The notes: generated by a model from the sequence alone, not told the origin. DNA of 64,000 nucleotides from Vicinamibacterales bacterium (GCA_023717525.1 JAMQPK010000126.1:160-64159); one strand, 5' to 3'. Positions 1 through 64,000 are shown, counted from the first letter of the stretch. Numbers and translations are program-made.

Positions 1-1
1 T

Positions 2-1366
2 CACATCGCCGCGCTCTGGATTGGTATGAGCGTCGTGATCACGACCTACACGCTGGCATCGGGCTTGATGCAGCAGGGAATGGCGTGGTGGCAGGCGATG
101 CTGACGATCCTGCTCGGCAATTCAATCGTGCTGATTCCGATGATCTTGAACGCACACGCAGGAACGAAATACGGTGTGTCGTTCCCCGTACTCTGTCGTG
201 CCGCGTTCGGAGTGAAGGGCGCAAATGTCCCGGCTGTGCTCAGGGCGCTTGTTGCCTGCGGATGGTTTGGCATTCAAACCTGGATTGGCGGGCTGGCGCT
301 CAACACGCTTCTGGTGGCGGCGTGGCCCGGATGGGCAGGTTTCGCATTCGGGATCTGGGTGTCGTTCCTCGCGTTCTGGCTGGTACAGGTCTGGATCATC
401 GTCCACGGACTCGAAGGCATCAAGAAACTTGAAGGCTGGTCCGCGCCGCTCCTGCTGGCCGGCGGCGCGCTGCTGCTGGGCTGGGCAATCGTTCGCGGTG
501 GCGGGCTTGGCCACATTCTGAGTGAATCCGTCCGGCTGCAGCAGCGGCACGTGCCGTTCTGGCAGCTGTTTCCTGCGGCGGTCACGGCCAATGTCGGCTA
601 CTGGGCCACCCTGAGCTTGAACATTCCCGATTTCACGCGCTATGCGCAAAGCCAGCGGTCGCAAGCCATGGGCCAGGCACTCGGCCTGCCGGCAACGATG
701 ACGGCATTCGCGTTCATCGGTGTGGCCGTGACGAGCGCGACCATCGTACTGTTCGGTGAAGCGATCTGGGATCCCGTGACGCTTATCGCACGGATCGGCA
801 GCGTCCCCGTGATCATTTTCGGCGCGCTCATCGTGATGCTCGCGCAACTGACGACGAACATGGCGGCGAACGTGGTTTCGCCCGCGAATGATTTTTCGAG
901 TTTGGCGCCGCGCCGCATCAACTACGTAACGGGAGGCCTGATGACCGCCGGCATCGGCATTGTGATGATGCCGTGGAAGCTGTACGCCGATGCCGCTGCG
1001 TACATCTTCACCTGGCTCATTGGGTACTCGAGCTTGATGGGCGCCATCGGAGGAATCCTGATCGCCGACTACTGGATCCTTCGGCGCCGGGATTTGTCGC
1101 TTGCCGATCTCTTCAAGCTCGATGGCCGCTACGCTTACGACAACGGCGTGAACCGCCGAGCGATGACTATCCTGGTGATCGCGGTTCTGCCTGTGGCTCC
1201 GGGGTTTGTCCGGGCCGCGGTAACTCCCGGCGGGGTTGTCGCGAGCCCTTCGATCTGGGATCACCTCTATACATACGCCTGGTTCGTGACGTTTGGCCTG
1301 AGTTTCGGACTGTATTTGGCAGCCGGGGGTGTCCGCCGAAACATTTCGACCACCTCCCACGTCTGA
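2..1366 (+). CDS. NCS1-family nucleobase/hydantoin/allantoin:cation symporter, 5' end outside window
   Basis: The frame is open from base 2 (HIAALWIG precedes the listed Met at 26), so the N-terminus is cut by the window edge. It is a polytopic hydrophobic protein with NCS1-like segments (GTKYGVSFPVLCRAAFG, LNIPDFTRY, MMPWKLY). Confidence 0.75.
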   Translation, partial: HIAALWIGMSVVITTYTLASGLMQQGMAWWQAMLTILLGNSIVLIPMILNAHAGTKYGVSFPVLCRAAFGVKGANVPAVLRALVACGWFGIQTWIGGLALNTLLVAAWPGWAGFAFGIWVSFLAFWLVQVWIIVHGLEGIKKLEGWSAPLLLAGGALLLGWAIVRGGGLGHILSESVRLQQRHVPFWQLFPAAVTANVGYWATLSLNIPDFTRYAQSQRSQAMGQALGLPATMTAFAFIGVAVTSATIVLFGEAIWDPVTLIARIGSVPVIIFGALIVMLAQLTTNMAANVVSPANDFSSLAPRRINYVTGGLMTAGIGIVMMPWKLYADAAAYIFTWLIGYSSLMGAIGGILIADYWILRRRDLSLADLFKLDGRYAYDNGVNRRAMTILVIAVLPVAPGFVRAAVTPGGVVASPSIWDHLYTYAWFVTFGLSFGLYLAAGGVRRNISTTSHV

Positions 1367-1373
1367 TACGTCG

Positions 1374-2570
1374 ATGACCAAGACAGGAAGGAAGCGGGTG
1401 TTTGCCGGCGTCGCCGTTGTCGCGCTGGCAGCCGTTGCGTGGGCAGCGTCGGCCTATCTCGGGCCGGCGCCGGAAGTCCCCGAATCGCGGCTCGCAACCG
1501 TCGAGCGAGGCACGATGGTCCGGTCGGTAGTCGCAACGGGGAAGATCGAGCCCATCACCAAGGTCGAAATCAAATCGAAAGCAAACGGCATCATCAAGGT
1601 GCTGCCGGTGGAGGTGGATCAAGAAGTTGAGGCCGGCACCGTGCTCGTCGAATTGGACAGAGAGAATCTGATGGCTCGTGTGCGCGAGGCCAGGGCCGTC
1701 CTGCAAGGCGCGCGGGCGGCGCACCAGGCGGCCGAGGCTCAGTACGAAAAGAGCCGCGTCGAGGCCGAAGGCCCGGAAGTCGAGTTTGCGAGACGGTCGT
1801 ATCAGCGCGCGCAGAGTCTGTACGAAGGCAAACTCGTCGCGCAGTCTCAACTCGAGGAAGCAAGGACCTCGCTCGATCAGGCCGAGAATCGCAAGCGGGC
1901 AGCCGAATCGCAGCTGCTCATCGCGAAGGCGCGTGTATCGGAGGCCGCGGCGAACGTGGCGCAAGCCCAGGCCTCGGTCGATCGAGCCGAGGAAGAGCTG
2001 GCCAATGCGACTATCCGCGCGCCAGTCCGGGGACGCATTCTGGCGCGCGACGTCGAAGTCGGCAGCCCAGTGTCTTCAATTCTCAACATGGGCTCTGCGG
2101 CGACTTCGGTCGTGACGATGGGCGATATCTCCCACGTGTTCGTGCGCGGGAAGGTCGACGAAACGGAAATCGGCAATCTGAAGTTGAATCAGCCGGCGCG
2201 CATCACGGTCGAGACGTTCAAAGGCAAGGTATTTCAGGGCAAGGTCACGCAGATCTCGCCGATGGGCGTGGAGCGCGACAACGTCACGAACTTCGAGGTG
2301 CGTGTCTCGATCGACAATCCCGGCAACGAGTTGAAGGCGAACATGACGGCCAATGCCGAGATCGTGCTCGAGGAGCGCCCGAACTCGCTCATTATTCCAG
2401 AGGCGGCAATCAGCTACGACTCCACGCGCGCCTCATCTGTCGATGTTCCCGACAGAAGCACGCGGACCGGGATCCGGCGCGTGCCCGTCAAGCTGGGCAT
2501 CAGCAACGGCACCCGGACGCAGGTCCTGGGAGGTCTGAAGGAAGGCGAGAAGGTCGTACTTCCTAACTAG
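1374..2570 (+). CDS. HlyD/MacA-type periplasmic adaptor (membrane fusion protein)
   Basis: It has an N-terminal membrane anchor ([15 protein letters not shown]), a long coiled-coil hairpin (LQGARAAHQAAEAQYEKS...AESQLLIAKARVSEAAANVAQAQASVDRAEEELANATIRAP) and a beta-barrel tail (GKVFQGKVTQISP). ATG 1374 is chosen because it follows the upstream stop at 1366. Confidence 0.85.
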   Translation: MTKTGRKRVFAGVAVVALAAVAWAASAYLGPAPEVPESRLATVERGTMVRSVVATGKIEPITKVEIKSKANGIIKVLPVEVDQEVEAGTVLVELDRENLMARVREARAVLQGARAAHQAAEAQYEKSRVEAEGPEVEFARRSYQRAQSLYEGKLVAQSQLEEARTSLDQAENRKRAAESQLLIAKARVSEAAANVAQAQASVDRAEEELANATIRAPVRGRILARDVEVGSPVSSILNMGSAATSVVTMGDISHVFVRGKVDETEIGNLKLNQPARITVETFKGKVFQGKVTQISPMGVERDNVTNFEVRVSIDNPGNELKANMTANAEIVLEERPNSLIIPEAAISYDSTRASSVDVPDRSTRTGIRRVPVKLGISNGTRTQVLGGLKEGEKVVLPN

Positions 2571-2579
2571 ACCCAGACC

Positions 2580-3890
2580 ATGCAGGAATCGTTCAAGCAA
2601 TCCATCGACAACCTCCGCACGAACAAGCTGCGGAGCTTCCTCACGATGTTCGGCATCATGTGGGGCGTGATCTCCATCGTCATGTTGTCGGCGATGGGCG
2701 AAGGATTCCAGCAGGGCAATCAAGCCGTGCTCGCGGAGCTCGGGAAGAACATCGTCATCGTCAGGAACGGTCGGACGAGCACGCAGGTCGGTGGTCAGCG
2801 CGCCGGTCGCGTGGTTCGCCTGACGATCGAGGATGCACGCGCGCTGAAGAATGGCGGGCGAATCATCGAGGAAGTCAGCCCGGAGCTGATGCGTGGTGGG
2901 GTTGCCGTGAAGAGCGCGCACAACGCCGCGTCGCTCCAGATGAGCGGCATCTGGCCGTCGTTTCAAAGAATCCGTGCGATAGAGGTATCGGACGGCCGGC
3001 TCATCAACGAGGCAGACAATGCCGAGGCTCGACGCGTCGTCGTGATCGGACGCGAGGCCTCCATCCAGTTATTCGCCGATCGCAATCCAATTGGCCAGCC
3101 GCTCAAGTTGAATGGCCTGTCGTACACCGTGATCGGAAGAGTGCGCAAGAAGTTCCAGGATTCAAACTACACGGGCCGGGACGAACTGCGCCTCTTCGTG
3201 CCATACGAGGCGATGCGCCGGGATTTCCCGCTGCTGGGCCCATTCGATACGCCGGATTCGATTTCTGCCGTCATCGTGGCTCCGTATGCGTGGGTGGCCG
3301 ACGCCCTTCGCGAGCAGATGGACAGCGGCGCGGTTCGCGGCGTTTTCGGTGCGCTGGGGCAGACGATCGTCGAGAAGGAAATTCGCGGTGTGCTCGCGCC
3401 GCGTCATGGATTCGACATCGACGACACCGAAGCACTGTCGTTGTGGAACACCGCCGTCGAGTCGGTGATGTTCAGCAAGATGACGCAGACGATGCAGAAC
3501 TTCTTCGTGTCGGTCAGCCTCATTACGCTGGCGCTCGGCGGTATCGGTGTGATGAACATCATGCTCGTGGCGGTCCGGGAGCGGACGCGCGAGATTGGTT
3601 TGCGCAAGGCGATCGGTGCCACCAGCCGCAGCATTCACCGGCAATTCATCGTTGAAGGCCTGGTGTTGACGCTCGTCAGCGGCGCGCTCGGATTTGTCGT
3701 CGGACTGGGATTCTGCGGGCTCATTAATCTTGCGCCGCGTCCGGCGAGGTTCTCCGGGATGATCGTCACGCCAGGCACGGCGATGCTCGCTGTCGTCGCT
3801 CTGGCCGCTGTAGGAGTGCTGGCGGCTCTCTACCCCGCTGCGCGCGCTGCCGCCCTTCCGCCAGTCGAGTCGCTCAGGTACGAAGCGTAA
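2580..3890 (+). CDS. MacB/FtsX-type ABC transporter permease (no ATPase domain)
   Basis: It begins with a typical N-terminus ([24 protein letters not shown]), followed by a large periplasmic domain. The C-terminal FtsX 3-TM bundle carries the conserved [20 protein letters not shown] motif. Confidence 0.9.
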
Positions 3891-3894
3891 GGCC

Positions 3895-5145
3895 ATGCGA
3901 CTGTATCTTGAAGTCGTCACGCAGGCTTTAGGGTCGCTCGTGGCGCACCGCTTTCGTGCTGCGCTGACGATGATGGGTATTGCAGGGGGCATTGTCACGG
4001 TTGTGCTGTTGATGGCGTACGGAAGCGGATTTCAGCGTGCGCTGATGTACGGATTTCGAAATGCGTTTTCCGAAGGGACGGTGGTCGCGAGCGGTGGCCA
4101 GACGAGCATGCAGGCCGGCGGTGAGCGGTCGGGACGCCGGATCGTCCTGAAGCAAGCGGACGTGGACGCCATTCGGGAGCTCGGCTGGGTGAAGTTCGTG
4201 AGCCCGGAGAACATGGCGTCGTTGCCTGTTGGATACGGCCTGCGCCAGACGACCGCGGGCGTGCGGGGAGTTGCGCCGGAATACGCGATCATGCGGACCG
4301 AAAACGCGGAGCACGGGCGCTTCATCAGCCACGAGGACGTGGAAGGCCATCGGCGCGTGGCTTTTCTGGGCTATGAAGTCGCGCGCCGGCTATTCAGCGG
4401 CATTCCACCCGTGGGGGAGACCGTGCGCATCAACGGGCTGCCGTTCGAAGTCATCGGCGTGATGCCCAACAAAGCCCAGATCTCGAACTACTTCTACCCC
4501 GATAAATTGTCGGTCTTCGTGCCATGGACCGTGTCGGGCCGTGGCGAGAACGTGGACAATATCGTGTTCCAGACAGTCAACCCGTTGATGCACGACCGGT
4601 CGTTGAAGCAGGTGCGGGAGTTGCTGGCGACCAGGCACCGATTCAATCCGACCGACGCGCGGGCGGTCAACCTTCGCGACTCGGGGGATACCGCGGCGAT
4701 GCTTGCCGGAATTACCGACGGCCTTCAGTTCGTGTTGTATTTCATCGGCATTCTGACGCTGATGATCGGGGGTGTGGGCGTCATGAACATCATGCTCGTG
4801 TCGGTCAACGAACGGACGCGGGAGATCGGCGTGAGAAAAGCCCTTGGCGCGCGCCGGCGGCACATCCTGACCCAGTTTCTGCTGGAGGCGATGACCATCA
4901 CGTTTGTCGGCGGACTCATCGGCATCACACTCTCGTACTTCCTCGTATGGGCGATTGGGACGACGCCGTTTCTCGCGGAGCTCATCGACGATCCGTCGCG
5001 ACAAACCGATATCCAGCTCGTGCTTTCGCAGAACATCCTCCTGACGTCGACAAGCATCCTCGCATTCGCCGGCATCGTCAGCGGCTTCTGGCCCGCGGTC
5101 CGCGCTTCGCGACTCGACCCGATCGAGGCGTTGCGATACGAGTAG
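3895..5145 (+). CDS. MacB/FtsX-type ABC transporter permease, paralog of the previous gene
   Basis: It has the same architecture as the previous gene: [20 protein letters not shown] at the N-terminus and [20 protein letters not shown] in the FtsX domain. It starts 4 nt after the previous stop. Confidence 0.9.
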
Positions 5146-5167
5146 CGCATCCAGTAACCTACGGTTC

Positions 5168-5635
5168 TTGCTTCTTCGGCTGACCGTCAACGGCGTGAGC
5201 TACGAGCGCGACGTCGAGCCACGCCTGCTCCTCAGCGATTTCATCCGTCAGGACCTCGAACTCACGGGAACTCACGTCGGCTGCGAGCATGGCGTCTGCG
5301 GAGCGTGCACGGTGCTCTTCGACGGGGAACCGGTTCGCTCCTGCATCATGCTGGCCGTGCAGGCCAACGGGCACCAGTTGCAGACGATTGAGGGGCTGGC
5401 GGGCCCTGCGGGCGAATTGAATCCGCTGCAAGCGGCCTTTCGTACGGCCCACGGTCTGCAGTGCGGCTTCTGCACACCTGGCATTCTGATGACCCTGACG
5501 GCATTCCTCCGAGACACCGCGAACCCGAGCGACGCGCAGATTCGCGAGGCGCTGTCGGCGAATCTCTGCCGGTGCACCGGCTATCACCACATCGTCGAGG
5601 CGGCGAAGCTTGCCAGTCGACAAACGCTACCTTAG
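5168..5635 (+). CDS. (2Fe-2S)-binding small subunit of a xanthine-dehydrogenase-family molybdenum hydroxylase (CoxS-like)
   Basis: It has the plant-type cluster motif GCEHGVCGACTV and the second cluster motif QCGFCTPG...CRCTGY. A TTG start is assumed. Confidence 0.9.
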   Translation: MLLRLTVNGVSYERDVEPRLLLSDFIRQDLELTGTHVGCEHGVCGACTVLFDGEPVRSCIMLAVQANGHQLQTIEGLAGPAGELNPLQAAFRTAHGLQCGFCTPGILMTLTAFLRDTANPSDAQIREALSANLCRCTGYHHIVEAAKLASRQTLP

Positions 5636-7958
5636 CGCCCGCGTCGTTCGAAATGAAGACGCGCGGCTGCTCACCGGGCGCGCGTTGTTTGTCGATGACG
5701 TGCGTCTGCCCGGTATGCTGCACGTGGCCTTCGTCCGCAGCGAATACGCACACGGCCGGCTGAACAGCGTCGATGTATCGGCGGCGCGCCGGCGGCCTGG
5801 CGTGATCGCTGTGTACACGGCCAACGATCTCGGCGCGTACCTGGTGCCAGGTCCGGTGCTGGTGAATCCCCCGCCAATTCCCGGCCACGTGTTTCACGGC
5901 TGCACGCAGCTTCCTCTCGCGAAAGACAAAGTACGGCATGTCGGCGAACCAATCGCGATGGTGGTGGCCCAGAGCCGCTACATCGCGGAAGACGCCCTGC
6001 GCGACGTCGTCGTCGAGATCGATCCACTCGATGTCGTGGTCGATCTCGAAAAGGGGCTCGCCCCCGGCGCGCCGCTCGTCCACGAGCATCTCACGTCGAA
6101 CCTTGCCGCGCATGTTGTCCAAAGGAAGGGCGACTACGCGTCGGCGAAGGCGAAGGCCGACGTCGTGGTCCGTCGCAGGTTTCGCTACGACCGCGGTGCC
6201 TCAGGTGCCATCGAGAATCGCGCGGTTGCCGTCGACTGGGATGCAAAAGCCGAAGAGATGACGATCTGGGACACCACCCAGGCGCCGATCCCGATTCGCA
6301 ATGGCCTCGCGCGCATGCTCGGCCTGCTGGAATCGCAGGTGAACGTCATCGCTCCGTTTGTCGGGGGCGGTTTTGGGCCGAAAATCATGATGTTCTATCC
6401 GGAAGAGCTGCTCCTGCCGTGGGCGGCCATGCGGCTGAACCGCCCGCTCAAGTGGACGGAGGATCGCCAGGAAAATTTCTTTGCGACGACGCAGGAACGC
6501 GGGCAGATCCACGACGCGGAGATGGCGTTGACCAGGGAGGGGCGTATTCTCGGCGTGAAGGACGTGTTTCTGTTCGATACGGGCGCCTATGATCCGTACG
6601 GACTCACGATTCCGATCAACAGTCAGTGCACGCTGCTCGGTCCCTACGACATCCCACATTACGACAGCGAGTTCACCGCTGTGTTCACGAACAAGACGAT
6701 CGTGACGCCCGTTCGGGGCGCTGGCCGGCAGCACGGCGTGTTCGTGAGCGAGCGCCTGCTCGATCTGGCGGCGAAGGAGCTCGGCATCGATCGCGTCGAG
6801 ATCCGTAAGCGCAATCTGTTGAAGCCCGATCAGTTTCCACACAATCACGAGATCATGTTTCAGGATTCTGCGCCGCTCGTCTACGACAGCGGAGACTATC
6901 TCCCGACGCTGGAGCAGGCAGCCACGCTAATCGGCTACGAAGCATTCATTCGCGACGAACAGCCGCGGCTGCGCGCAGAGGGCAGGCACGTCGGGGTCGG
7001 GATCGCGTGCTATGTCGAAGGCACCGGCATTGGTCCGTACGAAGGCGCCAGGGTGACCGTCGAGCCCAGCGGTAAGGTGCGATGCGCGACGGGTGTCGGT
7101 ACTCAGGGGCAGGGGCACTTCACCGTCTTCGCGCAGCTCGTGGCCGATGCCCTCGGCGTCGACGTGGAAGACGTGAAGGTGGTAACTGGCGACACGCGCG
7201 AGTTTCATTGGGGTACCGGGACCTTCGCGAGCCGCGGCGCCGTCGTGGCCGGGAGCGCCTGCCATGCGGCTGCGATGGCCGTTCGAGAAAAGATTCTGGA
7301 CCTGGCCAGCGGCCTGCTGCAGACGCCCAAGGAGGCGCTCGAGTTGGCCGGCGGCAGAGTCTGCGTCAAAGGATCTGCCGATCGCGGCATCGGACTTGGA
7401 GAGCTGGCGGGGAAGGCCAATCCGCTTCGCGGCGCGGTTCGTCCTGGCACGGAACCTGGCCTCGAGAGCACGGCCTACTTCGGACCCGATCGAGGCAGCA
7501 CGGCCAGCGGCGTGCATGCGATGATCGTCGAAGTCGATCCGGAAACAGCAGCCGTCGAGATCAAACGGTACCTCGTGGTGCACGACTGCGGCGTCATCAT
7601 CAATCCGTTGCTCGTCGAAGGGCAGATCCACGGCGGGGTGGCGCACGGCATCGGCAACGCGTTCTACGAACAGCTGATCTACGACGATCAGGGGCAGCTC
7701 CTGAACGCGTCGTTCATGGACTACCTGCTGCCGACGGCGACCGACGTGCCGGCGATCGAAACCGCTCACCGCGAAACGGCATCGCCGTTCAATCCGATGG
7801 GGCTGAAGGGCGTTGGAGAGGCGGGCTGCATCCCGACAGGCGCGTTGTTTGCGCAAGCCGTCGAGGACGCGCTGGCTGGCTCAGGAGTTGAGATCACGGA
7901 AATTCCCCTCAGCCCAAACAGACTGTTCGAGTTGCTGGACGAGGCAAAGCAGAAATGA
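5610..7958 (+). CDS. Molybdopterin-binding large subunit of a xanthine-dehydrogenase-family hydroxylase (CoxL-like, not a form I CO dehydrogenase)
   Basis: It has an N-terminal RNEDARLLTG motif, a GGGFGPK molybdopterin motif, the active-site loop PVRGAGR, and C-terminal GVGEAG. The TTG start overlaps the small-subunit gene. Confidence 0.9.
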   Translation: MPVDKRYLSARVVRNEDARLLTGRALFVDDVRLPGMLHVAFVRSEYAHGRLNSVDVSAARRRPGVIAVYTANDLGAYLVPGPVLVNPPPIPGHVFHGCTQLPLAKDKVRHVGEPIAMVVAQSRYIAEDALRDVVVEIDPLDVVVDLEKGLAPGAPLVHEHLTSNLAAHVVQRKGDYASAKAKADVVVRRRFRYDRGASGAIENRAVAVDWDAKAEEMTIWDTTQAPIPIRNGLARMLGLLESQVNVIAPFVGGGFGPKIMMFYPEELLLPWAAMRLNRPLKWTEDRQENFFATTQERGQIHDAEMALTREGRILGVKDVFLFDTGAYDPYGLTIPINSQCTLLGPYDIPHYDSEFTAVFTNKTIVTPVRGAGRQHGVFVSERLLDLAAKELGIDRVEIRKRNLLKPDQFPHNHEIMFQDSAPLVYDSGDYLPTLEQAATLIGYEAFIRDEQPRLRAEGRHVGVGIACYVEGTGIGPYEGARVTVEPSGKVRCATGVGTQGQGHFTVFAQLVADALGVDVEDVKVVTGDTREFHWGTGTFASRGAVVAGSACHAAAMAVREKILDLASGLLQTPKEALELAGGRVCVKGSADRGIGLGELAGKANPLRGAVRPGTEPGLESTAYFGPDRGSTASGVHAMIVEVDPETAAVEIKRYLVVHDCGVIINPLLVEGQIHGGVAHGIGNAFYEQLIYDDQGQLLNASFMDYLLPTATDVPAIETAHRETASPFNPMGLKGVGEAGCIPTGALFAQAVEDALAGSGVEITEIPLSPNRLFELLDEAKQK

Positions 7959-8404
7959 TCCTGAGCGGCACGTTCACGTTCAATGGCCCCCGAGCGACCG
8001 TGTTCGAACTGCTGCAAGATCCGGCTGTCCTTGCGAAGGCCTTACCGGGCACAAAGATGCTGACGAAAACCGCCGAGGACCACTATGAAGGCGCCATGAA
8101 AGTGAGCATTGGTCCCATGACGGCCGCCGAGTTTGCCGTCACGGTCGAGCTGAAAGACAAAGTGGCACCCGAGCGGTTTTCCATGCACATCGACGGCAAG
8201 GGCAGTGTCGGTTTTACGAAAGGGACGGCGACGATCGAACTGCAGGAGGAGCCCGGTCCCGTGACGCTGATGACCTACTCGTCTGACGTGCAGATAGGCG
8301 GGAAGATCGCCGGCGTCGGGCAGCGGCTGCTCGAATCGGTGGGCAAAATGATGACCAGGCAGGCACTGGACTCGTTGAACAAAGAATTGCAGGCCCGGCT
8401 ATGA
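7955..8404 (+). CDS. CoxG-like SRPBCC-fold subunit G
   Basis: The 149-aa protein starts MILSGTFTFNGPRATVFELLQDPAVLAKALPG, which is typical of the CoxG family. Its start overlaps the large-subunit stop in an ATGA. Confidence 0.85.
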   Translation: MILSGTFTFNGPRATVFELLQDPAVLAKALPGTKMLTKTAEDHYEGAMKVSIGPMTAAEFAVTVELKDKVAPERFSMHIDGKGSVGFTKGTATIELQEEPGPVTLMTYSSDVQIGGKIAGVGQRLLESVGKMMTRQALDSLNKELQARL

Positions 8405-8408
8405 CGCC

Positions 8409-8474
8409 GCGGAGCGGCGCGGGGCGTCGGGGCCCCGCAAGCGGAGCGGCGGGAGCGGGGCTAGGGGCCCCCGC
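8409..8474. repeat. Tandem ~32-bp duplication, each copy ending in a GCGGGG-N8-CCCCGC hairpin
   Basis: GCGGAGCGGCGCGGGGCGTCGGGGCCCCGC is followed by GCGGAGCGGCGGGAGCGGGGCTAGGGGCCCCCGC. The repeat lies between the CoxG-like and CoxM-like genes and ends 9 nt before the ATG at 8484. Confidence 0.7.
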
Positions 8475-8483
8475 GACAAATTT

Positions 8484-9365
8484 ATGAAGCCGGCGCCTTT
8501 CGAATATTTTCAGCCGCACAGTGTGGACGAGGCGGTGGCCCTGCTCGCCGAGCACGGCGGGGATGCGAAGCCGCTTGCCGGTGGCCAGAGCCTCATTCCG
8601 GCGATGAACTTCAGATTGGCCACGCCGTCCGTCCTGGTCGACTTGAACGGCATTCCCGAACTTGCCTACATCAAGAATGATGACGCCCTCCGTCTGGGCG
8701 GGATGACACGGCAGCGTACAGTTGAGCGCAGTGCCGTGGTTGCCAGGGGCGCGCCGCTCGTGACCGAAACGATGCCGTTCATTGCGCATGCAGCGATCCG
8801 GAACCGAGGAACCGTGGGCGGAAGCCTGGCGCATGCCGACCCCGCTGCCGAGTTGCCGGCCGTGATGCTCACATTGAACGCGCGACTCGTGCTGAGAAGC
8901 CGGAACGGATCGCGCACCGTTTCTGCAGGAGACTTCTTCGTCGGGCTCTTTGCCACCGCGTTGGAGCCTGGCGAGATCCTCACCGAAGTCGAGATTCCAC
9001 GACCTGCCGCGAGAAGCGGTCATGCGTTCGAGGAAATGTCGCGGCGTCATGGGGATTTTGCTCTGGTGGGCGCAGCGGCCGCCGTTGTGCTCGATGGCGC
9101 CGGTAAATGCGCCGGCGCGCGGATCGTGCTGCTGAGCGTCGGCGATCGGCCTATGCTGGCCGAGCAGGCATCAGCCGTGCTGATGGGCCAGTCGCCAACC
9201 GACGAGGCGATCAGAGCGGCTGCCGTCACCGCGGCCGAGAAGGATATCGATCCTTCCACCGACATCCACGCGTCGGCCAGGTATCGGAGGCAACTGGCGA
9301 GCGTCCTGACCAGGCGCGTTCTGACTCGAGCATTTGCGAAAGCGATTGATCGAGCTGGTCACTAA
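8484..9365 (+). CDS. FAD-binding medium subunit of a xanthine-dehydrogenase-family hydroxylase (CoxM-like)
   Basis: It has the FAD-binding PCMH-type motifs LAGGQSLIP and IRNRGTVGGSLAHADPAAELP. Its size of 293 aa is typical. Confidence 0.9.
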   Translation: MKPAPFEYFQPHSVDEAVALLAEHGGDAKPLAGGQSLIPAMNFRLATPSVLVDLNGIPELAYIKNDDALRLGGMTRQRTVERSAVVARGAPLVTETMPFIAHAAIRNRGTVGGSLAHADPAAELPAVMLTLNARLVLRSRNGSRTVSAGDFFVGLFATALEPGEILTEVEIPRPAARSGHAFEEMSRRHGDFALVGAAAAVVLDGAGKCAGARIVLLSVGDRPMLAEQASAVLMGQSPTDEAIRAAAVTAAEKDIDPSTDIHASARYRRQLASVLTRRVLTRAFAKAIDRAGH

Positions 9366-9432
9366 GCAGATGGTTGTCACGATGTTGCGCCGAGCGCGAG
9401 GCAGGGAATACTGCGAGCGCGAGGTGGTAGGT

Positions 9433-9460
9433 CGTGGGGTGGGGCCCCACGACGAATCAA
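9433..9460. repeat. G4/C4 hairpin element, copy A (contains the 12-bp palindrome GTGGGGCCCCAC)
   Basis: The sequence is CGTGGGGTGGGGCCCCACGACGAATCAA, 13 nt upstream of the cyclase ATG. It is nearly identical to the copy at 20264-20291. Confidence 0.75.
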
Positions 9461-9473
9461 GTAAAGAGGACTC

Positions 9474-10274
9474 ATGAAAATCTACGATCTGTCACAACCC
9501 TTGAACGAACAGGTCCCTTTCTGGCCGTACTACCCGCCATTCGAAGTCAAGTACATCAAGCGGAAGGCGGAGCATGGTGTGAACGCGCAGTACATCATGA
9601 CGTCGAATCACATGGGCACCCACCTCGATGCGCCGCGCCACTTCGTCACCAATGGCCGCACAATCGACCAGATTCCTGTCGAGTGGTTGTGCGGGCCTGG
9701 TGTCGTCGTGAACTTGTCCGATGCGATGGACGAGCTCGAGCTCTATACGCCGAAGATGATCGAGGACCGTGTCGAAGTGAAAGACGGCGACCTGTTGTAT
9801 CTGCACACCGGCTTCCACAAGTTCGCCCAGTTCGGCGAGCATGCCGACGAGGAGAAATATATCCACCGCCATCCTGGCGCTCATCCGGATATGGTGCCGT
9901 GGCTCCTCAAGAAGAAGATCCGCATCTGGGGCGTCGATTGCGTGTCGACCGACCATCCGATGAACCTGCCGATCGGGCGGTTTCTTGGCAAGGGGATGCA
10001 CGGCCACTGCGATCGTGTGCGCAAGCAGGCCGAGGACAAGTTTGGCGGTAAGGACGCGGTCGACAAGCTGTTTCCCGACTCGGCGTATCAGTTGACGCAC
10101 AACGCGCTGTTTCCGAAAGACTGCATGCACATCGAGAACCTCGGCGGCGACATCGATGCGCCAGAACTGCAGAACAAGCGGCTGATTCTTGGATGCTTTC
10201 CGTGGAAATTCAAAGGTGGCGAGGCGGCGTTCTGCCGCGCCGTGGCGTTTGTCGGCGAGTGGCAGAAGCCATGA
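9474..10274 (+). CDS. Cyclase-family metal-dependent hydrolase (kynurenine formamidase / isatin hydrolase family)
   Basis: It has the HMGTHLDAPRHF signature (HxGTHxDxPxH) and is 266 aa. An AGAGGA Shine-Dalgarno lies 7 nt upstream. Confidence 0.85.
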   Translation: MKIYDLSQPLNEQVPFWPYYPPFEVKYIKRKAEHGVNAQYIMTSNHMGTHLDAPRHFVTNGRTIDQIPVEWLCGPGVVVNLSDAMDELELYTPKMIEDRVEVKDGDLLYLHTGFHKFAQFGEHADEEKYIHRHPGAHPDMVPWLLKKKIRIWGVDCVSTDHPMNLPIGRFLGKGMHGHCDRVRKQAEDKFGGKDAVDKLFPDSAYQLTHNALFPKDCMHIENLGGDIDAPELQNKRLILGCFPWKFKGGEAAFCRAVAFVGEWQKP

Positions 10275-11674
10275 GCGAGCTATGCGATCTCCCGGCTTCA
10301 GAGCTGCGTCGCCTTGTCCTGACGCGAAAAGTCTCTGTGGTGGAAGTCGTCAAGGCGTGTCTCGAGCGTGTCAGCGTTCTCAATCCCCGGCTGAACGCGA
10401 TCGTCACGCTGAACCCGCGCGCGCTCGAGGACGCTGAAGCGATCGACCGGCGGTTGGCTGAAGGTGAGGATCCCGGCCTACTGTGCGGCCTCACTGTCGG
10501 GATCAAAGACGTGACGCCGGTCGCCGACCTTCGCACCACGTTCGGATCGCCGATCTATGCCGATCACGTGCCGAAGGAGGACGCGCTTGTCGTCCGCAGG
10601 CTCAGAAATGCCGGCGCGGTGATTCTCGGAAAGACGAATTGCCCGGAGTTCGCGGCAGGCGGAAATACGTTCAACGAGGTATTCGGCCGCACGCGGAATC
10701 CGTGGGATCCCGCAAAGAGCGCTGGCGGATCGACGGGCGGCGGCGCCGCGGCCCTGGCGTCGGGAATGATTGCGCTGGCCGAAGGCACGGATCTCGGCGG
10801 CTCGCTGCGCATTCCCGCCTCGTTTTGTGGAATTGTGGGCCTGCGGCCGTCGGTCGGGCTCGTGCCGACCCACCCGACTGACTGGCTGTGGGACACGCTG
10901 CAGGTGACTGGTCCGATGGCGCGGACCGCCGAAGATGTGGCGCTGATGCTTCAGGCCGTCGCCGGGCCGAGTGAGTATTCACCGCTGGCACAACCAGCCG
11001 CAGGGCGTGATTTCTGCGGTGCGGTGGCCGCGGGACCACGCAAGGCACTCCGGGTGGCGTATTGTCGCGACATCGCGGGCATCGGTGTCGATGCCGATGT
11101 CGAGCGCGTGTGTCGTGACGCGGCTTTTGCGCTGAAGGGTGTGGGTGTCTCGGTCGAGGAAATAGAACTGGATCTTTCGGCGGCGCGCACCGAGTTCCTG
11201 GCGCTTCGGGGCCTGTGGTTCGTCACGCAGATGTTTCCAAGGCTCGACCGGAAAGACCGCTTCGGGCCGAACGTCGCCAACAACGTCCGATCGGGCCTGG
11301 AGGTGGCGAGCCGGGATCTCGCGGCCGCAGAGAGTTACCGAGGCGCGTTGTGGCACCGGTTCAGGGAGTTCTTCAACACCTTCGATCACCTGCTGACGCC
11401 ATGTATGGCCGTTCCGCCGTTTCCGGTCGAACAGAACTACCCCGACGCAATAGACGGTCAGCCGATGAAGACCTATGTCGATTGGATTGCGCCGACGTTT
11501 GTGTTGAGCATGACGGGCTTGCCGGTCGCGTCCGTACCGGCAGGGCTGGACTCGTCCGGTCTACCGGTGGGGCTTCAGATTCTGGGAAGGCCTCTAGGCG
11601 AGGAAGCTGTGCTGGCGCTTGCCGCGTCGGTCCAGCGGGTCAGGCCAATCACGCGACGCACCGCGCGGGCATGA
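10271..11674 (+). CDS. Amidase-signature family amidase
   Basis: It has the GGSTGGGAAALASG amidase-signature Gly/Ser stretch and an upstream KD...TFGS region. ATG 10271 overlaps the cyclase stop in an ATGA, and the listed 10193 start is rejected. Confidence 0.85.
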   Translation: MSELCDLPASELRRLVLTRKVSVVEVVKACLERVSVLNPRLNAIVTLNPRALEDAEAIDRRLAEGEDPGLLCGLTVGIKDVTPVADLRTTFGSPIYADHVPKEDALVVRRLRNAGAVILGKTNCPEFAAGGNTFNEVFGRTRNPWDPAKSAGGSTGGGAAALASGMIALAEGTDLGGSLRIPASFCGIVGLRPSVGLVPTHPTDWLWDTLQVTGPMARTAEDVALMLQAVAGPSEYSPLAQPAAGRDFCGAVAAGPRKALRVAYCRDIAGIGVDADVERVCRDAAFALKGVGVSVEEIELDLSAARTEFLALRGLWFVTQMFPRLDRKDRFGPNVANNVRSGLEVASRDLAAAESYRGALWHRFREFFNTFDHLLTPCMAVPPFPVEQNYPDAIDGQPMKTYVDWIAPTFVLSMTGLPVASVPAGLDSSGLPVGLQILGRPLGEEAVLALAASVQRVRPITRRTARA

Positions 11675-11686
11675 ACGCTTTATGAG

Positions 11687-11719
11687 AAAAAAAGGCCGGA
11701 AGTCTTTCAACTCCCGGCC
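11687..11719 (-). terminator. Intrinsic terminator of the TonB-dependent receptor gene
   Basis: The minus strand reads GGCCGGGAG-TTGAAAGA-CTTCCGGCC-TTTTTTT. This is a 9-bp stem, fully paired only on the minus strand through one G-U pair, followed by a U7 tail 36 nt after the stop. Confidence 0.75.
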
Positions 11720-11722
11720 CAC

Positions 11723-11750
11723 TAACGACCAACGACGAACGACTAAAGAC
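11723..11750. repeat. Heptamer array (NAACGAC x4)
   Basis: The units TAACGAC CAACGAC GAACGAC TAAAGAC lie between the terminator hairpin and the receptor stop codon. Confidence 0.8.
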
Positions 11751-11754
11751 TAAT

Positions 11755-14700
11755 TTAGTTGAACGAGTACCGCAGACTGAGCATCCACTGATACACGTCG
11801 CCGGTGAACGCCGAACGCGAGACCGAATTCGTGATCAGCTGGTTATTGAGGGTCGCGAGACGATAGGTGGCTCTGCCCTGGGCGTCGACGGCAGGGTTCG
11901 TCAGAATCTGCACCTGATTGTTCGTGTTCGTCGATGCAACCTGCTGCCAGCTTACGCCCCATCCGCTGTTCAACAGGTTGCCGAGGTTGAAGATATCCAG
12001 GCGAAGCTGAAACGCATTGCGCTGGTCGTGAACGTTCTTGAAGAAATCCTGCGAGATGCTCATGTCCGCGCGATTGAACATCGGCATGACCCCGGCGTTC
12101 CTCTTGGCGTACTCGCCGCGGTGCTCCTTTAGATAGGAATCCTGCTTAATGAACGCCTCGAACGCTGCCGCCTGCTGATCGGCGCTGTACGTGATGCCGG
12201 TGGTGGTGGTAAACGCCGAGAAGTTCATTTCGGACGCATCCTTCGGGATATAGATCAGGTCGTTCGTCACGCCGTCGCCGTTCAAGTCGCCGCCATAGAT
12301 GTAGCTGAAGCGCGAAGACGGGGTGGACGACGCCTGAGCTTCGCGCGCTTCCCAGAAGACCGACACGGATGTTGCACCGAACTTGAAGTACTCGTGACTA
12401 TACGAGCCCAGCACGAACACGCGGTGGCCAGGCGACCACATCGAATAAGAGACGCCAGAGTTATTCGGATCTCCGAACGTCGACACTCTCTGAAAGCTTG
12501 TCGCGGCCGTCGATTCCGGATCGACCAGCGTCCTCGAGACACCGTAACTATAGGCGCCGCGCAGAGACAACCCGAAGGTCGTCGTCTTCGACAGCGACTG
12601 GGAGAAATTCGACGAACTGCCCTCGTTACCGTTCTTGAGCACGTAGTTGACCGTCACCTGGTTGCCGGTGTCGTTGTTGATGCGGTTGACGCACCCGCCT
12701 GCCTGACCGTTGGCCGCGCACGCCACCCCGACCCATCGCATGCGGTTGTCGACGCCGTTGAAGGCGCCTTGTGCCGCAGGCAGATTGGAGTTGATGTAGT
12801 AGACGCCGTTGACGTCGTTGGCGTACAGGAATTCCGTCGTGCTGACAATTCCCTTCGGCAGCCGGTGATCGAGCGCGATGTTCGAGCGCCACACCTGCGG
12901 GAATTTGAAGTCGGGGTCGGTCACGTTCAGGGCATAGCTGCTTGCGCCGGCGCCTGTCGGCGTACCCTGGTACTTCTTCACATCCGTCGTGAAGGGGAAC
13001 GCCGTGGTGTTGTCAACGATGCGCTCGCCGATGAGCACGCCGGTATTGCCGATCTGGTTGGAGATCCAGACGTAGGGCGGGCGGCCCGTGAACAGCCCGG
13101 TGCCTCCGCGCACCTGAGTCTTCTGGTCGCCGGTGACGTCCCAGTTGATGCCCACGCGCGGCGACCAGAGTATCTGCGTATCCGGCATCCGGCCGGTGTC
13201 GTACTTCACCGGACTGCCCGTCTCGTCGCGGAACGTCAACGCGTCGGCAGCCGCATTTCGGTACGCCGTGTTCTTGAACTTAGTGATGTCGGCGCGGACG
13301 CCGGCGGTGAGGGTGACATTGCGTCGAGGCCGCCATTCATCCTGAGCGTAGCCGGCGCCGTACCAGACATCCAGCGGCTGCAAAGGCTTATCGAGGCCCG
13401 GCAGGTTCACCCAGCGGATCTGGAACCGGCCGGCCGTCACCGGCGAGACCGTCCGGTTGGGATTTGCCAGGGCATCGTTGGCATCGGCATAGAAATCGGT
13501 CTGGGAGTTGTACTGCCAGGCGCCCTGCGGACAGCAGCCAAAAAACACGTTGTCCGAATGATACTTCTCGGCAAATGTGCCAAAGGTGAACGAGTGTTTG
13601 TCGGTGAACTTCGTCAGGTTGTCCTGAATCTGAAACGTGCCGTAGCGCAACTCGTTGTTGACGGTGAACGGTTCGAAGCCAAACGATGAATAAGACGTGC
13701 CGGCCTCGAAGATGTCGACGAAGGGGAACATCTTTCCGCGCGCGTCGCGGCTCTCGTCCTGATAGGTGTAGCCGGTCTGAAACGTGTTGGCCATGTTGTT
13801 GCCAAGCACCGTGTTCCACTCGCCGATGCCGGATTTCATGTTCTCGAGAATCTTGTAGTCCGAGTTCTGGAAATTCATGGACGTCGCGCTGTTGCCCGAT
13901 CGGCCTCGGAGCGCCGAACCCGAACTCGACATGTACACGTCGGTGAACGAATCCAGTTGGGTGTACCTGAATGTGATCTTGTTCGTGTTGTTGAGGTTGT
14001 AATCGCTGCGGATCAAGAACCGTTTGGCGGGCGTCTGGTCGGGAACGTCCTCGAACGGACCTGTTTCGTAGCCGAATTTCGAACCCAGGAACGAGCTCAG
14101 CGCTGTCATGTCGGAAGCCGATACGCGTGTAATCTGACCCGCGACGGCCTCGCCGCGGTTGGCGCGAAAGGTCGAGAGCGGACGTTCGTCCTTCTCATCT
14201 TCATAGTTCCCGAATGCGAACCATTTGTTCTTCACGATGGGCCCAGACCCAAAGCCGCCGGTGTTCCGGAATGTGAACGTGCCCGGATTCACCGTCTGGC
14301 CTTTGGCCTCGGTGCCGACCCAGTCCTGGTCGCGGAACCGGTGGTAGAACGCGCCGGCGACCTTGTTTGCGCCGCTGCGCGTGACCGTATTGACGCCCGC
14401 ACCGACGAAGCTGCCCTGGCGCACGTCGAACGGCGCCACGCTCACCTGAATCTGTTCGATGGCCTCGAGCGAGATGGGAGCAACGCCCGTGCGGCCGCCG
14501 ACCTCGCCAGAAAGGCCGAAGCCGCTGTTGAAGGTCGATCCGTCAACCGTCATGTTGTTCATGCGGTTGTCCTGGCCGGCGAACGTGCCGCTCGCGCCGG
14601 CTTGTGGCGACAGGCGCGTCACGTCGCCGATCCGGCCCGACAACGTCGGCAGGTTGGCAATCTCGTCGCGGCTCACCTGTGTCGCCGCGCCCGTCCGGTT

Positions 14701-15135
14701 CGACGAAAAAACGGGGTCGCTCTGTCCGGAGACGGTCACTTCCTCGCTCACCGTGATGGCCTGAACGATGACGTTGACGTCGCTCGAGATTCCGAGGTTG
14801 ACGGTAATGCCCTCCTTCGTTTGTGGCGCGAACGCCGCGCCACCCGCTCCGGTGAACACGACCTGCAAGGTGTAGGGCCCCCCAACGCGCATGTTCGGGA
14901 TCGCGTATCGACCGTCTGCGCGGGTCGTCGTTTCATAGCTCGTCCCAGATGGCTCGTGGATAGCGATGACAGATGCACCGGCGACGGGCTGACTCTGGGC
15001 ATTGGTGACCAGACCGCTGATGGTCCCCGTGGTCACGCCCTGTGCATAGGCTCTCCCGGTGGAGCCCGAGACCGAGCCAAGCGCGACAAACGCGAACGCG
15101 AGCCAAAGGGCCAGGCTGCTGTGACGTAAATTCAT
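11755..15135 (-). CDS. TonB-dependent outer-membrane receptor with N-terminal carboxypeptidase-regulatory-like domain
   Basis: It has a signal peptide (MNLRHSSLALWLAFAFVALG...AYAQG), a CarboxypepD_reg-like strand pattern (GTISGLVTNAQSQPVAGASVIAIHEPSGTSYETTTRADGRYAIPNMRVGGPYTL), a plug region and a long beta-barrel. ATG 15135 is preceded by GGAGAG. Confidence 0.9.
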   Translation of the reverse strand: MNLRHSSLALWLAFAFVALGSVSGSTGRAYAQGVTTGTISGLVTNAQSQPVAGASVIAIHEPSGTSYETTTRADGRYAIPNMRVGGPYTLQVVFTGAGGAAFAPQTKEGITVNLGISSDVNVIVQAITVSEEVTVSGQSDPVFSSNRTGAATQVSRDEIANLPTLSGRIGDVTRLSPQAGASGTFAGQDNRMNNMTVDGSTFNSGFGLSGEVGGRTGVAPISLEAIEQIQVSVAPFDVRQGSFVGAGVNTVTRSGANKVAGAFYHRFRDQDWVGTEAKGQTVNPGTFTFRNTGGFGSGPIVKNKWFAFGNYEDEKDERPLSTFRANRGEAVAGQITRVSASDMTALSSFLGSKFGYETGPFEDVPDQTPAKRFLIRSDYNLNNTNKITFRYTQLDSFTDVYMSSSGSALRGRSGNSATSMNFQNSDYKILENMKSGIGEWNTVLGNNMANTFQTGYTYQDESRDARGKMFPFVDIFEAGTSYSSFGFEPFTVNNELRYGTFQIQDNLTKFTDKHSFTFGTFAEKYHSDNVFFGCCPQGAWQYNSQTDFYADANDALANPNRTVSPVTAGRFQIRWVNLPGLDKPLQPLDVWYGAGYAQDEWRPRRNVTLTAGVRADITKFKNTAYRNAAADALTFRDETGSPVKYDTGRMPDTQILWSPRVGINWDVTGDQKTQVRGGTGLFTGRPPYVWISNQIGNTGVLIGERIVDNTTAFPFTTDVKKYQGTPTGAGASSYALNVTDPDFKFPQVWRSNIALDHRLPKGIVSTTEFLYANDVNGVYYINSNLPAAQGAFNGVDNRMRWVGVACAANGQAGGCVNRINNDTGNQVTVNYVLKNGNEGSSSNFSQSLSKTTTFGLSLRGAYSYGVSRTLVDPESTAATSFQRVSTFGDPNNSGVSYSMWSPGHRVFVLGSYSHEYFKFGATSVSVFWEAREAQASSTPSSRFSYIYGGDLNGDGVTNDLIYIPKDASEMNFSAFTTTTGITYSADQQAAAFEAFIKQDSYLKEHRGEYAKRNAGVMPMFNRADMSISQDFFKNVHDQRNAFQLRLDIFNLGNLLNSGWGVSWQQVASTNTNNQVQILTNPAVDAQGRATYRLATLNNQLITNSVSRSAFTGDVYQWMLSLRYSFN

Positions 15136-15161
15136 GATGTGCTCTCCAGACTGTTCTAGAC

Positions 15162-15300
15162 CATACGTCCGGGCGGCAACGAACGTATGAATGAAGTTGA
15201 AACGTGGGATAAATTGCACGGAGGCCCGATAACGAACAAGGAAAGAAGGTATTAAGGACAAGATGAAAACAGGCTTGACCCGCTGCCGCCCGAACGTACG
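15162..15300 (-). other. Structured 5' leader or MITE-like inverted repeat upstream of the TonB-dependent receptor gene
   Basis: The 17-nt arms at 15284-15300 and 15162-15178 pair perfectly in the minus-strand RNA (15 Watson-Crick plus 2 G-U pairs) and enclose 105 nt. On the plus strand the same two positions would be C-A mismatches. Confidence 0.5.
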
Positions 15301-15369
15301 CCTATTATTGTGACCGGCTTTCGGGCCTTACGCAACTCGACAAACTTGTGACCGAACCGACGGAATTGT

Positions 15370-15906
15370 CTACGCGAACGTCGCCTGTCCGGTCATTTGT
15401 TCGGCCTCACGCCGATCCAAATTATCGGCGAGCGCCTCCAAAACCTCGCGTGTCGCCTTCAGCTTTGCCGGGGGCATGTGGGAGAGCGTTTTCGAGACCG
15501 CGGCTTCAATGGCACCTACAGCCATATGGCTCATCCGGCGGCCTTTAGGGGTGAGGAGTATGCGGAGCCGCCGCCGGTCTCTTGTGTCGGGTTGCAGCAG
15601 GAGCAGGCCACGCTGACTCATCTGCTGGAGGACGCCCGTCAGCGTGCTCGGATCGAGATGTAGGACTTTCGCGAGATCGCCGGCCGAGATGCCGGGGAAC
15701 TCGTTCACGACCTGGATGATGAGCCGCTGCCGCCCGGTGACCCCGTATTTCGATTTCATGTAGCGCGAGGTCGTCGCGAGGCCGTGATTGATCGCCCAGA
15801 GCACGCGGAGGAAATCGAGCGCCTGTCCAAGCGGGCGCGTCTCGTAGGGCAGGCTTGTCGCGTTCGACTCGTCAACTCGGGACATTCTCAGCTCCGTCTC
15901 AGGCAT
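15370..15906 (-). CDS. MarR-family transcriptional regulator
   Basis: It has a winged-helix region (GVTGRQRLIIQVVNEFPGISAGDLAKVLHLDPSTLTGVLQQMSQRGLLLLQPDTRDRRRLRILLTPKGRR). The ATG at 15906 is preferred over the GTG at 15912. Confidence 0.85.
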   Translation of the reverse strand: MPETELRMSRVDESNATSLPYETRPLGQALDFLRVLWAINHGLATTSRYMKSKYGVTGRQRLIIQVVNEFPGISAGDLAKVLHLDPSTLTGVLQQMSQRGLLLLQPDTRDRRRLRILLTPKGRRMSHMAVGAIEAAVSKTLSHMPPAKLKATREVLEALADNLDRREAEQMTGQATFA

Positions 15907-16001
15907 ATGCACCTTTGCACGTGTATAACGACGGAGTGGGGAAAAACGCTTACCTCGTTACCCAACGGTGGGACCTAAAACGGTTTAGTAAAGGAATTTA
16001 C

Positions 16002-16586
16002 TCACGGTGCCAGCTTCGATATTTTCCAGCCCCGGCCCTTCTTCACGTAGAACGTCCGGTCGTGAAGCCGGAAACGCTGCCCCTGCCAGAACTCAATGCT
16101 GTCCGGGATGACACGGAACCCTCCCCAGAACGGCGGACGCGGCACGCGCTTGCCGGAAAATAGTGCAGCCAGACGCGCGTACTCGCGTTCAAGGAACGCC
16201 CGGTCGGGAATCTCCGAGCTTTGCGGCGAGGCCCAGGCACTGAGCCGGCTCTCGCGCGGGCGACTGCTGAAATAGCGATCAGACTCGGTGCGGGGCACCT
16301 TTTCGACGCGCCCCTCGACCCGCACTTGCCGCTCGCCCTCGGGCCAATGGAACACGCATGCCGCGCGGGGGTTGGCAACCAGGTCAGCGGCTTTTGGACT
16401 CCGATAGTTGGTGAAAAAGACGAAACCACCTCGACTGAAGCCCCGGTACAGCACCATCCGGACCGAGGGTGCGCCGGCCGAGGAAGCCGTGGCCAGGGCC
16501 ATCGCTTCGGGCAGCAGCGCCCCCGAGGCAGCCGCTTCCTTGTACCACCGCTTGAACAGGGCGATTGGATCGGCCGTTTCAGGCAT
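16002..16586 (-). CDS. pdxH: Pyridoxamine 5'-phosphate oxidase
   Basis: The 194-aa product has SVRMVLYRGF, FVFFTNYRSPKA and the C-terminal IEFWQGQRFRLHDR motifs. The long listed ORF (to 17630) is an antisense extension across glnS. Confidence 0.9.
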   Translation of the reverse strand: MPETADPIALFKRWYKEAAASGALLPEAMALATASSAGAPSVRMVLYRGFSRGGFVFFTNYRSPKAADLVANPRAACVFHWPEGERQVRVEGRVEKVPRTESDRYFSSRPRESRLSAWASPQSSEIPDRAFLEREYARLAALFSGKRVPRPPFWGGFRVIPDSIEFWQGQRFRLHDRTFYVKKGRGWKISKLAP

Positions 16587-16619
16587 CAACTCGTCATTCT
16601 GCACTAAAATTGGCGGCTC

Positions 16620-18323
16620 ATGCCGACGCCAAGCGCCGACAGACGCCCCGAGGCGCCCCCCCGGGACTTCATTCGCGACATCGTTTCTCAGGATCTGGTC
16701 TCCGGCAAACACGGGGGAAAGGTCCACACCAGGTTTCCGCCTGAACCCAACGGGTATCTTCACATCGGGCATGCGAAGTCGATCTGCCTGAACTTCGGTA
16801 TTGCGCTGGAGTATGCGTCGCCCTGCAATCTCCGATTCGACGATACGAACCCCACAAAGGAAGATATCGAGTACGTCACAGCCATCCAGACCGACGTCAA
16901 GTGGCTTGGCTTCGATTGGGGCAGCCATGTCTACTTCGCATCCGACTACTTCGAGCAACTCTATGGCTTCGCCGTGGAGCTCATTCGGAAAGGCAAAGCC
17001 TACGTCGACAGCCTGACGGCCGACGAGATTCGCGAGCACCGCGGAACCTTGACCGAGCCCGGACGCGAGAGCCCGTATCGCCATCGATCGGTCGACGAAA
17101 ACATCGACCTCTTTGCGCGGATGCGGGCTGGCGAGTTCGCGGATGGCTCGGTCGTGCTCCGCGCGAAGATCGACATGGCGTCCGGCAACATCAACATGCG
17201 CGATCCGGTGCTGTACCGCATCCGCCGCGCGACGCACTACCGGACGGCGGATCAGTGGTGCATTTATCCGTTGTACGACTACGCGCATCCCGTGTCTGAC
17301 GCAATTGAAGGGATTACGCACTCGCTGTGCACGCTCGAGTTCGAAGATCACCGCCCGTTCTACGACTGGGTGCTCGACAACACGTCGGTCGCCTGCCATC
17401 CGCAGCAGATTGAATTCGCGAAGCTGAACCTGTCCTACACGATGATGGGCAAGCGCAAGCTCATCGAGATGGTGCAGGGACAGCACGTGAGCGGTTGGGA
17501 CGATCCCCGGATGCCGACGATTTGCGGGCTGCGGCGTCGCGGCTACACACCGGAATCGGTACGGAACTTCTGCGAGCGCATCGGTGTGGCCAAGCGCGAA
17601 AACGTCGTCGACATCGCCAACCTCGAGCACGCCATTCGCGAAGACCTGAACGTGCGCGCGCCTCGAGTCATGGCGGTGCTGAATCCGCTGAAGGTTGTCA
17701 TCGAGAACTACCCGGACGGCCAGGTTGAAGAAGTCGACGTCATCAACAACCCCGAGGATTCATCGGCTGGCACACGCAAGGTCCCGTTTGGCCGTGTGCT
17801 GTACATCGAGCGCGACGACTTCATGGAGGATCCGCCGAAGAAGTTCTTCCGGCTGTCGCCCGGCAAGGAAGTGCGGCTCCGCTGCGCCTACTTCATCAAG
17901 TGCACGGACGTGGTGAAGGACCCCGCTACCGGCGAGGTGACCGAACTGCGGGCCAGCTACGATCCCGCGACACGCGGAGGCGACTCACCCGACGGCCGCA
18001 AAGTGAAGGCGACGCTGCACTGGGTCTCGGCCGAGCGTGCGCTCGATGCCGAGGTACGGCTCTATGACCGTCTGTTTACGATCGAGGATCCAGCGGCCGA
18101 GGATAACTATCTCGATCATCTCAACCCGCACTCGCTCGAGGTGCTGCGCGGCGCCAAAGCGGAGCCAAGCCTCGCCGGCGCGCATGCGGGAGCGCGATAT
18201 CAGTTCGAGCGCCTCGGCTACTTCTGCGTCGACTCCGACTCGTCGGCCGGCCGGCTGGTTTTCAACCGAACGGTGTCGCTTCGTGATACGTGGGCGAAAA
18301 TTCAGAAGAACTCTGGCATATAG
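16620..18323 (+). CDS. glnS: Glutamine--tRNA ligase
   Basis: It has the class I HIGH motif ([14 protein letters not shown]) and a KMSKS-type motif (YTMMGKRKL). Overall length and order are GlnRS-like. Confidence 0.93.
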
Positions 18324-18335
18324 TGTGTCCTCCCG

Positions 18336-18716
18336 ATGAACCGATTTCTGGCGCAGGACGTGGCGTTCGAGCCGGCCGATCCGAAGAATTTCGTGGGGAA
18401 CGCGCGCGTGAAACGGCTGAGGATGGCCGAAGGCACTGTGGTCTTTCTCGTCGAGTTCGATCCCGGCGGGCGCACAAACTGGCACGCCCATAGCGCGCCC
18501 CAGTTGCTGCTCGTCAACGAGGGACGCGGCCTGGTGCAGAAGTGGGGCGAGCCCATCGTCGAACTGACGGCCGGCGATGCCATCACGATCGAGCCGAACG
18601 AAAAGCACTGGCATGGCGCGGCGCCTTCCGCCAGAATGGCGCACTTTGCCGTGAACCTGAATCTGACCACTAAGTGGTTCGAACCTGTATCGGACGACCA
18701 ATACTGTGCATCCTGA
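18336..18716 (+). CDS. Cupin-domain protein
   Basis: The 126-aa protein has the cupin metal motifs GGRTNWHAH...E and EKHWHGA. Confidence 0.75.
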   Translation: MNRFLAQDVAFEPADPKNFVGNARVKRLRMAEGTVVFLVEFDPGGRTNWHAHSAPQLLLVNEGRGLVQKWGEPIVELTAGDAITIEPNEKHWHGAAPSARMAHFAVNLNLTTKWFEPVSDDQYCAS

Positions 18717-19977
18717 GCTGCAAGAAGCCCTCGAATTTCACAAATCCATCGTAGCCGAGGCCGGCAAGGCGCTGGTCGGGTACGAGACCGAAAAGGCGCT
18801 CGCCAACATCGTCCTGATGTCGGAGATTCCGACGACGTACGACCAGGACGAGCAGAAACAGGTGAACGCCGGCAACCTGCTGCTGCGCGGCGTGCCGGGC
18901 ATCGGCAAGACATTCTTCGGCGTGATCATCGCCGCCATCAGCGACGCGCGCTTCGCACGCATCCAGGGACGCGCCGATTTGCAGCCGACCGAGGTCGTCG
19001 GTTTCCAGATGATCAATCCGGCGACCGGTGCGTTCATCACCGAGTTCGGGCCTCTCGCGTCGGCCGAAGTCATTCTGCTCGACGAAATCAACCGCATCCC
19101 GCTGAAATCGCAGAGCGCGTTTCTCGAGGGGCTGCAGGATCGCAAGATCACCGTCGGCAAGACGACCTACGACCTGCCGACATTCAGCTTCGCCATCGCC
19201 ACGATGAATCCCGTTGAGCTCGGGCAGGGCACGTTCCCGTTGTCGGAGGCGGCCACCGACCGGTTCGCCATCATGGTGAACATCGGCTACCTCCCGCCGG
19301 AGGAGGAACAGAAGCTCGTCAACTTCGACTTCAAGCAGGTGCGCCTGAACAAGTTGATGTCGAAGGAGCGCATCGTGCAGCTGCGGGGTGCTATCACTCG
19401 AGAAGTGTTCCTGCACGAGAAGCTCGGGAAATACATCCGCCGGCTGGTGGGAGCCACTCGTCCGTACAACGTCGAGACCGACTGGCTGTACAAGTCGCCC
19501 TCCGACCTCGTTGAGCAGCACGTCGATCTGGGCGCGTCGCCGCGGGCGACGATCTGCTGGGGCCGCCTTGTGAAGGTGTGGGCGGTGCTCGCGCGCGACG
19601 GCAACCATCGGTCTGTCGGCCGTCTACTTTCAGGACATGTTCGGGTTGATGACGTTCGACAGCGGATTCGAGAACATGGCCTCGCTGCGGCCGCGCGTGG
19701 GCCGAGGCCACGTCATCCACTGCCTGGACGGGTATCAGGGACGTGTCGGGATGGAGGAAGTGAAAAGCGGCGTGCGGCTCGCGACGACGATCGGCGGCCA
19801 CTTGCGCCGGACCTCGCTGTTGCCGGTGGTGTCCGATTTTCTGTTCGAAGGAGCCGGCGACGCGATTCGCGAGCTCTCCCACCTGAATTCCGTGCACGAC
19901 GTGTTTCTCGTGATGATCGACAGCGCCTTCGCCTTCGAGCTGCCGGACGTGTCGGCGGGGTGGCTGAGCGCGTATGA
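18706..19977 (+). CDS. MoxR-like AAA+ ATPase, with the 3' end apparently replaced by an out-of-frame tail
   Basis: It has Walker A GVPGIGKT, Walker B VILLDEINR, and ATMNP...PLSEAATDRF. MoxR-like sequence stops near LARDGNH (about 19600). The remaining ~124 codons are Arg-rich and overlap the DUF58 frame. Confidence 0.7.
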   Translation: MHPELQEALEFHKSIVAEAGKALVGYETEKALANIVLMSEIPTTYDQDEQKQVNAGNLLLRGVPGIGKTFFGVIIAAISDARFARIQGRADLQPTEVVGFQMINPATGAFITEFGPLASAEVILLDEINRIPLKSQSAFLEGLQDRKITVGKTTYDLPTFSFAIATMNPVELGQGTFPLSEAATDRFAIMVNIGYLPPEEEQKLVNFDFKQVRLNKLMSKERIVQLRGAITREVFLHEKLGKYIRRLVGATRPYNVETDWLYKSPSDLVEQHVDLGASPRATICWGRLVKVWAVLARDGNHRSVGRLLSGHVRVDDVRQRIREHGLAAAARGPRPRHPLPGRVSGTCRDGGSEKRRAARDDDRRPLAPDLAVAGGVRFSVRRSRRRDSRALPPEFRARRVSRDDRQRLRLRAAGRVGGVAERV

Positions 19978-20176
19978 CGTCGAGACCGGCCAATCGCGGC
20001 TGGTCTCGCGCCGCGAACTGCACGCGCTCGGGCGGCGCGTCCGCGAGTGGCAGGACGACATCGAACGGCAGGCCCACGATCATGATATCGACGTGTTGCG
20101 GCTCGATGTGGATCAGGAAAAGAGCCTGCCGACGCTGCTCGAGTTCGTGATGGTGCGGAGGCTGCGGAAGAAATAG
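19574..20176 (+). pseudogene. DUF58-family protein, C-terminal part only (N-terminal half missing)
   Basis: The frame opens at 19574 and the first ATG is at 19637. TIGLSAVYFQDMFGLMTFDSG...HVIHCLD...VFLVMIDSAF resembles the central and C-terminal VWA-like part of DUF58 proteins that follow MoxR. The N-terminal region typical of DUF58 proteins, recalled as containing a GDD.R.IDW-type motif, is absent. Confidence 0.55.
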
Positions 20177-20204
20177 GGCTGAGGGCTATGGGCTGAGGGC
20201 CAAG
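20177..20204. repeat. Heptamer array (GGCTGAG-type x4)
   Basis: The units GGCTGAG GGCTATG GGCTGAG GGCCAAG start 1 nt after the DUF58 stop. They are followed by AGCAAGC AGCAAGA. Confidence 0.8.
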
Positions 20205-20263
20205 TCCACGCAGCAAGCAGCAAGATGTTGCTATCAGGATCCGGAGCGTGAGCGACGGCTGCG

Positions 20264-20291
20264 CGTGGGGGTGGGGCCCCACGCGAATCAA
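20264..20291. repeat. G4/C4 hairpin element, copy B
   Basis: The sequence is CGTGGGGGTGGGGCCCCACGCGAATCAA, 6 nt upstream of the BatD-like ATG at 20298. Confidence 0.75.
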
Positions 20292-20297
20292 AAAACG

Positions 20298-21518
20298 ATG
20301 ACTGTCAGTATGTTGAAACTCAGATACGCGTTGGTCGGATTGGCACTTCTCACGCTTGCGACGAGCGCGTTTGCGCAGGTTCCGGCGAAGCCCGCCGAGG
20401 TCGCCGTCGCCCCGATCGAGTGCTGGTGGAAGACCGATCGCAGCGCGGTGCGAGTCGGCGAGCGGTTTAACTTGACGCTCACGTGCGCGGTGCTCGACAC
20501 CGACAAAGTGAGGGTCGTCGTCGACGAGTCGAGCCTGGCGCCGTCGGCACTCCACCTCGTGCCGTTTGAAATCGTCGACGGCCAGCGGTTCCGCGACATC
20601 CTGAACGCCCCGCGCAGGTTCTTCCAGTATCAGTACGCGATGCGCGTGCTCGGCGAAGAGTTCTTCGGCAAGGAGATCACGCTGCCGCGGCTGCAACTCA
20701 GCTATCGCGTCCAGAATTCACTGAACGGCAGCTCGTCGCTGGCCGGGCGCGAGGAACAGTACTCGCTGAGGCCGGTGCCGATGCGGATCCTTTCGCTCGT
20801 CCCTGCCGGGACGATCGAGATTCGCGATGCGCCGCCCGACACGTTCGGCGATGTCGATACACGGCTGTTTCGCTCGAATCTGCTCCTGATGGTCGCGGCC
20901 GTCGCGCTTGTTCTGGCCGGGCTCGTCGCGATTCTGCTGCTTGCCCGCGCGGCCGTGAAGCGACGTGCGTCAGCGATGGTGAAACAGCGGGTTGTGCCGG
21001 CCGGAGCCGTCCTGCGCGCCGCCTCTGGTGAGCTGGCGCGAGTGCGGAAGGCGAGCGAGAGCGACGGCTGGAACAGCGATCTTGCGGGCCGAGCTGCGTC
21101 CGCTCTGCGGTTAGCCGGCGCCGTTGCGTTGAACCGCTCGGTGAGCCAGCGGGAAGTCGGGCGCGGCACCACGCTTGGCGAGGGTCAGCTGATGATCCGG
21201 CGCGGCCTGCGCGGCCGCAGGCTGGCGGTGTCGGCCGGCATCACGCCGGGCACCATCAGCGTGAACGGCGCAGCGCCCGTCGGTAGTCGCGCGCGAACGC
21301 TGTGGGACGGCATCTCCCAGCCGCTGGGTATCTTCACGACGGTGCGCTACAGCAGGAAAGGCACGATCGACGGCACGTCGTTGGATCACGCGCTCGCCGA
21401 GGGGCAGGACGCGGTGAAGCGGCTGCGCGTCTATCAGTGGCAGCGCATCGGCCGAGGACGAGGGCTGACCCGCCGAACCCCTGGCGAGGGCGGGCATATA
21501 CAGACATGGGCACGCTGA
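20298..21518 (+). CDS. BatD-like (oxygen-tolerance family) secreted and membrane-anchored protein, tentative
   Basis: It has a signal peptide (LKLRYALVGLALLTLATSAFAQ), a beta-rich ectodomain, one TM segment (LLLMVAAVALVLAGLVAILLLA) and a cytoplasmic tail. It sits in the third slot of a MoxR/DUF58/VWA operon. Confidence 0.5.
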   Translation: MTVSMLKLRYALVGLALLTLATSAFAQVPAKPAEVAVAPIECWWKTDRSAVRVGERFNLTLTCAVLDTDKVRVVVDESSLAPSALHLVPFEIVDGQRFRDILNAPRRFFQYQYAMRVLGEEFFGKEITLPRLQLSYRVQNSLNGSSSLAGREEQYSLRPVPMRILSLVPAGTIEIRDAPPDTFGDVDTRLFRSNLLLMVAAVALVLAGLVAILLLARAAVKRRASAMVKQRVVPAGAVLRAASGELARVRKASESDGWNSDLAGRAASALRLAGAVALNRSVSQREVGRGTTLGEGQLMIRRGLRGRRLAVSAGITPGTISVNGAAPVGSRARTLWDGISQPLGIFTTVRYSRKGTIDGTSLDHALAEGQDAVKRLRVYQWQRIGRGRGLTRRTPGEGGHIQTWAR

Positions 21519-22603
21519 ATGCACTTATCGCGCTCATCCAGCGGACGCTGAACGAATGGCGTGCGCCGGGCGCGAGCGACCTCGTGTTCGATGCCAGGAA
21601 CGCCGCGTTGTTGGCGGTGACGCTGTTCGTCATTGTGACGGCGCTCGCGCTGACGTGGCGTTCGCTCCGCGGACGCCTTCCCGGTCGCACGGCGATCGCT
21701 GTACCCGCGATCCTTCCGCGTGTCCGGCAGTCTCCGCTGACGTTCATCCGCCACCTGCCATTTGCCCTGTTCGCACTCGGGCTCCCGTTCTTCTGCCTCG
21801 CACTCGCGGATCCGTACGAGGCGCTCTCTGCGCAGCAGGTGTCGCATCCCGGCCGGCGTATCGCGGTCATCATGGATGCGTCGCTGAGCATGCTGTCGCC
21901 ATTTAGCGGTCAGCAGCTGAAAACGCAGAGCGACACGGCGTTCTCCAACACGATGGCCGCGGCGGAATACTTTGTGCGGATGCGGATGAAAGGGAAGTAC
22001 CGCGACCTCATCGCGCTCGAGCAGTTCGGCAACGAGGCGTACGTCATCACACCGTTTACGACCGACTACGAGAATCTTCTCCTCAGCCTCAAGATGATCA
22101 GCGACGTGAACGAGTGGCAGCGGTTTCCCGATCAGGGCACGATCATCATGAAAGCGATCGATGAAGGGGTCGATCTCTTCCAGGCGTTCGATTTCCTGAA
22201 ATCATCCGGCAACATCATGGTGATCTTCAGCGACGGCCAGGACAACAACGTGCAGATCGGCGACATGACACTCGATCAGGTCCTGAAGAAGGCCGTCGAT
22301 CATAAAGTGCCGGTCTATATGATCCGCACGGCCTACGCACGCGGGTTGTTCGATGTGATTCCCGATCAGGTGTGGAAGAAGGCGATCGACGCCACGGGCG
22401 GCCGTTTCTATCCGGCGGCGAATCAGGAAACGATCCTGCAGGCCATCAAGGAAATCGACGCCGCCGCAACCGGCCGTGTCGATGTGCGGGAGTACAGCGT
22501 GCGTCAGCCGCGTTATGCGCGGTTTGCGCTGATCGCGGTGCTGCTGTGGACGCTGGCGGCCGGCATGCAGATGAGTCTGCGGATGTTTCGCACGTTCCCT
22601 TAG
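21506..22603 (+). CDS. VWA-domain membrane protein (BatA-like)
   Basis: It has two N-terminal TM segments, the MIDAS motif VIMDASLSM, and a C-terminal TM segment. ATG 21506 overlaps the previous gene by 13 nt. Confidence 0.85.
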   Translation: MGTLNALIALIQRTLNEWRAPGASDLVFDARNAALLAVTLFVIVTALALTWRSLRGRLPGRTAIAVPAILPRVRQSPLTFIRHLPFALFALGLPFFCLALADPYEALSAQQVSHPGRRIAVIMDASLSMLSPFSGQQLKTQSDTAFSNTMAAAEYFVRMRMKGKYRDLIALEQFGNEAYVITPFTTDYENLLLSLKMISDVNEWQRFPDQGTIIMKAIDEGVDLFQAFDFLKSSGNIMVIFSDGQDNNVQIGDMTLDQVLKKAVDHKVPVYMIRTAYARGLFDVIPDQVWKKAIDATGGRFYPAANQETILQAIKEIDAAATGRVDVREYSVRQPRYARFALIAVLLWTLAAGMQMSLRMFRTFP

Positions 22604-22626
22604 AACCCAGAACCGTGGAGTACTGA

Positions 22627-23331
22627 ATGAAGCGTTCACTTGGAATCATCGTCGTCGTCCTGATTCTGGTCGTCGTCGGCGTGGCCGCCCTCATGACCGG
22701 CCTGTACCAACGGCGACTGGCGATCGCGCAGGAAGACATGGTCGTGCTCGATTTCGACGACCCACAAGTCGAGTACGCCGACCTGCAGCAGGATCTGACG
22801 AAATGGCCGCTGGTGTCGCGACGGCCGCTCGAGGAGATTCGCAAGCGGCGCGCGCTGCTGCAGTACTGGCAGGGCGATTACGCGGATCTCGTCGAGCTTG
22901 CGCGGACGGCATCCCAGTCCGACGAACCGATGGACCCCGAGATCCAGATTCTCGCCGCCAACGCGCTCTATCGCGTCGCGCAGCACGGACCGCAGGACAA
23001 GGCGACGGTGCTCAAGAACCTCGATGCGGTAATCCGCGCGTACGCCGAAGCGCTCCGCGCGGGCAGCGACCTTCCGGACACGGCCTTCAACTACGAGCTG
23101 GCCGTCAGGATTCGCGAAGAGATCAGCAGTGGCCGACGCAAAGGCGGCATGCCGAATTCGCAGGTGGACGAAACGAAGAGCGATCCCAATATGCACGGCG
23201 ATCCCGGCGAGCCACCAAAGGACATGAAGGTGGAGCAGTTCCAGATTCGAATCCCGATGGACCCCAAAGAGATTAAGAACAGCCAGGAGCAGACGGCGGG
23301 AACGGGGCAGCAGCGCAAGAGAAAAGGGTGA
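22627..23331 (+). CDS. Membrane-anchored hypothetical protein (helical, BatC-like position)
   Basis: It has an N-terminal TM segment (IIVVVLILVVVGVAALMTGL), a helical repeat-like body and a charged Lys/Gln-rich tail. The call is by operon position only. Confidence 0.55.
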   Translation: MKRSLGIIVVVLILVVVGVAALMTGLYQRRLAIAQEDMVVLDFDDPQVEYADLQQDLTKWPLVSRRPLEEIRKRRALLQYWQGDYADLVELARTASQSDEPMDPEIQILAANALYRVAQHGPQDKATVLKNLDAVIRAYAEALRAGSDLPDTAFNYELAVRIREEISSGRRKGGMPNSQVDETKSDPNMHGDPGEPPKDMKVEQFQIRIPMDPKEIKNSQEQTAGTGQQRKRKG

Positions 23332-24434
23332 CACGCCTGATTGATTTTGAATCGCTGCGATTCGGCCAGCCGTTGTACCTGTGGATGCTCGTCGGACCAG
23401 CGGTGTTGTTCGTCCTGTGGTGCTGGCGTGTCGTCCGCCGGCGCAGGGATGCACGGAAGTACAAGGCCGCGCGGTTAGTACCCGTGGACGAGCGCTTCAG
23501 CTCGATTGGCGAGCTGGCGTTCTGGTTGGGGCTCATCGCGGCGCTGACGTGCACGATTCTGGCGCTCGCTCGCCCTCAGGGCAGCACGTCCATCGTTCGC
23601 AGTTCCGGCGCTGACATCGTGCTGCTGTTGGACGGTTCCGCTTCGATGCGCGTGCGCGACATGGGCACCGATCGATGGCAACGGACGATGGCGTGGGTCA
23701 GGACGTTCACCGAGACGCTCAGCTGGCAGGGCGATCGGATGGCGCTCGCCACGTTTGCCGACATCGCGGTGCCGCAGATCCGGCTCACGCACGATCCCAA
23801 CACCATTCTGTTCTTCCTGGACCATCTCGACAAAGAGCCGACGTTCCGGCTCGAGAACGACACCAGTTGGGACACCAACGTCGAAGACGCCATCTACTGG
23901 GGCGTGAAGCTCGTCGACACCGATCTGGAGATGTATGGGCCGAACAAGAACGCGAAGACGTTCGTCATCGTCTCGGATGGCCAGGTTTGGAGCGGCAACG
24001 TGCAGCGCGCGCTTACGCAGGCCCTACACCGCGGCATCATGGTGGATGTGATCGGTGTGGGCACATCGAACGGTGGCCTCATCCCATTGCCCCATGGCGA
24101 AGACGGCAAAGTGCTGGCTGGCTTCGATCCGATTCGGTCCGTCCTCGACCGCACGTCGCTTCGCGAGATCGCCCGCGAGGGCGGCGGCGAGTACTTCGAA
24201 ATCGGGACTACGTCGGACGCGCAGATCGCCGCCCGGATCATCCACAATGCCTCAAGGCGCTCGGGAAACGATCAGGTGGACGAATCGCTCGATGAGCTCT
24301 ATTGGTACCTGCTCGCCGCCGCCGCCGCGTGCCTCGGGTTCGGGTTGCTGATGGTGAAACCGCGGGTACAGCTCGGTCTCGGATTGGCCGCCGCGATCGT
24401 GCTGCTGGCGGTGATAGCGGGATTGAGACAGTGA
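23328..24434 (+). CDS. VWA-domain membrane protein (BatB-like)
   Basis: It has N-terminal TM segments, the MIDAS motif VLLLDGSASM, and a C-terminal TM segment. The GTG start overlaps the upstream stop in a GTGA. Confidence 0.85.
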   Translation: MTRLIDFESLRFGQPLYLWMLVGPAVLFVLWCWRVVRRRRDARKYKAARLVPVDERFSSIGELAFWLGLIAALTCTILALARPQGSTSIVRSSGADIVLLLDGSASMRVRDMGTDRWQRTMAWVRTFTETLSWQGDRMALATFADIAVPQIRLTHDPNTILFFLDHLDKEPTFRLENDTSWDTNVEDAIYWGVKLVDTDLEMYGPNKNAKTFVIVSDGQVWSGNVQRALTQALHRGIMVDVIGVGTSNGGLIPLPHGEDGKVLAGFDPIRSVLDRTSLREIAREGGGEYFEIGTTSDAQIAARIIHNASRRSGNDQVDESLDELYWYLLAAAAACLGFGLLMVKPRVQLGLGLAAAIVLLAVIAGLRQ

Positions 24435-24443
24435 TCCGCAGCT

Positions 24444-24541
24444 GGAAACTGCAAACTTGAAGGCAAGTGAAGAAGTGCACTCCAGTGACGGGTTACCTTC
24501 TACTTACTTTCCACTTTCCACTTTCTACTTTCCACTTTCTC
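24444..24541. repeat. Inverted heptamer arrays between the convergent VWA and icd genes (right arm CTTTCCA x5)
   Basis: The right arm at 24507-24541 is CTTTCCA CTTTCCA CTTTCTA CTTTCCA CTTTCTC. The left arm at 24444-24477 is GGAAACT GCAAACT TGAAGGC AAGTGAA GAAGTG, roughly the reverse complement. Confidence 0.75.
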
Positions 24542-24542
24542 G

Positions 24543-25850
24543 TTACATGTGTCTTACTACCGCTCCCCCGAACTCCGAACACTTCACTTCCTTCGCTCCA
24601 TCCATGAGGCGAGCAAAATCGTAGGTGACGGTCTTCGCGGAAATCGCCCCTTCCATACCCCGCACAATGAGGTCAGCCGCTTCGTCCCAACCCAGGTAAC
24701 GGAGCATCATCTCGCCTGAAAGGATCACCGAGCCGGGGTTCACCTTGTCCTGATTCGCGTATTTCGGGGCGGTTCCATGCGTCGCTTCGAAGATCGCGTG
24801 ACCGGTAAGGTAGTTGGCGTTGCCGCCCGGTGCGATGCCGATGCCGCCGACCTGCGCGGCAAGCGCGTCCGAGAGGTAGTCGCCGTTGAGGTTGGGTGTG
24901 GCGATCACATCGAACTCGTCGGGCCGCGTGAGCACCTGCTGCAGTGTGATGTCGGCGATGGAGTCCTTGATGACGATCCCCGCCCCTGGCTTGCCCTCGG
25001 GTATTCTGCACCACGGTCCGCCGTCGATCTCAACGGCACCGTAAAAGTTCTTCGCAACCCGATAGCCCCAGTCGCGAAAGGCGCCCTCTGTGAACTTCAT
25101 GATGTTGCCTTTGTGGACGAGCGTGACGCTCTTCCGCTTGTGCTTGACGGCATAGCCGAGCGCGCTGTGAACCAGCCGTTCAGTGCCGAGATAGCTGATG
25201 GGCTTCAGGCCGATACCGACTTGAACGCTCACTTCGCGCGCGGGCGCCCCGATTGATTCGAGCAGCGCCTGCCATTCCTTCGAGGAGTCGAGGCTGCCGA
25301 AGCGAATCTTCTTGAACTCCTTCGGAAATTCCTTCGCGAAGAAGTCGAGCAGCTTCTGAGCTTCAGGGGTTCCCGCCGCGTATTCGATGCCGGCGTAGAT
25401 GTCTTCGGTGTTCTCCCGGAAGATGGTCATGTCGACCTTCTCCGGGTGCTTCACCGGCGACGGTACGCCCTTGTACCAGCGCACGGGCCTGAGGCACACG
25501 TAGAGATCGAGCAACTGGCGCAGCGCGACGTTCAGTGATCGGATGCCGCCGCCCACCGGAGTCGTCAACGGACCCTTGATGCCCACGAGATACTGGCGAA
25601 ACGCCGCGAGTGTTTCATCCGGCAGCCAGTTGCGAACAGTCGTGAAGGCCTTCTCACCTGCGAGCACCTCCATCCAGCTGATGCGACGACGGCCGCCGTA
25701 CGCTTTCTCGACCGCTGCGTCGAATACGCCGACGCTCGCGCGCCAGATGTCGGGGCCCGTACCGTCGCCTTCGATATAGGGGATCGTCGGATGATCGGGA
25801 ACGTTCAGTCTGCCGTTGGCGATGGTGATTGTGTTTCCCTGCTGCGTCAT
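24543..25850 (-). CDS. icd: NADP-dependent isocitrate dehydrogenase
   Basis: It has [34 protein letters not shown] and [26 protein letters not shown], which are Icd hallmarks. ATG 25850 is preferred, with TTG 25871 as an alternative. Confidence 0.93.
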
Positions 25851-25883
25851 AAGCTGATAATCGTATCGCAACTACGAGCCCAC

Positions 25884-25911
25884 AGACTTCGGGCTCCGGG
25901 CTTTGGGCTTG
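25884..25911. repeat. Heptamer array (GGGCTTN-type x4)
   Basis: The units AGACTTC GGGCTCC GGGCTTT GGGCTTG lie between the act-operon terminator and the icd start. Confidence 0.7.
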
Positions 25912-25920
25912 ATTGGTCCA

Positions 25921-25958
25921 CAAAAACCAAGGGCGCGAGGACCGAAGTCCTCGCGCCC
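25921..25958 (-). terminator. Intrinsic terminator ending the act-like operon
   Basis: The minus strand reads GGGCGCGAGGAC-TTCG-GTCCTCGCGCCC-TTGGTTTTTG. This is a perfect 12-bp stem with a tetraloop and a U-rich tail, 25 nt after the cytochrome c stop. Confidence 0.85.
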
Positions 25959-25982
25959 CCGGTTTCGTACTCGCGGTGCAGC

Positions 25983-26366
25983 CTATTTCGCCAGCGTCCT
26001 TACGTAGTTCACGATGTCGGTGATCTCTTCCGGCTTCAGCCGCTTGGCCATCGCCGGCATGTTTCCGATCTCGCTCTTCTTGCCGTTCGAGACCAGCTCG
26101 TGAATGGCGGGGTCGGTCAACTTTGCCATCACGGCCTTGTCCGACAAGTCGGGCAGCTTACCCTTGAGCGTCTTCGCCGCGGGACCATCGCCTTTGCCGG
26201 CGGGGCCGTGGCACGTCTGGCACGAGCGCTTGAAGAGCGCTTCACCGTTGGCGATCGATTCAGGGCTGGCCTTCGCCGCGGGTGCTGCAGGCTTCGCCTG
26301 GCCAGCATAGACCGCCGTCATACAGAACAGCGCGAGTAATCCGGTCATTCCTAGAAATTTCGTCAT
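25983..26366 (-). CDS. actE: Monoheme class I c-type cytochrome (ActE-like)
   Basis: It has a signal peptide, a single CQTCHG heme motif, and a distal Met region (GNMPAM). It is the last gene of the ACIII-like operon. Confidence 0.8.
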   Translation of the reverse strand: MTKFLGMTGLLALFCMTAVYAGQAKPAAPAAKASPESIANGEALFKRSCQTCHGPAGKGDGPAAKTLKGKLPDLSDKAVMAKLTDPAIHELVSNGKKSEIGNMPAMAKRLKPEEITDIVNYVRTLAK

Positions 26367-26381
26367 CAGCAAATCCTCAAT

Positions 26382-26423
26382 AAACGGTAGACGATGAACG
26401 GTCGACGGTAAACGGTAAACGAC
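26382..26423. repeat. Heptamer array (RRACGGT-type x6)
   Basis: The units AAACGGT AGACGAT GAACGGT CGACGGT AAACGGT AAACGAC fill most of the actD-actE spacer. Confidence 0.8.
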
Positions 26424-26929
26424 TACACCCAGTTTACCGTAGTTGCTCCGGCCGCGTGGACCGCTTCCTCGACGGCCTTGCGATTTCGGTCCGAATAGGG
26501 GACAGCTACGACCACGCCGCCGTCAACGACGCTCGGATCATAGGGGCGGCCGGAGAAACTCGGCAGCCGCAACTCGACGAGCAGACCAGCCAGCGTCGCC
26601 AGCACGGCGCCGAGCATCGTCGTTTCGTATGTGATGAGCCCGACCGTCCAGGGCGCGACGATAGGCATCCCGCCTTTGACGAGCGGATAGGCAAGCGCAG
26701 AGAACGTGGCGAGCGAGAAGCCGCCAATCATGCCGAGGGCCGCTCCCGAGAGTGCCCACGCGAATAACTTCGTCGGCTTCTTCTCCGGCAGAAACGGCTC
26801 GCCGTGAATCGGCTGGGACGTCATGACGTCCATCGACTGCGGATCCACGCCCGACTGCAGCAGCCGGCGGATCGCCGCCCGAGCTTCAACGGGCTGATTG
26901 AACTTTGCCAGGCACCAGGTCTGAGACAT
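26423..26929 (-). CDS. actD: DUF3341 membrane protein (ActD-like)
   Basis: The 168-aa protein has a soluble N-domain, two TM helices (LFAWALSGAALGMIGGF, TMLGAVLATLAGLLV) and a C-terminal domain. It follows an NrfD-type subunit, as in ACIII. Confidence 0.75.
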   Translation of the reverse strand: MSQTWCLAKFNQPVEARAAIRRLLQSGVDPQSMDVMTSQPIHGEPFLPEKKPTKLFAWALSGAALGMIGGFSLATFSALAYPLVKGGMPIVAPWTVGLITYETTMLGAVLATLAGLLVELRLPSFSGRPYDPSVVDGGVVVAVPYSDRNRKAVEEAVHAAGATTVNWV

Positions 26930-26930
26930 G

Positions 26931-26986
26931 GAATTTGAAATGTGAAATCTGAAATTTGAAATTTAAGACTTGAAACTTGACATCAC
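26931..26986. repeat. Heptamer array (AAANNTG-type x8)
   Basis: The units GAATTTG AAATGTG AAATCTG AAATTTG AAATTTA AGACTTG AAACTTG ACATCAC show that the actC-actD spacer is essentially eight 7-bp units. Confidence 0.8.
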
Positions 26987-28374
26987 TAGTGTCCCGGGTG
27001 CACATCCCCCGGCGCTATCTGTCCGACAAACGTGGGGTCAGGCAGCTCCCCGCGATGCTTCGATGCGACCTGCAACCCTTCCTCGTACTCCCAGATCGAA
27101 ATCATGGGGCTGAATTTCGCAAACAGGAAGTACATCAGCACGAAGAATCCCAGCGTGCCCCCGGCGATCGCCATTTCCGTGTACGAGGGCCAGTAGTGGC
27201 CGTAGTTATACGGCAAGTACGGATGCACCAGCGTCGGGACGATGATCAGGAACCGCTCCAGCCACATGCCGACGAGAATGCCGCACGAGGCCATGAAGAT
27301 GAGCGGGATGGTTCGCAGCTTCTTAATCGCCAGAACCGGAAATGGGATGATGAAGTTGCAGATCACCATCAGCCAGAACATCGGCGCATACCGGCCGGAG
27401 ATTTTCGACCAGAACACCGTCATTTCCGCCGGCTCGTTGCCGTACCACGTCACGAGATACTCCGTGAACGTGAAATAGAACCACAGCAGGCTCATCGTCA
27501 GCAGCATCTTTGCAAGATTGTCGAAGTGCACCGGCTGCAGATAGTGCTCGAGCTTGAAGTATTTCCGGATCATCACCATCGCGATCAGCAGTGCGGCGAT
27601 GCCGGAGAAGATCGCGCCGACGACGAAGTATGGGCCGAAGATCGTCGAGTGCCACATCGGCATCACCGTCATGGCGAAGTCCCACGACACGATCGTGTGG
27701 ACCGACACGGCGACAGGAATGATGACGAGGGCCATTATCGAGATCGCCTTCTCGAGGCGCACCCACTCGCGTTCGGTGCCTCGCCAGCCGAGGGCCAGCG
27801 TGCGATACATCGGCTGGCGCCAGCCGGTCGATTTGTCGCGCGCGACGGCCATGTCCGGAATCATCGGCAGGTACAGGTATGTGACGCTTCCGGTCAGGTA
27901 CGTGTTGATGGCGATGAAGTCCCACATCAGCGGCGATTGGAAGTTCGGCCACAGGTGCCGGCTGTTCGGGAACGGAATCATCCAGTAGAAGAGCCATGCG
28001 CGGCCGAGATGGATGAGAGGGAAGAGCGAGCCGGTGACGAGGGCGAAGGTCGTGATCGCTTCGGCGCAGCGCGTAATCGGCCGGCGCCACTCTGCCTGAA
28101 CAACGCGCAGGATGGCCGAGATGAGCGTGCCGGCGTGGCTGATGCCGATCCAGAACACGAACGTGGTGATGTAGAGACCCCAGTACGACGGCCGGTTCTT
28201 GCCCGCCATGCCGATGCCGTACTTCAGCTGCAGCCCCCAGGCGACGAACACGACCATTGCCACCAGCAGCAGAAATCCAGTCGTGACGTAGTAGATGGCG
28301 CTCGTCTTGAACAACGGGCCGAGCAGGTCGCGGTTGATCCGTGCTTCGGTAAAGCGAGGCGTTTCGGCGGCCAT
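26986..28374 (-). CDS. actC: NrfD/PsrC-type polytopic quinone-interacting membrane subunit (ActC-like)
   Basis: The 462-aa protein has about 10 TM helices and NrfD-like segments (WGLYITTFVFWIGISHAGTLISAILR). Confidence 0.85.
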   Translation of the reverse strand: MAAETPRFTEARINRDLLGPLFKTSAIYYVTTGFLLLVAMVVFVAWGLQLKYGIGMAGKNRPSYWGLYITTFVFWIGISHAGTLISAILRVVQAEWRRPITRCAEAITTFALVTGSLFPLIHLGRAWLFYWMIPFPNSRHLWPNFQSPLMWDFIAINTYLTGSVTYLYLPMIPDMAVARDKSTGWRQPMYRTLALGWRGTEREWVRLEKAISIMALVIIPVAVSVHTIVSWDFAMTVMPMWHSTIFGPYFVVGAIFSGIAALLIAMVMIRKYFKLEHYLQPVHFDNLAKMLLTMSLLWFYFTFTEYLVTWYGNEPAEMTVFWSKISGRYAPMFWLMVICNFIIPFPVLAIKKLRTIPLIFMASCGILVGMWLERFLIIVPTLVHPYLPYNYGHYWPSYTEMAIAGGTLGFFVLMYFLFAKFSPMISIWEYEEGLQVASKHRGELPDPTFVGQIAPGDVHPGH

Positions 28375-28377
28375 CGG

Positions 28378-29079
28378 CTACGCCCCCCCGCCGCTCAGGT
28401 ACACGACGCGCGGCCGTGTGCCGAGTTCTTCGAGGAGGCGACGCCCGCGATTGGATCGCGATAGCTTCGACACCTCGCTGTCTTCGTCGCTCAAGTCGCC
28501 AAACACGATCACTTTTGCGGGGCACGCCTGTGCGCAAGCCGGCTTGATCTCGCCGTCCTTCACCGCGCGCTTCTCATCCTTTGCCGTGTCTTGCGCGCGG
28601 CGGATCCGCTGCACGCAGAACGTGCACTTTTCCATGATGCCACTCGTGCGAATCGAGACGTCGGGGTTCAGCTGCTCGTTCATCGGGCTATCCCACGAGG
28701 GTGTGAACCACGTGAAGAAGCGGACGGTGTATGGGCAGTTGTTGGCGCAGAACCGGGTGCCGACGCAGCGGTTGTAAACCTGGGCGTTCAGTCCGTCCGG
28801 GGTGTGATAGGTCGCATTTACGGGGCAAACCGGCTCGCACGGCGCCGCGTCGCATTGCTGGCACATCACCGGCATGAACTTCGCCTTGATGTTCGGGAAC
28901 TCTCCTTCCCAGTACCGTTCGACTCGGATCCACTGATGCGTCCGGCCCATGGCGGCCTGTTCGGGACCGACGGTCGGCAGATTGTTTTCCGCGTGACACG
29001 CCACGACGCAGGCTTCGCAACCTGTGCAGCGGTCGGTGTCGACGGTCATTCCCCAGCTTGGCATGTAGCTGATCCTCAT
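28378..29079 (-). CDS. actB2: 4Fe-4S ferredoxin-type iron-sulfur subunit (ActB2/PsrB-like)
   Basis: It has four Cys clusters: CTGCEACVVACHAEN, CQQCDAAPCEPVCP, CVGTRFCANNCP and CTFCVQR...CAQACP. Confidence 0.9.
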   Translation of the reverse strand: MRISYMPSWGMTVDTDRCTGCEACVVACHAENNLPTVGPEQAAMGRTHQWIRVERYWEGEFPNIKAKFMPVMCQQCDAAPCEPVCPVNATYHTPDGLNAQVYNRCVGTRFCANNCPYTVRFFTWFTPSWDSPMNEQLNPDVSIRTSGIMEKCTFCVQRIRRAQDTAKDEKRAVKDGEIKPACAQACPAKVIVFGDLSDEDSEVSKLSRSNRGRRLLEELGTRPRVVYLSGGGA

Positions 29080-29080
29080 T

Positions 29081-29143
29081 GGCTCTAGGCTCTGGGCTTT
29101 CGGCCAGCAGCGCGGCCCAAAGCCTAAAGTCCAAAGCCCAAAG
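29081..29143. repeat. 63-bp palindromic heptamer element, copy 1
   Basis: There are nine in-register units: GGCTCTA GGCTCTG GGCTTTC GGCCAGC AGCGCGG CCCAAAG CCTAAAG TCCAAAG CCCAAAG. The left and right arms are imperfect reverse complements (19 of 25 positions). The element fills the actB1-actB2 spacer. Confidence 0.85.
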
Positions 29144-29145
29144 TC

Positions 29146-31422
29146 CTATCGATGCGGCGGCTCCTCGTGATGGTCTCTCGCCTCCGGGTTCCCGAACCGG
29201 ATGATCTCTTCAACGCGACCCGCCTTCGCGACGCCGACACGTACGCCTGCCTGGACGACGGCTCCCGATGCTGTATCGAGCGCCGAAGTCGCGAGGGTCA
29301 GCGGGTTCGCGCCACGGCTCGACGCGTACCGCCCATACTGCGTGTGCCCCTGGCCAACCGGAATCGAAATCACGTCGGGCCGCAACCCGGGATAGATGTA
29401 CGCCGGAAGCTCGATGGTTCCCTGCGCCGATCGAATCATCAGGACGTCGCCCTCATGAATCTCCAGCTTGCGCGCCGTGTCCGGATTGATTTCAACCCAC
29501 GATCCCCACATCACCGTCGTCATGGGATCCGGCATCTCCTGCAGCCACGGCAGATGCGCCGTCCGCCCGTCTGCAAATGCGGCGGAAGCATAGAGATGAA
29601 GCGCGAAGGGGAACTGTTGTGGATCCCCGGCAAACGCGCGCGCGGTGACTGGTGCCTGGGGCATCACGAAATTCACCTTGGCCGGCGTGAGGGTCTTGCC
29701 CTCAGCCCTCAGCCCTGAGCCCTCGGCCGCCGTAGGCGGCGTCGCCCACCATCCTCCCGCTTCCGTGACCTTTTTGTAGAACGCGTCGAAATCCGGATCG
29801 ACGGTCGAGCCCGTATTCAACGCGTGCACGGTTCGAAAGGATTCCTTCACGGCTGCCGCGAATGTTTCGTAGGGAAGCGCCTCGGCCACCTTGCCGCCGA
29901 GCGCTTTCGCGGTCTCGATCAACACGTCTCCCGTGTCGCGCGTGTCCCAGCGCGGCTCAACCACCGGCTGACCCAGCGTCCGAATCGGGAACCCGACGCC
30001 TGGCTCGGGCACATCATCGATCCAGCGCTCAAGCGAGTGATGGTTGGGAAGGATCAGATCGGCCATGACCGCCGTCTCATCGAGGAACGACGAGAAACTC
30101 GCGATGAACGGCACAGCCGACAGGGCCGTTTGCAGCTTCTTCGCTTCCGGTAACGTGAACAGCGGATTTGCGTCGAACAGCAGAAGCGCTTTCACGCCGC
30201 CAGCACCGTCGATGAACCTGTGAATATCCGGGCCGGCCGTAGCGGGAGCAGGCCCGGGTGACTCGGCGCTGTCACGGAGAATGCCGCCCTTTGTCCCGTA
30301 GGCGCCAACGAGCGCGTTCAGCGCGTAGATCGCGGTAAGGGATGCGACATCGCGGCTGTCGCCAACGGCCACGCTCGGACGGCGTTGCGCGAACTCGCGC
30401 GCGATGCGTTCGATCTTCTCGGCCGGCACGTCGACTTGTCCCGCCACCGTCGCCGGTGCATAGTTCGCGAGCGTTGCAGACCATGCGGCGAACCCGTTGG
30501 TCTTCTGGTTCACGAAGTCGGCGTCGTACAGTTTTTCGTTCACGATGACGTGCGCCATCGCCAGCGCGAGCAGGCCTTCCGTTCCCGGCTTGATAGGCAG
30601 CCACTCGTCGGCGCACGCCGCTGTCTGCGACAAGCGAGGCTCCGCGTGCACGAACTTTCCGCGCATGCCGGGACGGCCCTGACGGAACATGCCGTATGCG
30701 TAGATGTTGCGGACAGGGGAAAGGAACGTCTCGAACAGATTCGCGTTGAACGACAGCAGGTACATCGCGTTGGCAAAATCGACGGCCGGGAGTTTCGCGA
30801 CCCCGGTCGTCAGCTCCATCGCCTTCCGGATCGGCGCGGGATCGAACGGATCGTAGGAGACGACGTTCGTGCTGCCGAGGCCCGCCGCGAACCGCTCGAT
30901 CACTGTTCCCATGGTGCCGCGGTTTCTTCGACCGGTCAGCATTGTGATCGCCTGCGGCGCGGCTTGCTGCTGCTGAAGCTGCGTGACGAGCTGCTGCTGC
31001 GCCTCTTTCCACGTGATCGCCTGATACTGCCCGGACCCACGGGGCCCTGACAGCTTCAACGGCGTGCGAATGCGATCGGGATGGTAGAGCGCCTGTACGC
31101 CGGCCTGGCCCCGGGCGCACGTGCCGCCCATGCTGATCGGGTGATCGGGATTGCCTTCGATCTTCTTGGCCTGCACGGCCTTCACGCGCTTCTGCTGACC
31201 ATCGATCGTCCGGACCGACTGTCCCTGCATGACGCGCACGTTGATGCCGCATCCTGCGGCGCACTGCTGGCAGACGGAGCGGATCCAGCCCTCCTCGCCG
31301 GGGACGAAGGTGTCTTCGCCGACGAGCAAAGGAATCAGCTCCTGCGGCTTGCCGCATCCGTCGAGGATGAGGCCCGCGGTGCCGACCACGCCGCCTGTTT
31401 TCAGGAAATCTCGTCTCTTCAT
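29146..31422 (-). CDS. actB1: Molybdopterin-oxidoreductase-family catalytic-type subunit with Tat signal (ActB1-like)
   Basis: It has the Tat motif MKRRDFLKTGG and the N-terminal FS0-type cysteines CQQCAAGC...GNPDHPISMGGTCARG. It is MopB-sized. ATG 31422 is chosen over the listed 31473. Confidence 0.85.
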   Translation of the reverse strand: MKRRDFLKTGGVVGTAGLILDGCGKPQELIPLLVGEDTFVPGEEGWIRSVCQQCAAGCGINVRVMQGQSVRTIDGQQKRVKAVQAKKIEGNPDHPISMGGTCARGQAGVQALYHPDRIRTPLKLSGPRGSGQYQAITWKEAQQQLVTQLQQQQAAPQAITMLTGRRNRGTMGTVIERFAAGLGSTNVVSYDPFDPAPIRKAMELTTGVAKLPAVDFANAMYLLSFNANLFETFLSPVRNIYAYGMFRQGRPGMRGKFVHAEPRLSQTAACADEWLPIKPGTEGLLALAMAHVIVNEKLYDADFVNQKTNGFAAWSATLANYAPATVAGQVDVPAEKIERIAREFAQRRPSVAVGDSRDVASLTAIYALNALVGAYGTKGGILRDSAESPGPAPATAGPDIHRFIDGAGGVKALLLFDANPLFTLPEAKKLQTALSAVPFIASFSSFLDETAVMADLILPNHHSLERWIDDVPEPGVGFPIRTLGQPVVEPRWDTRDTGDVLIETAKALGGKVAEALPYETFAAAVKESFRTVHALNTGSTVDPDFDAFYKKVTEAGGWWATPPTAAEGSGLRAEGKTLTPAKVNFVMPQAPVTARAFAGDPQQFPFALHLYASAAFADGRTAHLPWLQEMPDPMTTVMWGSWVEINPDTARKLEIHEGDVLMIRSAQGTIELPAYIYPGLRPDVISIPVGQGHTQYGRYASSRGANPLTLATSALDTASGAVVQAGVRVGVAKAGRVEEIIRFGNPEARDHHEEPPHR
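29698..29732. repeat. Heptamer array inside the actB1-like coding region
   Basis: The units GCCCTCA GCCCTCA GCCCTGA GCCCTCG GCCGCCG encode AEGSGLRAEG on the minus strand. This is the same unit, reverse complemented, as the array at 20177. Confidence 0.75.
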
Positions 31423-31483
31423 GTTTAATCGCGGGGGTCCCTCACCCCGCTCGCGGCTCGTTTCTCCGACCAACCTATGTGAC

Positions 31484-31544
31484 TAACGACAAACGAGTGA
31501 GACCAACGACTGGCACCAACGACCAACGACTAACGACCAACGAC
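31484..31544. repeat. Heptamer array (NAACGAC x9, two 6-nt units)
   Basis: The units TAACGAC AAACGAG TGAGAC CAACGAC TGGCAC CAACGAC CAACGAC TAACGAC CAACGAC lie in the actA-actB1 spacer. Confidence 0.85.
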
Positions 31545-31548
31545 TAAG

Positions 31549-32049
31549 TTATTTATGGCACGTCAGGCAGTCGTCGCTGACTTTCTTCTCACGATGGCAA
31601 TCGATGCATTTCCCCATCGTCCAACGAATGTTCTCCTTCATGGGCGTCATCATGTTCTTCATGTCGCCATGACAGGTGGAGCAATCCACGCCGGCTTTCA
31701 CGTGACGCTTATGACTGAAGTAAACCGCGGCTTCCTCCGGGAAACCGTAGACGCGCACCCAGGGCGGCTCCTCGTTCTTCTGCGCGTAGGCCGCCAGCTT
31801 CTTGATCTCGGGGCTGTCGGTCTTCACGTTTTCGTGGCACACCATGCATTCGGTGACGCTTGGAATGGTCGCGGCAATCGACCGATCGGCGTTCACGTGG
31901 CACGAGAGGCACTCCATCTGGTTGTCGACGACGTGGATCTTGTGCGGATAGGCAATCGGTTGAGGGACCACGCGCGCAGGCCGGAAGGCGAACGCCACAG
32001 TGGCAATCAGGAGAATCAGCACAACCGCGCCGAGAACGTATTTGCGCAT
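31549..32049 (-). CDS. actA: Membrane-anchored pentaheme c-type cytochrome (ActA-like)
   Basis: It has an N-terminal TM anchor and five CxxCH motifs (CLSCH, CMVCH, CSTCH, CIDCH, CLTCH). Confidence 0.85.
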   Translation of the reverse strand: MRKYVLGAVVLILLIATVAFAFRPARVVPQPIAYPHKIHVVDNQMECLSCHVNADRSIAATIPSVTECMVCHENVKTDSPEIKKLAAYAQKNEEPPWVRVYGFPEEAAVYFSHKRHVKAGVDCSTCHGDMKNMMTPMKENIRWTMGKCIDCHREKKVSDDCLTCHK

Positions 32050-32119
32050 CGATATCGTCTGTGGTCGGGAAATAGATTGGGGAAAACCGCGAAAGTCTAT
32101 CGTGCTTTTCAGCGCAAGT

Positions 32120-34156
32120 CTAGGGAGCGGGAACCACCGTGGCGTCGTTCGCGGCCGGTGCGGCCTCCGGTGTGTAGGGGAGATTTCTGGCGTATTTCTC
32201 GAACCACTCGATCTCCGTATTCATCTTATAAAGCTCGTGCCGTGGCTGAACCCATTGGTGCGGCTCGTTTGGGGCAATGTGCAGCTCGGTGGGGACGCCC
32301 TGTCCTTTCAGCGCGCGCTGCATTTCCACAGACTGCGCCATCGGCACGCGCGAGTCGTTTTCGCCGATGAAAAAAATCGTCGGAGTCCGTGCCGCCGTGA
32401 TGTATTTCAAAGGCGAGTGGTCCCAATAGGTCTGGATCGGGGCGTTTTTCTGCCAAATCGTGCCGCCGAGCCACAAATCCCGGTCTCCGTGCGTGTCGGA
32501 CTGCCCGTAGAGGGAAATCCAGTTGGCGACTCCGGCGCCGGATGAGGCTGCCTTGAACCGCGTCGTGAAGGTGATCAGCTTGTTCACGAGGTGGCCGCCC
32601 GCGCTCCACCCCGATACGGTCAGCCGATCGGGATCGGCAATGCCCATCGCAACCACGCGGTCGACTCCGGCGAGCACATCGAGGTGGCTGTTCTTGAAAT
32701 AGCCTCCGATCGGCTCGCGGTAGAACACGTTGCCGTAGCCCGAGCTGCCACGATAGTTCGGGCGGAGGATGGCGTAGCCGCGGTCTGTCCAAATCGGCTG
32801 GATGTTGTAGAAGATCGAACCCCAACCGAATCGATCCGACGCTTCCGGGCCTCCATGCAGCTGCACGACAAGTGGATAACGCGTGCCGCGTCTGTAGTCG
32901 ATTGGGTATGTGAGGATCCCCTCGATCCGTACGCCGTCGACGCCCTTCCACTCCACCCGCTCCTGCTTTGGCAGGGCGAAGTCGCGATCGAGGTAGTCGT
33001 AGATGCCGGTCGCGCGTTTCGGAGTACTCGCTCCCGGCGCCAGCGTCCAGATGTCGCCGATTCTCGTCGGCTCATCGATCATGAACACGTGGTACCCGCC
33101 CGCCATATTCCACGACGTCAGCACGAGCGCATGTTCGCCGCTGGTGATTTGCCGCGGTGTGCGCGTGGCGAGATCGACCTGAAACAGCTCGATATGGACG
33201 CCCATGTTCACGATCATCCAGATCGACTTGCCATCGGCAGACCAGGAGGCACGCAGCACTTCATGAGGGAAGGTCGGCATCAGCGCGCGAGCAGGTCCAC
33301 CGGCGGCAGGAACGAGGAACAGATTCTCGTTGTAGTACGGCTCCTGGCGGCTGTTGGCGCGGGCGAGGAACAGGACTTGAGTTCCGTCGGGAGAAAGGTC
33401 GCCTTCCTCTTCGGGGATGCTGTTCTTGGTGAGCTGGATGGGCCCGCTGCCGTCGGCCGCGATGCTCCATAGCTCCATCCTGTCTGTATCGACGGGCAGA
33501 GGAGTTGGCCGGCGGCTGATGACGATTCGCCGGCCATCAACGGAAATCTTGAATGCGAACACCGAATAGTCGCCGTCGGTCACGCGAGTTTCCTTGCCAC
33601 CCGCAACGTCCACCTTCCACAAGTGGCGCATTCGGAACTCGTCGAGCACACGCATATCGCCGCGAAGACGCTCGCGCTCACGCTCTATGTCGGTCGGTGG
33701 GTTGGCCGCGAGGAAGTAGACGGATTGCCCGTTGGGATGCCAGGCAATGTCCGTGACGGCGGTCACATGCTGCGAGAGTTGCCGCGGCCTGCCGCCGCCG
33801 GCTGGCATCAGCGACACTTGACCGCGCGAGAGAAAGGCGATCGTCGAGTCATCCGGCGACCAGCGGCCGCTGAACGCGCCCGCGTCGATCGATGTGAGCC
33901 GGCGCAACCCTGTTCCATCCGAATTGATCCGCCAGATCTGTGCGACACGCCGGTTGCCCGGCCAGTCGGTGGTGGCGAGACCAAAGACGATGAGGCGGCC
34001 ATCGCGGGTGATTTGCGGATCGCCGACCCGCGGGATGTTCAGGAGATCGACGAGGGTTATCCGCCGCTTGGCCTGCGCCTGGGGTAGCGGGCTCGAGGTG
34101 AATATCACGCACGCCGCAGCCAGGGCGCAGGCCCATGCCGGCCTGCCAATTGCCAT
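32120..34156 (-). CDS. S9-family serine peptidase with N-terminal beta-propeller (prolyl oligopeptidase / DPP family)
   Basis: It has a signal peptide after the Met at 34156, WD40/TolB-like propeller repeats, the nucleophile motif SGWSAGGH, and a C-terminal GENDSRVP...H catalytic region. Confidence 0.88.
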   Translation of the reverse strand: MAIGRPAWACALAAACVIFTSSPLPQAQAKRRITLVDLLNIPRVGDPQITRDGRLIVFGLATTDWPGNRRVAQIWRINSDGTGLRRLTSIDAGAFSGRWSPDDSTIAFLSRGQVSLMPAGGGRPRQLSQHVTAVTDIAWHPNGQSVYFLAANPPTDIERERERLRGDMRVLDEFRMRHLWKVDVAGGKETRVTDGDYSVFAFKISVDGRRIVISRRPTPLPVDTDRMELWSIAADGSGPIQLTKNSIPEEEGDLSPDGTQVLFLARANSRQEPYYNENLFLVPAAGGPARALMPTFPHEVLRASWSADGKSIWMIVNMGVHIELFQVDLATRTPRQITSGEHALVLTSWNMAGGYHVFMIDEPTRIGDIWTLAPGASTPKRATGIYDYLDRDFALPKQERVEWKGVDGVRIEGILTYPIDYRRGTRYPLVVQLHGGPEASDRFGWGSIFYNIQPIWTDRGYAILRPNYRGSSGYGNVFYREPIGGYFKNSHLDVLAGVDRVVAMGIADPDRLTVSGWSAGGHLVNKLITFTTRFKAASSGAGVANWISLYGQSDTHGDRDLWLGGTIWQKNAPIQTYWDHSPLKYITAARTPTIFFIGENDSRVPMAQSVEMQRALKGQGVPTELHIAPNEPHQWVQPRHELYKMNTEIEWFEKYARNLPYTPEAAPAANDATVVPAP

Positions 34157-34193
34157 GGGAATGCGTCGAGTATAACCTTTGAATTCACGACCC

Positions 34194-34667
34194 ATGTCTG
34201 ACCGTAAATATCGGCAGCGCGGCTATCAGGATTCAGGCGGGGAGCGAAAAGGGCCACAAACTGGTCCAAAAGCGCCCCTTCCCAAGCCGCCGGCCGACCG
34301 GATCGAAACCCGTCTCGACAAAGCCGAGCGAAAGGCCCTCGACGGCCGGGGGCCGAGCGTGCCGGGCTATCACGAGGTGATGCGCTGCGCGCGGTGCGGC
34401 AATGTCTTTACCGATACGATCCTCTCGCTCTCGCGGTGCAAGCGTTGTGGCGCCGATCTGCGATCGTGCGCGCAGTGCGAGTCGTTCGATACGGGAAGAC
34501 GGTTCGAGTGCGCCCAGATCATTCCGGTTCGCATTTCACCCAAAGATGCGGCCAACTCGTGCGAGTTGTTTTCGCCGCGTGTGACGGTGGAGCGCGATAC
34601 CCATTCGCCGACCCAGCGCGACGCTCCCAACAGCGCCAAGAAGGCGTTCGACGACCTGTTTAAATGA
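34194..34667 (+). CDS. Hypothetical zinc-ribbon protein
   Basis: It has a basic disordered N-terminus (MSDRKYRQRGYQDSGG...) and then three CxxC pairs (CARC, CKRC, CAQC) plus two further Cys. ATG 34194 is preferred to the listed 34179. Confidence 0.6.
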   Translation: MSDRKYRQRGYQDSGGERKGPQTGPKAPLPKPPADRIETRLDKAERKALDGRGPSVPGYHEVMRCARCGNVFTDTILSLSRCKRCGADLRSCAQCESFDTGRRFECAQIIPVRISPKDAANSCELFSPRVTVERDTHSPTQRDAPNSAKKAFDDLFK

Positions 34668-34730
34668 GGCTCTAGGCTCCGGGCTTTAGGCTCTGGGCCA
34701 TGCCAAAAGCCGAGAGTCCAAAGCCCGACG
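34668..34730. repeat. 63-bp palindromic heptamer element, copy 2
   Basis: The units are GGCTCTA GGCTCCG GGCTTTA GGCTCTG GGCCATG CCAAAAG CCGAGAG TCCAAAG CCCGACG. It starts 1 nt after the zinc-ribbon gene stop and runs into the listed start of the next ORF. Confidence 0.85.
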
Positions 34731-34732
34731 TC

Positions 34733-35359
34733 ATGTACCTGAACCCCGCCGCCCGCGAAGCGATCGCGAAGAAATTCGCGACCCTCGCCTCACCTGTTCG
34801 CCTCATCTTCTTCGAACAATCGATCGGATGCGAGACGTGTGCGTCAACGAAGCAGCTTCTGGAACAGCTGTCCGAATTGTCTGACAAGGTCGCAATTGAA
34901 ATTCTCAACCTCGCGCTCGACAGGGACAGGGCATCGGAGTACGGCATTGATCAGGTGCCTGCGGTCGTCGTCTCGGCGCCCGGACGCGCGCGCGTTCGCT
35001 TCTATGGAGCGCCGCGTGGCAACGAACTGATGTCGCTCGTCGAAGCCGTGCGGATGACAGCCGCGGGCGACAGCGGCCTCGGCGAGCGGAGTCGTGAGCG
35101 CCTGCGGACGCTTTCACGACCGGTCGATCTGAAGGTCTTCTTCACACCCACCTGCGTGGACTGTCCGCGTATGGTCAAACTGGCGTGTCAATTGGCAGTC
35201 GAAAGCCCGCTTGTGACGGCGACGGCGATCGATGCGACCGAGTTCCCAGAACTGGTCCGGCGCTACCGCGTGAACGGCGTGCCGAAGACGGTGATCGACG
35301 ACCACGCGGAGGTCATGGGAGCCGTGCTCGAGACAGAGTTGGTGGCCGCAATCTGCTAG
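34733..35359 (+). CDS. Two-domain thioredoxin-fold protein disulfide oxidoreductase (glutaredoxin-like domain protein)
   Basis: It has two Trx-fold halves with CxxC motifs (GCETC and TCVDCP). The start is moved to ATG 34733 because codons 1-11 of the listed ORF are the right arm of a repeat element. Confidence 0.75.
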   Translation: MYLNPAAREAIAKKFATLASPVRLIFFEQSIGCETCASTKQLLEQLSELSDKVAIEILNLALDRDRASEYGIDQVPAVVVSAPGRARVRFYGAPRGNELMSLVEAVRMTAAGDSGLGERSRERLRTLSRPVDLKVFFTPTCVDCPRMVKLACQLAVESPLVTATAIDATEFPELVRRYRVNGVPKTVIDDHAEVMGAVLETELVAAIC

Positions 35360-35374
35360 CATCCCTCCCTGCGC

Positions 35375-37219
35375 ATGCAACGCTTCACCACGGTCGTCGC
35401 ACTCCTGTTTACTGGCGCTGCTTCAGCCTATGCGCAGGCGCCGGTTTCGTACCGCGTGAGTATTCCGGAGCCCCAGCATCACTGGATGCGTGTTGAGGCT
35501 GTGTTTCCCGATCTTCCGGATGGCCCGGCGCGCGTACTGATGAGCCGCTCGTCTCCCGGCCGCTACGCGATTCACGAATTCGTGAAGAACGTCTACGACG
35601 TGCAGATCGACGATGGGGACGGCCGAACCCTCGCGGCGCAGCGCCCTGACGCGAGCGAATGGGAGGTGACGGGGCATGGTGGCGTCGTGCGTGTGCGCTA
35701 CAAAGTGTTTGGCGACGCCACCGACGGGACCTATCTCGGTGTCGACACCTCTCACGCGCACATCAACATTCCCGCGGCGCTGATGTGGGCGCGCGGCCTC
35801 GAGACAAGGCCTGCGCGAATCACCTTCGAGCCGCCGCCTGGTCGCGACTGGAAGGTGGCCACGCAGCTGCATCCGACAGGTGATCCGAACACCTTCACGG
35901 CGCCGAATCTTGCGTACCTGATTGACAGCCCTGCAGAAATCAGCAACTTCGTGTGGCGGAACTTCACCCTCGGCGAGCCGTTCCGCATCGCCCTGCACCA
36001 CGATGGCAGCGATCGAGACGCCGACCGATTCGCCGTTGACGTCGAGCGGATCGTCAAGGAAGAGCGCGCGGTGTTCGCCGACCTGCCGTCTTACGAAAAC
36101 GGATATACGTTCATCGTGGACCTGCTCCCGTACGCCGCTTTTGATGGCATGGAGCATCGCAACAGCACGATCGTGACGGTTCCAGGCGCCCTTCGCGTGC
36201 CCGACCAGAGAATGGCCGCGCTCACCACGGTGGCTCACGAGTTTTTTCATTGCTGGAACGTGGAGCGAATTCGGCCGAAGGCGCTCGAGCCGTTCAGGCT
36301 CGACGCTCCCAACATGACCGGCGAGCTCTGGTTTGCAGAGGGCTTCACGAGCTACTTCGAGCCGCTCATCATGGCGCGCACGGGTTTGTTCGGCGCGATG
36401 GACTTTGCGTCGGCGGTTGGCGCGGCGCTCGACACCGTGATTAACAGCCCTGCCCGCCGCTATCGCAGCGCCGAAGATATGAGCCGCATGGCTCCGGTCG
36501 TCGACGGGGCAGACTGGAGCGATCGCACAAACTGGGACAACACTTACATTTCCTACTACACCTGGGGCGCTGCGATCGGTTTGGGCCTCGATCTCTCGCT
36601 TCGAGCGCGCAGCGATAACGCGGTGACCCTCGACGACTTCATGCGCGCCGTCTGGCGGCGTCACGGACAGCCGGGCGCGGCTGCCGAAGGCGTCGTCGCC
36701 GAGCCATATTCGATGCAGGATCTCAAGGATCGCCTCGCCGAAGTGTCCGGCGATCGAAAGTTCGCCGACGACTTCTTCGATCGTTATGTTCAGGGCCGTC
36801 AGGTGGCCGACTACGGACCGCTGCTGGCACGTGCCGGATTCATTCTGCGCAAGAGGAATCCGGGACGTGCATGGATCGGCGCCTTGTCGTTGCGTTCTGT
36901 GCGGGGCACAACGGTGATCGTCGAGCCAACTCTGGAGGGCACCCCTATCCACACTTCCGGAGCCGACAGAGACGACGAAGTTCTCTCGGTTGATGGCGAA
37001 GCGATCGGTTCGCCCGAACGGTTCGAAGAGATCGTGCGACGCCGCAAGCCCGGGGATACGCTTCGCGCCGTCGTCCGGCGCAGGGGCTTCTCGGAGCAGC
37101 TCACTATTGCCGTCGAGGAAGATCCAGGGCTCGAACTGCTGCCGGTCGACTACGGTACGTTGTCTGTCCAGCAACGGGCATTCCGCGACGCGTGGCTGAA
37201 ATCCAAGGTCAATCCATGA
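35375..37219 (+). CDS. M61-family glycyl aminopeptidase with C-terminal PDZ domain
   Basis: It has a signal peptide, the HEFFHCWNVERIRP zinc motif followed by LWFAEGFTSY, and a PDZ-like C-terminus. Confidence 0.85.
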   Translation: MQRFTTVVALLFTGAASAYAQAPVSYRVSIPEPQHHWMRVEAVFPDLPDGPARVLMSRSSPGRYAIHEFVKNVYDVQIDDGDGRTLAAQRPDASEWEVTGHGGVVRVRYKVFGDATDGTYLGVDTSHAHINIPAALMWARGLETRPARITFEPPPGRDWKVATQLHPTGDPNTFTAPNLAYLIDSPAEISNFVWRNFTLGEPFRIALHHDGSDRDADRFAVDVERIVKEERAVFADLPSYENGYTFIVDLLPYAAFDGMEHRNSTIVTVPGALRVPDQRMAALTTVAHEFFHCWNVERIRPKALEPFRLDAPNMTGELWFAEGFTSYFEPLIMARTGLFGAMDFASAVGAALDTVINSPARRYRSAEDMSRMAPVVDGADWSDRTNWDNTYISYYTWGAAIGLGLDLSLRARSDNAVTLDDFMRAVWRRHGQPGAAAEGVVAEPYSMQDLKDRLAEVSGDRKFADDFFDRYVQGRQVADYGPLLARAGFILRKRNPGRAWIGALSLRSVRGTTVIVEPTLEGTPIHTSGADRDDEVLSVDGEAIGSPERFEEIVRRRKPGDTLRAVVRRRGFSEQLTIAVEEDPGLELLPVDYGTLSVQQRAFRDAWLKSKVNP

Positions 37220-37332
37220 GCGATCCGGTCGAAAGCTCGCGCAACTGGAGCGTGACGTACATTGCGGTTATCGCGACCGAGATCGTCTGCCTCCTGCTGC
37301 TCTGGTGGCTCGGACAGCGTTTCGGCATCTGA
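37216..37332 (+). CDS. Unlisted 38-aa single-TM small protein, coupled to the symporter gene
   Basis: It reads MSDPVESSRNWSVTYIAVIATEIVCLLLLWWLGQRFGI. Its ATG overlaps the M61 stop in an ATGA, and its TGA abuts the symporter ATG (TGAATG). It is below the 60-aa cutoff of the ORF track. Confidence 0.55.
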   Translation: MSDPVESSRNWSVTYIAVIATEIVCLLLLWWLGQRFGI

Positions 37333-39066
37333 ATGCATCTCCTCGACTGGGCCATCGTCGTCGTCTACGTCGGATGGCTCGTCTCGGACGGCGTCAAGCG
37401 CACGAAGCTCGAGCGCACGACCGAGTCGTATTTCCTGGCAAACCGGAGCATGCCGTGGTGGGCCGTCGGCCTGTCGGTAATGGCGACGCAGCTGAGCGCG
37501 ATCACGCTGGTTGGGACGACCGGCCAGGGATTCAACGACGGGCTGCGCTTCGTGCAGTTCTACTACGGGCTTCCGCTGGCAATGATCATTCTGGCGATCA
37601 CGCTGGTCCCATTCTTTTACCGCGCCAAGGTTTACACGGCGTACGAATATCTCGAGCGGCGCTTCGATCTGAAGACCCGGACCTTCACCAGTTTTCTGTT
37701 TCTCCTCTCGCGCGGGATGTCGGTAGGCGCCGTGGTCGCCGCGCCCGCTGTCGTCCTGTCGGTGATTCTGGGCTGGAACGTCACCGTGACGGCTCTCGCC
37801 ATCTGCGCGCCGGCAGTCGTCTACACGATCCTCGGAGGCGTGCAGGCGGTCACCTGGACCGACGTAAAGACGATGGGCCTTACGGTCGTCGCCCTGATCA
37901 TTGCGATGTTCTTCCTCGTATGGGGCCTGCCCGGCGAGGTCGGGATCGGGGACGCTCTAGCGATTGCCGGCCGCACCGGACGGCTCCGGGCGTTCGATTT
38001 TCATTTCTCGCTGACCGAGACGTACACCTTCTGGTCGGGAATGATCGGCGGCCTGTTCCTGATGTTGTCGTACTTCGGGTGCGATCAAAGCCAGGTGCAG
38101 CGTTACCTCACTGCCAAGTCGATCGATGACGCCAGGACATCGCTGCTGATGTCGGCCTATTGGAAGATTCCGCTGCAGGTGCTCGTTCTGATGGTGGGTA
38201 TCTTCACGTTTCTGTTCTACCTGTTCCACCAGCCCCCCCTCTTGTTCAATCGCGTATACGACGAGAAGCTGCGATCGGGGCCGGCGGCGTCCCAGTACGA
38301 AGCGCTGCGACAAGAGTACGCGTCGGCGTTTCAGACGAGACGGCAGACGGCGATCGAGATTGCTGCCGCGCGCAAAGCTCATGACGTCGGAGGCGAGGCT
38401 CGAGCGACCGACGCCTTCCGCGCCCAGGATACGTTGCTGCGCGCGATCAGATCCCGTGCGGGCCGGCTGGCGGCCGATACCGCCGGCGATGCGGCCTACA
38501 ACGACGTGAATTACATCTTTCCAACCTTTATCACCACAGCGCTGCCCATCGGCATCGTCGGGTTGTGGATCGCGGCGATCATTACGGCAGCGACCGACAC
38601 CATCGCTGCCGAGCTGAACTCGCTCGCAACCGCTACCGTGATCGATTTCTACAAACGGCTGCTGCGGCCGGGCAGCCCGGATGAGCACTACCTCCGGGTG
38701 TCTAAGGTGGCGACGGCGTTCTGGGGCCTTTTCGCGTGTGTCGTCGCCGTCTATGCCAGTAATCTGGGGTCGTTGATTGAGGTGGTGAATCGCTTCGGGT
38801 CGTTTTTCTATGGGTCGATTCTCGGCGTATTCATGCTCGCGATCCTTACCCGGCGGGCCACCGGGAACGGCGCGTTTTTTGGCCTCATTACGGGGATGGC
38901 CGCCGTTGCCTCCGTCGCGTTCATGCGGCCCGACATCTCCTTCCTCTGGCACAACGTGATTGGCGCGGTCGTCGTGTTCGTCGTGGGGATGACGATCAGC
39001 CTTTTTGGGGGCAAGCAAGGTTCGGATGGATCGCGCTTCCGCGCTGGTCTATTGTCCCGTTCATGA
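37333..39066 (+). CDS. Sodium:solute symporter (SSS) family transporter
   Basis: The 577-aa polytopic protein has an SSS N-terminal pattern ([35 protein letters not shown]). Confidence 0.88.
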
Positions 39067-39923
39067 GTACCGACATGCAGAAGCACCAGACAGCCACGAC
39101 GTTCTCGCAGGTGCGGACGGCTTGCGACATCATTCGCGCACACCCCGAAGAGCGGCACACGCTGAACCGGCTCGCGCACCGCGTGGGCCTGAGCCCGTTC
39201 CATTTTCAGCGGACGTTCACCAGGCTCGTGGGGATTTCGCCCCGGGCATTCGCGGAAGCGTGCCGGCTCGGTCAGGTGAAATCGGCGCTGCGGAAAGGCG
39301 CTCGCGTGACACCGGCCCTATACGACGCTGGATACGGTTCGAGCAGCCGGTTGTACGAGCGCGTCGATTCCGCCATGGGGATGACGCCTGCCACGTACCG
39401 GCGCGGTGGAGAGGGCGCCAGCATCGATTTCACTGTGGCGAATTCCCCGCTCGGAGCGTTGTTGGTTGCGGCCACAGCGCGTGGCGTGTGTCGCGTGATG
39501 ATCGGAGATGACGATCAGACTCTGGAGCGTGAGTTACGCCTGGAATACCCTCGAGCGGAGATCCGGCGCAACGATAGCCTCTTGAGCGCGCAGGTGAAGA
39601 CGCTGCTGAACTATCTTCGTGGCCGCTCGCCCCATCCCGACCTTCCGCTCGACGTGCGAGCCACGGCGTTTCAATGGCGCGTGTGGCGGCAACTGAAGGC
39701 CATCCCCTATGGGGAGACCCGCACCTATCAGGAAGTGGCGAAAGCCATCGGCAAGCCAACGGCGACGCGTGCTGTGGCCCGAGCGTGCGCCACGAACCCG
39801 GTTGCGCTCGTCATCCCCTGTCATCGTGTGATTCGTACAGATGGTTCGATGGGCGGCTATCGCTGGGGCATCCCTCGGAAGGAGACCCTGCTAAGGGATG
39901 AGCGGGCCAGGAGGAAAGCATAG
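39063..39923 (+). CDS. AraC-type HTH fused to methylated-DNA--protein-cysteine methyltransferase (Ada/Ogt-like)
   Basis: It has an AraC HTH ([27 protein letters not shown]) and the MGMT active site [19 protein letters not shown]. Its start overlaps the symporter stop in an ATGA. Confidence 0.88.
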
Positions 39924-39932
39924 AATGAGGCC

Positions 39933-41159
39933 TTGCCCAAGACCCATTACGGCACTCGCTACTGGCTCGATCGGCACGCAGCCTCGCGCCGACCGTCGTA
40001 TCCCCGGCACCGCGGCGTCCTGCAGACAGACGTTGCCATAGTCGGCGGCGGCGCGATCGGGTGCGTCATCGCCTACGTATTCGCGGCCGCCGGCATCAAG
40101 GTGGCCCTGTTCGAGGCCGAACGGCTGGCGCAGGGTCAAGCCTCGGGTGGCACCGGCATCGTCGTGCACGAGCCGGAACCGGAATTCCACAAACTGGTGG
40201 CGCAGCACGGCGTTCGCGACGCGAGGCACATCTATCAGACGGCCCGTCGCGGCTCTCTGGAATACGTCGCGGCCATCAAGCGGCTTCGCATCGACTGCGG
40301 GATGCAGATTCGGGACGGCGTGCACGTCGCCACCACTCCGGAAGGCATTCACGGGCTTGAAAAAGAGGCTGCGATGCGGCGCGAGGCGGGGATCGACGTG
40401 GCCGTTCTGAAGGGATCCGCGCTGGCCAGGAAGACCGGGATGGACGGCTTCGGTCTCGTCACCCACGGCAACGCTTCGCTCGATCCGTATCGTTCATCGC
40501 TGGGTTTTGCCAAAGCCGCGGCGGCCAGGGGTGCCGCCCTTTTCGAGCGCTCGCCTGTGACCCGCATTCGCCCGAAGCGCCGTCACGTCGAGATCAAGAC
40601 TGCGGGAGGGATGGTGACGGCGTCCAGCGTCGTCCTGGCGACCGGGTACCCCACAGACGATTTCAAGCCGCTTCGCCGTCGTTTTGCGAAATTCGAGTCC
40701 TATGTCGTGCTCACGCCTGAACTTGGCGCCCCTGTTCGGCGAGAGATGACACCTCCCGAGCTCATCCTCCGCACGGCCGCCGCACCCGATCAGTGGCTGC
40801 ACTGGACAGGCAATCGCGTGTTGTTTTCCGGGGCCGATCAATCGAGCGTGGCAGAACGCCTGAAGGCGCGCACCATCATCCAGCGGACGGGGCAATTGAT
40901 GTACGAGTTGTCGGTGTTGCGGCCGGTCATTTCCGGCGCGATGCCGGAGTATGCGTGGGCTACTGAGTACTCCCGCACGATTGACGGCGTTCCGTATTTC
41001 GGTCCGCACCGAAACTATCCCCATCATCTTTTTGCCTTCGGCGCGGGACCAGGAGGGCTCGGTCTCTCGTTCGCCGCCGCGCGGATTCTGCTTCGCAGTT
41101 ATCAGAACGCCACAGAGAAGGCCGACGTGCCGTTCTCGTTTGTGCGCATACGAGAATGA
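39933..41159 (+). CDS. FAD-dependent oxidoreductase (DAO family)
   Basis: It has the Rossmann motif DVAIVGGGAIGCVIAYVFAAAGIKVALFE and is 408 aa. A TTG start is assumed. Confidence 0.8.
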   Translation: MPKTHYGTRYWLDRHAASRRPSYPRHRGVLQTDVAIVGGGAIGCVIAYVFAAAGIKVALFEAERLAQGQASGGTGIVVHEPEPEFHKLVAQHGVRDARHIYQTARRGSLEYVAAIKRLRIDCGMQIRDGVHVATTPEGIHGLEKEAAMRREAGIDVAVLKGSALARKTGMDGFGLVTHGNASLDPYRSSLGFAKAAAARGAALFERSPVTRIRPKRRHVEIKTAGGMVTASSVVLATGYPTDDFKPLRRRFAKFESYVVLTPELGAPVRREMTPPELILRTAAAPDQWLHWTGNRVLFSGADQSSVAERLKARTIIQRTGQLMYELSVLRPVISGAMPEYAWATEYSRTIDGVPYFGPHRNYPHHLFAFGAGPGGLGLSFAAARILLRSYQNATEKADVPFSFVRIRE

Positions 41160-41869
41160 GCAGCGGGAGCAGCCAGGTCGATCTTCTCGCCTTCGGGCCG
41201 CACCCAGACGATCTGGAGATCGGGCTCGGGGGCTCGCTTGCCAGGCACGCCGCTCGAGGCCATCACGTCGGACTCTGCGACCTCACGCGGGGCGAAATGT
41301 CGAGCAATGGCACACCCGAGCAGCGCGTGAAGGAGGCTGAAGACGCGAGACAGGTGCTCGGTGCAGCCTGGCGCGAGAATCTTGCGCTCCCGGATCGCGG
41401 CATCGGGTCGAGCCCGGAACACATGCGGAAGGTGGTGGAGCTCGTGCGCCGGTGCCGTCCCCGCGCCGTCGCGCTGCCGTATTGGGAGGATCGGCATCCC
41501 GATCATGTGGCGTCGGCCGTGCTTCTTCGCGAAGCCGTATTCAACGCCAAGCTGCGCCGGTACGAGGCCGATGGCGATCCGTGGCAGCCGGAGTGGACGT
41601 GTTTCTATTTCATCAACGATAGCGTGCGGCCGTCGTTCGTGATTGACGTGACGGACTACTACGACGCGAAACGGCGGGCGCTCGCCTGCTACGCCAGCCA
41701 GTTTACCCGTGCAACCGAAGGCGCTGACACGCGTCTAAATGCACCGGGCTTCCGTCAGCTCATCGAGAGCCGCGACGCGCAGTTCGGTGCCCAGGTGGGC
41801 GTCGCGTTTGCGGAGGGCATCGTCGTGAACGAGCCCGTGGTTCGGAATGGACTGCTCAAGAATGAATAG
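41156..41869 (+). CDS. bshB1: PIG-L/LmbE-family deacetylase, BshB1-like (bacillithiol biosynthesis)
   Basis: It has the motifs FGPHPDDLEIGLGGSLA and HPDHVA, is 237 aa, and lies immediately upstream of a BshA-like glycosyltransferase. Confidence 0.75.
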   Translation: MSSGSSQVDLLAFGPHPDDLEIGLGGSLARHAARGHHVGLCDLTRGEMSSNGTPEQRVKEAEDARQVLGAAWRENLALPDRGIGSSPEHMRKVVELVRRCRPRAVALPYWEDRHPDHVASAVLLREAVFNAKLRRYEADGDPWQPEWTCFYFINDSVRPSFVIDVTDYYDAKRRALACYASQFTRATEGADTRLNAPGFRQLIESRDAQFGAQVGVAFAEGIVVNEPVVRNGLLKNE

Positions 41870-41880
41870 ACTTCACACTC

Positions 41881-41943
41881 CGGACTTCGGACTCCAGGCT
41901 CGCCTTGCAGGCCCAAAGCCCAAAGCCCGAAGCCCGAAGCCAA
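41881..41943. repeat. 63-bp palindromic heptamer element, copy 3 (diverged left arm)
   Basis: The units CGGACTT CGGACTC CAGGCTC GCCTTGC AGGCCCA AAGCCCA AAGCCCG AAGCCCG AAGCCAA lie in the bshB1-bshA spacer. Confidence 0.8.
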
Positions 41944-41953
41944 CGGGGATCCA

Positions 41954-43096
41954 GTGAACATCGGCGTGGTCTGTTACGCGTCGGTCGGCGGCAGCGGCAT
42001 TGTGGCCACCGAGCTCGCCAAGTCGCTCGCCCGGCGGAATCATCAGGTGCATCTGATCAGCACCGAGCCGCCGTTCCGGCTGGGCGACTACGAAGCGGGG
42101 CTTGCGTTCCATCGCGTCCACACGCCCACCTACCCGCTGTTCCGCGAGCCGCAGTACATGCTCTCGCTGGCGAACAAGATCGTCCAGCTGTCGCGCGAAT
42201 TTTCTCTGGACATCGTTCACGCGCACTACGCGATTCCCCATGCGACGGCAGCCTACCTCGCCAAGCAGATCCTGTCCGAAGCGCCCGACGTGAAGGTGCC
42301 GAAAATTATTACGACGCTGCACGGCACGGACATCACGCTGCTCGGCGGCGATCCGTCGTACTCCGAGGCCGTGGCATTTTCGATCGAGCATTCCGACGGC
42401 GTGACCGCTGTGTCGGAAAGCCTGAAGGCCGAAACCTACGCGTCCCTGCCGCTGAGGCGCGACATCCGGGTCATCCCGAATTTCCTCGATTGCGGCGTCT
42501 ACAAGCGTCGCGAGATTCCCGACCTGCGAGCGCGGCTCTGTCCGCCGGAAAAATACGACAGGCTGATTATTCATTTGTCGAATTTCCGGCCGGTCAAGCG
42601 CGTGGAGGCCGCTATCGACATCTTTCGCCGCATCCGGCAGAAGGTACGCGCCAAGTTTCTGCTCGTCGGTGAAGGCCCGGAACTGAGCAGAGCAATGCGG
42701 ATAGCACACGAGCTGAATCTCGGATGCGATGTCGAGGCGCTCGGCGAGCAGGAACATGTCATTCCGCTCCTCTCCGTTTCCGATCTGTTTCTGCTTCCAT
42801 CGGCGACCGAGAGCTTCGGCCTGGCCGGGCTCGAAGCGATGGCGTGCGGGGTGCCGGTCGTCGCGTCGCGCGCCGGCGGTTTGCCGGAAGTCATAGACGA
42901 GGGCGTGACGGGCTTCCTCCATCCACCCGACGATCTGCAGGGCATGGCCGACAGCGGCATCACCTTGCTGACGGACCCGGCGCTCCACGCGAGATTCTCG
43001 AAGGCGTCGCGCGATCGCGCAGAAGAGTTGTTCTGCGCCGCGCGCGTCGTGCCGCAGTATGAAGGGTATTATCGGGAAGTTATCGGCAGAGAATAG
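41954..43096 (+). CDS. bshA: GT4 glycosyltransferase, BshA-like (N-acetyl-alpha-D-glucosaminyl L-malate synthase)
   Basis: It has the N-terminus NIGVVCYASVGGSGIVATELAKSLARRNHQVHLIS and the C-terminal GT-B motif ESFGLAGLEAMACGVPVVASRAGGLPEVI. A GTG start is assumed. Confidence 0.78.
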   Translation: MNIGVVCYASVGGSGIVATELAKSLARRNHQVHLISTEPPFRLGDYEAGLAFHRVHTPTYPLFREPQYMLSLANKIVQLSREFSLDIVHAHYAIPHATAAYLAKQILSEAPDVKVPKIITTLHGTDITLLGGDPSYSEAVAFSIEHSDGVTAVSESLKAETYASLPLRRDIRVIPNFLDCGVYKRREIPDLRARLCPPEKYDRLIIHLSNFRPVKRVEAAIDIFRRIRQKVRAKFLLVGEGPELSRAMRIAHELNLGCDVEALGEQEHVIPLLSVSDLFLLPSATESFGLAGLEAMACGVPVVASRAGGLPEVIDEGVTGFLHPPDDLQGMADSGITLLTDPALHARFSKASRDRAEELFCAARVVPQYEGYYREVIGRE

Positions 43097-43105
43097 AAGG
43101 CGGTT

Positions 43106-45817
43106 ATGACTTCGACGCGTGCCTCGTGGCTGGCTGCAGCTCTCGCCCTGCTCGTCATCGCCCTGCCGGCGGCGCAGATGCGCGTACGCCCCCTCGATCT
43201 CGAAGATGGTTCGGTCGCCCTCGGTCTCGCTCTTCGACACCTCGGCAATACAGGTGTGTTCATGCAGGCGACGGCGCATCCCGACGACGAGAACAACGCG
43301 CTTCACGTCTTTCTAAACCGCGGACAGGGAATTCGAACCGTGCTCGCCACCGCAACTCGGGGTGACGGCGGCCAAAACGAGATCGGCCCGGAGATATTCG
43401 ACGGGCTGGCCGTCCTTCGCACCGAAGAGCTCGGTGCGATGCACCGGTTCGATGCGAGCGAGCAGTACTTCACGCGAGCCGTGGATTTTGGCTACTCGTT
43501 CAGCATCGAAGAGACTCTCGAGAAGTGGGGACGAGACGAGATCATCGCCGACTACGTCCGTCTCATTCGGATGACGCGGCCGGATGTCGTCCACGGCATG
43601 AATCCGACAGGCACCGCCGGCGGTCTTCACCATCAGACCTCAGGGCTGCTGAGCCGGGAGGCATTCAAGGCAGCCGCCGATCCGGCAAGGTATCCAGAGC
43701 AGATTCGCGAAGGGCTTCGGCCATGGCAGGCCGGCAAGTTTTACTACCCGGCGGGTGGGCCTGGCGCGGGTGGCGGACGCGGGCAGCCAGCGCCGGTTCC
43801 CGGCGCTCCACTGCCGCTTGGCGCGCTGAGAATGGCAGCGGTCGACATCTCGGGTTTCGATCCGCTCCTGGGACGCACGTCGCCAGAAGTTGGATCCGAA
43901 GAGCGCAGCATGCACAAGAGTCAGGCGATGGCTCAGCTGCTGTCCCTGCCATCGGCGCCCGCGGTTCAGCGCTTTCTGTTGATGGACACGACGCTGTCCC
44001 CAGCCACCACCGATGAAACGTCGCTTTTCGACGGCATCGACACGACGATTCCCGGACTCGCCAGGTTTGCCGACGCCCCCCCTCAGTCTCTACTCGACGG
44101 ACTCCGTGCGATTGCCGGTCGCGTCGTGGAGGCTCAGAAACAGTTCGATGGGAGTGGTCCGTCCGCAGCGGCTCCGGTCCTGGCGGCTGGACTGAACGCC
44201 GTCCGCGCGCTGCGGGCGCAGTTGGGTGCCATGGCGTTGAATGATGACGCGCGCTACAACATCGACCAGAGGCTGCAAACCAAAGAGGAGGAATTTGCCG
44301 ACGCTCAGGTCCTCGCGCACGGACTTCGCCTCGAGGTGCTCGCGGATGATGGCATCGTCGTGCCTGGTGGGCCGGTGCGGGTCTCGGTGATGATTGGCAA
44401 TCGTGCGCGCCGGAGCGGTGCCACCATCAAGGCAGTCACGCTGAAAGGATTTGACGGCGCGGCAGGTTGCCCGGCCGGCACGTTAGAGGGCGGGAACGTG
44501 TATCGCTGTGAGTCTCAGGTCAACGTACCCGTCGACGCGAGGCCGACAAAGCCCTACTGGAAACGCCTGCCAAATGCCGCGCGCTACGAGTTCGAGCCCG
44601 ATGCGCCATTCGGGTTGCCGTTCCGCCCGACGCCATTCCGCGCGAACGTGGTGATGGTGCTGAGCGGCGCCGAGGTCACGCTCGACTTGCCTGTTGAGTA
44701 TCGTTACGAAGGCAAGGCACTCGAGGGCGAGAAACGCATGGAGTTGACCGTCGTGCCGGCGCTGGCCCTCCGTGTGTCGCCCGACATTGCGATTGTTCCC
44801 GCCGGACGAGGTGCGACCGCGGCCGTCGATCGCGATATCCGCGTCACGGTGACGAACGGCGCGAAAGGCGCGGCGGCAGGGCAGGTGAAGCTCGAGGTGC
44901 CGGTCGGCTGGCGTGTGACCCCCGCGGCTGCCACCGTGAACTTCACGCGCGAGGACGAAGCGCAGACCGTTCGATTCACCGTACGCCCGGACGCGAAGGC
45001 AGCTATTGGCCAGTACGCGATCGGGGCGACGGCATCGATCGGTTCGCAGAAGTTCGATCGCGGATATCAGACGATCGAGTACCCGCACATCCATCGCCGT
45101 CAGCTCGAACTGCCTGCCGTCGTCAATCTCAAGGTGATGGACGTCCGGCTCGCACCCGGGCTGAACGTCGGCTACGTCATGGGCACTGGAGACGACGTCC
45201 CGTCGGCGCTTCGCGGGCTCGGCGCCACGGTGCGGATTCTCGATGCGGACGATCTGGCATTCGGCGATCTGCATCGCTACGATGCCGTCGTCATCGGCAT
45301 CCGTGCGTACGACAGCCGGGACGATCTCCGTGCCAGCAACAAGCGAATCCTCGAGTACGCGCAGAGCGGCGGCACGGTGATCGTGCAGTACAACCGCGAT
45401 GCCGATTGGGCACAGTATGCGCCCTACACGGCGCGAGGCAGCTCGACGCGGGTGACCGACGAGGACGGAGAGATTCAGGTTCTGGCGACCGACGATCCGG
45501 TCTTTCACTATCCAAACGAGATCGCCGCCGCCGCATGGCGGGGTTGGGTGCAAGAGCGCGGGACGTACTTCCTGGACGCGCAGAGCTCCGAATACACCGA
45601 GCTGATTCAGGTGAACGAGCCGTTTGACAACAACAAAGGCTGGAAGAAGGGCGCGCTCGTCGAAGCCAGGGTTGGCAAGGGCAGGTGGATTTACGTCGGC
45701 CTTGGCCTCTGGCGTCAGCTCGCTGCGGGTACTGACGGTTCGTATCAGTTGTTCGCCAACCTCATCAGCCGGGGCAAGCTGCCAGGCGCTCCGCCTCGTC
45801 CGGCCGCCGCTCCGTAG
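43106..45817 (+). CDS. Secreted 903-aa LmbE/PIG-L-family deacetylase fused to a C-terminal class-I-glutamine-amidotransferase-like (ThuA-like) domain
   Basis: It has a signal peptide, the PIG-L motifs AHPDDENN...TRGDGGQNE, and a C-terminal GTGDDVPSALRGLGATVRILD...YDAVVIGIRAY flavodoxin-like pattern. Confidence 0.75.
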   Translation: MTSTRASWLAAALALLVIALPAAQMRVRPLDLEDGSVALGLALRHLGNTGVFMQATAHPDDENNALHVFLNRGQGIRTVLATATRGDGGQNEIGPEIFDGLAVLRTEELGAMHRFDASEQYFTRAVDFGYSFSIEETLEKWGRDEIIADYVRLIRMTRPDVVHGMNPTGTAGGLHHQTSGLLSREAFKAAADPARYPEQIREGLRPWQAGKFYYPAGGPGAGGGRGQPAPVPGAPLPLGALRMAAVDISGFDPLLGRTSPEVGSEERSMHKSQAMAQLLSLPSAPAVQRFLLMDTTLSPATTDETSLFDGIDTTIPGLARFADAPPQSLLDGLRAIAGRVVEAQKQFDGSGPSAAAPVLAAGLNAVRALRAQLGAMALNDDARYNIDQRLQTKEEEFADAQVLAHGLRLEVLADDGIVVPGGPVRVSVMIGNRARRSGATIKAVTLKGFDGAAGCPAGTLEGGNVYRCESQVNVPVDARPTKPYWKRLPNAARYEFEPDAPFGLPFRPTPFRANVVMVLSGAEVTLDLPVEYRYEGKALEGEKRMELTVVPALALRVSPDIAIVPAGRGATAAVDRDIRVTVTNGAKGAAAGQVKLEVPVGWRVTPAAATVNFTREDEAQTVRFTVRPDAKAAIGQYAIGATASIGSQKFDRGYQTIEYPHIHRRQLELPAVVNLKVMDVRLAPGLNVGYVMGTGDDVPSALRGLGATVRILDADDLAFGDLHRYDAVVIGIRAYDSRDDLRASNKRILEYAQSGGTVIVQYNRDADWAQYAPYTARGSSTRVTDEDGEIQVLATDDPVFHYPNEIAAAAWRGWVQERGTYFLDAQSSEYTELIQVNEPFDNNKGWKKGALVEARVGKGRWIYVGLGLWRQLAAGTDGSYQLFANLISRGKLPGAPPRPAAAP

Positions 45818-45891
45818 TTTCGCGTCCCGTACAGCGATACCGTTTTTGTAATCCGCTGGTATTCAAACTGTTTGTGGCATACTGAATTTTC

Positions 45892-47349
45892 ATGGCGTTT
45901 CCAGACCTCGAAATGATGCACGTCCTTCGACGTGCCGCCTTCGGCGCCCGACCCGAAGAGCTTGCTGACTTCAGCAAGCGCGGTCTCGCAGAAACGATCG
46001 ACGAGTTCATCAATTTCACGCGTGTTGCCGACGATGTCGACGACAAGATCGGCACCCCCGGGTACGTAGGCACGACATCGAACGGCGCCTTCTCGCCATC
46101 GACCGTCATCAACGATGCGCGTCAGCGGTGGCTGTTCCGCATGGTGCACAGCCGGCGGCCGTTGCAAGAGAAGATGGCGCTCTTCTGGCACAACCATTTC
46201 GCCACTGCCTATAGCAAAGTGTCCGGCAACACCAACGCCCTCGACGGCACGCGCATGATGGCGGCAAAGCGCTCGGAGCACCCTGGAAAGCTGCAAGGTC
46301 AGTTGGAGCTGTTCAGGGAGTACGCGTTGGGCAATTTTCGCGACATGCTCGTGGAGGTCGCCAAGGATCCGGCGATGCTCGTCTGGCTCGACGGCCGCAC
46401 GAACACGCGGCGGCAGCCGCAGGAAAATTTCGGGCGCGAGATCATGGAGCTGTTCACGATGGGCGTCGGGTTCTATACCGAGCCCGACGTGTACGCCGCG
46501 GCGCGTGTCTTTACCGGCTGGAATCTGCAACGCGTCGGTTCGGGAGACGATACGAACGGTTACTACCAGTTCCAGTACATCGCCAACAATCACGAGACCA
46601 CGGCGAAGGACTTCAGCTTCTCGATCTATGCCGATGGCAGCAAGACGATTCCTGCGCGCTCGGCGGCGAATGGCATGCAGGATGGGCTCGACCTGATCGA
46701 AGCGCTCGCGCGTCATCCCGAGACCGGCCGGCGGCTGGCGCGGAAGCTGTGGAATTTCTTCGTCAGCGAAACGAACCAGCCAGACGAGTTTCTGATCAGA
46801 CGTCTAGCCAGCACCTACCAGACGAGCGGCTTCAGCATGGCGGCGGTCATGCAGATGCTGCTGACGTCGAGGGACTTTCTTTCGCCGGCGAATCACTTCA
46901 CGAAGTACTCGTGGCCGGCGGAGTTCGTGGTTAAGTCGCTGAAAGAGGTCGGCCATGCGGGCTTCTCGGTCAACACGGCGTTGACGCCGCTCGCGAACAT
47001 GGGACAGCAGCTCTTCGAGCCGCCGGATGTGGCCGGTTGGGATCTTGGCCGTAACTGGTTTTCGACCGGCGCGATGCTGGCGCGGATGAATTTCGCGGCA
47101 ACGCTCACGGCAAACCAGCGGTTCAATATTTCCGAAGGCGCCCGCGGCAAGGGTCCGACGCCGGAGGCGCTCCTGACGATGTACCTCGAACAGCTGAGCC
47201 CGGCGACCTACGATCGGGCAGCCTACAACGATCTGCTCGACTACCTCCGCACTGGCGGAACATGGACGGGAAACGATGCGCAGATCGGCATCAAGGCGCC
47301 CGGCCTGCTGCACCTGATTGTCGGCTCCTCGGAGTACCAATTCGTATGA
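45892..47349 (+). CDS. DUF1800 domain protein
   Basis: It has LFWHNHFAT and EIMELFTMG motifs and is paired with a DUF1501 gene through an ATGA overlap. Confidence 0.85.
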   Translation: MAFPDLEMMHVLRRAAFGARPEELADFSKRGLAETIDEFINFTRVADDVDDKIGTPGYVGTTSNGAFSPSTVINDARQRWLFRMVHSRRPLQEKMALFWHNHFATAYSKVSGNTNALDGTRMMAAKRSEHPGKLQGQLELFREYALGNFRDMLVEVAKDPAMLVWLDGRTNTRRQPQENFGREIMELFTMGVGFYTEPDVYAAARVFTGWNLQRVGSGDDTNGYYQFQYIANNHETTAKDFSFSIYADGSKTIPARSAANGMQDGLDLIEALARHPETGRRLARKLWNFFVSETNQPDEFLIRRLASTYQTSGFSMAAVMQMLLTSRDFLSPANHFTKYSWPAEFVVKSLKEVGHAGFSVNTALTPLANMGQQLFEPPDVAGWDLGRNWFSTGAMLARMNFAATLTANQRFNISEGARGKGPTPEALLTMYLEQLSPATYDRAAYNDLLDYLRTGGTWTGNDAQIGIKAPGLLHLIVGSSEYQFV

Positions 47350-48608
47350 GCTTCACAAGACGCGACTTTGTGCGCGGCGGCGTCTCCGCATTCACACTGG
47401 GGTTCGCCGCGCCGCAGTTTCTCTGCGACATCGCGCAGGCACAGGGTGCGGGCTCCAGAAATCTCGTCGTTATCTACCTGTCCGGCGGCAACGATTCGCT
47501 GAGCATGCTGATTCCGTACGCCGATCCGTCGTATGTGTCGCGGCGCCCGACGCTGAACATCCCGGCAGGGCAGGTGCTGCAAATCGGCAGCGATTCGGCG
47601 GGCAACCGGCTCGGCCTTCATCCGCGGCTGACCGGTTTGCGGGCGATGTTCAACCAGGGCCGGCTGGCGCTGATTCAGCGGACAGGTTACGAAAACTCCA
47701 GTCGCTCGCATTTCACTGGCACCGATATCTGGTCAACGGCGAGTCCGGCGAATTCCCAAGGGGCAGGCTGGCTGGGCAGGTACCTCGACACGATTCCCGC
47801 GCCGGTCGATCCGTTGGCCGCGTGGAATACCACCGGGCAGACGCCGCACGCATTGCTGGCGAACACGGTCAGCGTACCTGCCATTCCGAATCCGGCCACC
47901 TACGCATTTGGCAGCCCGAACACCGGAAGCAATGCGGTCGACGAGCGAACGTTCGCGACGCGTATTTCCTCGCACGAGCCCGTCAATAGACCGCACCTCG
48001 CGTTCGTGAACTCGACCGCGCAAGCCGCGTTTGCCACGCTCGATCGCGTGGCGTCGGTTGCGGCGTACGCGCCGAGCGTCGCGTATCCGAACAACGGATT
48101 CGCGCAGGCCTTGCGCGCTGTCGCGGGTGTGCTCGCGCGCGGCATAGGGACACGGGTATTCTGGGTGCAAACGGGCGGCTACGACACGCACTCGGCACAA
48201 AACACTCTGAACGGCAGCTACGCGGCGTTGATGACGACACTCAACGACGGGTTGCTGGCGTTCTACACCGACCTGTCGAATCAGGGTCTCCTGAGCCAGA
48301 CGCTGGTGCTGCAATTCTCCGAATTCGGGCGGCGCATTCAGGAGAACGGCAGCCAGGGAACCGATCACGGCGCGGCGAGCGTCATGATGGCGATCGGCGG
48401 GCAGGTGCGCGGCGGTATCTACGGCACCGCACCGAATCTGAATCCGGCCGACTCCAGCAACCCTACGCTGGAGAACGGCGGCAACGACGTCAGGTATCAG
48501 ACCGATTTTCGCTCTGTCTATTCGCGCGTCATCGACAACTGGCTGGGGGGCAATTCGGCAAGCATCCTTGGCGGCGATTTCCGATCTGGCGCACCGAACA
48601 TTCTTTAG
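47346..48608 (+). CDS. DUF1501 domain protein (Tat-secreted, alkaline-phosphatase-superfamily-like)
   Basis: It has the Tat signal MSFTRRDFVRGG, then GGNDSLSM, GGYDTHS and SEFGRR...GTDHG motifs. Confidence 0.88.
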   Translation: MSFTRRDFVRGGVSAFTLGFAAPQFLCDIAQAQGAGSRNLVVIYLSGGNDSLSMLIPYADPSYVSRRPTLNIPAGQVLQIGSDSAGNRLGLHPRLTGLRAMFNQGRLALIQRTGYENSSRSHFTGTDIWSTASPANSQGAGWLGRYLDTIPAPVDPLAAWNTTGQTPHALLANTVSVPAIPNPATYAFGSPNTGSNAVDERTFATRISSHEPVNRPHLAFVNSTAQAAFATLDRVASVAAYAPSVAYPNNGFAQALRAVAGVLARGIGTRVFWVQTGGYDTHSAQNTLNGSYAALMTTLNDGLLAFYTDLSNQGLLSQTLVLQFSEFGRRIQENGSQGTDHGAASVMMAIGGQVRGGIYGTAPNLNPADSSNPTLENGGNDVRYQTDFRSVYSRVIDNWLGGNSASILGGDFRSGAPNIL

Positions 48609-48631
48609 CTCCAGATATACTTGTGCGTTGC

Positions 48632-49888
48632 ATGGTGCACGCACGCGCCCTTCTCATTCCCTCTCTTCTCCTCGTTGCCACGCCAGCCGCCGCGCAGCAG
48701 CGGGCCGCTGAGCTCGGACCTCTGCTGGTTCAGCAGCCGACAGTGCGGGCCGCGCTCGACGCGGCGCGCGCGTCCGAGTTGCAGATCGTGGAGGATCAGG
48801 TGCGCATCTGCGAGGTGGAGGCGCCGCCGTTTCAGGAAGCGAAGCGCGCGCAGATGTACGCGCAGTTGATGCGCGACGCCGGACTCAAGAACGTGCGGCT
48901 CGACGCAGAAGGCAACGTCATTGGCGAGCGCCCGGGGACCGACGCGCGGCCCAATCTCGTGATGAGCGCCCACCTGGACACCGTGTTTCCCCCAGGGACC
49001 GGCGTGAAGGTGAAGCGGGAAGGGCGCATGCTCCGCGGACCCGGTATCGGCGACGACTGCCGGGGGCTGGCAGACTTGCTGGGCGTGGCCCGCGCGCTGA
49101 ACAAAGGCAACGTGACGACGCCCGGGACGATTACCTTCGTCGCCACCGTCGGTGAGGAAGGACTTGGCGACCTTCGCGGCGTTCGGCGGCTGTTTGCAGA
49201 GACCTTGAAGGGGAAGATCGATCGATTTGTCTCCATCGACGGCGATGGCCTGGGCATAACCTACATTGCGACCGGCAGTACGCGCTATCGTGTCACCTTC
49301 AAAGGGCCCGGCGGACACAGTTTCGGATCGTTCGGCACGGTGAGTGCTGTTCACGCGCTCGGGCGCGCAATCACCGCAATCGCTGATTTCGATGTGCCAA
49401 CAGCGCCGCGGACGACGTTCAACGTCGGGCGCGTCGGGGGCGGCACGTCCATCAACGCGATTGCGAGTGAAGCGTGGATGGAGGTCGATCTGCGGTCGTC
49501 CGACGCACAGGTCCTGCGTAGTCTCGAGACGCGATTCAAGCAGGCGGTCCAGGACGCAGCCACCGCCGAGAACACACGCTGGCGAAGTCAGGCGCTCACG
49601 GTCACGATCGACGTTGTCGGTCAGCGTCCAACGGGCCGGACGTCGGCGACGTCGGCGATCGTTCTGGCGGCCGTGTCGGCAACGAGAGCTCTCGACCTCC
49701 CGGTGTCGTACTCGGAGGGCTCGACCGACTCCAATCTGCCGATCAGCCTTGGCATTCCAGCGGTGACGATCGACACGGGCGGCCGCGGATCGGGTGTTCA
49801 TACTGAGCACGAGGCATTCGACACGACGGACGCATGGAAAGGCACTCAGCGTGCGCTCCTGGTCGCAGTCGTGCTTGCTCAGCCTTGA
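48632..49888 (+). CDS. M20-family metallopeptidase (secreted)
   Basis: It has a signal peptide (ALLIPSLLLVATPAAAQQ) and metal-ligand regions SAHLDTVFP, GIGDDCRG and GEEGLGDLRG. ATG 48632 is preferred to TTG 48623. Confidence 0.82.
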   Translation: MVHARALLIPSLLLVATPAAAQQRAAELGPLLVQQPTVRAALDAARASELQIVEDQVRICEVEAPPFQEAKRAQMYAQLMRDAGLKNVRLDAEGNVIGERPGTDARPNLVMSAHLDTVFPPGTGVKVKREGRMLRGPGIGDDCRGLADLLGVARALNKGNVTTPGTITFVATVGEEGLGDLRGVRRLFAETLKGKIDRFVSIDGDGLGITYIATGSTRYRVTFKGPGGHSFGSFGTVSAVHALGRAITAIADFDVPTAPRTTFNVGRVGGGTSINAIASEAWMEVDLRSSDAQVLRSLETRFKQAVQDAATAENTRWRSQALTVTIDVVGQRPTGRTSATSAIVLAAVSATRALDLPVSYSEGSTDSNLPISLGIPAVTIDTGGRGSGVHTEHEAFDTTDAWKGTQRALLVAVVLAQP

Positions 49889-49900
49889 AGGATTGTTCGC

Positions 49901-50884
49901 ATGCCCCCAATCAAACGCACGAAGTTCAAACTGAACACCGACGAGCTCCTGCAGATGTTCTACTGGCTGAAGTTGATCCGCTCGTTCGACGAGCGCTTGA
50001 GCCTGCTGGTGCGGCAGGGCAAGGTCCGAAGCGGCGTCTACACCGGCATCGGGCAGGAAGCGATCATCGTCGGCACGTGCTTCGGGCTGAGGAAGGAAGA
50101 CTACATCTGCCCGTTGCATCGCGATCTCGGCGCGCTGCTGATGAAGGGCGTCGAGCCCCGCGTGATGATGGCCCAGATGTTTGGCAAGGCCACCGGGTTG
50201 TCGAAGGGGCGCGATTCGGCGCTGCATAGCGGCGTGCCCGAGCTTGGCATCTTCGGCAATACGAGCATGCTCGGTGCGAATCTGCCCGTGGCGGCCGGCA
50301 TCGCCCTCACCTTCAAAATGGAACAAAAGGACAACGTCGTCCTGGCGTACTTCGGCGAAGGCGCGAGCAACACCGGCGATTTTCACGAGGCGATGAACTT
50401 CGCGGGGGTCCAGAAGCTGCCGGTCGTGTTCATCTGCGAGAATAATCTGTACGCGTACTCGGTGCCGATCGAAAAAGCGATGGCCATCGAGGATGTCGCC
50501 GTGCGCGCGGAAGGCTACGGGTTCGACGGCGTTGCCATCAACGGCAACGATGTCCTTGCCGTGTATCAGGCCATGAAGGGCGCCCGGCGCCGCGCGCGAG
50601 CGGGGGATGGCCCGACGTTGATCGAATGCAAGACGTACCGCTGGCACGGTCACTCGGAACACGACAAGGCCTTCTACCGCACGCCGGAAGAATTGGCGAT
50701 GTGGAAAAGCCGGGATCCGCTCGTCACGTTTACCGCGTACCTCACGCACATGAGCGTGCTCACGCCGGAGAACGAGCAGGAGATCGACGCACGGATCAGG
50801 AACGTGCTGGACGACGCCGTCAGATTTGCCGAAGATAGCCCGGATCCAGCCCCAGAGGACGCCGTCACCGACCTCTACGCATAA
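49901..50884 (+). CDS. Thiamine-diphosphate-dependent 2-oxoacid dehydrogenase E1 component, alpha subunit
   Basis: It has the TPP motif YFGEGASNTGDFHEAMNFA...FICENNLYA and the phosphorylation-loop-like YRWHGHSEHD. Confidence 0.88.
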   Translation: MPPIKRTKFKLNTDELLQMFYWLKLIRSFDERLSLLVRQGKVRSGVYTGIGQEAIIVGTCFGLRKEDYICPLHRDLGALLMKGVEPRVMMAQMFGKATGLSKGRDSALHSGVPELGIFGNTSMLGANLPVAAGIALTFKMEQKDNVVLAYFGEGASNTGDFHEAMNFAGVQKLPVVFICENNLYAYSVPIEKAMAIEDVAVRAEGYGFDGVAINGNDVLAVYQAMKGARRRARAGDGPTLIECKTYRWHGHSEHDKAFYRTPEELAMWKSRDPLVTFTAYLTHMSVLTPENEQEIDARIRNVLDDAVRFAEDSPDPAPEDAVTDLYA

Positions 50885-50885
50885 C

Positions 50886-51869
50886 ATGGCCAAGGAAATC
50901 ACGTACCTGGAAGCAATTCGCGAAGCGCTCGTCGAAGAAATGCGGCGCGATCCGAAAGTGTTCGTCCTCGGCGAGGACGTCGGCCCATACGGCGGCGCGT
51001 TTGGCGTGACACAGGGCATTGTGGACGAGTTTGGTGAGGCGCGCTGCCTGGATACGCCGATTTCCGAATCCGCCATCGTCGGTATCAGCATCGGCGCGTC
51101 GCAGCGCGGGTATCGGCCGGTAGCCGAGATGCAGTTCGCGGATTTCATCAGCTGCGGCTTTGACCAGATCGTGAACCAGGCCGCGACGCTCCGGTATCGA
51201 TGCGGCGGGCGCGTGACGGTGCCGATCGTCATTCGTGCGCCGGGCGGCGGCAACGTGGGCGGCGGCTTGTATCACTCGCAGAATCCGGAAGGATGGTTCA
51301 TCCACCGTCCAGGCTTGAAGGTCGTCGCCCCCTCGACACCGTACGACGCGAAGGGCCTGCTGAAGGCCGCTATTCGCGACGACAACCCCGTCGTGTACTT
51401 CGAGCACAAGTATCTCTACAGGCGCGCCAAGGGGCCGGTGCCCGAGGGCGATGACATCGTTCCCATCGGTGTCGCCGCGGTTCGCCGGTCGGGTTCCGAC
51501 GCGACGCTCGTAACTTATGGTGCGATGGTGCAGCCATCTCTCGAGGCGGCCGATCGCCTTGCGAAGGAAGGGGTGGAGGTCGAAGTCATCGATCTGCGCA
51601 CGTTGCTGCCGTACGACAAAGACGCGCTATTTACCTCGATCGAGAAGACGAGCCGCCTGCTGATCGTTCACGAGGACGTGAAGACGCTCGGTATTGGGTC
51701 GGAGCTGGCCGCAATTGTCGTGGAAGAGCGGTTCGACGTTCTGGATGCCCCGGTGATGCGCGTGACGTACCCGGATACGCACTGTCCGTTTTCACAAGTT
51801 CTCGAGCAGTACAATCTTCCCGACGCGGATAAGATCACCGAAGGCCTCCGCCGACTGGCGGCATACTAG
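50886..51869 (+). CDS. 2-oxoacid dehydrogenase E1 component, beta subunit
   Basis: It has MAKEITYLEAIREALVEEMRRDPKVFVLGEDVG and PISESAIVGISIGAS motifs. ATG 50886 lies 1 nt after the alpha-subunit stop. Confidence 0.9.
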   Translation: MAKEITYLEAIREALVEEMRRDPKVFVLGEDVGPYGGAFGVTQGIVDEFGEARCLDTPISESAIVGISIGASQRGYRPVAEMQFADFISCGFDQIVNQAATLRYRCGGRVTVPIVIRAPGGGNVGGGLYHSQNPEGWFIHRPGLKVVAPSTPYDAKGLLKAAIRDDNPVVYFEHKYLYRRAKGPVPEGDDIVPIGVAAVRRSGSDATLVTYGAMVQPSLEAADRLAKEGVEVEVIDLRTLLPYDKDALFTSIEKTSRLLIVHEDVKTLGIGSELAAIVVEERFDVLDAPVMRVTYPDTHCPFSQVLEQYNLPDADKITEGLRRLAAY

Positions 51870-51883
51870 GAACTGGAGTTTCG

Positions 51884-52576
51884 ATGATCCGAAGAGTGCT
51901 TCGCGGCGCTGTCGCGCTGGCGATCCTGTCCCTGACGATTATGCCCATCCGGATAAGCGCGCAGAATGATGAGGCCGAGCGCGTCAGGGGATCGATCACC
52001 GTCTTCGACGAAATCATGGGCGCTCGTGACAAAGCCATTCCCGCCTCCATTCTTGAAAAGGCCGAAGCCATTGCGATATTCCCTGGAACGATCAAGGGAG
52101 GGTTCATTGTTGGCGGCCAGCACGGCCGTGGAGTTCTCGGCGCGCGCGTCGAGGGAAGCCGCGCCTGGTCGGCGCCAGGATTCATGACGGTGACCGGCGG
52201 CAGTTTTGGGGCGCAGATCGGCGCCCAGGCCGTTGACCTCGTGCTGGTGATCATGAATCGCCGTGGGCTCGAGAGGATGATGAGCAACGAGTTCAAAGTC
52301 GGCGTCGACGCCGGTGTCGCGGCCGGGCCGGTCGGGCGAGACGCGTCGGCGGCCACCGATATTCAGATGCGCGCCGAAATTCTCAGCTATTCGCGATCGC
52401 GAGGCCTGTTCGCGGGCATCAACCTCAACGGCTCGTCGATCCGCTCGGATGACGATGCCAACCGGCGTTTCTATGGCAAGGCTCTCAGAACGGCTGACAT
52501 CGTGTTCAGGCCGACGTTGAATGCCCCATCGGCGGCCGCTGACTGGCAGGCGACGTTGGAGAAGTACGCGAAGTAG
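51884..52576 (+). CDS. SYLF (DUF500) lipid-binding domain protein, secreted
   Basis: It has a signal peptide and the Gly-rich repeated pattern GGFIVGGQHGRGVL...GGSFGAQIGAQ, which is typical of the SYLF/Ysc84 domain. Confidence 0.75.
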   Translation: MIRRVLRGAVALAILSLTIMPIRISAQNDEAERVRGSITVFDEIMGARDKAIPASILEKAEAIAIFPGTIKGGFIVGGQHGRGVLGARVEGSRAWSAPGFMTVTGGSFGAQIGAQAVDLVLVIMNRRGLERMMSNEFKVGVDAGVAAGPVGRDASAATDIQMRAEILSYSRSRGLFAGINLNGSSIRSDDDANRRFYGKALRTADIVFRPTLNAPSAAADWQATLEKYAK

Positions 52577-52577
52577 G

Positions 52578-53495
52578 CTATTTCGCGCCCAAGAGCTCCC
52601 TGAACGCGTCTTCAACCTTCGAAAACCTGAACGAAAAACCAGAATCGAGTGCGCGAGCCGGCAGCGCGCGCTGGCCGCTGAGCAGCAGCGCGTCGGCCAT
52701 TTCGCCCAAGAGGAGCCTGAGGGCGAAGGGGGGCGCAGGCATGAGGCTCGGTCGCTTCAATGCGTGTCCAAGCGCGGTTGAAAATTCCTTATTGGTGACG
52801 GGCGTTGGGGCGGTCGCATTTATCGCACCCCTGGCGTCCGCGTTGCCCATGGACCATGACACCAGCCGGACCCAGTCCTCTTTGTGAATCCACGGCATGT
52901 ATTGACGCCCGGAGCCGATTGGCCCGCCGGTAAAAAAATAGAACGGCGGCAGCATCTTCGGCAGCGCGCCACCCCGGCGATCGAGGACGAGGCCCGTGCG
53001 GACGAGCACGACCCGCGTGAAATTCGCCGCGGCGTTGGCTGCGCCCTCCCAGTCCCTGCAAACGCCAGACAGAAAGTCGTTTCCCGGCGCTGAGGCCTCC
53101 GTCAGGATCTCATCCCCTCTGTCGCCGTAGTAACCGACCGCTGAACCGCTGATGAGCACGCCCGGCGCTTTCGCTGCTTCACGAATCGCCTGGACCAGGC
53201 TGTGTGTGGCCAGCAGCCGGCTTTGATGAATCCGGCCCTTTTGAGTTTCCGACCAGCGTTTGCCGGCAATCGACTCACCCGACAGGTTCACGATGGCGTC
53301 GGCGCCGTCGATGACTTTGGCCCACGCGCCGGTCTGCCCATCTGCTGACCATCGTTGGACGGTCGTGCGGTCGGGGAGCGCCAGTGGCGGGGCGGCCTGC
53401 CTGGTGAGGATGACGAGGTCATGTCCGTCAGCGGCGAGGCGCGCGCTAAGGGCCGATCCGAGGAACCCGCGGCCTCCGGCGATGACGATACGCAT
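52578..53495 (-). CDS. TIGR01777-type NAD-dependent epimerase/dehydratase-like protein (YfcH/SDR39U1 family, C-terminal DUF1731)
   Basis: It has the N-terminal Rossmann motif MRIVIAGGRGFLGSAL and the C-terminal GQRALPARALDSGFSFRF motif characteristic of the family. Confidence 0.82.
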   Translation of the reverse strand: MRIVIAGGRGFLGSALSARLAADGHDLVILTRQAAPPLALPDRTTVQRWSADGQTGAWAKVIDGADAIVNLSGESIAGKRWSETQKGRIHQSRLLATHSLVQAIREAAKAPGVLISGSAVGYYGDRGDEILTEASAPGNDFLSGVCRDWEGAANAAANFTRVVLVRTGLVLDRRGGALPKMLPPFYFFTGGPIGSGRQYMPWIHKEDWVRLVSWSMGNADARGAINATAPTPVTNKEFSTALGHALKRPSLMPAPPFALRLLLGEMADALLLSGQRALPARALDSGFSFRFSKVEDAFRELLGAK

Positions 53496-53514
53496 GGGCG
53501 AAGAATAGGTCAGG

Positions 53515-53558
53515 TTGACATGATCTGGCCCTTAGTGTTAACTAACCAGTTGGTTAGT
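53515..53558 (+). promoter_or_regulatory. Candidate sigma70-type promoter with overlapping TetR operator palindrome
   Basis: TTGACA (53515-53520) is followed by a 17-nt spacer and TTAACT (53538-53543). A perfect inverted repeat ACTAACCA-GT-TGGTTAGT (53541-53558) ends 1 nt before the TetR ATG. Confidence 0.6.
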
Positions 53559-53559
53559 C

Positions 53560-54204
53560 ATGCCGGCCCGCCCAGCTGCTCACGCCATGGGAACCCGCAG
53601 CCGCATTCTCGCGACCGCATCGGAGGAGTTCGCCGCCAGCGGCTTCGAGGGCACCACCGTCGATCGCATCGCCCGGCGAGCGAAGGTGAACAAGGCGATG
53701 ATCTACTACCACTTTCCCAGCAAACGGGCCCTCTACACGACGATCGTCCGCGATCGCTTCACCGCCATCACCGAAAAGCTGCAGGCCATCGCGGCCCAGC
53801 CACTGCCCCCCGATCGGAAGCTGGATCGCCTGATCGAAACACTCGTCCGCTCGATCGACGAAGCCATGCATTTCCTCCCTATCTTCCTGCGCGAGATCGC
53901 CGACGGCGGAGTGCATCTGGGCGCCGAAGAGCTCGCGTTGATCACTGGAGTCTTCGCGACCGTGAGCGGCGTCATCGCCGAAGGGACACGCTCCGGTGTA
54001 TTCCGATCCATCCACCCAGCACTGGCGCACTTCACCATCGTCGCGCCGCTCCTGATGTTTCGCGCAACTGCGCCTGTGCGCGCGCGGATTAAGACTGTTC
54101 GGCGCCTGGAAATTCCCGACGCCGATTCGGCGACGGTCGTTGCGCATTTGCAGATGGTCGCCAGACGAGTGCTCATGCCCACTGAGCCGGGTCGGGAAGG
54201 GTAA
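53560..54204 (+). CDS. TetR/AcrR-family transcriptional repressor
   Basis: It has the HTH FAASGFEGTTVDRIARRAKVNKAMIYYHFPSKRALY. An alternative start is at Met 53587. Confidence 0.9.
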   Translation: MPARPAAHAMGTRSRILATASEEFAASGFEGTTVDRIARRAKVNKAMIYYHFPSKRALYTTIVRDRFTAITEKLQAIAAQPLPPDRKLDRLIETLVRSIDEAMHFLPIFLREIADGGVHLGAEELALITGVFATVSGVIAEGTRSGVFRSIHPALAHFTIVAPLLMFRATAPVRARIKTVRRLEIPDADSATVVAHLQMVARRVLMPTEPGREG

Positions 54205-54221
54205 GGGGAGAGGGGAGAGAT

Positions 54222-55229
54222 ATGTCGAAGGTTCACCTTGCGTGCTGTGTGATCGCCGTCCTCATCGCAGGCGGCTGCGAGAGGAAGAATGCCGACGCCA
54301 GCACCGCGCGCGCGTCCGGTCAGGTGGAAGCCACCGAGGTCCAGATCGCGCCGGAGGTCGGCGGGCGCATCCTGGAGATTCCGGTCAACGAAGGCGACCA
54401 TGTGCGACAGGGCGATCTTGTCGCGCGGCTCGACACGCGTGATATCGACCTGGCACTGCGGCGCGTGCAGGCGGAAAGAAAACAGGCTGACGCTCAGTTG
54501 CGGCTCCTGGAGGCCGGCTCCCGGCCCGAGGACGTCAGGCAGGCCGAAGCGCAAGCCGCGGCAGCCGCTGCGGATGTATCCGCCGCCGAGGTCGATCTTG
54601 TCGCCGCCGAGGCCGATCTTCAGCGATTCGAGCGATTGCTGCAGAGCAACTCCGGATCGCAGAAGCAGCGGGATGACGCCGCCGCGCGGCGCGACGTTGC
54701 GAGAGATCGCGTGGCGTCTGCGCGCGCACGCGACCGTGCTGCGAGGGAAGGGGTTGCGCGACTGCTCAAAGGCGCGCGCCCTCAGGAGGTCGACGCGGCG
54801 CGCGCAAGGATCGAGGCGGTCGATGCGCAGATCGCCACGCTCGAGAAACAAAAGGAAGACGCCACGGTAAGAACACCCATCAGCGGAGTGATCAGCGAGC
54901 GGTTGCTCGAACCAGGCGAGATGGCGGCGCCGCGGGCGCCGATGGCCGTGGTGACCGATCTCGATCACGCATGGGCCGAAGTGTTTGTCGATGAACCGCA
55001 GGTGCCGCGCATGAGGCTGGGTCAGGCAGCCACCCTCATTACCGACGCCGGCGACCGGCTTCCGGGAAAAATCAGTTTCATTGCCTCCAAAGCCGAATTC
55101 ACACCTCGCAATGTCCAGACAGCCGAGGATCGATCGAAGCTGGTCTACCGAGTGAAGATTTCAGCCGACAACACCAAAGGCATTCTGAAGCAGGGCATGC
55201 CGGTCGAAGCGGAGATTCCACTCCAATGA
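54222..55229 (+). CDS. HlyD-family periplasmic adaptor (YbhG-like)
   Basis: It has a lipoprotein-like N-terminus (VIAVLIAGGC), a coiled-coil (LRRVQAERKQADAQLRLLEAG...) and a beta-barrel tail. Confidence 0.88.
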   Translation: MSKVHLACCVIAVLIAGGCERKNADASTARASGQVEATEVQIAPEVGGRILEIPVNEGDHVRQGDLVARLDTRDIDLALRRVQAERKQADAQLRLLEAGSRPEDVRQAEAQAAAAAADVSAAEVDLVAAEADLQRFERLLQSNSGSQKQRDDAAARRDVARDRVASARARDRAAREGVARLLKGARPQEVDAARARIEAVDAQIATLEKQKEDATVRTPISGVISERLLEPGEMAAPRAPMAVVTDLDHAWAEVFVDEPQVPRMRLGQAATLITDAGDRLPGKISFIASKAEFTPRNVQTAEDRSKLVYRVKISADNTKGILKQGMPVEAEIPLQ

Positions 55230-56170
55230 CGATCGACGATACCGCGCTCGTTTTGCAGGGCGTCACAAAGAAATACGGCGACGTTGTCGCGTTGCGCGAC
55301 CTGTCCCTGTCGGTTGGCCGGGGTGAAATGTTCGGCCTGATCGGACCAGACGGTGCCGGTAAGACGACGGCGATTCGGATGATCTGCGGTTTGATCAAGG
55401 CCGACAGCGGCAGTGTGCGGGTGGTAGGACATGACCCGGTCAGCGATCACCTGCGCGTCACGCAGTCCATCGGGTACCTCTCACAACGGTTCAGTCTGTA
55501 CGGCGATCTCACCATCGACGAGAACATCGCGTTCTTTGCGGAGATTCACGGTCTCAGGATGGGCGATCCGGTCATCCGGGACCGGCGTCAGCGCCTGCTC
55601 GATCTCACGCAGCTCACACCGTTCCGAGGGCGGCTCGCCGATCAGCTCTCCGGCGGGATGAAGCAGAAGCTGGCGCTCGCGTGCACGCTGGTGCACGAGC
55701 CCGAACTCATCCTTCTGGATGAACCGACCACTGGGGTCGATCCTGTGTCGCGGCGAGAGTTCTGGAAGCTGCTCTCTGAGTTCCTCGCTCAGGGCATCAC
55801 GATTCTCATGGCGACGCCGTACCTGGATGAAGCTGAGCGATGCACGCGTGTCGCCATGCTGCATGAAGGCCGGCTGCTCGCGCTGGATCACCCTGCCGGT
55901 CTCCGCGCCAGCCTGCCGGGGGCGGTCATGGAAGTGATCTCCCCCGACCGCGACCGCACGACGAGCCTCATCGAGCGCCTGCCTGGCGTAGTGGACGTGC
56001 AGCTCTTCGGTGAACGCGCGCATGTGCGGTTGACGCCGGAATCGCCGCTCAGCGATCCCGATCGGTTTGTCACCCTGTTGCGCCAGGAAGGTATTGAACC
56101 GGAAAGCATCAGGCGCGTGCCGACGTCGCTCGAAGACGTGTTCATTGCACAGGTCACGCGACACGCGTAG
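55226..56170 (+). CDS. ABC transporter ATP-binding protein (ABC-2 / YbhF-like half)
   Basis: It has Walker A GPDGAGKTT, signature LSGGMKQKL and Walker B LILLDEPT. Confidence 0.92.
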   Translation: MTIDDTALVLQGVTKKYGDVVALRDLSLSVGRGEMFGLIGPDGAGKTTAIRMICGLIKADSGSVRVVGHDPVSDHLRVTQSIGYLSQRFSLYGDLTIDENIAFFAEIHGLRMGDPVIRDRRQRLLDLTQLTPFRGRLADQLSGGMKQKLALACTLVHEPELILLDEPTTGVDPVSRREFWKLLSEFLAQGITILMATPYLDEAERCTRVAMLHEGRLLALDHPAGLRASLPGAVMEVISPDRDRTTSLIERLPGVVDVQLFGERAHVRLTPESPLSDPDRFVTLLRQEGIEPESIRRVPTSLEDVFIAQVTRHA

Positions 56171-56178
56171 AGGACTTT

Positions 56179-57507
56179 ATGAAACGAACCGCAATTGTTC
56201 TCCTTCTCTTAACGTCGGGAATAGCCGCCAGCCCCCGCCGAGCTGGCGCACAGGTCCCAGCGGTTCGGCTGACGTTGCCCGAGGCAGTCGCGCGTGGGCT
56301 CGAAACGAGCTACCGGCTGGCCGAACTCGGCGCCCGAGAGGACGCTGCAAGAGCCGTGGAGGAGCAGCGAAAGGCGAACGAACGCCCGCAGGTCGCGTTG
56401 TCCGCCGGCTACACGAGAACCAACCACGTCCAGGCGTTCGGCGTGCCTGCCATCGCGGGGGGCGTGCGAGTCCTCTATCCCGACATCCCGGATAACTACC
56501 GCTCGCGCGTCGACTTTCAATGGCCTATCTACACCGCGGGGCGCACCTCAGCGCTTGTGAACGCGGCAGCCGCCGAAGCGAGCGCGACGACGCAGGACCG
56601 TCAGGCGGCGAGGGATGATCTGAAGCTGGAGATTACGCGCGCGTACTGGGCGGTGATTACCGCAAGAGCCGCGGTGGACGTGGTGCGTCAGGCGCTGAAC
56701 CGCATCGCCTCGCACTTGACCGACGTCAGGAATCTGCTGAACGTCGGGCTCGTCCCGCCGAGCGACGTGCTGACGGTCGAAGCGCAACAGGCGCACGAGC
56801 AGATACTTGCGATCGACGCAGAGAATATGGTCGACACCGTCTCGTACGAGTTTCGGCGGCTGGTTGGCCTGCCCCTCGACACTCCCTTCGAGCTCGCTGA
56901 CGTCATGCAACTACCTGCTGGGCCGCCGAAGGACGTTGCGGCGCTCGTCGACACCGCGCGAAGCAATCGCGCCGAACGACACGCCCTCCAGTTCCGCATC
57001 GGCGGTGCGGGCGAACGCGTCACGGCAGCCGCCGCTGGCCGGAAACCAGTCGTCAACTCGGCAGGTGGTTACGATCTTGCGCGTCCCAACCCCTACATCT
57101 TTCCTCGCCAGGCTGCGTGGAAGTCGTCGTGGGATCTCGGCGTCAACGTCCGATGGCCGGTGTTCGATGGAGGCCGTGTTCGCGCGGAGGTCGCCGAAGC
57201 CGATGCGAACCGGCGCGCGATCGAAGCACGGCTGAAGGATTTTGATGCGACGGTCGACGTCGAGGTGCGTCAGCGGGTTGCCGATCTCGCTTCTGCAGAA
57301 GCGGCTGTGGCCGCGGCCGATGTCGGCGTTCGGAGCGCGACCGAAGCGAGGCGCGTCCTTGCGGAGCGATTTTCAGTTGGCGTGGCCACCAACACCGACG
57401 TGCTCGACGCACAGGTCGCCCTGTTGCAGGCAGAACTCGATCGCACGCGCGCGCTTGCCGGCGCGCAACTCGCCGCTGCGAGGCTCGAACGCGCGTTGGG
57501 TAGATAA
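56179..57507 (+). CDS. TolC-family outer-membrane efflux protein
   Basis: It has a signal peptide and two tandem OEP repeats with the typical LTLPEAVARGLETSYRL start and coiled helices. Confidence 0.88.
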   Translation: MKRTAIVLLLLTSGIAASPRRAGAQVPAVRLTLPEAVARGLETSYRLAELGAREDAARAVEEQRKANERPQVALSAGYTRTNHVQAFGVPAIAGGVRVLYPDIPDNYRSRVDFQWPIYTAGRTSALVNAAAAEASATTQDRQAARDDLKLEITRAYWAVITARAAVDVVRQALNRIASHLTDVRNLLNVGLVPPSDVLTVEAQQAHEQILAIDAENMVDTVSYEFRRLVGLPLDTPFELADVMQLPAGPPKDVAALVDTARSNRAERHALQFRIGGAGERVTAAAAGRKPVVNSAGGYDLARPNPYIFPRQAAWKSSWDLGVNVRWPVFDGGRVRAEVAEADANRRAIEARLKDFDATVDVEVRQRVADLASAEAAVAAADVGVRSATEARRVLAERFSVGVATNTDVLDAQVALLQAELDRTRALAGAQLAAARLERALGR

Positions 57508-58434
57508 ATGTCGAACGCCATCAGCGTCCGCGATCTCACCAGGCGATTCGGGGGCTTTGTCGCCGTCGATCGCGTCACGTTCGACGTTGAACGAGGGGAG
57601 ATCTTCGGTTTTCTCGGCGCCAACGGCGCCGGCAAGTCGACGACCATCCGCATGCTCTGCGGGTTGTTGAAGCCGACCTCCGGTGCCGCGCTGGTGGACG
57701 GCGTCGATGTGAGCCGCAACCCCGAACAGGTGAAGCAGCGGATCGGCTACATGTCGCAGCGATTCTCGCTGTACGAGCTCCTGACGGTCGATCAGAACAT
57801 TCAATTCTTCGGCGCGATGTATGGGCTGAACGACGATCAGATCGCGGTCAGGAGAAAGTTCGTCATCGAAATGGCCGGCCTCGCGGGCCGGGAGAACTCC
57901 AAGGCGCGCGACCTTGCGGGCGGATGGCGGCAGCGGCTGGCGCTTGGCTGTGCAATTCTCCACGAACCGAGAATCGTGTTCCTGGACGAACCCACCGGCG
58001 GCGTCGATCCCGTCTCCCGGCGTCAATTCTGGCGCCTCATCGAAGAACTGTCGCGCGGCGGGGTGACCGTCCTCGTCACCACGCACTACCTCGACGAGGC
58101 CGAGCACTGCCATCGCATCGCCATTATCAACGCGGGAAGGCTCGCAGCCATCGGCACATCACGCGAGCTGAAGCGCGTGTTTGCCGACCGGCCTATCGTC
58201 GAAATTCACTCGAGCCGCCCCGTGGACCTGATGCGTGCGCTCGAAGGGATGGACGAGGTTGAAAAGACCACGATTTTCGGCACGGCTGTCCACGCCGTGC
58301 TGAAACCGGGCCGAGGCGGCACGGCGGCGCTTCGCGGCCAGCTCGAACGGCTGGGCCTCGACATCGCGGCCATCGACCAGGTGATGCCATCGCTGGAAGA
58401 CGTGTTTCTGGACGTGGTGGAGAAGGCATCGTAG
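57508..58434 (+). CDS. ABC transporter ATP-binding protein (second ABC-2 ATPase)
   Basis: It has Walker A GANGAGKST, signature LAGGWRQRL and Walker B IVFLDEPT. It starts directly after the TolC stop. Confidence 0.92.
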   Translation: MSNAISVRDLTRRFGGFVAVDRVTFDVERGEIFGFLGANGAGKSTTIRMLCGLLKPTSGAALVDGVDVSRNPEQVKQRIGYMSQRFSLYELLTVDQNIQFFGAMYGLNDDQIAVRRKFVIEMAGLAGRENSKARDLAGGWRQRLALGCAILHEPRIVFLDEPTGGVDPVSRRQFWRLIEELSRGGVTVLVTTHYLDEAEHCHRIAIINAGRLAAIGTSRELKRVFADRPIVEIHSSRPVDLMRALEGMDEVEKTTIFGTAVHAVLKPGRGGTAALRGQLERLGLDIAAIDQVMPSLEDVFLDVVEKAS

Positions 58435-59556
58435 ATGAGCCTGCGCAAGACACTCGCCGTCGGTCGAAAAGAGTTTCGGCAGATCGCCAGAGACCGTCGA
58501 TCGCTGCTGGTGCTGCTCTTCGTTCCGGCGTTCTTTCTCTTGCTGTACGGCTATGCGTTGAACTTCGATGTGTCGCATATCGCCCTGGCCGTAGAAGACA
58601 ACGACCGATCGTCCGGGAGTCGCGAAATCGTTTCGGCGTTCGTGAACTCAGGCTACTTCGATCTGGTTGCCGAGGTGACCAGCGATCGCGAGGCCGAGAG
58701 ACTGATCGATCGGGGACAGGCGCGCGCCGTACTTGTCATTCCACCTAGGCTGCACGCAAGGCTGCTGAAGGGCGAGCGGGTGCCGGTGCAGGTGATCATC
58801 AACGGCGACAACGCCAACACCGCGGCAACCGTGATGGGTTATGCGCTGCGCATCCTGCAGGCGGTATCCCAGCAGTCTCAGCTGCAAGCGTCAACGAGGC
58901 CAGGGGGTCCCATCGTCGTGGTCGAGCCACGGGTCTGGTACAACCCCGAGCTGCGAAGCGCATTGTTTCTGGTACCGGGCCTCATTGCGTACATCGGAAT
59001 GATCTCCTCAGTCATATCCACGGCGTTGTCGGTTGTGCGGGAGAAAGAGCGCGGCACGATGGAGCAGGTACGGATGGCGCCGCTCGGCACCGGCGCGTAC
59101 ATCGTCGGCAAGACCCTGCCGTATTTCGCGATCTCTCTGTGCTCCTCGACCGCGATCATTCTGGCATCGATGGTGTTGTTCGACCTTCCGATGCGCGGGT
59201 CCTGGTTATTGCTGTTCCTGTCGCTCTCGCTGTATCTGGCCGGCGCGCTCGGGCTCGGCTTGATGATCTCGACCGTCGCAGAATCGCAACAGGTCGCCTT
59301 TCAGATGGCTCTGCTGTCGTCGTTCCTTCCGACGATGATGCTGTCTGGTTTCGTCTATCCCATTGCCAGTATGCCGGCGCCGATTCGCGCCATCACTTAC
59401 ATCGTCCCCGCGCGCTACTTCCTCGTGGCCCTTCGCGCCATCGTGTTGAAGGGCGCCGGTATCCAGGTGTACTGGCTCCAACTTGTCGCCCTCGTCATCT
59501 ACGCCGGCTTCATGCTGACGATGGCGTCGCTCCGCCTGAAACGGCAGTGGACATGA
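58435..59556 (+). CDS. ABC-2-type transporter permease (YbhS/YbhR-like)
   Basis: It has the N-terminal KEFRQIARDRRSLLVLLFVP, a periplasmic insert and six TM helices. Its ATG immediately follows the upstream TAG stop (TAGATG junction). Confidence 0.9.
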   Translation: MSLRKTLAVGRKEFRQIARDRRSLLVLLFVPAFFLLLYGYALNFDVSHIALAVEDNDRSSGSREIVSAFVNSGYFDLVAEVTSDREAERLIDRGQARAVLVIPPRLHARLLKGERVPVQVIINGDNANTAATVMGYALRILQAVSQQSQLQASTRPGGPIVVVEPRVWYNPELRSALFLVPGLIAYIGMISSVISTALSVVREKERGTMEQVRMAPLGTGAYIVGKTLPYFAISLCSSTAIILASMVLFDLPMRGSWLLLFLSLSLYLAGALGLGLMISTVAESQQVAFQMALLSSFLPTMMLSGFVYPIASMPAPIRAITYIVPARYFLVALRAIVLKGAGIQVYWLQLVALVIYAGFMLTMASLRLKRQWT

Positions 59557-60677
59557 GACGTATTCTGTTCATGATGTGGAAGGAGGTCCTGGAATTGCGG
59601 CAGGACCCGCGCATTTTCTCCATCATCTTCATCGCGCCGATCGTTCAGCTGACCGTCCTCGGCTACGCAGCGACCACCGATGTTACGAATGTGCCCGTGG
59701 TCATCGTCGATGCGGATCGCAGCTCGGCGAGCCACGCACTGGTCGACCGCTTCACCGCGTCGAACATCTTCAGGGTCGTCAGCCTTGCCTCCAGCATGCA
59801 GGAGGTGGATCCGTATCTCGAGAAAGGAGAGGCCTGGATGGCGTTGGTCATCCCGCCGAGGTATGGCGAAAGCATCAAGAGCGGGCGGCCAGTGGCGCTG
59901 CAGATCGTCGCTGATGGCTCGGACGCGAGCTCGACCAACATCGCGCTTGGGTACGCGGGCAATCTGATCGCCGACTACGCGCAGGATCTGATGCAGGCGG
60001 CAGGGCGATCGAGCGGCGCATCGCCGCCCGGCGGAATCGATCCGCGCATCCGCGTCTGGTTCAACCCCACGGTCGAAAGCCGGTACTTCATGCTGCCCGG
60101 TATCTTCGCTCTGCTGCTGCTGGTGGTCACGGCGAACCTATCGTCGATGGCGGTCGTGCGCGAGCGCGAAATCGGCACCCTCGAGCAGCTGAACGTGACG
60201 CCGTTGAGCCGGCTGCAACTAATCTTCGGCAAGCTCGTGCCGTACGCCGTCATCGGGATGATCGATGCGCTGATCGTGCTGCTGGTCATCGTCTTCTGGT
60301 TCGAGGTGCCGTTGCGCGGCAGCTTCTGGCTCCTGATGGGGATGAGTTGTGTGTATCTTCTGACCACTCTCGGGCTCGGCCTGTTCATCTCGACGATCTC
60401 CAACACGCAGCAGCAGGCGATGATGACATCGACGTTCTTCTTCATGACGCCGATGATGTACCTCTCGGGTTTCGTCTTTCCCATCGAAAACATGCCGTCG
60501 TGGATTCAGCCCCTGACATTTCTGATTCCGCTACGCTATTTCGTCATCATCCTTCGCGGGATCTTCCTTCAGGGTGTTGGTCTCGACACCCTCTGGCCGC
60601 AGGCCCTCGCGCTGTTTGCCTGGGGCGTCACGATTCTGACTCTGGCCGTATTGAGATCGAGCAAGCGCCTCGCATAG
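59553..60677 (+). CDS. ABC-2-type transporter permease (paralog)
   Basis: It reads MRRILFMMWKEVLELRQDPRIFSIIFIAP and has the same architecture as the previous gene. ATG 59553 overlaps the previous stop in an ATGA, and the listed 59139 start is rejected. Confidence 0.9.
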   Translation: MRRILFMMWKEVLELRQDPRIFSIIFIAPIVQLTVLGYAATTDVTNVPVVIVDADRSSASHALVDRFTASNIFRVVSLASSMQEVDPYLEKGEAWMALVIPPRYGESIKSGRPVALQIVADGSDASSTNIALGYAGNLIADYAQDLMQAAGRSSGASPPGGIDPRIRVWFNPTVESRYFMLPGIFALLLLVVTANLSSMAVVREREIGTLEQLNVTPLSRLQLIFGKLVPYAVIGMIDALIVLLVIVFWFEVPLRGSFWLLMGMSCVYLLTTLGLGLFISTISNTQQQAMMTSTFFFMTPMMYLSGFVFPIENMPSWIQPLTFLIPLRYFVIILRGIFLQGVGLDTLWPQALALFAWGVTILTLAVLRSSKRLA

Positions 60678-61457
60678 TCACAGATCCGCCCGCTTCGGAT
60701 ACTTCAGGCGGAGTCCTTCGAGCGCGTTCACGAGGATCGCCCCGACCAGATAGTTTCGGTACCACTTGTGATTGGCCGGTACGATGTGCCAGGGCGCCCA
60801 CGCGGTCGAGGTCTTCGACAGGACGTCTTCGTAGGCGCGTCTGTAGTCCTTCCAGAGCCTGCGCTCCTTCAGATCGCCTTCGTTGAATTTCCAGCGCTTC
60901 GTGGGGTCCTCGAGGCGCGCGTCGAGGCGTTTGCGCTGCTCGTCCTTGTCGATGTGCAGAAAGAATTTCAGAATCAGCGTGCCGCTGTCGGCCAGCGTCC
61001 GCTCGAACGCGTTGATCTGTTCGTAGCGCTTCTTCCAGACGGCCTCGGGCACCAGTTCGTGAACACGGACCACCAGCACGTCCTCGTAGTGGCTTCGGTT
61101 GAAGACGACGATGTCGCCGCGCCCGGGTACCTGGCTGTGCACCCGCCAAAGAAAATCGTGATCGAGTTCCTCGCTGGTCGGCTGGCGGAACGACACGACC
61201 CGGATGCCCTGCGGATTGAAGCTGCCGGCCACGTGCCGGATGACGCCGTCCTTGCCAGATGTGTCGGTGCCTTGCAGCACGATGAGCACCTTGCGATCGT
61301 GTGCGGCAAACAGCATCTCCTGGAGAGCCGCGAGCCGGGCTTGCAGCCCCAGGAATGTCTTTTCGGCCTGCTCCTTGTCCGGCACGAGGCGGGTGTCGCT
61401 GGGGTTGAACGCGGCAAGCTTTACTCTCTGACCCGGTCGTACGAGATACTTCTTCAT
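60678..61457 (-). CDS. ppk2: Polyphosphate kinase 2 family (single-domain PPK2)
   Basis: It has the Walker A-like LIVLQGTDTSGKDG, FNRSHYEDV, and the lid region HIDKDEQRKRLDARLEDPTKRWKFNEGD. ATG 61457 is chosen. Confidence 0.9.
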   Translation of the reverse strand: MKKYLVRPGQRVKLAAFNPSDTRLVPDKEQAEKTFLGLQARLAALQEMLFAAHDRKVLIVLQGTDTSGKDGVIRHVAGSFNPQGIRVVSFRQPTSEELDHDFLWRVHSQVPGRGDIVVFNRSHYEDVLVVRVHELVPEAVWKKRYEQINAFERTLADSGTLILKFFLHIDKDEQRKRLDARLEDPTKRWKFNEGDLKERRLWKDYRRAYEDVLSKTSTAWAPWHIVPANHKWYRNYLVGAILVNALEGLRLKYPKRADL

Positions 61458-61463
61458 CTCTAT

Positions 61464-61973
61464 ATGATGCCTGAGCCGTGGCTGCGCGGTCCTATCTCTG
61501 GCGTTCCTCCGCTCCTTCAGCCTCCAGCTCATGCCTTCGTGATGGCACTGGAGGACATCCTGGCGACGGTCGACGGCCTGAGCCAGGATCAACTGTGGCG
61601 GCAGCCTGGAGGCGCGCCGTCGGTCGGATTTCATCTAATGCATCTTGCAGGCAGCACCGACCGGCTGCTGACATACGCGCGCGGGGAAACGTTATCCGAG
61701 ACCCAGCGCGCCCTGCTGAACAGCGAACGCGAGCTTCGGCCGCCGTATCCGAGCCTCGACGTCCTTCTGGCCGGCTGGCGCGAGGTAGTGCAGAATGCAC
61801 TGCGGCAGATCGCGGAGACGCCGGAATCATCGCTCACCGAGCCGCGAGCGGTTGGCCGGGTAAAGCTGCCGACCACCGTGATCGGCGCATTGTTTCACGC
61901 GGCCGAACATGCACAGCGACACGTGGGTCAGATCGTTGCGACAACCACAATCATTCGAGGGACCGAACAATGA
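61464..61973 (+). CDS. DinB-family (DinB_2/YfiT-like) metal-dependent protein
   Basis: It has the N-terminal PEPWLRGPISGVPPLLQPPAHAF, a His-containing helix (FHLMHLAGSTDRLL) and HAAEHAQRHVGQ. The long listed ORF from 60768 is antisense to ppk2. Confidence 0.8.
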   Translation: MMPEPWLRGPISGVPPLLQPPAHAFVMALEDILATVDGLSQDQLWRQPGGAPSVGFHLMHLAGSTDRLLTYARGETLSETQRALLNSERELRPPYPSLDVLLAGWREVVQNALRQIAETPESSLTEPRAVGRVKLPTTVIGALFHAAEHAQRHVGQIVATTTIIRGTEQ

Positions 61974-62677
61974 ATCTCAAGGGTGCAACAGCACTGGTCA
62001 CAGGCGGATCGAACGGAATCGGTCTCGCCATTGCGAAAACGCTGATCGATGGCGGCTGCAAAGTCGCCGTGACCGGGCGCGACGAAAAGCGGCTGCTCAC
62101 CGCCGCTCGCTCGATCGGTGCGTCTCCCATTCACGCGGATGTGGCGAAGGAGGCGGATGTCCTGCGTACGTATAAGGAGGTACTCCAGCAGTTCGGCCAC
62201 CTGGACATCCTGATCAACAACGCCGGGTTCGGTGTCATCAAGCCCCTCGTCGAGATGGATCTCGCGAGCTTCGAGAAAGTGTTCGCGACCAACGTCACGG
62301 GTGCAATGCTGATGGCGCGAGAGGCGGCCAAGCACTTCATCGAGCGCAAGAGCGGCAACATCGTCAACATTGGATCGACTGCGGCCGTGCGGGGAGCGGC
62401 GAAGGGTACCGCGTACTACGGCAGCAAATTCGCATTGCGGGGCATGACCGAGTGCTGGCGCGCCGAGCTGCGGCAGTACAACGTCCGCGTCATTCTGGTG
62501 AATCCGAGCGAGGTCCTCACCGACTTCTATGCGACGGCCGGCCTTCCACAGAACAAGGAGAACCCGACCAAGCTGCGGGGCGAGGATATCGCCCACGCCG
62601 TCCGCGCTGTGCTCGAGATGGACGACCGCGGGTTCACGATCGAAACGACGGTGTTTGCCACGAACCCAAAGGAGTGA
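61970..62677 (+). CDS. Short-chain dehydrogenase/reductase (SDR)
   Basis: It has the cofactor motif TGGSNGIGLAIA, an NNAG motif and the catalytic YYGSK. Its start overlaps the DinB stop in an ATGA. Confidence 0.9.
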   Translation: MNLKGATALVTGGSNGIGLAIAKTLIDGGCKVAVTGRDEKRLLTAARSIGASPIHADVAKEADVLRTYKEVLQQFGHLDILINNAGFGVIKPLVEMDLASFEKVFATNVTGAMLMAREAAKHFIERKSGNIVNIGSTAAVRGAAKGTAYYGSKFALRGMTECWRAELRQYNVRVILVNPSEVLTDFYATAGLPQNKENPTKLRGEDIAHAVRAVLEMDDRGFTIETTVFATNPKE

Positions 62678-62681
62678 TCAC

Positions 62682-63170
62682 ATGAGGACTGTGCTTCGAG
62701 TTCTTGCATTCGTTCTCCTGGTCGCGCCCGCCTTTGCTCAAGGGACGCCGGCGGCGTCGAAGTCGACATTCGCATTGTGGCGTTCGGACGAGCTCGCGAA
62801 ACGGAATCAGGCGCTCTCGACGAAGATCGGACCAGATCACTCGGCGCGTGAAACGCTGGCCGACTACGGCGACCATCGTTTCCGTTTTATTCGGCGCGAC
62901 GCCGACGGGTTCCCCGAGCAGCACGATCAGATTGTCGACGTCGTGTACGTGCAGAGCGGCGAGGGCACATTGCAGCTCGGCGGCAAAGTCATTGGCTTGA
63001 AGGCAGGCGGGGGAGCCGGAGAGTTCGTCGGCACCTCGCTCGAGGGCGGCGAGCGTCACGCGATTGCGGCCGGCGACGTCCTCCACATCCCAGCGGCGAT
63101 CCCGCATGCTTTTCTTGTCGCGAAGGGCAAGCACATCACGTACGTGCTCCTCAAGTTCCCGGCAAAGTGA
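62682..63170 (+). CDS. Secreted cupin-fold protein
   Basis: It has a signal peptide (VLAFVLLVAPAFAQG) and cupin-like strands (VDVVYVQSGEGTLQLGG...GDVLHIPAAIPHAF). Confidence 0.7.
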   Translation: MRTVLRVLAFVLLVAPAFAQGTPAASKSTFALWRSDELAKRNQALSTKIGPDHSARETLADYGDHRFRFIRRDADGFPEQHDQIVDVVYVQSGEGTLQLGGKVIGLKAGGGAGEFVGTSLEGGERHAIAAGDVLHIPAAIPHAFLVAKGKHITYVLLKFPAK

Positions 63171-63649
63171 CCAGCATCTATGACATCGAGGTGACGACGG
63201 TCGATGGCGAGTCAGTGGTGCTCGGTGCCTACAGGGGACAGACGCTGCTCATCGTGAACGTAGCCAGCCAGTGCGGCTACACGTCTCAGTACACCGGCCT
63301 CGAGGCGATGTATCGGCGCCACAAGGATGAAGGGTTCGCTGTCCTGGCTTTTCCGTGCGACCAGTTCGGGCACCAGGAGCCGGGAACCGAAGCGGAGATC
63401 AAGCAGTTCTGTTCGGATGCCTACCACGTCACATTTCCGCTGTTTTCGAAGATCAAGGTGAACGGCCCCGATGCGCATCCCCTCTATCGCTACCTGACTT
63501 CTCAGAAGAAGGGCATCCTCGGCCAGAGTGCCATCCCCTGGAACTTCAGCAAGTTTCTGATCAACCGCGAGGGAGATGTCGTCCGGCGGTACGCCGCTCG
63601 CGACACGCCTGAGGCCATCGAGAAAGATCTTACAGGCCTGCTGAAATGA
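63167..63649 (+). CDS. gpx: Glutathione peroxidase family protein (Cys-type)
   Basis: It has LIVNVASQCGYTSQY (peroxidatic Cys), LAFPCDQFGHQEPG and WNFSKFLI motifs. The GTG start overlaps the previous stop. Confidence 0.92.
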   Translation: MTSIYDIEVTTVDGESVVLGAYRGQTLLIVNVASQCGYTSQYTGLEAMYRRHKDEGFAVLAFPCDQFGHQEPGTEAEIKQFCSDAYHVTFPLFSKIKVNGPDAHPLYRYLTSQKKGILGQSAIPWNFSKFLINREGDVVRRYAARDTPEAIEKDLTGLLK

Positions 63650-63664
63650 CGTTGAGCCGGTAGA

Positions 63665-64000
63665 ATGTCGGAACTCGAGCGGCAGTTCGGCCAGATCGAC
63701 ATCTACCTATTCGACCAGCTTCTTCGGGGCCGCATTCGGACGGGCATGCGCGTCGTGGACGCCGGATGCGGATCCGGCCGCAATCTCGTGTATCTCTTGC
63801 AGGCGGGCTTCGAAGTGTTCGCGACGGACGCCGACGCTGGCGCGATCGATCATGTCAGAAGCCTGGCTGCCAGCCTGTCGCCTGGGCTGCCCGCGGAGAA
63901 TTTCCGCGTTGAGCCGGTCGAGCAGATGACGTTTCCGGACGCCTTCGCCGACGTCGTGCTCAGCAGCGCCGTCCTGCATTTCGCTCGTGATGACGCGCAC
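63665..64000 (+). CDS. Class I SAM-dependent methyltransferase, 3' end outside window
   Basis: It is absent from the ORF track because there is no stop before the window end. It reads MSELERQFGQIDIYLFDQLLRGRIRTGMRVVDAGCGSGRN (motif I), then VFATDAD and VVLSSAVLHF (motifs II and III). Confidence 0.75.
   Translation, partial: MSELERQFGQIDIYLFDQLLRGRIRTGMRVVDAGCGSGRNLVYLLQAGFEVFATDADAGAIDHVRSLAASLSPGLPAENFRVEPVEQMTFPDAFADVVLSSAVLHFARDDAH

Follow-up and report, generated by a model that had tools for sequence, protein, structure and literature searches.

The STRR of heterocystous cyanobacteria comprise several families of 7-nt tandem repeats, which are intergenic and transcribed and have no known function. 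In enterobacteria, REP/BIME palindromes follow stop codons in codirectional or convergent spacers and are transcribed as stem-loops lacking a U-tract; they can stabilize the upstream mRNA, are conserved over ~35 nt, and are spread by a RAYT transposase. Heptameric, G-rich simple sequence repeats (SSRs) have been described in Xanthomonas (GGGAATC) and Nostoc PCC 7120 (GGGGA(C/T)T), mostly in about four copies and located in noncoding DNA between co-oriented genes, rarely between divergent ones (Rehm et al. 2015, PMC4692102). These repeats occasionally form inverted pairs, are transcribed, have been proposed to act as G-quadruplexes (G4), and recur at corresponding intergenic positions of related genomes with varying length and sequence, and three heptanucleotides are mentioned for Calothrix PCC 7601 (PMC4692102). 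In marine Beggiatoaceae, TAACTGA forms abundant intergenic direct repeats of 2 to 6 copies near the borders of coding sequences, for which a role at the RNA level has been suggested (PMC4679880). As relayed by PMC4679880 and PMC4692102, Mrazek, Guo & Shah (2007) found that heptameric SSRs outnumber every other class of long SSR in many bacteria and are lineage specific in Burkholderia, Xanthomonas, cyanobacteria, and actinobacteria, and proposed polymerase slippage as their cause.

Here, we analyze a 64,000-nt stretch of DNA (the window), whose host is a soil bacterium of the order Vicinamibacterales (Acidobacteriota), and confirm heptamer arrays in its spacers. Tandem Repeats Finder (TRF) called 13 period-7 arrays, against 2.07 ± 1.41 (maximum, 6) in 100 dinucleotide-preserving shuffles, so that head-to-tail 7-nt units occur beyond chance. 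Arrays of period 14 (4 observed, 0.5 in shuffles) and 21 (2 observed, 0.04 in shuffles) are likewise in excess, while other periods stay at about the expected level. A curated gene map has 20 noncoding gaps that measure 25 nt or more; compared with 300 shuffles each, 11 of them displayed lag-7 or lag-14 self-matching at P ≤ 0.007. A sequence-only reading had reported STRR-like heptanucleotide arrays in the noncoding spacers of an Acidobacteria-type genome, and all 11 of the places it named are period-7 tandem arrays, within a few nucleotides of where it put them. Its wording that most spacers are so built is fair for 11.7 to 42 kb (11 of 15 gaps); in the whole window, about half are. A search of the window against Rfam 15 at the gathering score gave no matches.

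The arrays occupy the intercistronic spacers of the Alternative Complex III (ACIII) operon and several 3' untranslated regions, and they abut stop or start codons in intraoperon and convergent spacers, as had been claimed (coordinates are on the plus strand). Within the operon, which lies on the minus strand, the ActA-ActB1 array (31484-31547; sense GUCGUUG) begins 1 nt past the ActA stop codon and consists of a tight core (ACCAACG, 4.3 copies, TRF 31515-31544) with degenerate copies back to 31484; its RNA is predicted to fold less well than shuffles (z, +1.3). One contig, L082, terminates within this array. The ActC-ActD spacer (26931-26986) is array throughout, with seven copies of AATTTGA (sense CAAAUUU/CAGAUUU; TRF 26932-26980) reaching the ActD start codon and a transcript predicted to be unstructured (z, -0.96). 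Between ActD and ActE, 5.9 copies of TAAACGG (26381-26423; sense CCGUUUA; TRF 26381-26421) form a polymorphic array followed by the Shine-Dalgarno sequence GAGGA. Also on the minus strand, an AAGCCCN array (25884-25911; TRF CTTCGGG, 3.4 copies, 25887-25910) with a G-rich antisense strand lies between the ActE terminator and the start of icd (24543-25871), 15 nt upstream of the latter, and an ACTTTCC array (24506-24541; sense GAAAGUG; 4.9 copies with 92% matches, TRF 24506-24539) begins 3 nt past the icd stop codon in a convergent spacer. Another minus-strand array, ACTAACG (11721-11753; sense GUCGUUN; TRF, 4.7 copies; lag-7 P = 0.003), begins 1 nt past the stop codon in the 3' untranslated region of a TonB-type outer membrane protein gene (11755-15261; Pfam). 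On the plus strand, approximately four copies of AGGGCTG (20175-20204; TRF 20175-20200, 3.7 copies) begin at the stop codon of a DUF58 gene. Two small additional finds on this strand are mini-arrays of GCAGCAA (20210-20224; TRF, 2.1 copies) and AGGGGAG (54204-54221; TRF 54204-54219, 2.3 copies), the latter filling a 17-nt spacer between TetR-type and HlyD-type genes.

Three spacers instead contain inverted pairs of heptamer arrays. The ActB1-ActB2 spacer (29081-29143, minus strand) pairs GCCCAAA (TRF, 4.1 copies, 29115-29143) with an inverted arm at 29081-29100 as a hairpin that is predicted to be more stable in sense than in antisense RNA (-38.3 versus -30.2 kcal/mol). On the plus strand, GGCTCYN ... 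CCAAAGN (34668-34730; TRF AGGCTCT, 4.6 copies, 34667-34698) begins directly after the stop codon of gene 34179-34667, its 3' arm overlapping the annotated, probably too-early, start of a thioredoxin-like gene (predicted, -35.3 kcal/mol; z, -3.6). Similarly, GGACTTC ... GCCCRAA (41881-41943, plus strand; TRF GCCCAAA, 4.4 copies, 41911-41941) separates PIG-L deacetylase and GT4 glycosyltransferase genes; the predicted sense stem has one A·C mismatch per unit (-26.6 kcal/mol), which we read as concerted evolution, whereas the antisense stem is perfect when G·U pairs are included (-54.3 kcal/mol). Overall, direct arrays are predicted to fold worse than shuffles and inverted arrays at -35 to -54 kcal/mol. 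The suggestion that the arrays form RNA hairpins thus holds for the inverted pairs, whose predicted hairpins are strong; these do not qualify as intrinsic terminators, since all three lack a U-tract. Separate canonical terminators stand alongside: one with a 12-bp stem then U7 (11693-11720, minus strand; predicted, -24.9 kcal/mol; z, -2.9) immediately downstream of the array at 11721-11753, and that of the act operon (25921-25958, minus strand; 12-bp GC stem at 25931-25958, U-run at 25921-25930), whose whole spacer has a predicted fold of -60.5 kcal/mol. A role in termination is therefore not supported.

In the regions compared, arrays are dense throughout this lineage. Across 17 syntenic Vicinamibacterales loci, we observe 10.7 period-7 and 8.8 period-14 arrays per 100 kb (score of at least 40), compared to 0 and 0.87 per 100 kb, respectively, in outgroup loci that have this operon (Gemmatimonadota and others; 1.04 Mb in total). 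An independent genomic region from 80 soil metagenome contigs gives 4.7 and 3.1 per 100 kb, so that the enrichment over outgroups extends to two genomic regions and dozens of relatives. Orthologous loci inflate some of the counts in this analysis. To our knowledge, no Vicinamibacteria genomes existed in 2007. At the same spacers, relatives carry arrays with other units and copy numbers or a single "seed" unit. The ActB1-ActB2 spacer is occupied by an array in the majority of the 17 genomes, with a unit particular to each, and the ActC-ActD spacer ranges from 3 to 10 AGATTTC copies in some genomes down to a lone GATTCAT/GATTCACG (7 to 8 nt) in others. In several genomes that lack an array at one or another spacer, just 3 to 12 nt are present there, and in some relatives the period at the orthologous spacer is 8 instead of 7. 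Comparison of orthologues shows the pepS9-ActA leader to be conserved and free of periodicity.

The position and composition of the arrays are also biased. The distance from the upstream stop codon to the array start has a median of 4 nt and is at most 10 nt in 42 of 62 cases, and where free room exists, 30 of 41 arrays are stop proximal (P = 0.004). Divergent spacers contain 1.3 arrays per kb, compared to 2.6 to 3.2 in other spacer types. G exceeds C on the sense strand of 44 of 62 arrays (33% G, 16% C), whereas other spacer DNA has equal proportions. Arrays typically comprise about 4 to 5 units, and the 125 arrays fall into 82 unit classes with no single motif, although a weak YYNNRRG pattern is common to them (2.86 bits versus 2.42 ± 0.06 for shuffled units). 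The commonest unit in relatives, AGGGATT/GGGGATT, is found again at unrelated loci, and its G-rich side is invariably the sense strand. Compact phage structural modules display very high array density, with arrays after each structural gene. Phase-variation contingency loci are rejected as an identity, as the arrays follow housekeeping stop codons (the ACIII operon and icd) and avoid divergent promoter spacers.

In stop proximity, sparse divergent spacers, and sense-strand G excess, the arrays follow the position rules described by Rehm et al. (2015), and they also resemble the Xanthomonas and Nostoc heptamers in their inverted pairs and variation at orthologous sites; GGGGATT/AGGGATT is even a unit common to Nostoc and the Vicinamibacterales relatives. 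STRR, named earlier as the only precedent, are thus not the sole one, given that GGGAATC and GGGGATT obey the same rules (PMC4692102). The present arrays differ from those heptamers in phylum, in their many unit classes (most window units lacking G-tracts), in higher density (approximately half of all spacers), in period 8 at some orthologous sites, and in one array being translated. With STRR they share being 7-nt tandem-repeat families in intergenic, transcribed DNA; identity in the strict sense is rejected, as the host is not cyanobacterial and the units differ. Beggiatoaceae have one fixed unit mainly just upstream of starts, whereas here many units lie mainly just past stops. Like REP/BIME elements, the arrays occupy the same intergenic niche and form stem-loops without a U-tract, and unlike REP they have no conserved sequence, their stems consist of 7-nt repeats, and they grow in place. 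The unit length and lineage-specific distribution are those of the long-SSR class of Mrazek, Guo & Shah (2007), as that work is represented in PMC4679880 and PMC4692102.

Copy number changes between close relatives in whole units. Over 1.35 kb, contig L081, which comes from another assembly and is nearly identical to the window, departs from it solely by an additional CGTTTAC in the ActD-ActE array, and a single GTCATCA unit distinguishes contig L091 from L093; these are the only two unit-step polymorphisms seen, and they support the proposal of slipped-strand hot spots. Period 7 had been held to be incompatible with coding. An array within ActB1 (29698-29728, minus strand; sense TGAGGGC, 4.4 copies) is, however, translated as AEGSGLRAEGK in a hypervariable linker and varies in 21-nt (7-amino-acid) steps, one such in-frame indel separating L008 from L009, so that the incompatibility is not strict. 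Together, the one-unit differences and the ActB1 indel point to slippage as what makes and remodels the arrays.

We therefore favor, at a probability of roughly 60%, heptanucleotide microsatellites made and continually remodeled in Vicinamibacterales by slipped-strand, unit-step duplication and deletion, with replication slippage as the likely molecular cause. Any short stretch adjoining a stop codon could serve as seed; the array would lengthen or shorten in 7-nt steps, and point changes would propagate along it so that the unit drifts and the period is kept. Selection would purge arrays wherever a change in length is harmful: from promoters, from 5' leaders, and from the bulk of coding sequence, in which a tolerant linker would admit 21-nt steps and no others. 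Arrays would thus build up in transcribed spacers, both 3' untranslated and intercistronic. The aperiodic pepS9-ActA leader, the array-poor divergent spacers, and the location of the coding array in a hypervariable linker speak for such a filter. Slippage gives no reason for a period of 7 (sometimes 8), and stop-codon proximity and the G>C bias are not predicted by purely neutral slippage; the strand bias may reflect transcription-linked selection or mutation. With the recurrence of AGGGATT/GGGGATT, the YYNNRRG pattern, and the density in phage modules, these biases hint at function or a directed process.

A functional alternative that we regard as possible, yet doubtful, is that the arrays are RNA (or single-stranded DNA) platforms for some abundant factor that covers ~7 nt and is not strict about sequence, e.g., a cold-shock-domain or other OB-fold protein lining up just past the stop codon to control mRNA decay, Rho loading, or reinitiation, slippage merely tuning the number of sites. 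CspB binds as one protein per heptamer (reviewed in PMC4679880), and the preferred stop-side start, the G-rich, C-poor sense strand with its weak shared pattern, the typical 4 to 5 units, the predicted single-strandedness of direct arrays, and the arrays after each phage structural gene would all suit such a factor. It fits poorly with the little information common to 82 unit classes, with the genomes that manage with 3 to 12 nt at a given spacer, and with an array in a coding linker, and the binding protein is hypothetical. We consider it improbable that the arrays are G4 elements, in which four sense-strand G-tracts fold together and affect transcription or translation. Four sense-strand GGG tracts in 20175-20204 (which fits the motif) and in 29698-29728, the roughly four units, the sense-strand G-richness of the commonest unit in relatives, and position rules as in PMC4692102 agree with this. 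The motif (G-tracts of at least 3 in at least 4 units) is found in many arrays of relatives; in the window, it is confined to these two and the antisense strand of 41911-41941, whereas most window arrays are incapable, CAAAUUU, GUCGUUG, CCGUUUA, and GAAAGUG having no G-tracts, and G-poor units keep the 7-nt period and positions too. Less probable still is a REP/MITE-like element that was dispersed by mobility or recombination and inserted after genes: GGCTYTN/CCAAAGN recurs at three window loci and AGGGATT at many loci in relatives, and recurring families are often inverted pairs in the intergenic niche typical of REP elements, but units differ among loci and at orthologous sites and conserved flanks or ends are absent, on which grounds we reject membership, and the arrays resemble the single seed unit of array-free genomes, change by single 7-nt steps, and have no transposase seen adjoining them. 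Chance or assembly and polishing artefact can practically be dismissed, as shuffle controls rule out the former, and, against a general risk of repeat misassembly and one Logan contig ending within an array, the same architecture recurs across many studies whose assemblies are independent (MEGAHIT, SPAdes, long-read, and Logan), with arrays (20 to 60 nt) shorter than sequencing reads.

If the arrays are slippage-born microsatellites, they may still have effects on the mRNA, where direct arrays would be structure-poor linkers and inverted pairs long stem-loops that lack a U-tract and could shield RNA 3' ends or insulate adjacent cistrons in a REP-like manner. From the two genomic regions compared, heptamer arrays are a real, lineage-wide feature of Vicinamibacterales, a new lineage for a kind of repeat already known from cyanobacteria and Xanthomonas.

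Tandem Repeats Finder (TRF) reports 13 period-7 arrays in the window, matching every place named by the sequence-only reading, and direct reading of the sequence confirms them. In 100 dinucleotide-preserving shuffles of the window at the same threshold, we observe an average of 2.07 ± 1.41 such arrays and at most six. Periods 14 (4 observed versus 0.5 in the 100 dinucleotide-preserving shuffles) and 21 (2 versus 0.04) are raised as well, their TRF rows being the same arrays as the period-7 rows, and the remaining periods give counts close to those expected from the 100 window shuffles. Genes were mapped from open reading frames (ORFs) and their GC1/GC2/GC3 pattern, followed by a Pfam check. 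The map contains 20 non-coding gaps of 25 nt or more, of which 11 show lag-7 or lag-14 self-matching (P ≤ 0.007); a 17-nt gap holds 2.3 additional heptamer copies. The period-7 spacer arrays proposed from the sequence alone are thus real, and chance or artefact is excluded as their origin. By a hand tally from coordinates, they fill approximately one-fifth of the non-coding bases and 60% of array-bearing spacers. Signal-free gaps are mainly divergent or promoter-bearing (15913-16619, 53496-53559, and those upstream of ActA and of an outer-membrane protein gene). The gap at 15913-16619, a 707-nt stretch between a divergent MarR-type gene and a glutaminyl/glutamyl-tRNA synthetase gene, is unusually long given the compactness of the genome; none of its ORFs has a coding-type GC pattern or a Pfam match, and it shows neither an Rfam match nor heptamer periodicity.

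The source of the window is a member of the Vicinamibacterales (Acidobacteriota), and its NrfD-type protein (26986-28374) shares 93 to 94% identity with proteins of Vicinamibacterales MAGs. Within the Alternative Complex III (ACIII) operon (25983-32049, minus strand; ActA, ActB1, ActB2, ActC, ActD, and ActE), every intercistronic spacer is a heptamer array save the 3-nt ActB2-ActC junction. Two genes, icd and one for a TonB-type outer-membrane protein, carry arrays in their 3' untranslated regions; others lie in the spacer downstream of a DUF58 gene and in two more spacers, one in a glycosyltransferase region and one in a thioredoxin region. At 18706-20176, a MoxR-type AAA ORF (423 amino acids) and the DUF58 ORF share about 340 nt in different frames, and the DUF58 match begins at profile position 94; the overlap could be an assembly frameshift or a mis-set boundary.

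Some arrays reach into translation starts. ActD lacks a recognizable Shine-Dalgarno sequence and its array runs directly into the ATG (26927-26986), unlike ActE, which keeps GAGGA; in four related loci (L002, L003, L018, and L011) an array or a single GATTCAT unit likewise abuts the ActD ATG. This arrangement is suggestive of re-initiation, or of standby binding where the RNA is unstructured. The annotated first 11 codons of the thioredoxin-like gene (34700-34732) are the 3' arm of an inverted array and are unconserved in relatives, and the true start is probably the ATG at 34733. Start-codon calling can be misled by arrays.

Gene order around the operon is common to 17 Vicinamibacterales loci, which carry 1 to 6 period-7 arrays per 10 kb, versus 0 to 1 per 10 kb in other Acidobacteriota orders and in approximately 55 Gemmatimonadota loci with the ACIII operon. 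With a TRF score of at least 40 required for period 7, we observe 10.7 period-7 and 8.8 period-14 arrays per 100 kb in 318 kb of Vicinamibacterales act locus, versus 0 and 0.87 per 100 kb in 1.04 Mb of Gemmatimonadota and other outgroups. Soil metagenome contigs of an E1 dehydrogenase region (79 to 94% identical protein; 578 kb scanned), which is independent of the act locus, carry 4.7 and 3.1 per 100 kb. Because this independent region is also enriched, the arrays are a property of the lineage and not of one assembly. Assemblies made with MEGAHIT and SPAdes, from long reads, and by Logan share this architecture. The metagenome set also shows an increase at period 8 (4.0 versus 0.5 per 100 kb). 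We found no literature linking Acidobacteriota or Vicinamibacteria to heptanucleotide repeats.

A comparison of orthologous spacers in 17 genomes, a check put forward by the sequence-only reading, places arrays at the same sites with varying units and copy numbers. Two genes encode ActB, one for a molybdopterin-like B1 and one for an Fe-S B2 (28378-31473 in the window, and in relatives' loci L001 to L024), and relatives have anything from 3 nt to 148 nt between the two. Tandem repeats make up this spacer in most of the 17 genomes, with units that vary by genome (AAAATCT, TTTCAGA, GGTTCTG, GATTCTA, and others); it has period 8 in four genomes, forms inverted pairs in three, and is merely 3 to 12 nt long in two. 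The period-8 spacers, at about 9150-9270 in locus coordinates (about 2765-2875 in L003), occur in L003, L004, L008, and L011, with units GAAGATTG ... inverted CAATCTGC. In the ActC-ActD spacer, seven genomes hold 3 to 10 copies of AGATTTC ending in "...AGATTCAT ATG", and three further genomes hold just GATTCAT, GATTCACG, or GATTCGCG (7 to 8 nt). This looks like a single local unit growing and collapsing in place. The conserved leader upstream of ActA is periodic in none of the genomes compared. Between ActE and icd, most relatives (L001 to L020, locus coordinates about 12400-12850) carry a small conserved opposite-strand gene, with heptamer arrays on either side of a shared terminator as an inverted repeat, and an aquaporin-like insert is present in two of them as well; the window has neither the gene nor the insert.

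Changes of whole units are also observed between near-identical sequences. A Logan contig from run SRR19536934 matches the window over 1.35 kb save one extra CGTTTAC in the ActD-ActE array, with one more substitution over its full 2.24 kb, and one GTCATCA unit separates two metagenome contigs of 97.5% identity. These one-unit steps bear out the suggestion that the arrays are slipped-strand hot spots. The array at 34668-34730 is identical in a contig found by exact-protein look-up, and the spacer at 54205-54221, compared by length, is likewise 17 nt long in another. A second SRR19536934 contig stops within the ActA-ActB1 array, and exact-protein look-ups with ActB2, the PIG-L gene, and icd returned no matching record.

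One array (29698-29728) lies inside ActB1, where it is translated as AEGSGLRAEGK. It falls within a linker, bounded by "AGGWW" and "VNFVMP", that differs across all relatives both in length and in its low-complexity sequence, the hypervariable stretch spanning amino acids ~575 to 600. Two close relatives differ at this array by a 21-nt indel, that is, three units or seven codons, and period 7 is therefore tolerated in coding DNA when the frame is kept.

Direct and inverted arrays differ in predicted RNA folding. For the direct arrays ActA-B1, ActC-D, and ActD-E, predicted folding only equals or falls short of that of shuffles (z = +1.3, -1.0, and +1.3), and the inverted pairs at 29081-29143, 34668-34730, and 41881-41943 are predicted to form long stems of -35 to -54 kcal/mol, in agreement with the proposed hairpins. 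The ActB1-B2 stem is predicted at -38.3 kcal/mol in sense RNA versus -30.2 in antisense. At 41881-41943, the sense RNA stem reaches -26.6 kcal/mol with one A.C mismatch in each unit, and the antisense stem is perfect via G.U pairs (-54.3 kcal/mol); such a unit-periodic mismatch is what a point change spreading along one arm would produce. The further idea that these hairpins act as terminators is not supported, since a U-tract is absent after all three stems and the canonical intrinsic terminators at 11693-11720 and 25921-25958 (both minus strand) are separate elements adjoining arrays. A sigma-70 promoter scan of 11 to 31 kb gave zero sites, a terminator scan gave 11693-11720 as the sole terminator near an array, and an Rfam scan of the whole window matched no known RNA family.

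The best-supported account treats the arrays as heptanucleotide microsatellites. Slippage in unit steps would create and reshape them, and a selection filter would let them persist in transcribed 3' and intercistronic spacers, plus one tolerant coding linker. Their position, strand, and units are nevertheless biased in ways that plain slippage does not predict. In co-directional spacers, the array starts at a median of 4 nt past the upstream stop codon (within 10 nt in 42 of 62); with at least 30 nt of the spacer free, 30 of 41 arrays sit on the stop side (P = 0.004). Sense-strand composition is 33% G and 16% C (G exceeds C in 44 of 62), whereas G equals C in non-array spacer DNA. AGGGATT/GGGGATT arrays always have the G-rich strand as sense strand, inverted pairs have the G/U-rich arm as 5' arm, and divergent spacers have about half the array density of other spacer types. 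As orthologous loci are not independent, the counts in this paragraph and those of unit classes below are a guide, not exact values. A second influence, linked to transcription, is shown by how close the arrays lie to stop codons and by their G-rich sense strand. This could be RNA-level selection, for example against C-rich stretches on untranslated RNA or in favor of stem-loops that would shield the 3' end; alternatively, mutation itself could be biased where ribosomes have left the transcript.

It is improbable, in our judgment, that the 7-nt register is written or read by a dedicated lineage-specific factor common to these bacteria and their phages, instead of arising as a by-product of ordinary slippage. 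Such a factor might be a nucleic-acid-binding protein polymerizing in 7-nt steps on the naked transcript just past the stop, or a repair or replication enzyme variant producing 7-nt duplications. A single sequence-specific binder looks unlikely, since rotation alignment by EM yields just a weak YYNNRRG tendency (2.86 bits versus 2.42 ± 0.06 for shuffled units). The 125 arrays fall into 82 sense-strand unit classes. G-quadruplexes would suit AGGGATT-type units and are rejected as a general explanation because most window units lack G-tracts. Replication-strand bias does not account for the G skew and is rejected: for plus and minus genes of the window alike, the skew mostly goes with gene strand, while cumulative GC skew rises monotonically, and the bias is therefore transcription-linked. 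A mobile-element origin is rejected, given seed units in relatives and the absence of conserved flanks.

Similar architecture appears in phage contigs. A scan of IMG/VR for (GGGATTN)3GGG returned 99 stretches, and many of the matched contigs (GC 0.62 to 0.68) carry dense and varied heptamer arrays, as many as 18 within 14 kb (L223, L234, L235, L217, and others among loci L164 to L243). L234 and L223 encode major head, portal, adaptor, and protease proteins and are genuine structural modules of tailed phages; in L234 an inverted array pair follows most genes. Were these phages to infect Vicinamibacterales, the cell, rather than the past of any one replicon, would be what sets the 7-nt signature.

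In its interpretation, the sequence-only reading was right on the kind of repeat, its hot-spot behavior, and the hairpins, and wrong on the terminator role and on cyanobacterial STRR repeats as the only precedent. Close precedents for the window arrays are the TAACTGA repeats described by MacGregor 2015 (PMC4679880) and the GGGAATC and GGGGA(C/T)T heptamers of Xanthomonas and Nostoc, respectively, for which a copy number of about four is favored (Rehm et al. 2015, PMC4692102). The latter are over-represented between co-oriented genes and under-represented between divergent genes, form inverted pairs now and then, and occupy the same sites across related genomes with varying length and sequence; they are transcribed, and no function was found (PMC4692102). 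According to the passages of PMC4692102 and PMC4679880 that cite Mrazek et al. 2007, long SSRs in many bacteria belong most often to the heptanucleotide class, and polymerase slippage was put forward to explain this. The Vicinamibacterales are a new, very repeat-rich lineage for an already known kind of repeat.

Vicinamibacterales are among the most abundant soil bacteria. To our knowledge, the preference of long bacterial microsatellites for a 7-nt unit has gone unexplained since 2007, and we know of no function found for STRR or GGGAATC-type repeats. In practical terms, the arrays break short-read assemblies, shift predicted start codons, and would be good strain-typing markers for uncultured soil Acidobacteriota. 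Were a dedicated factor to exist, they would amount to a system acting genome-wide, either after transcription or in genome maintenance, and would account for seven being the favored SSR unit length in bacteria. The Vicinamibacterales contribute a distant branch of the phylogeny, very dense in repeats and rich in unit types, with clear turnover at orthologous sites, strain unit-step polymorphism, translated arrays, and phage genomes of like architecture, material that helps to tell mutational from functional causes.
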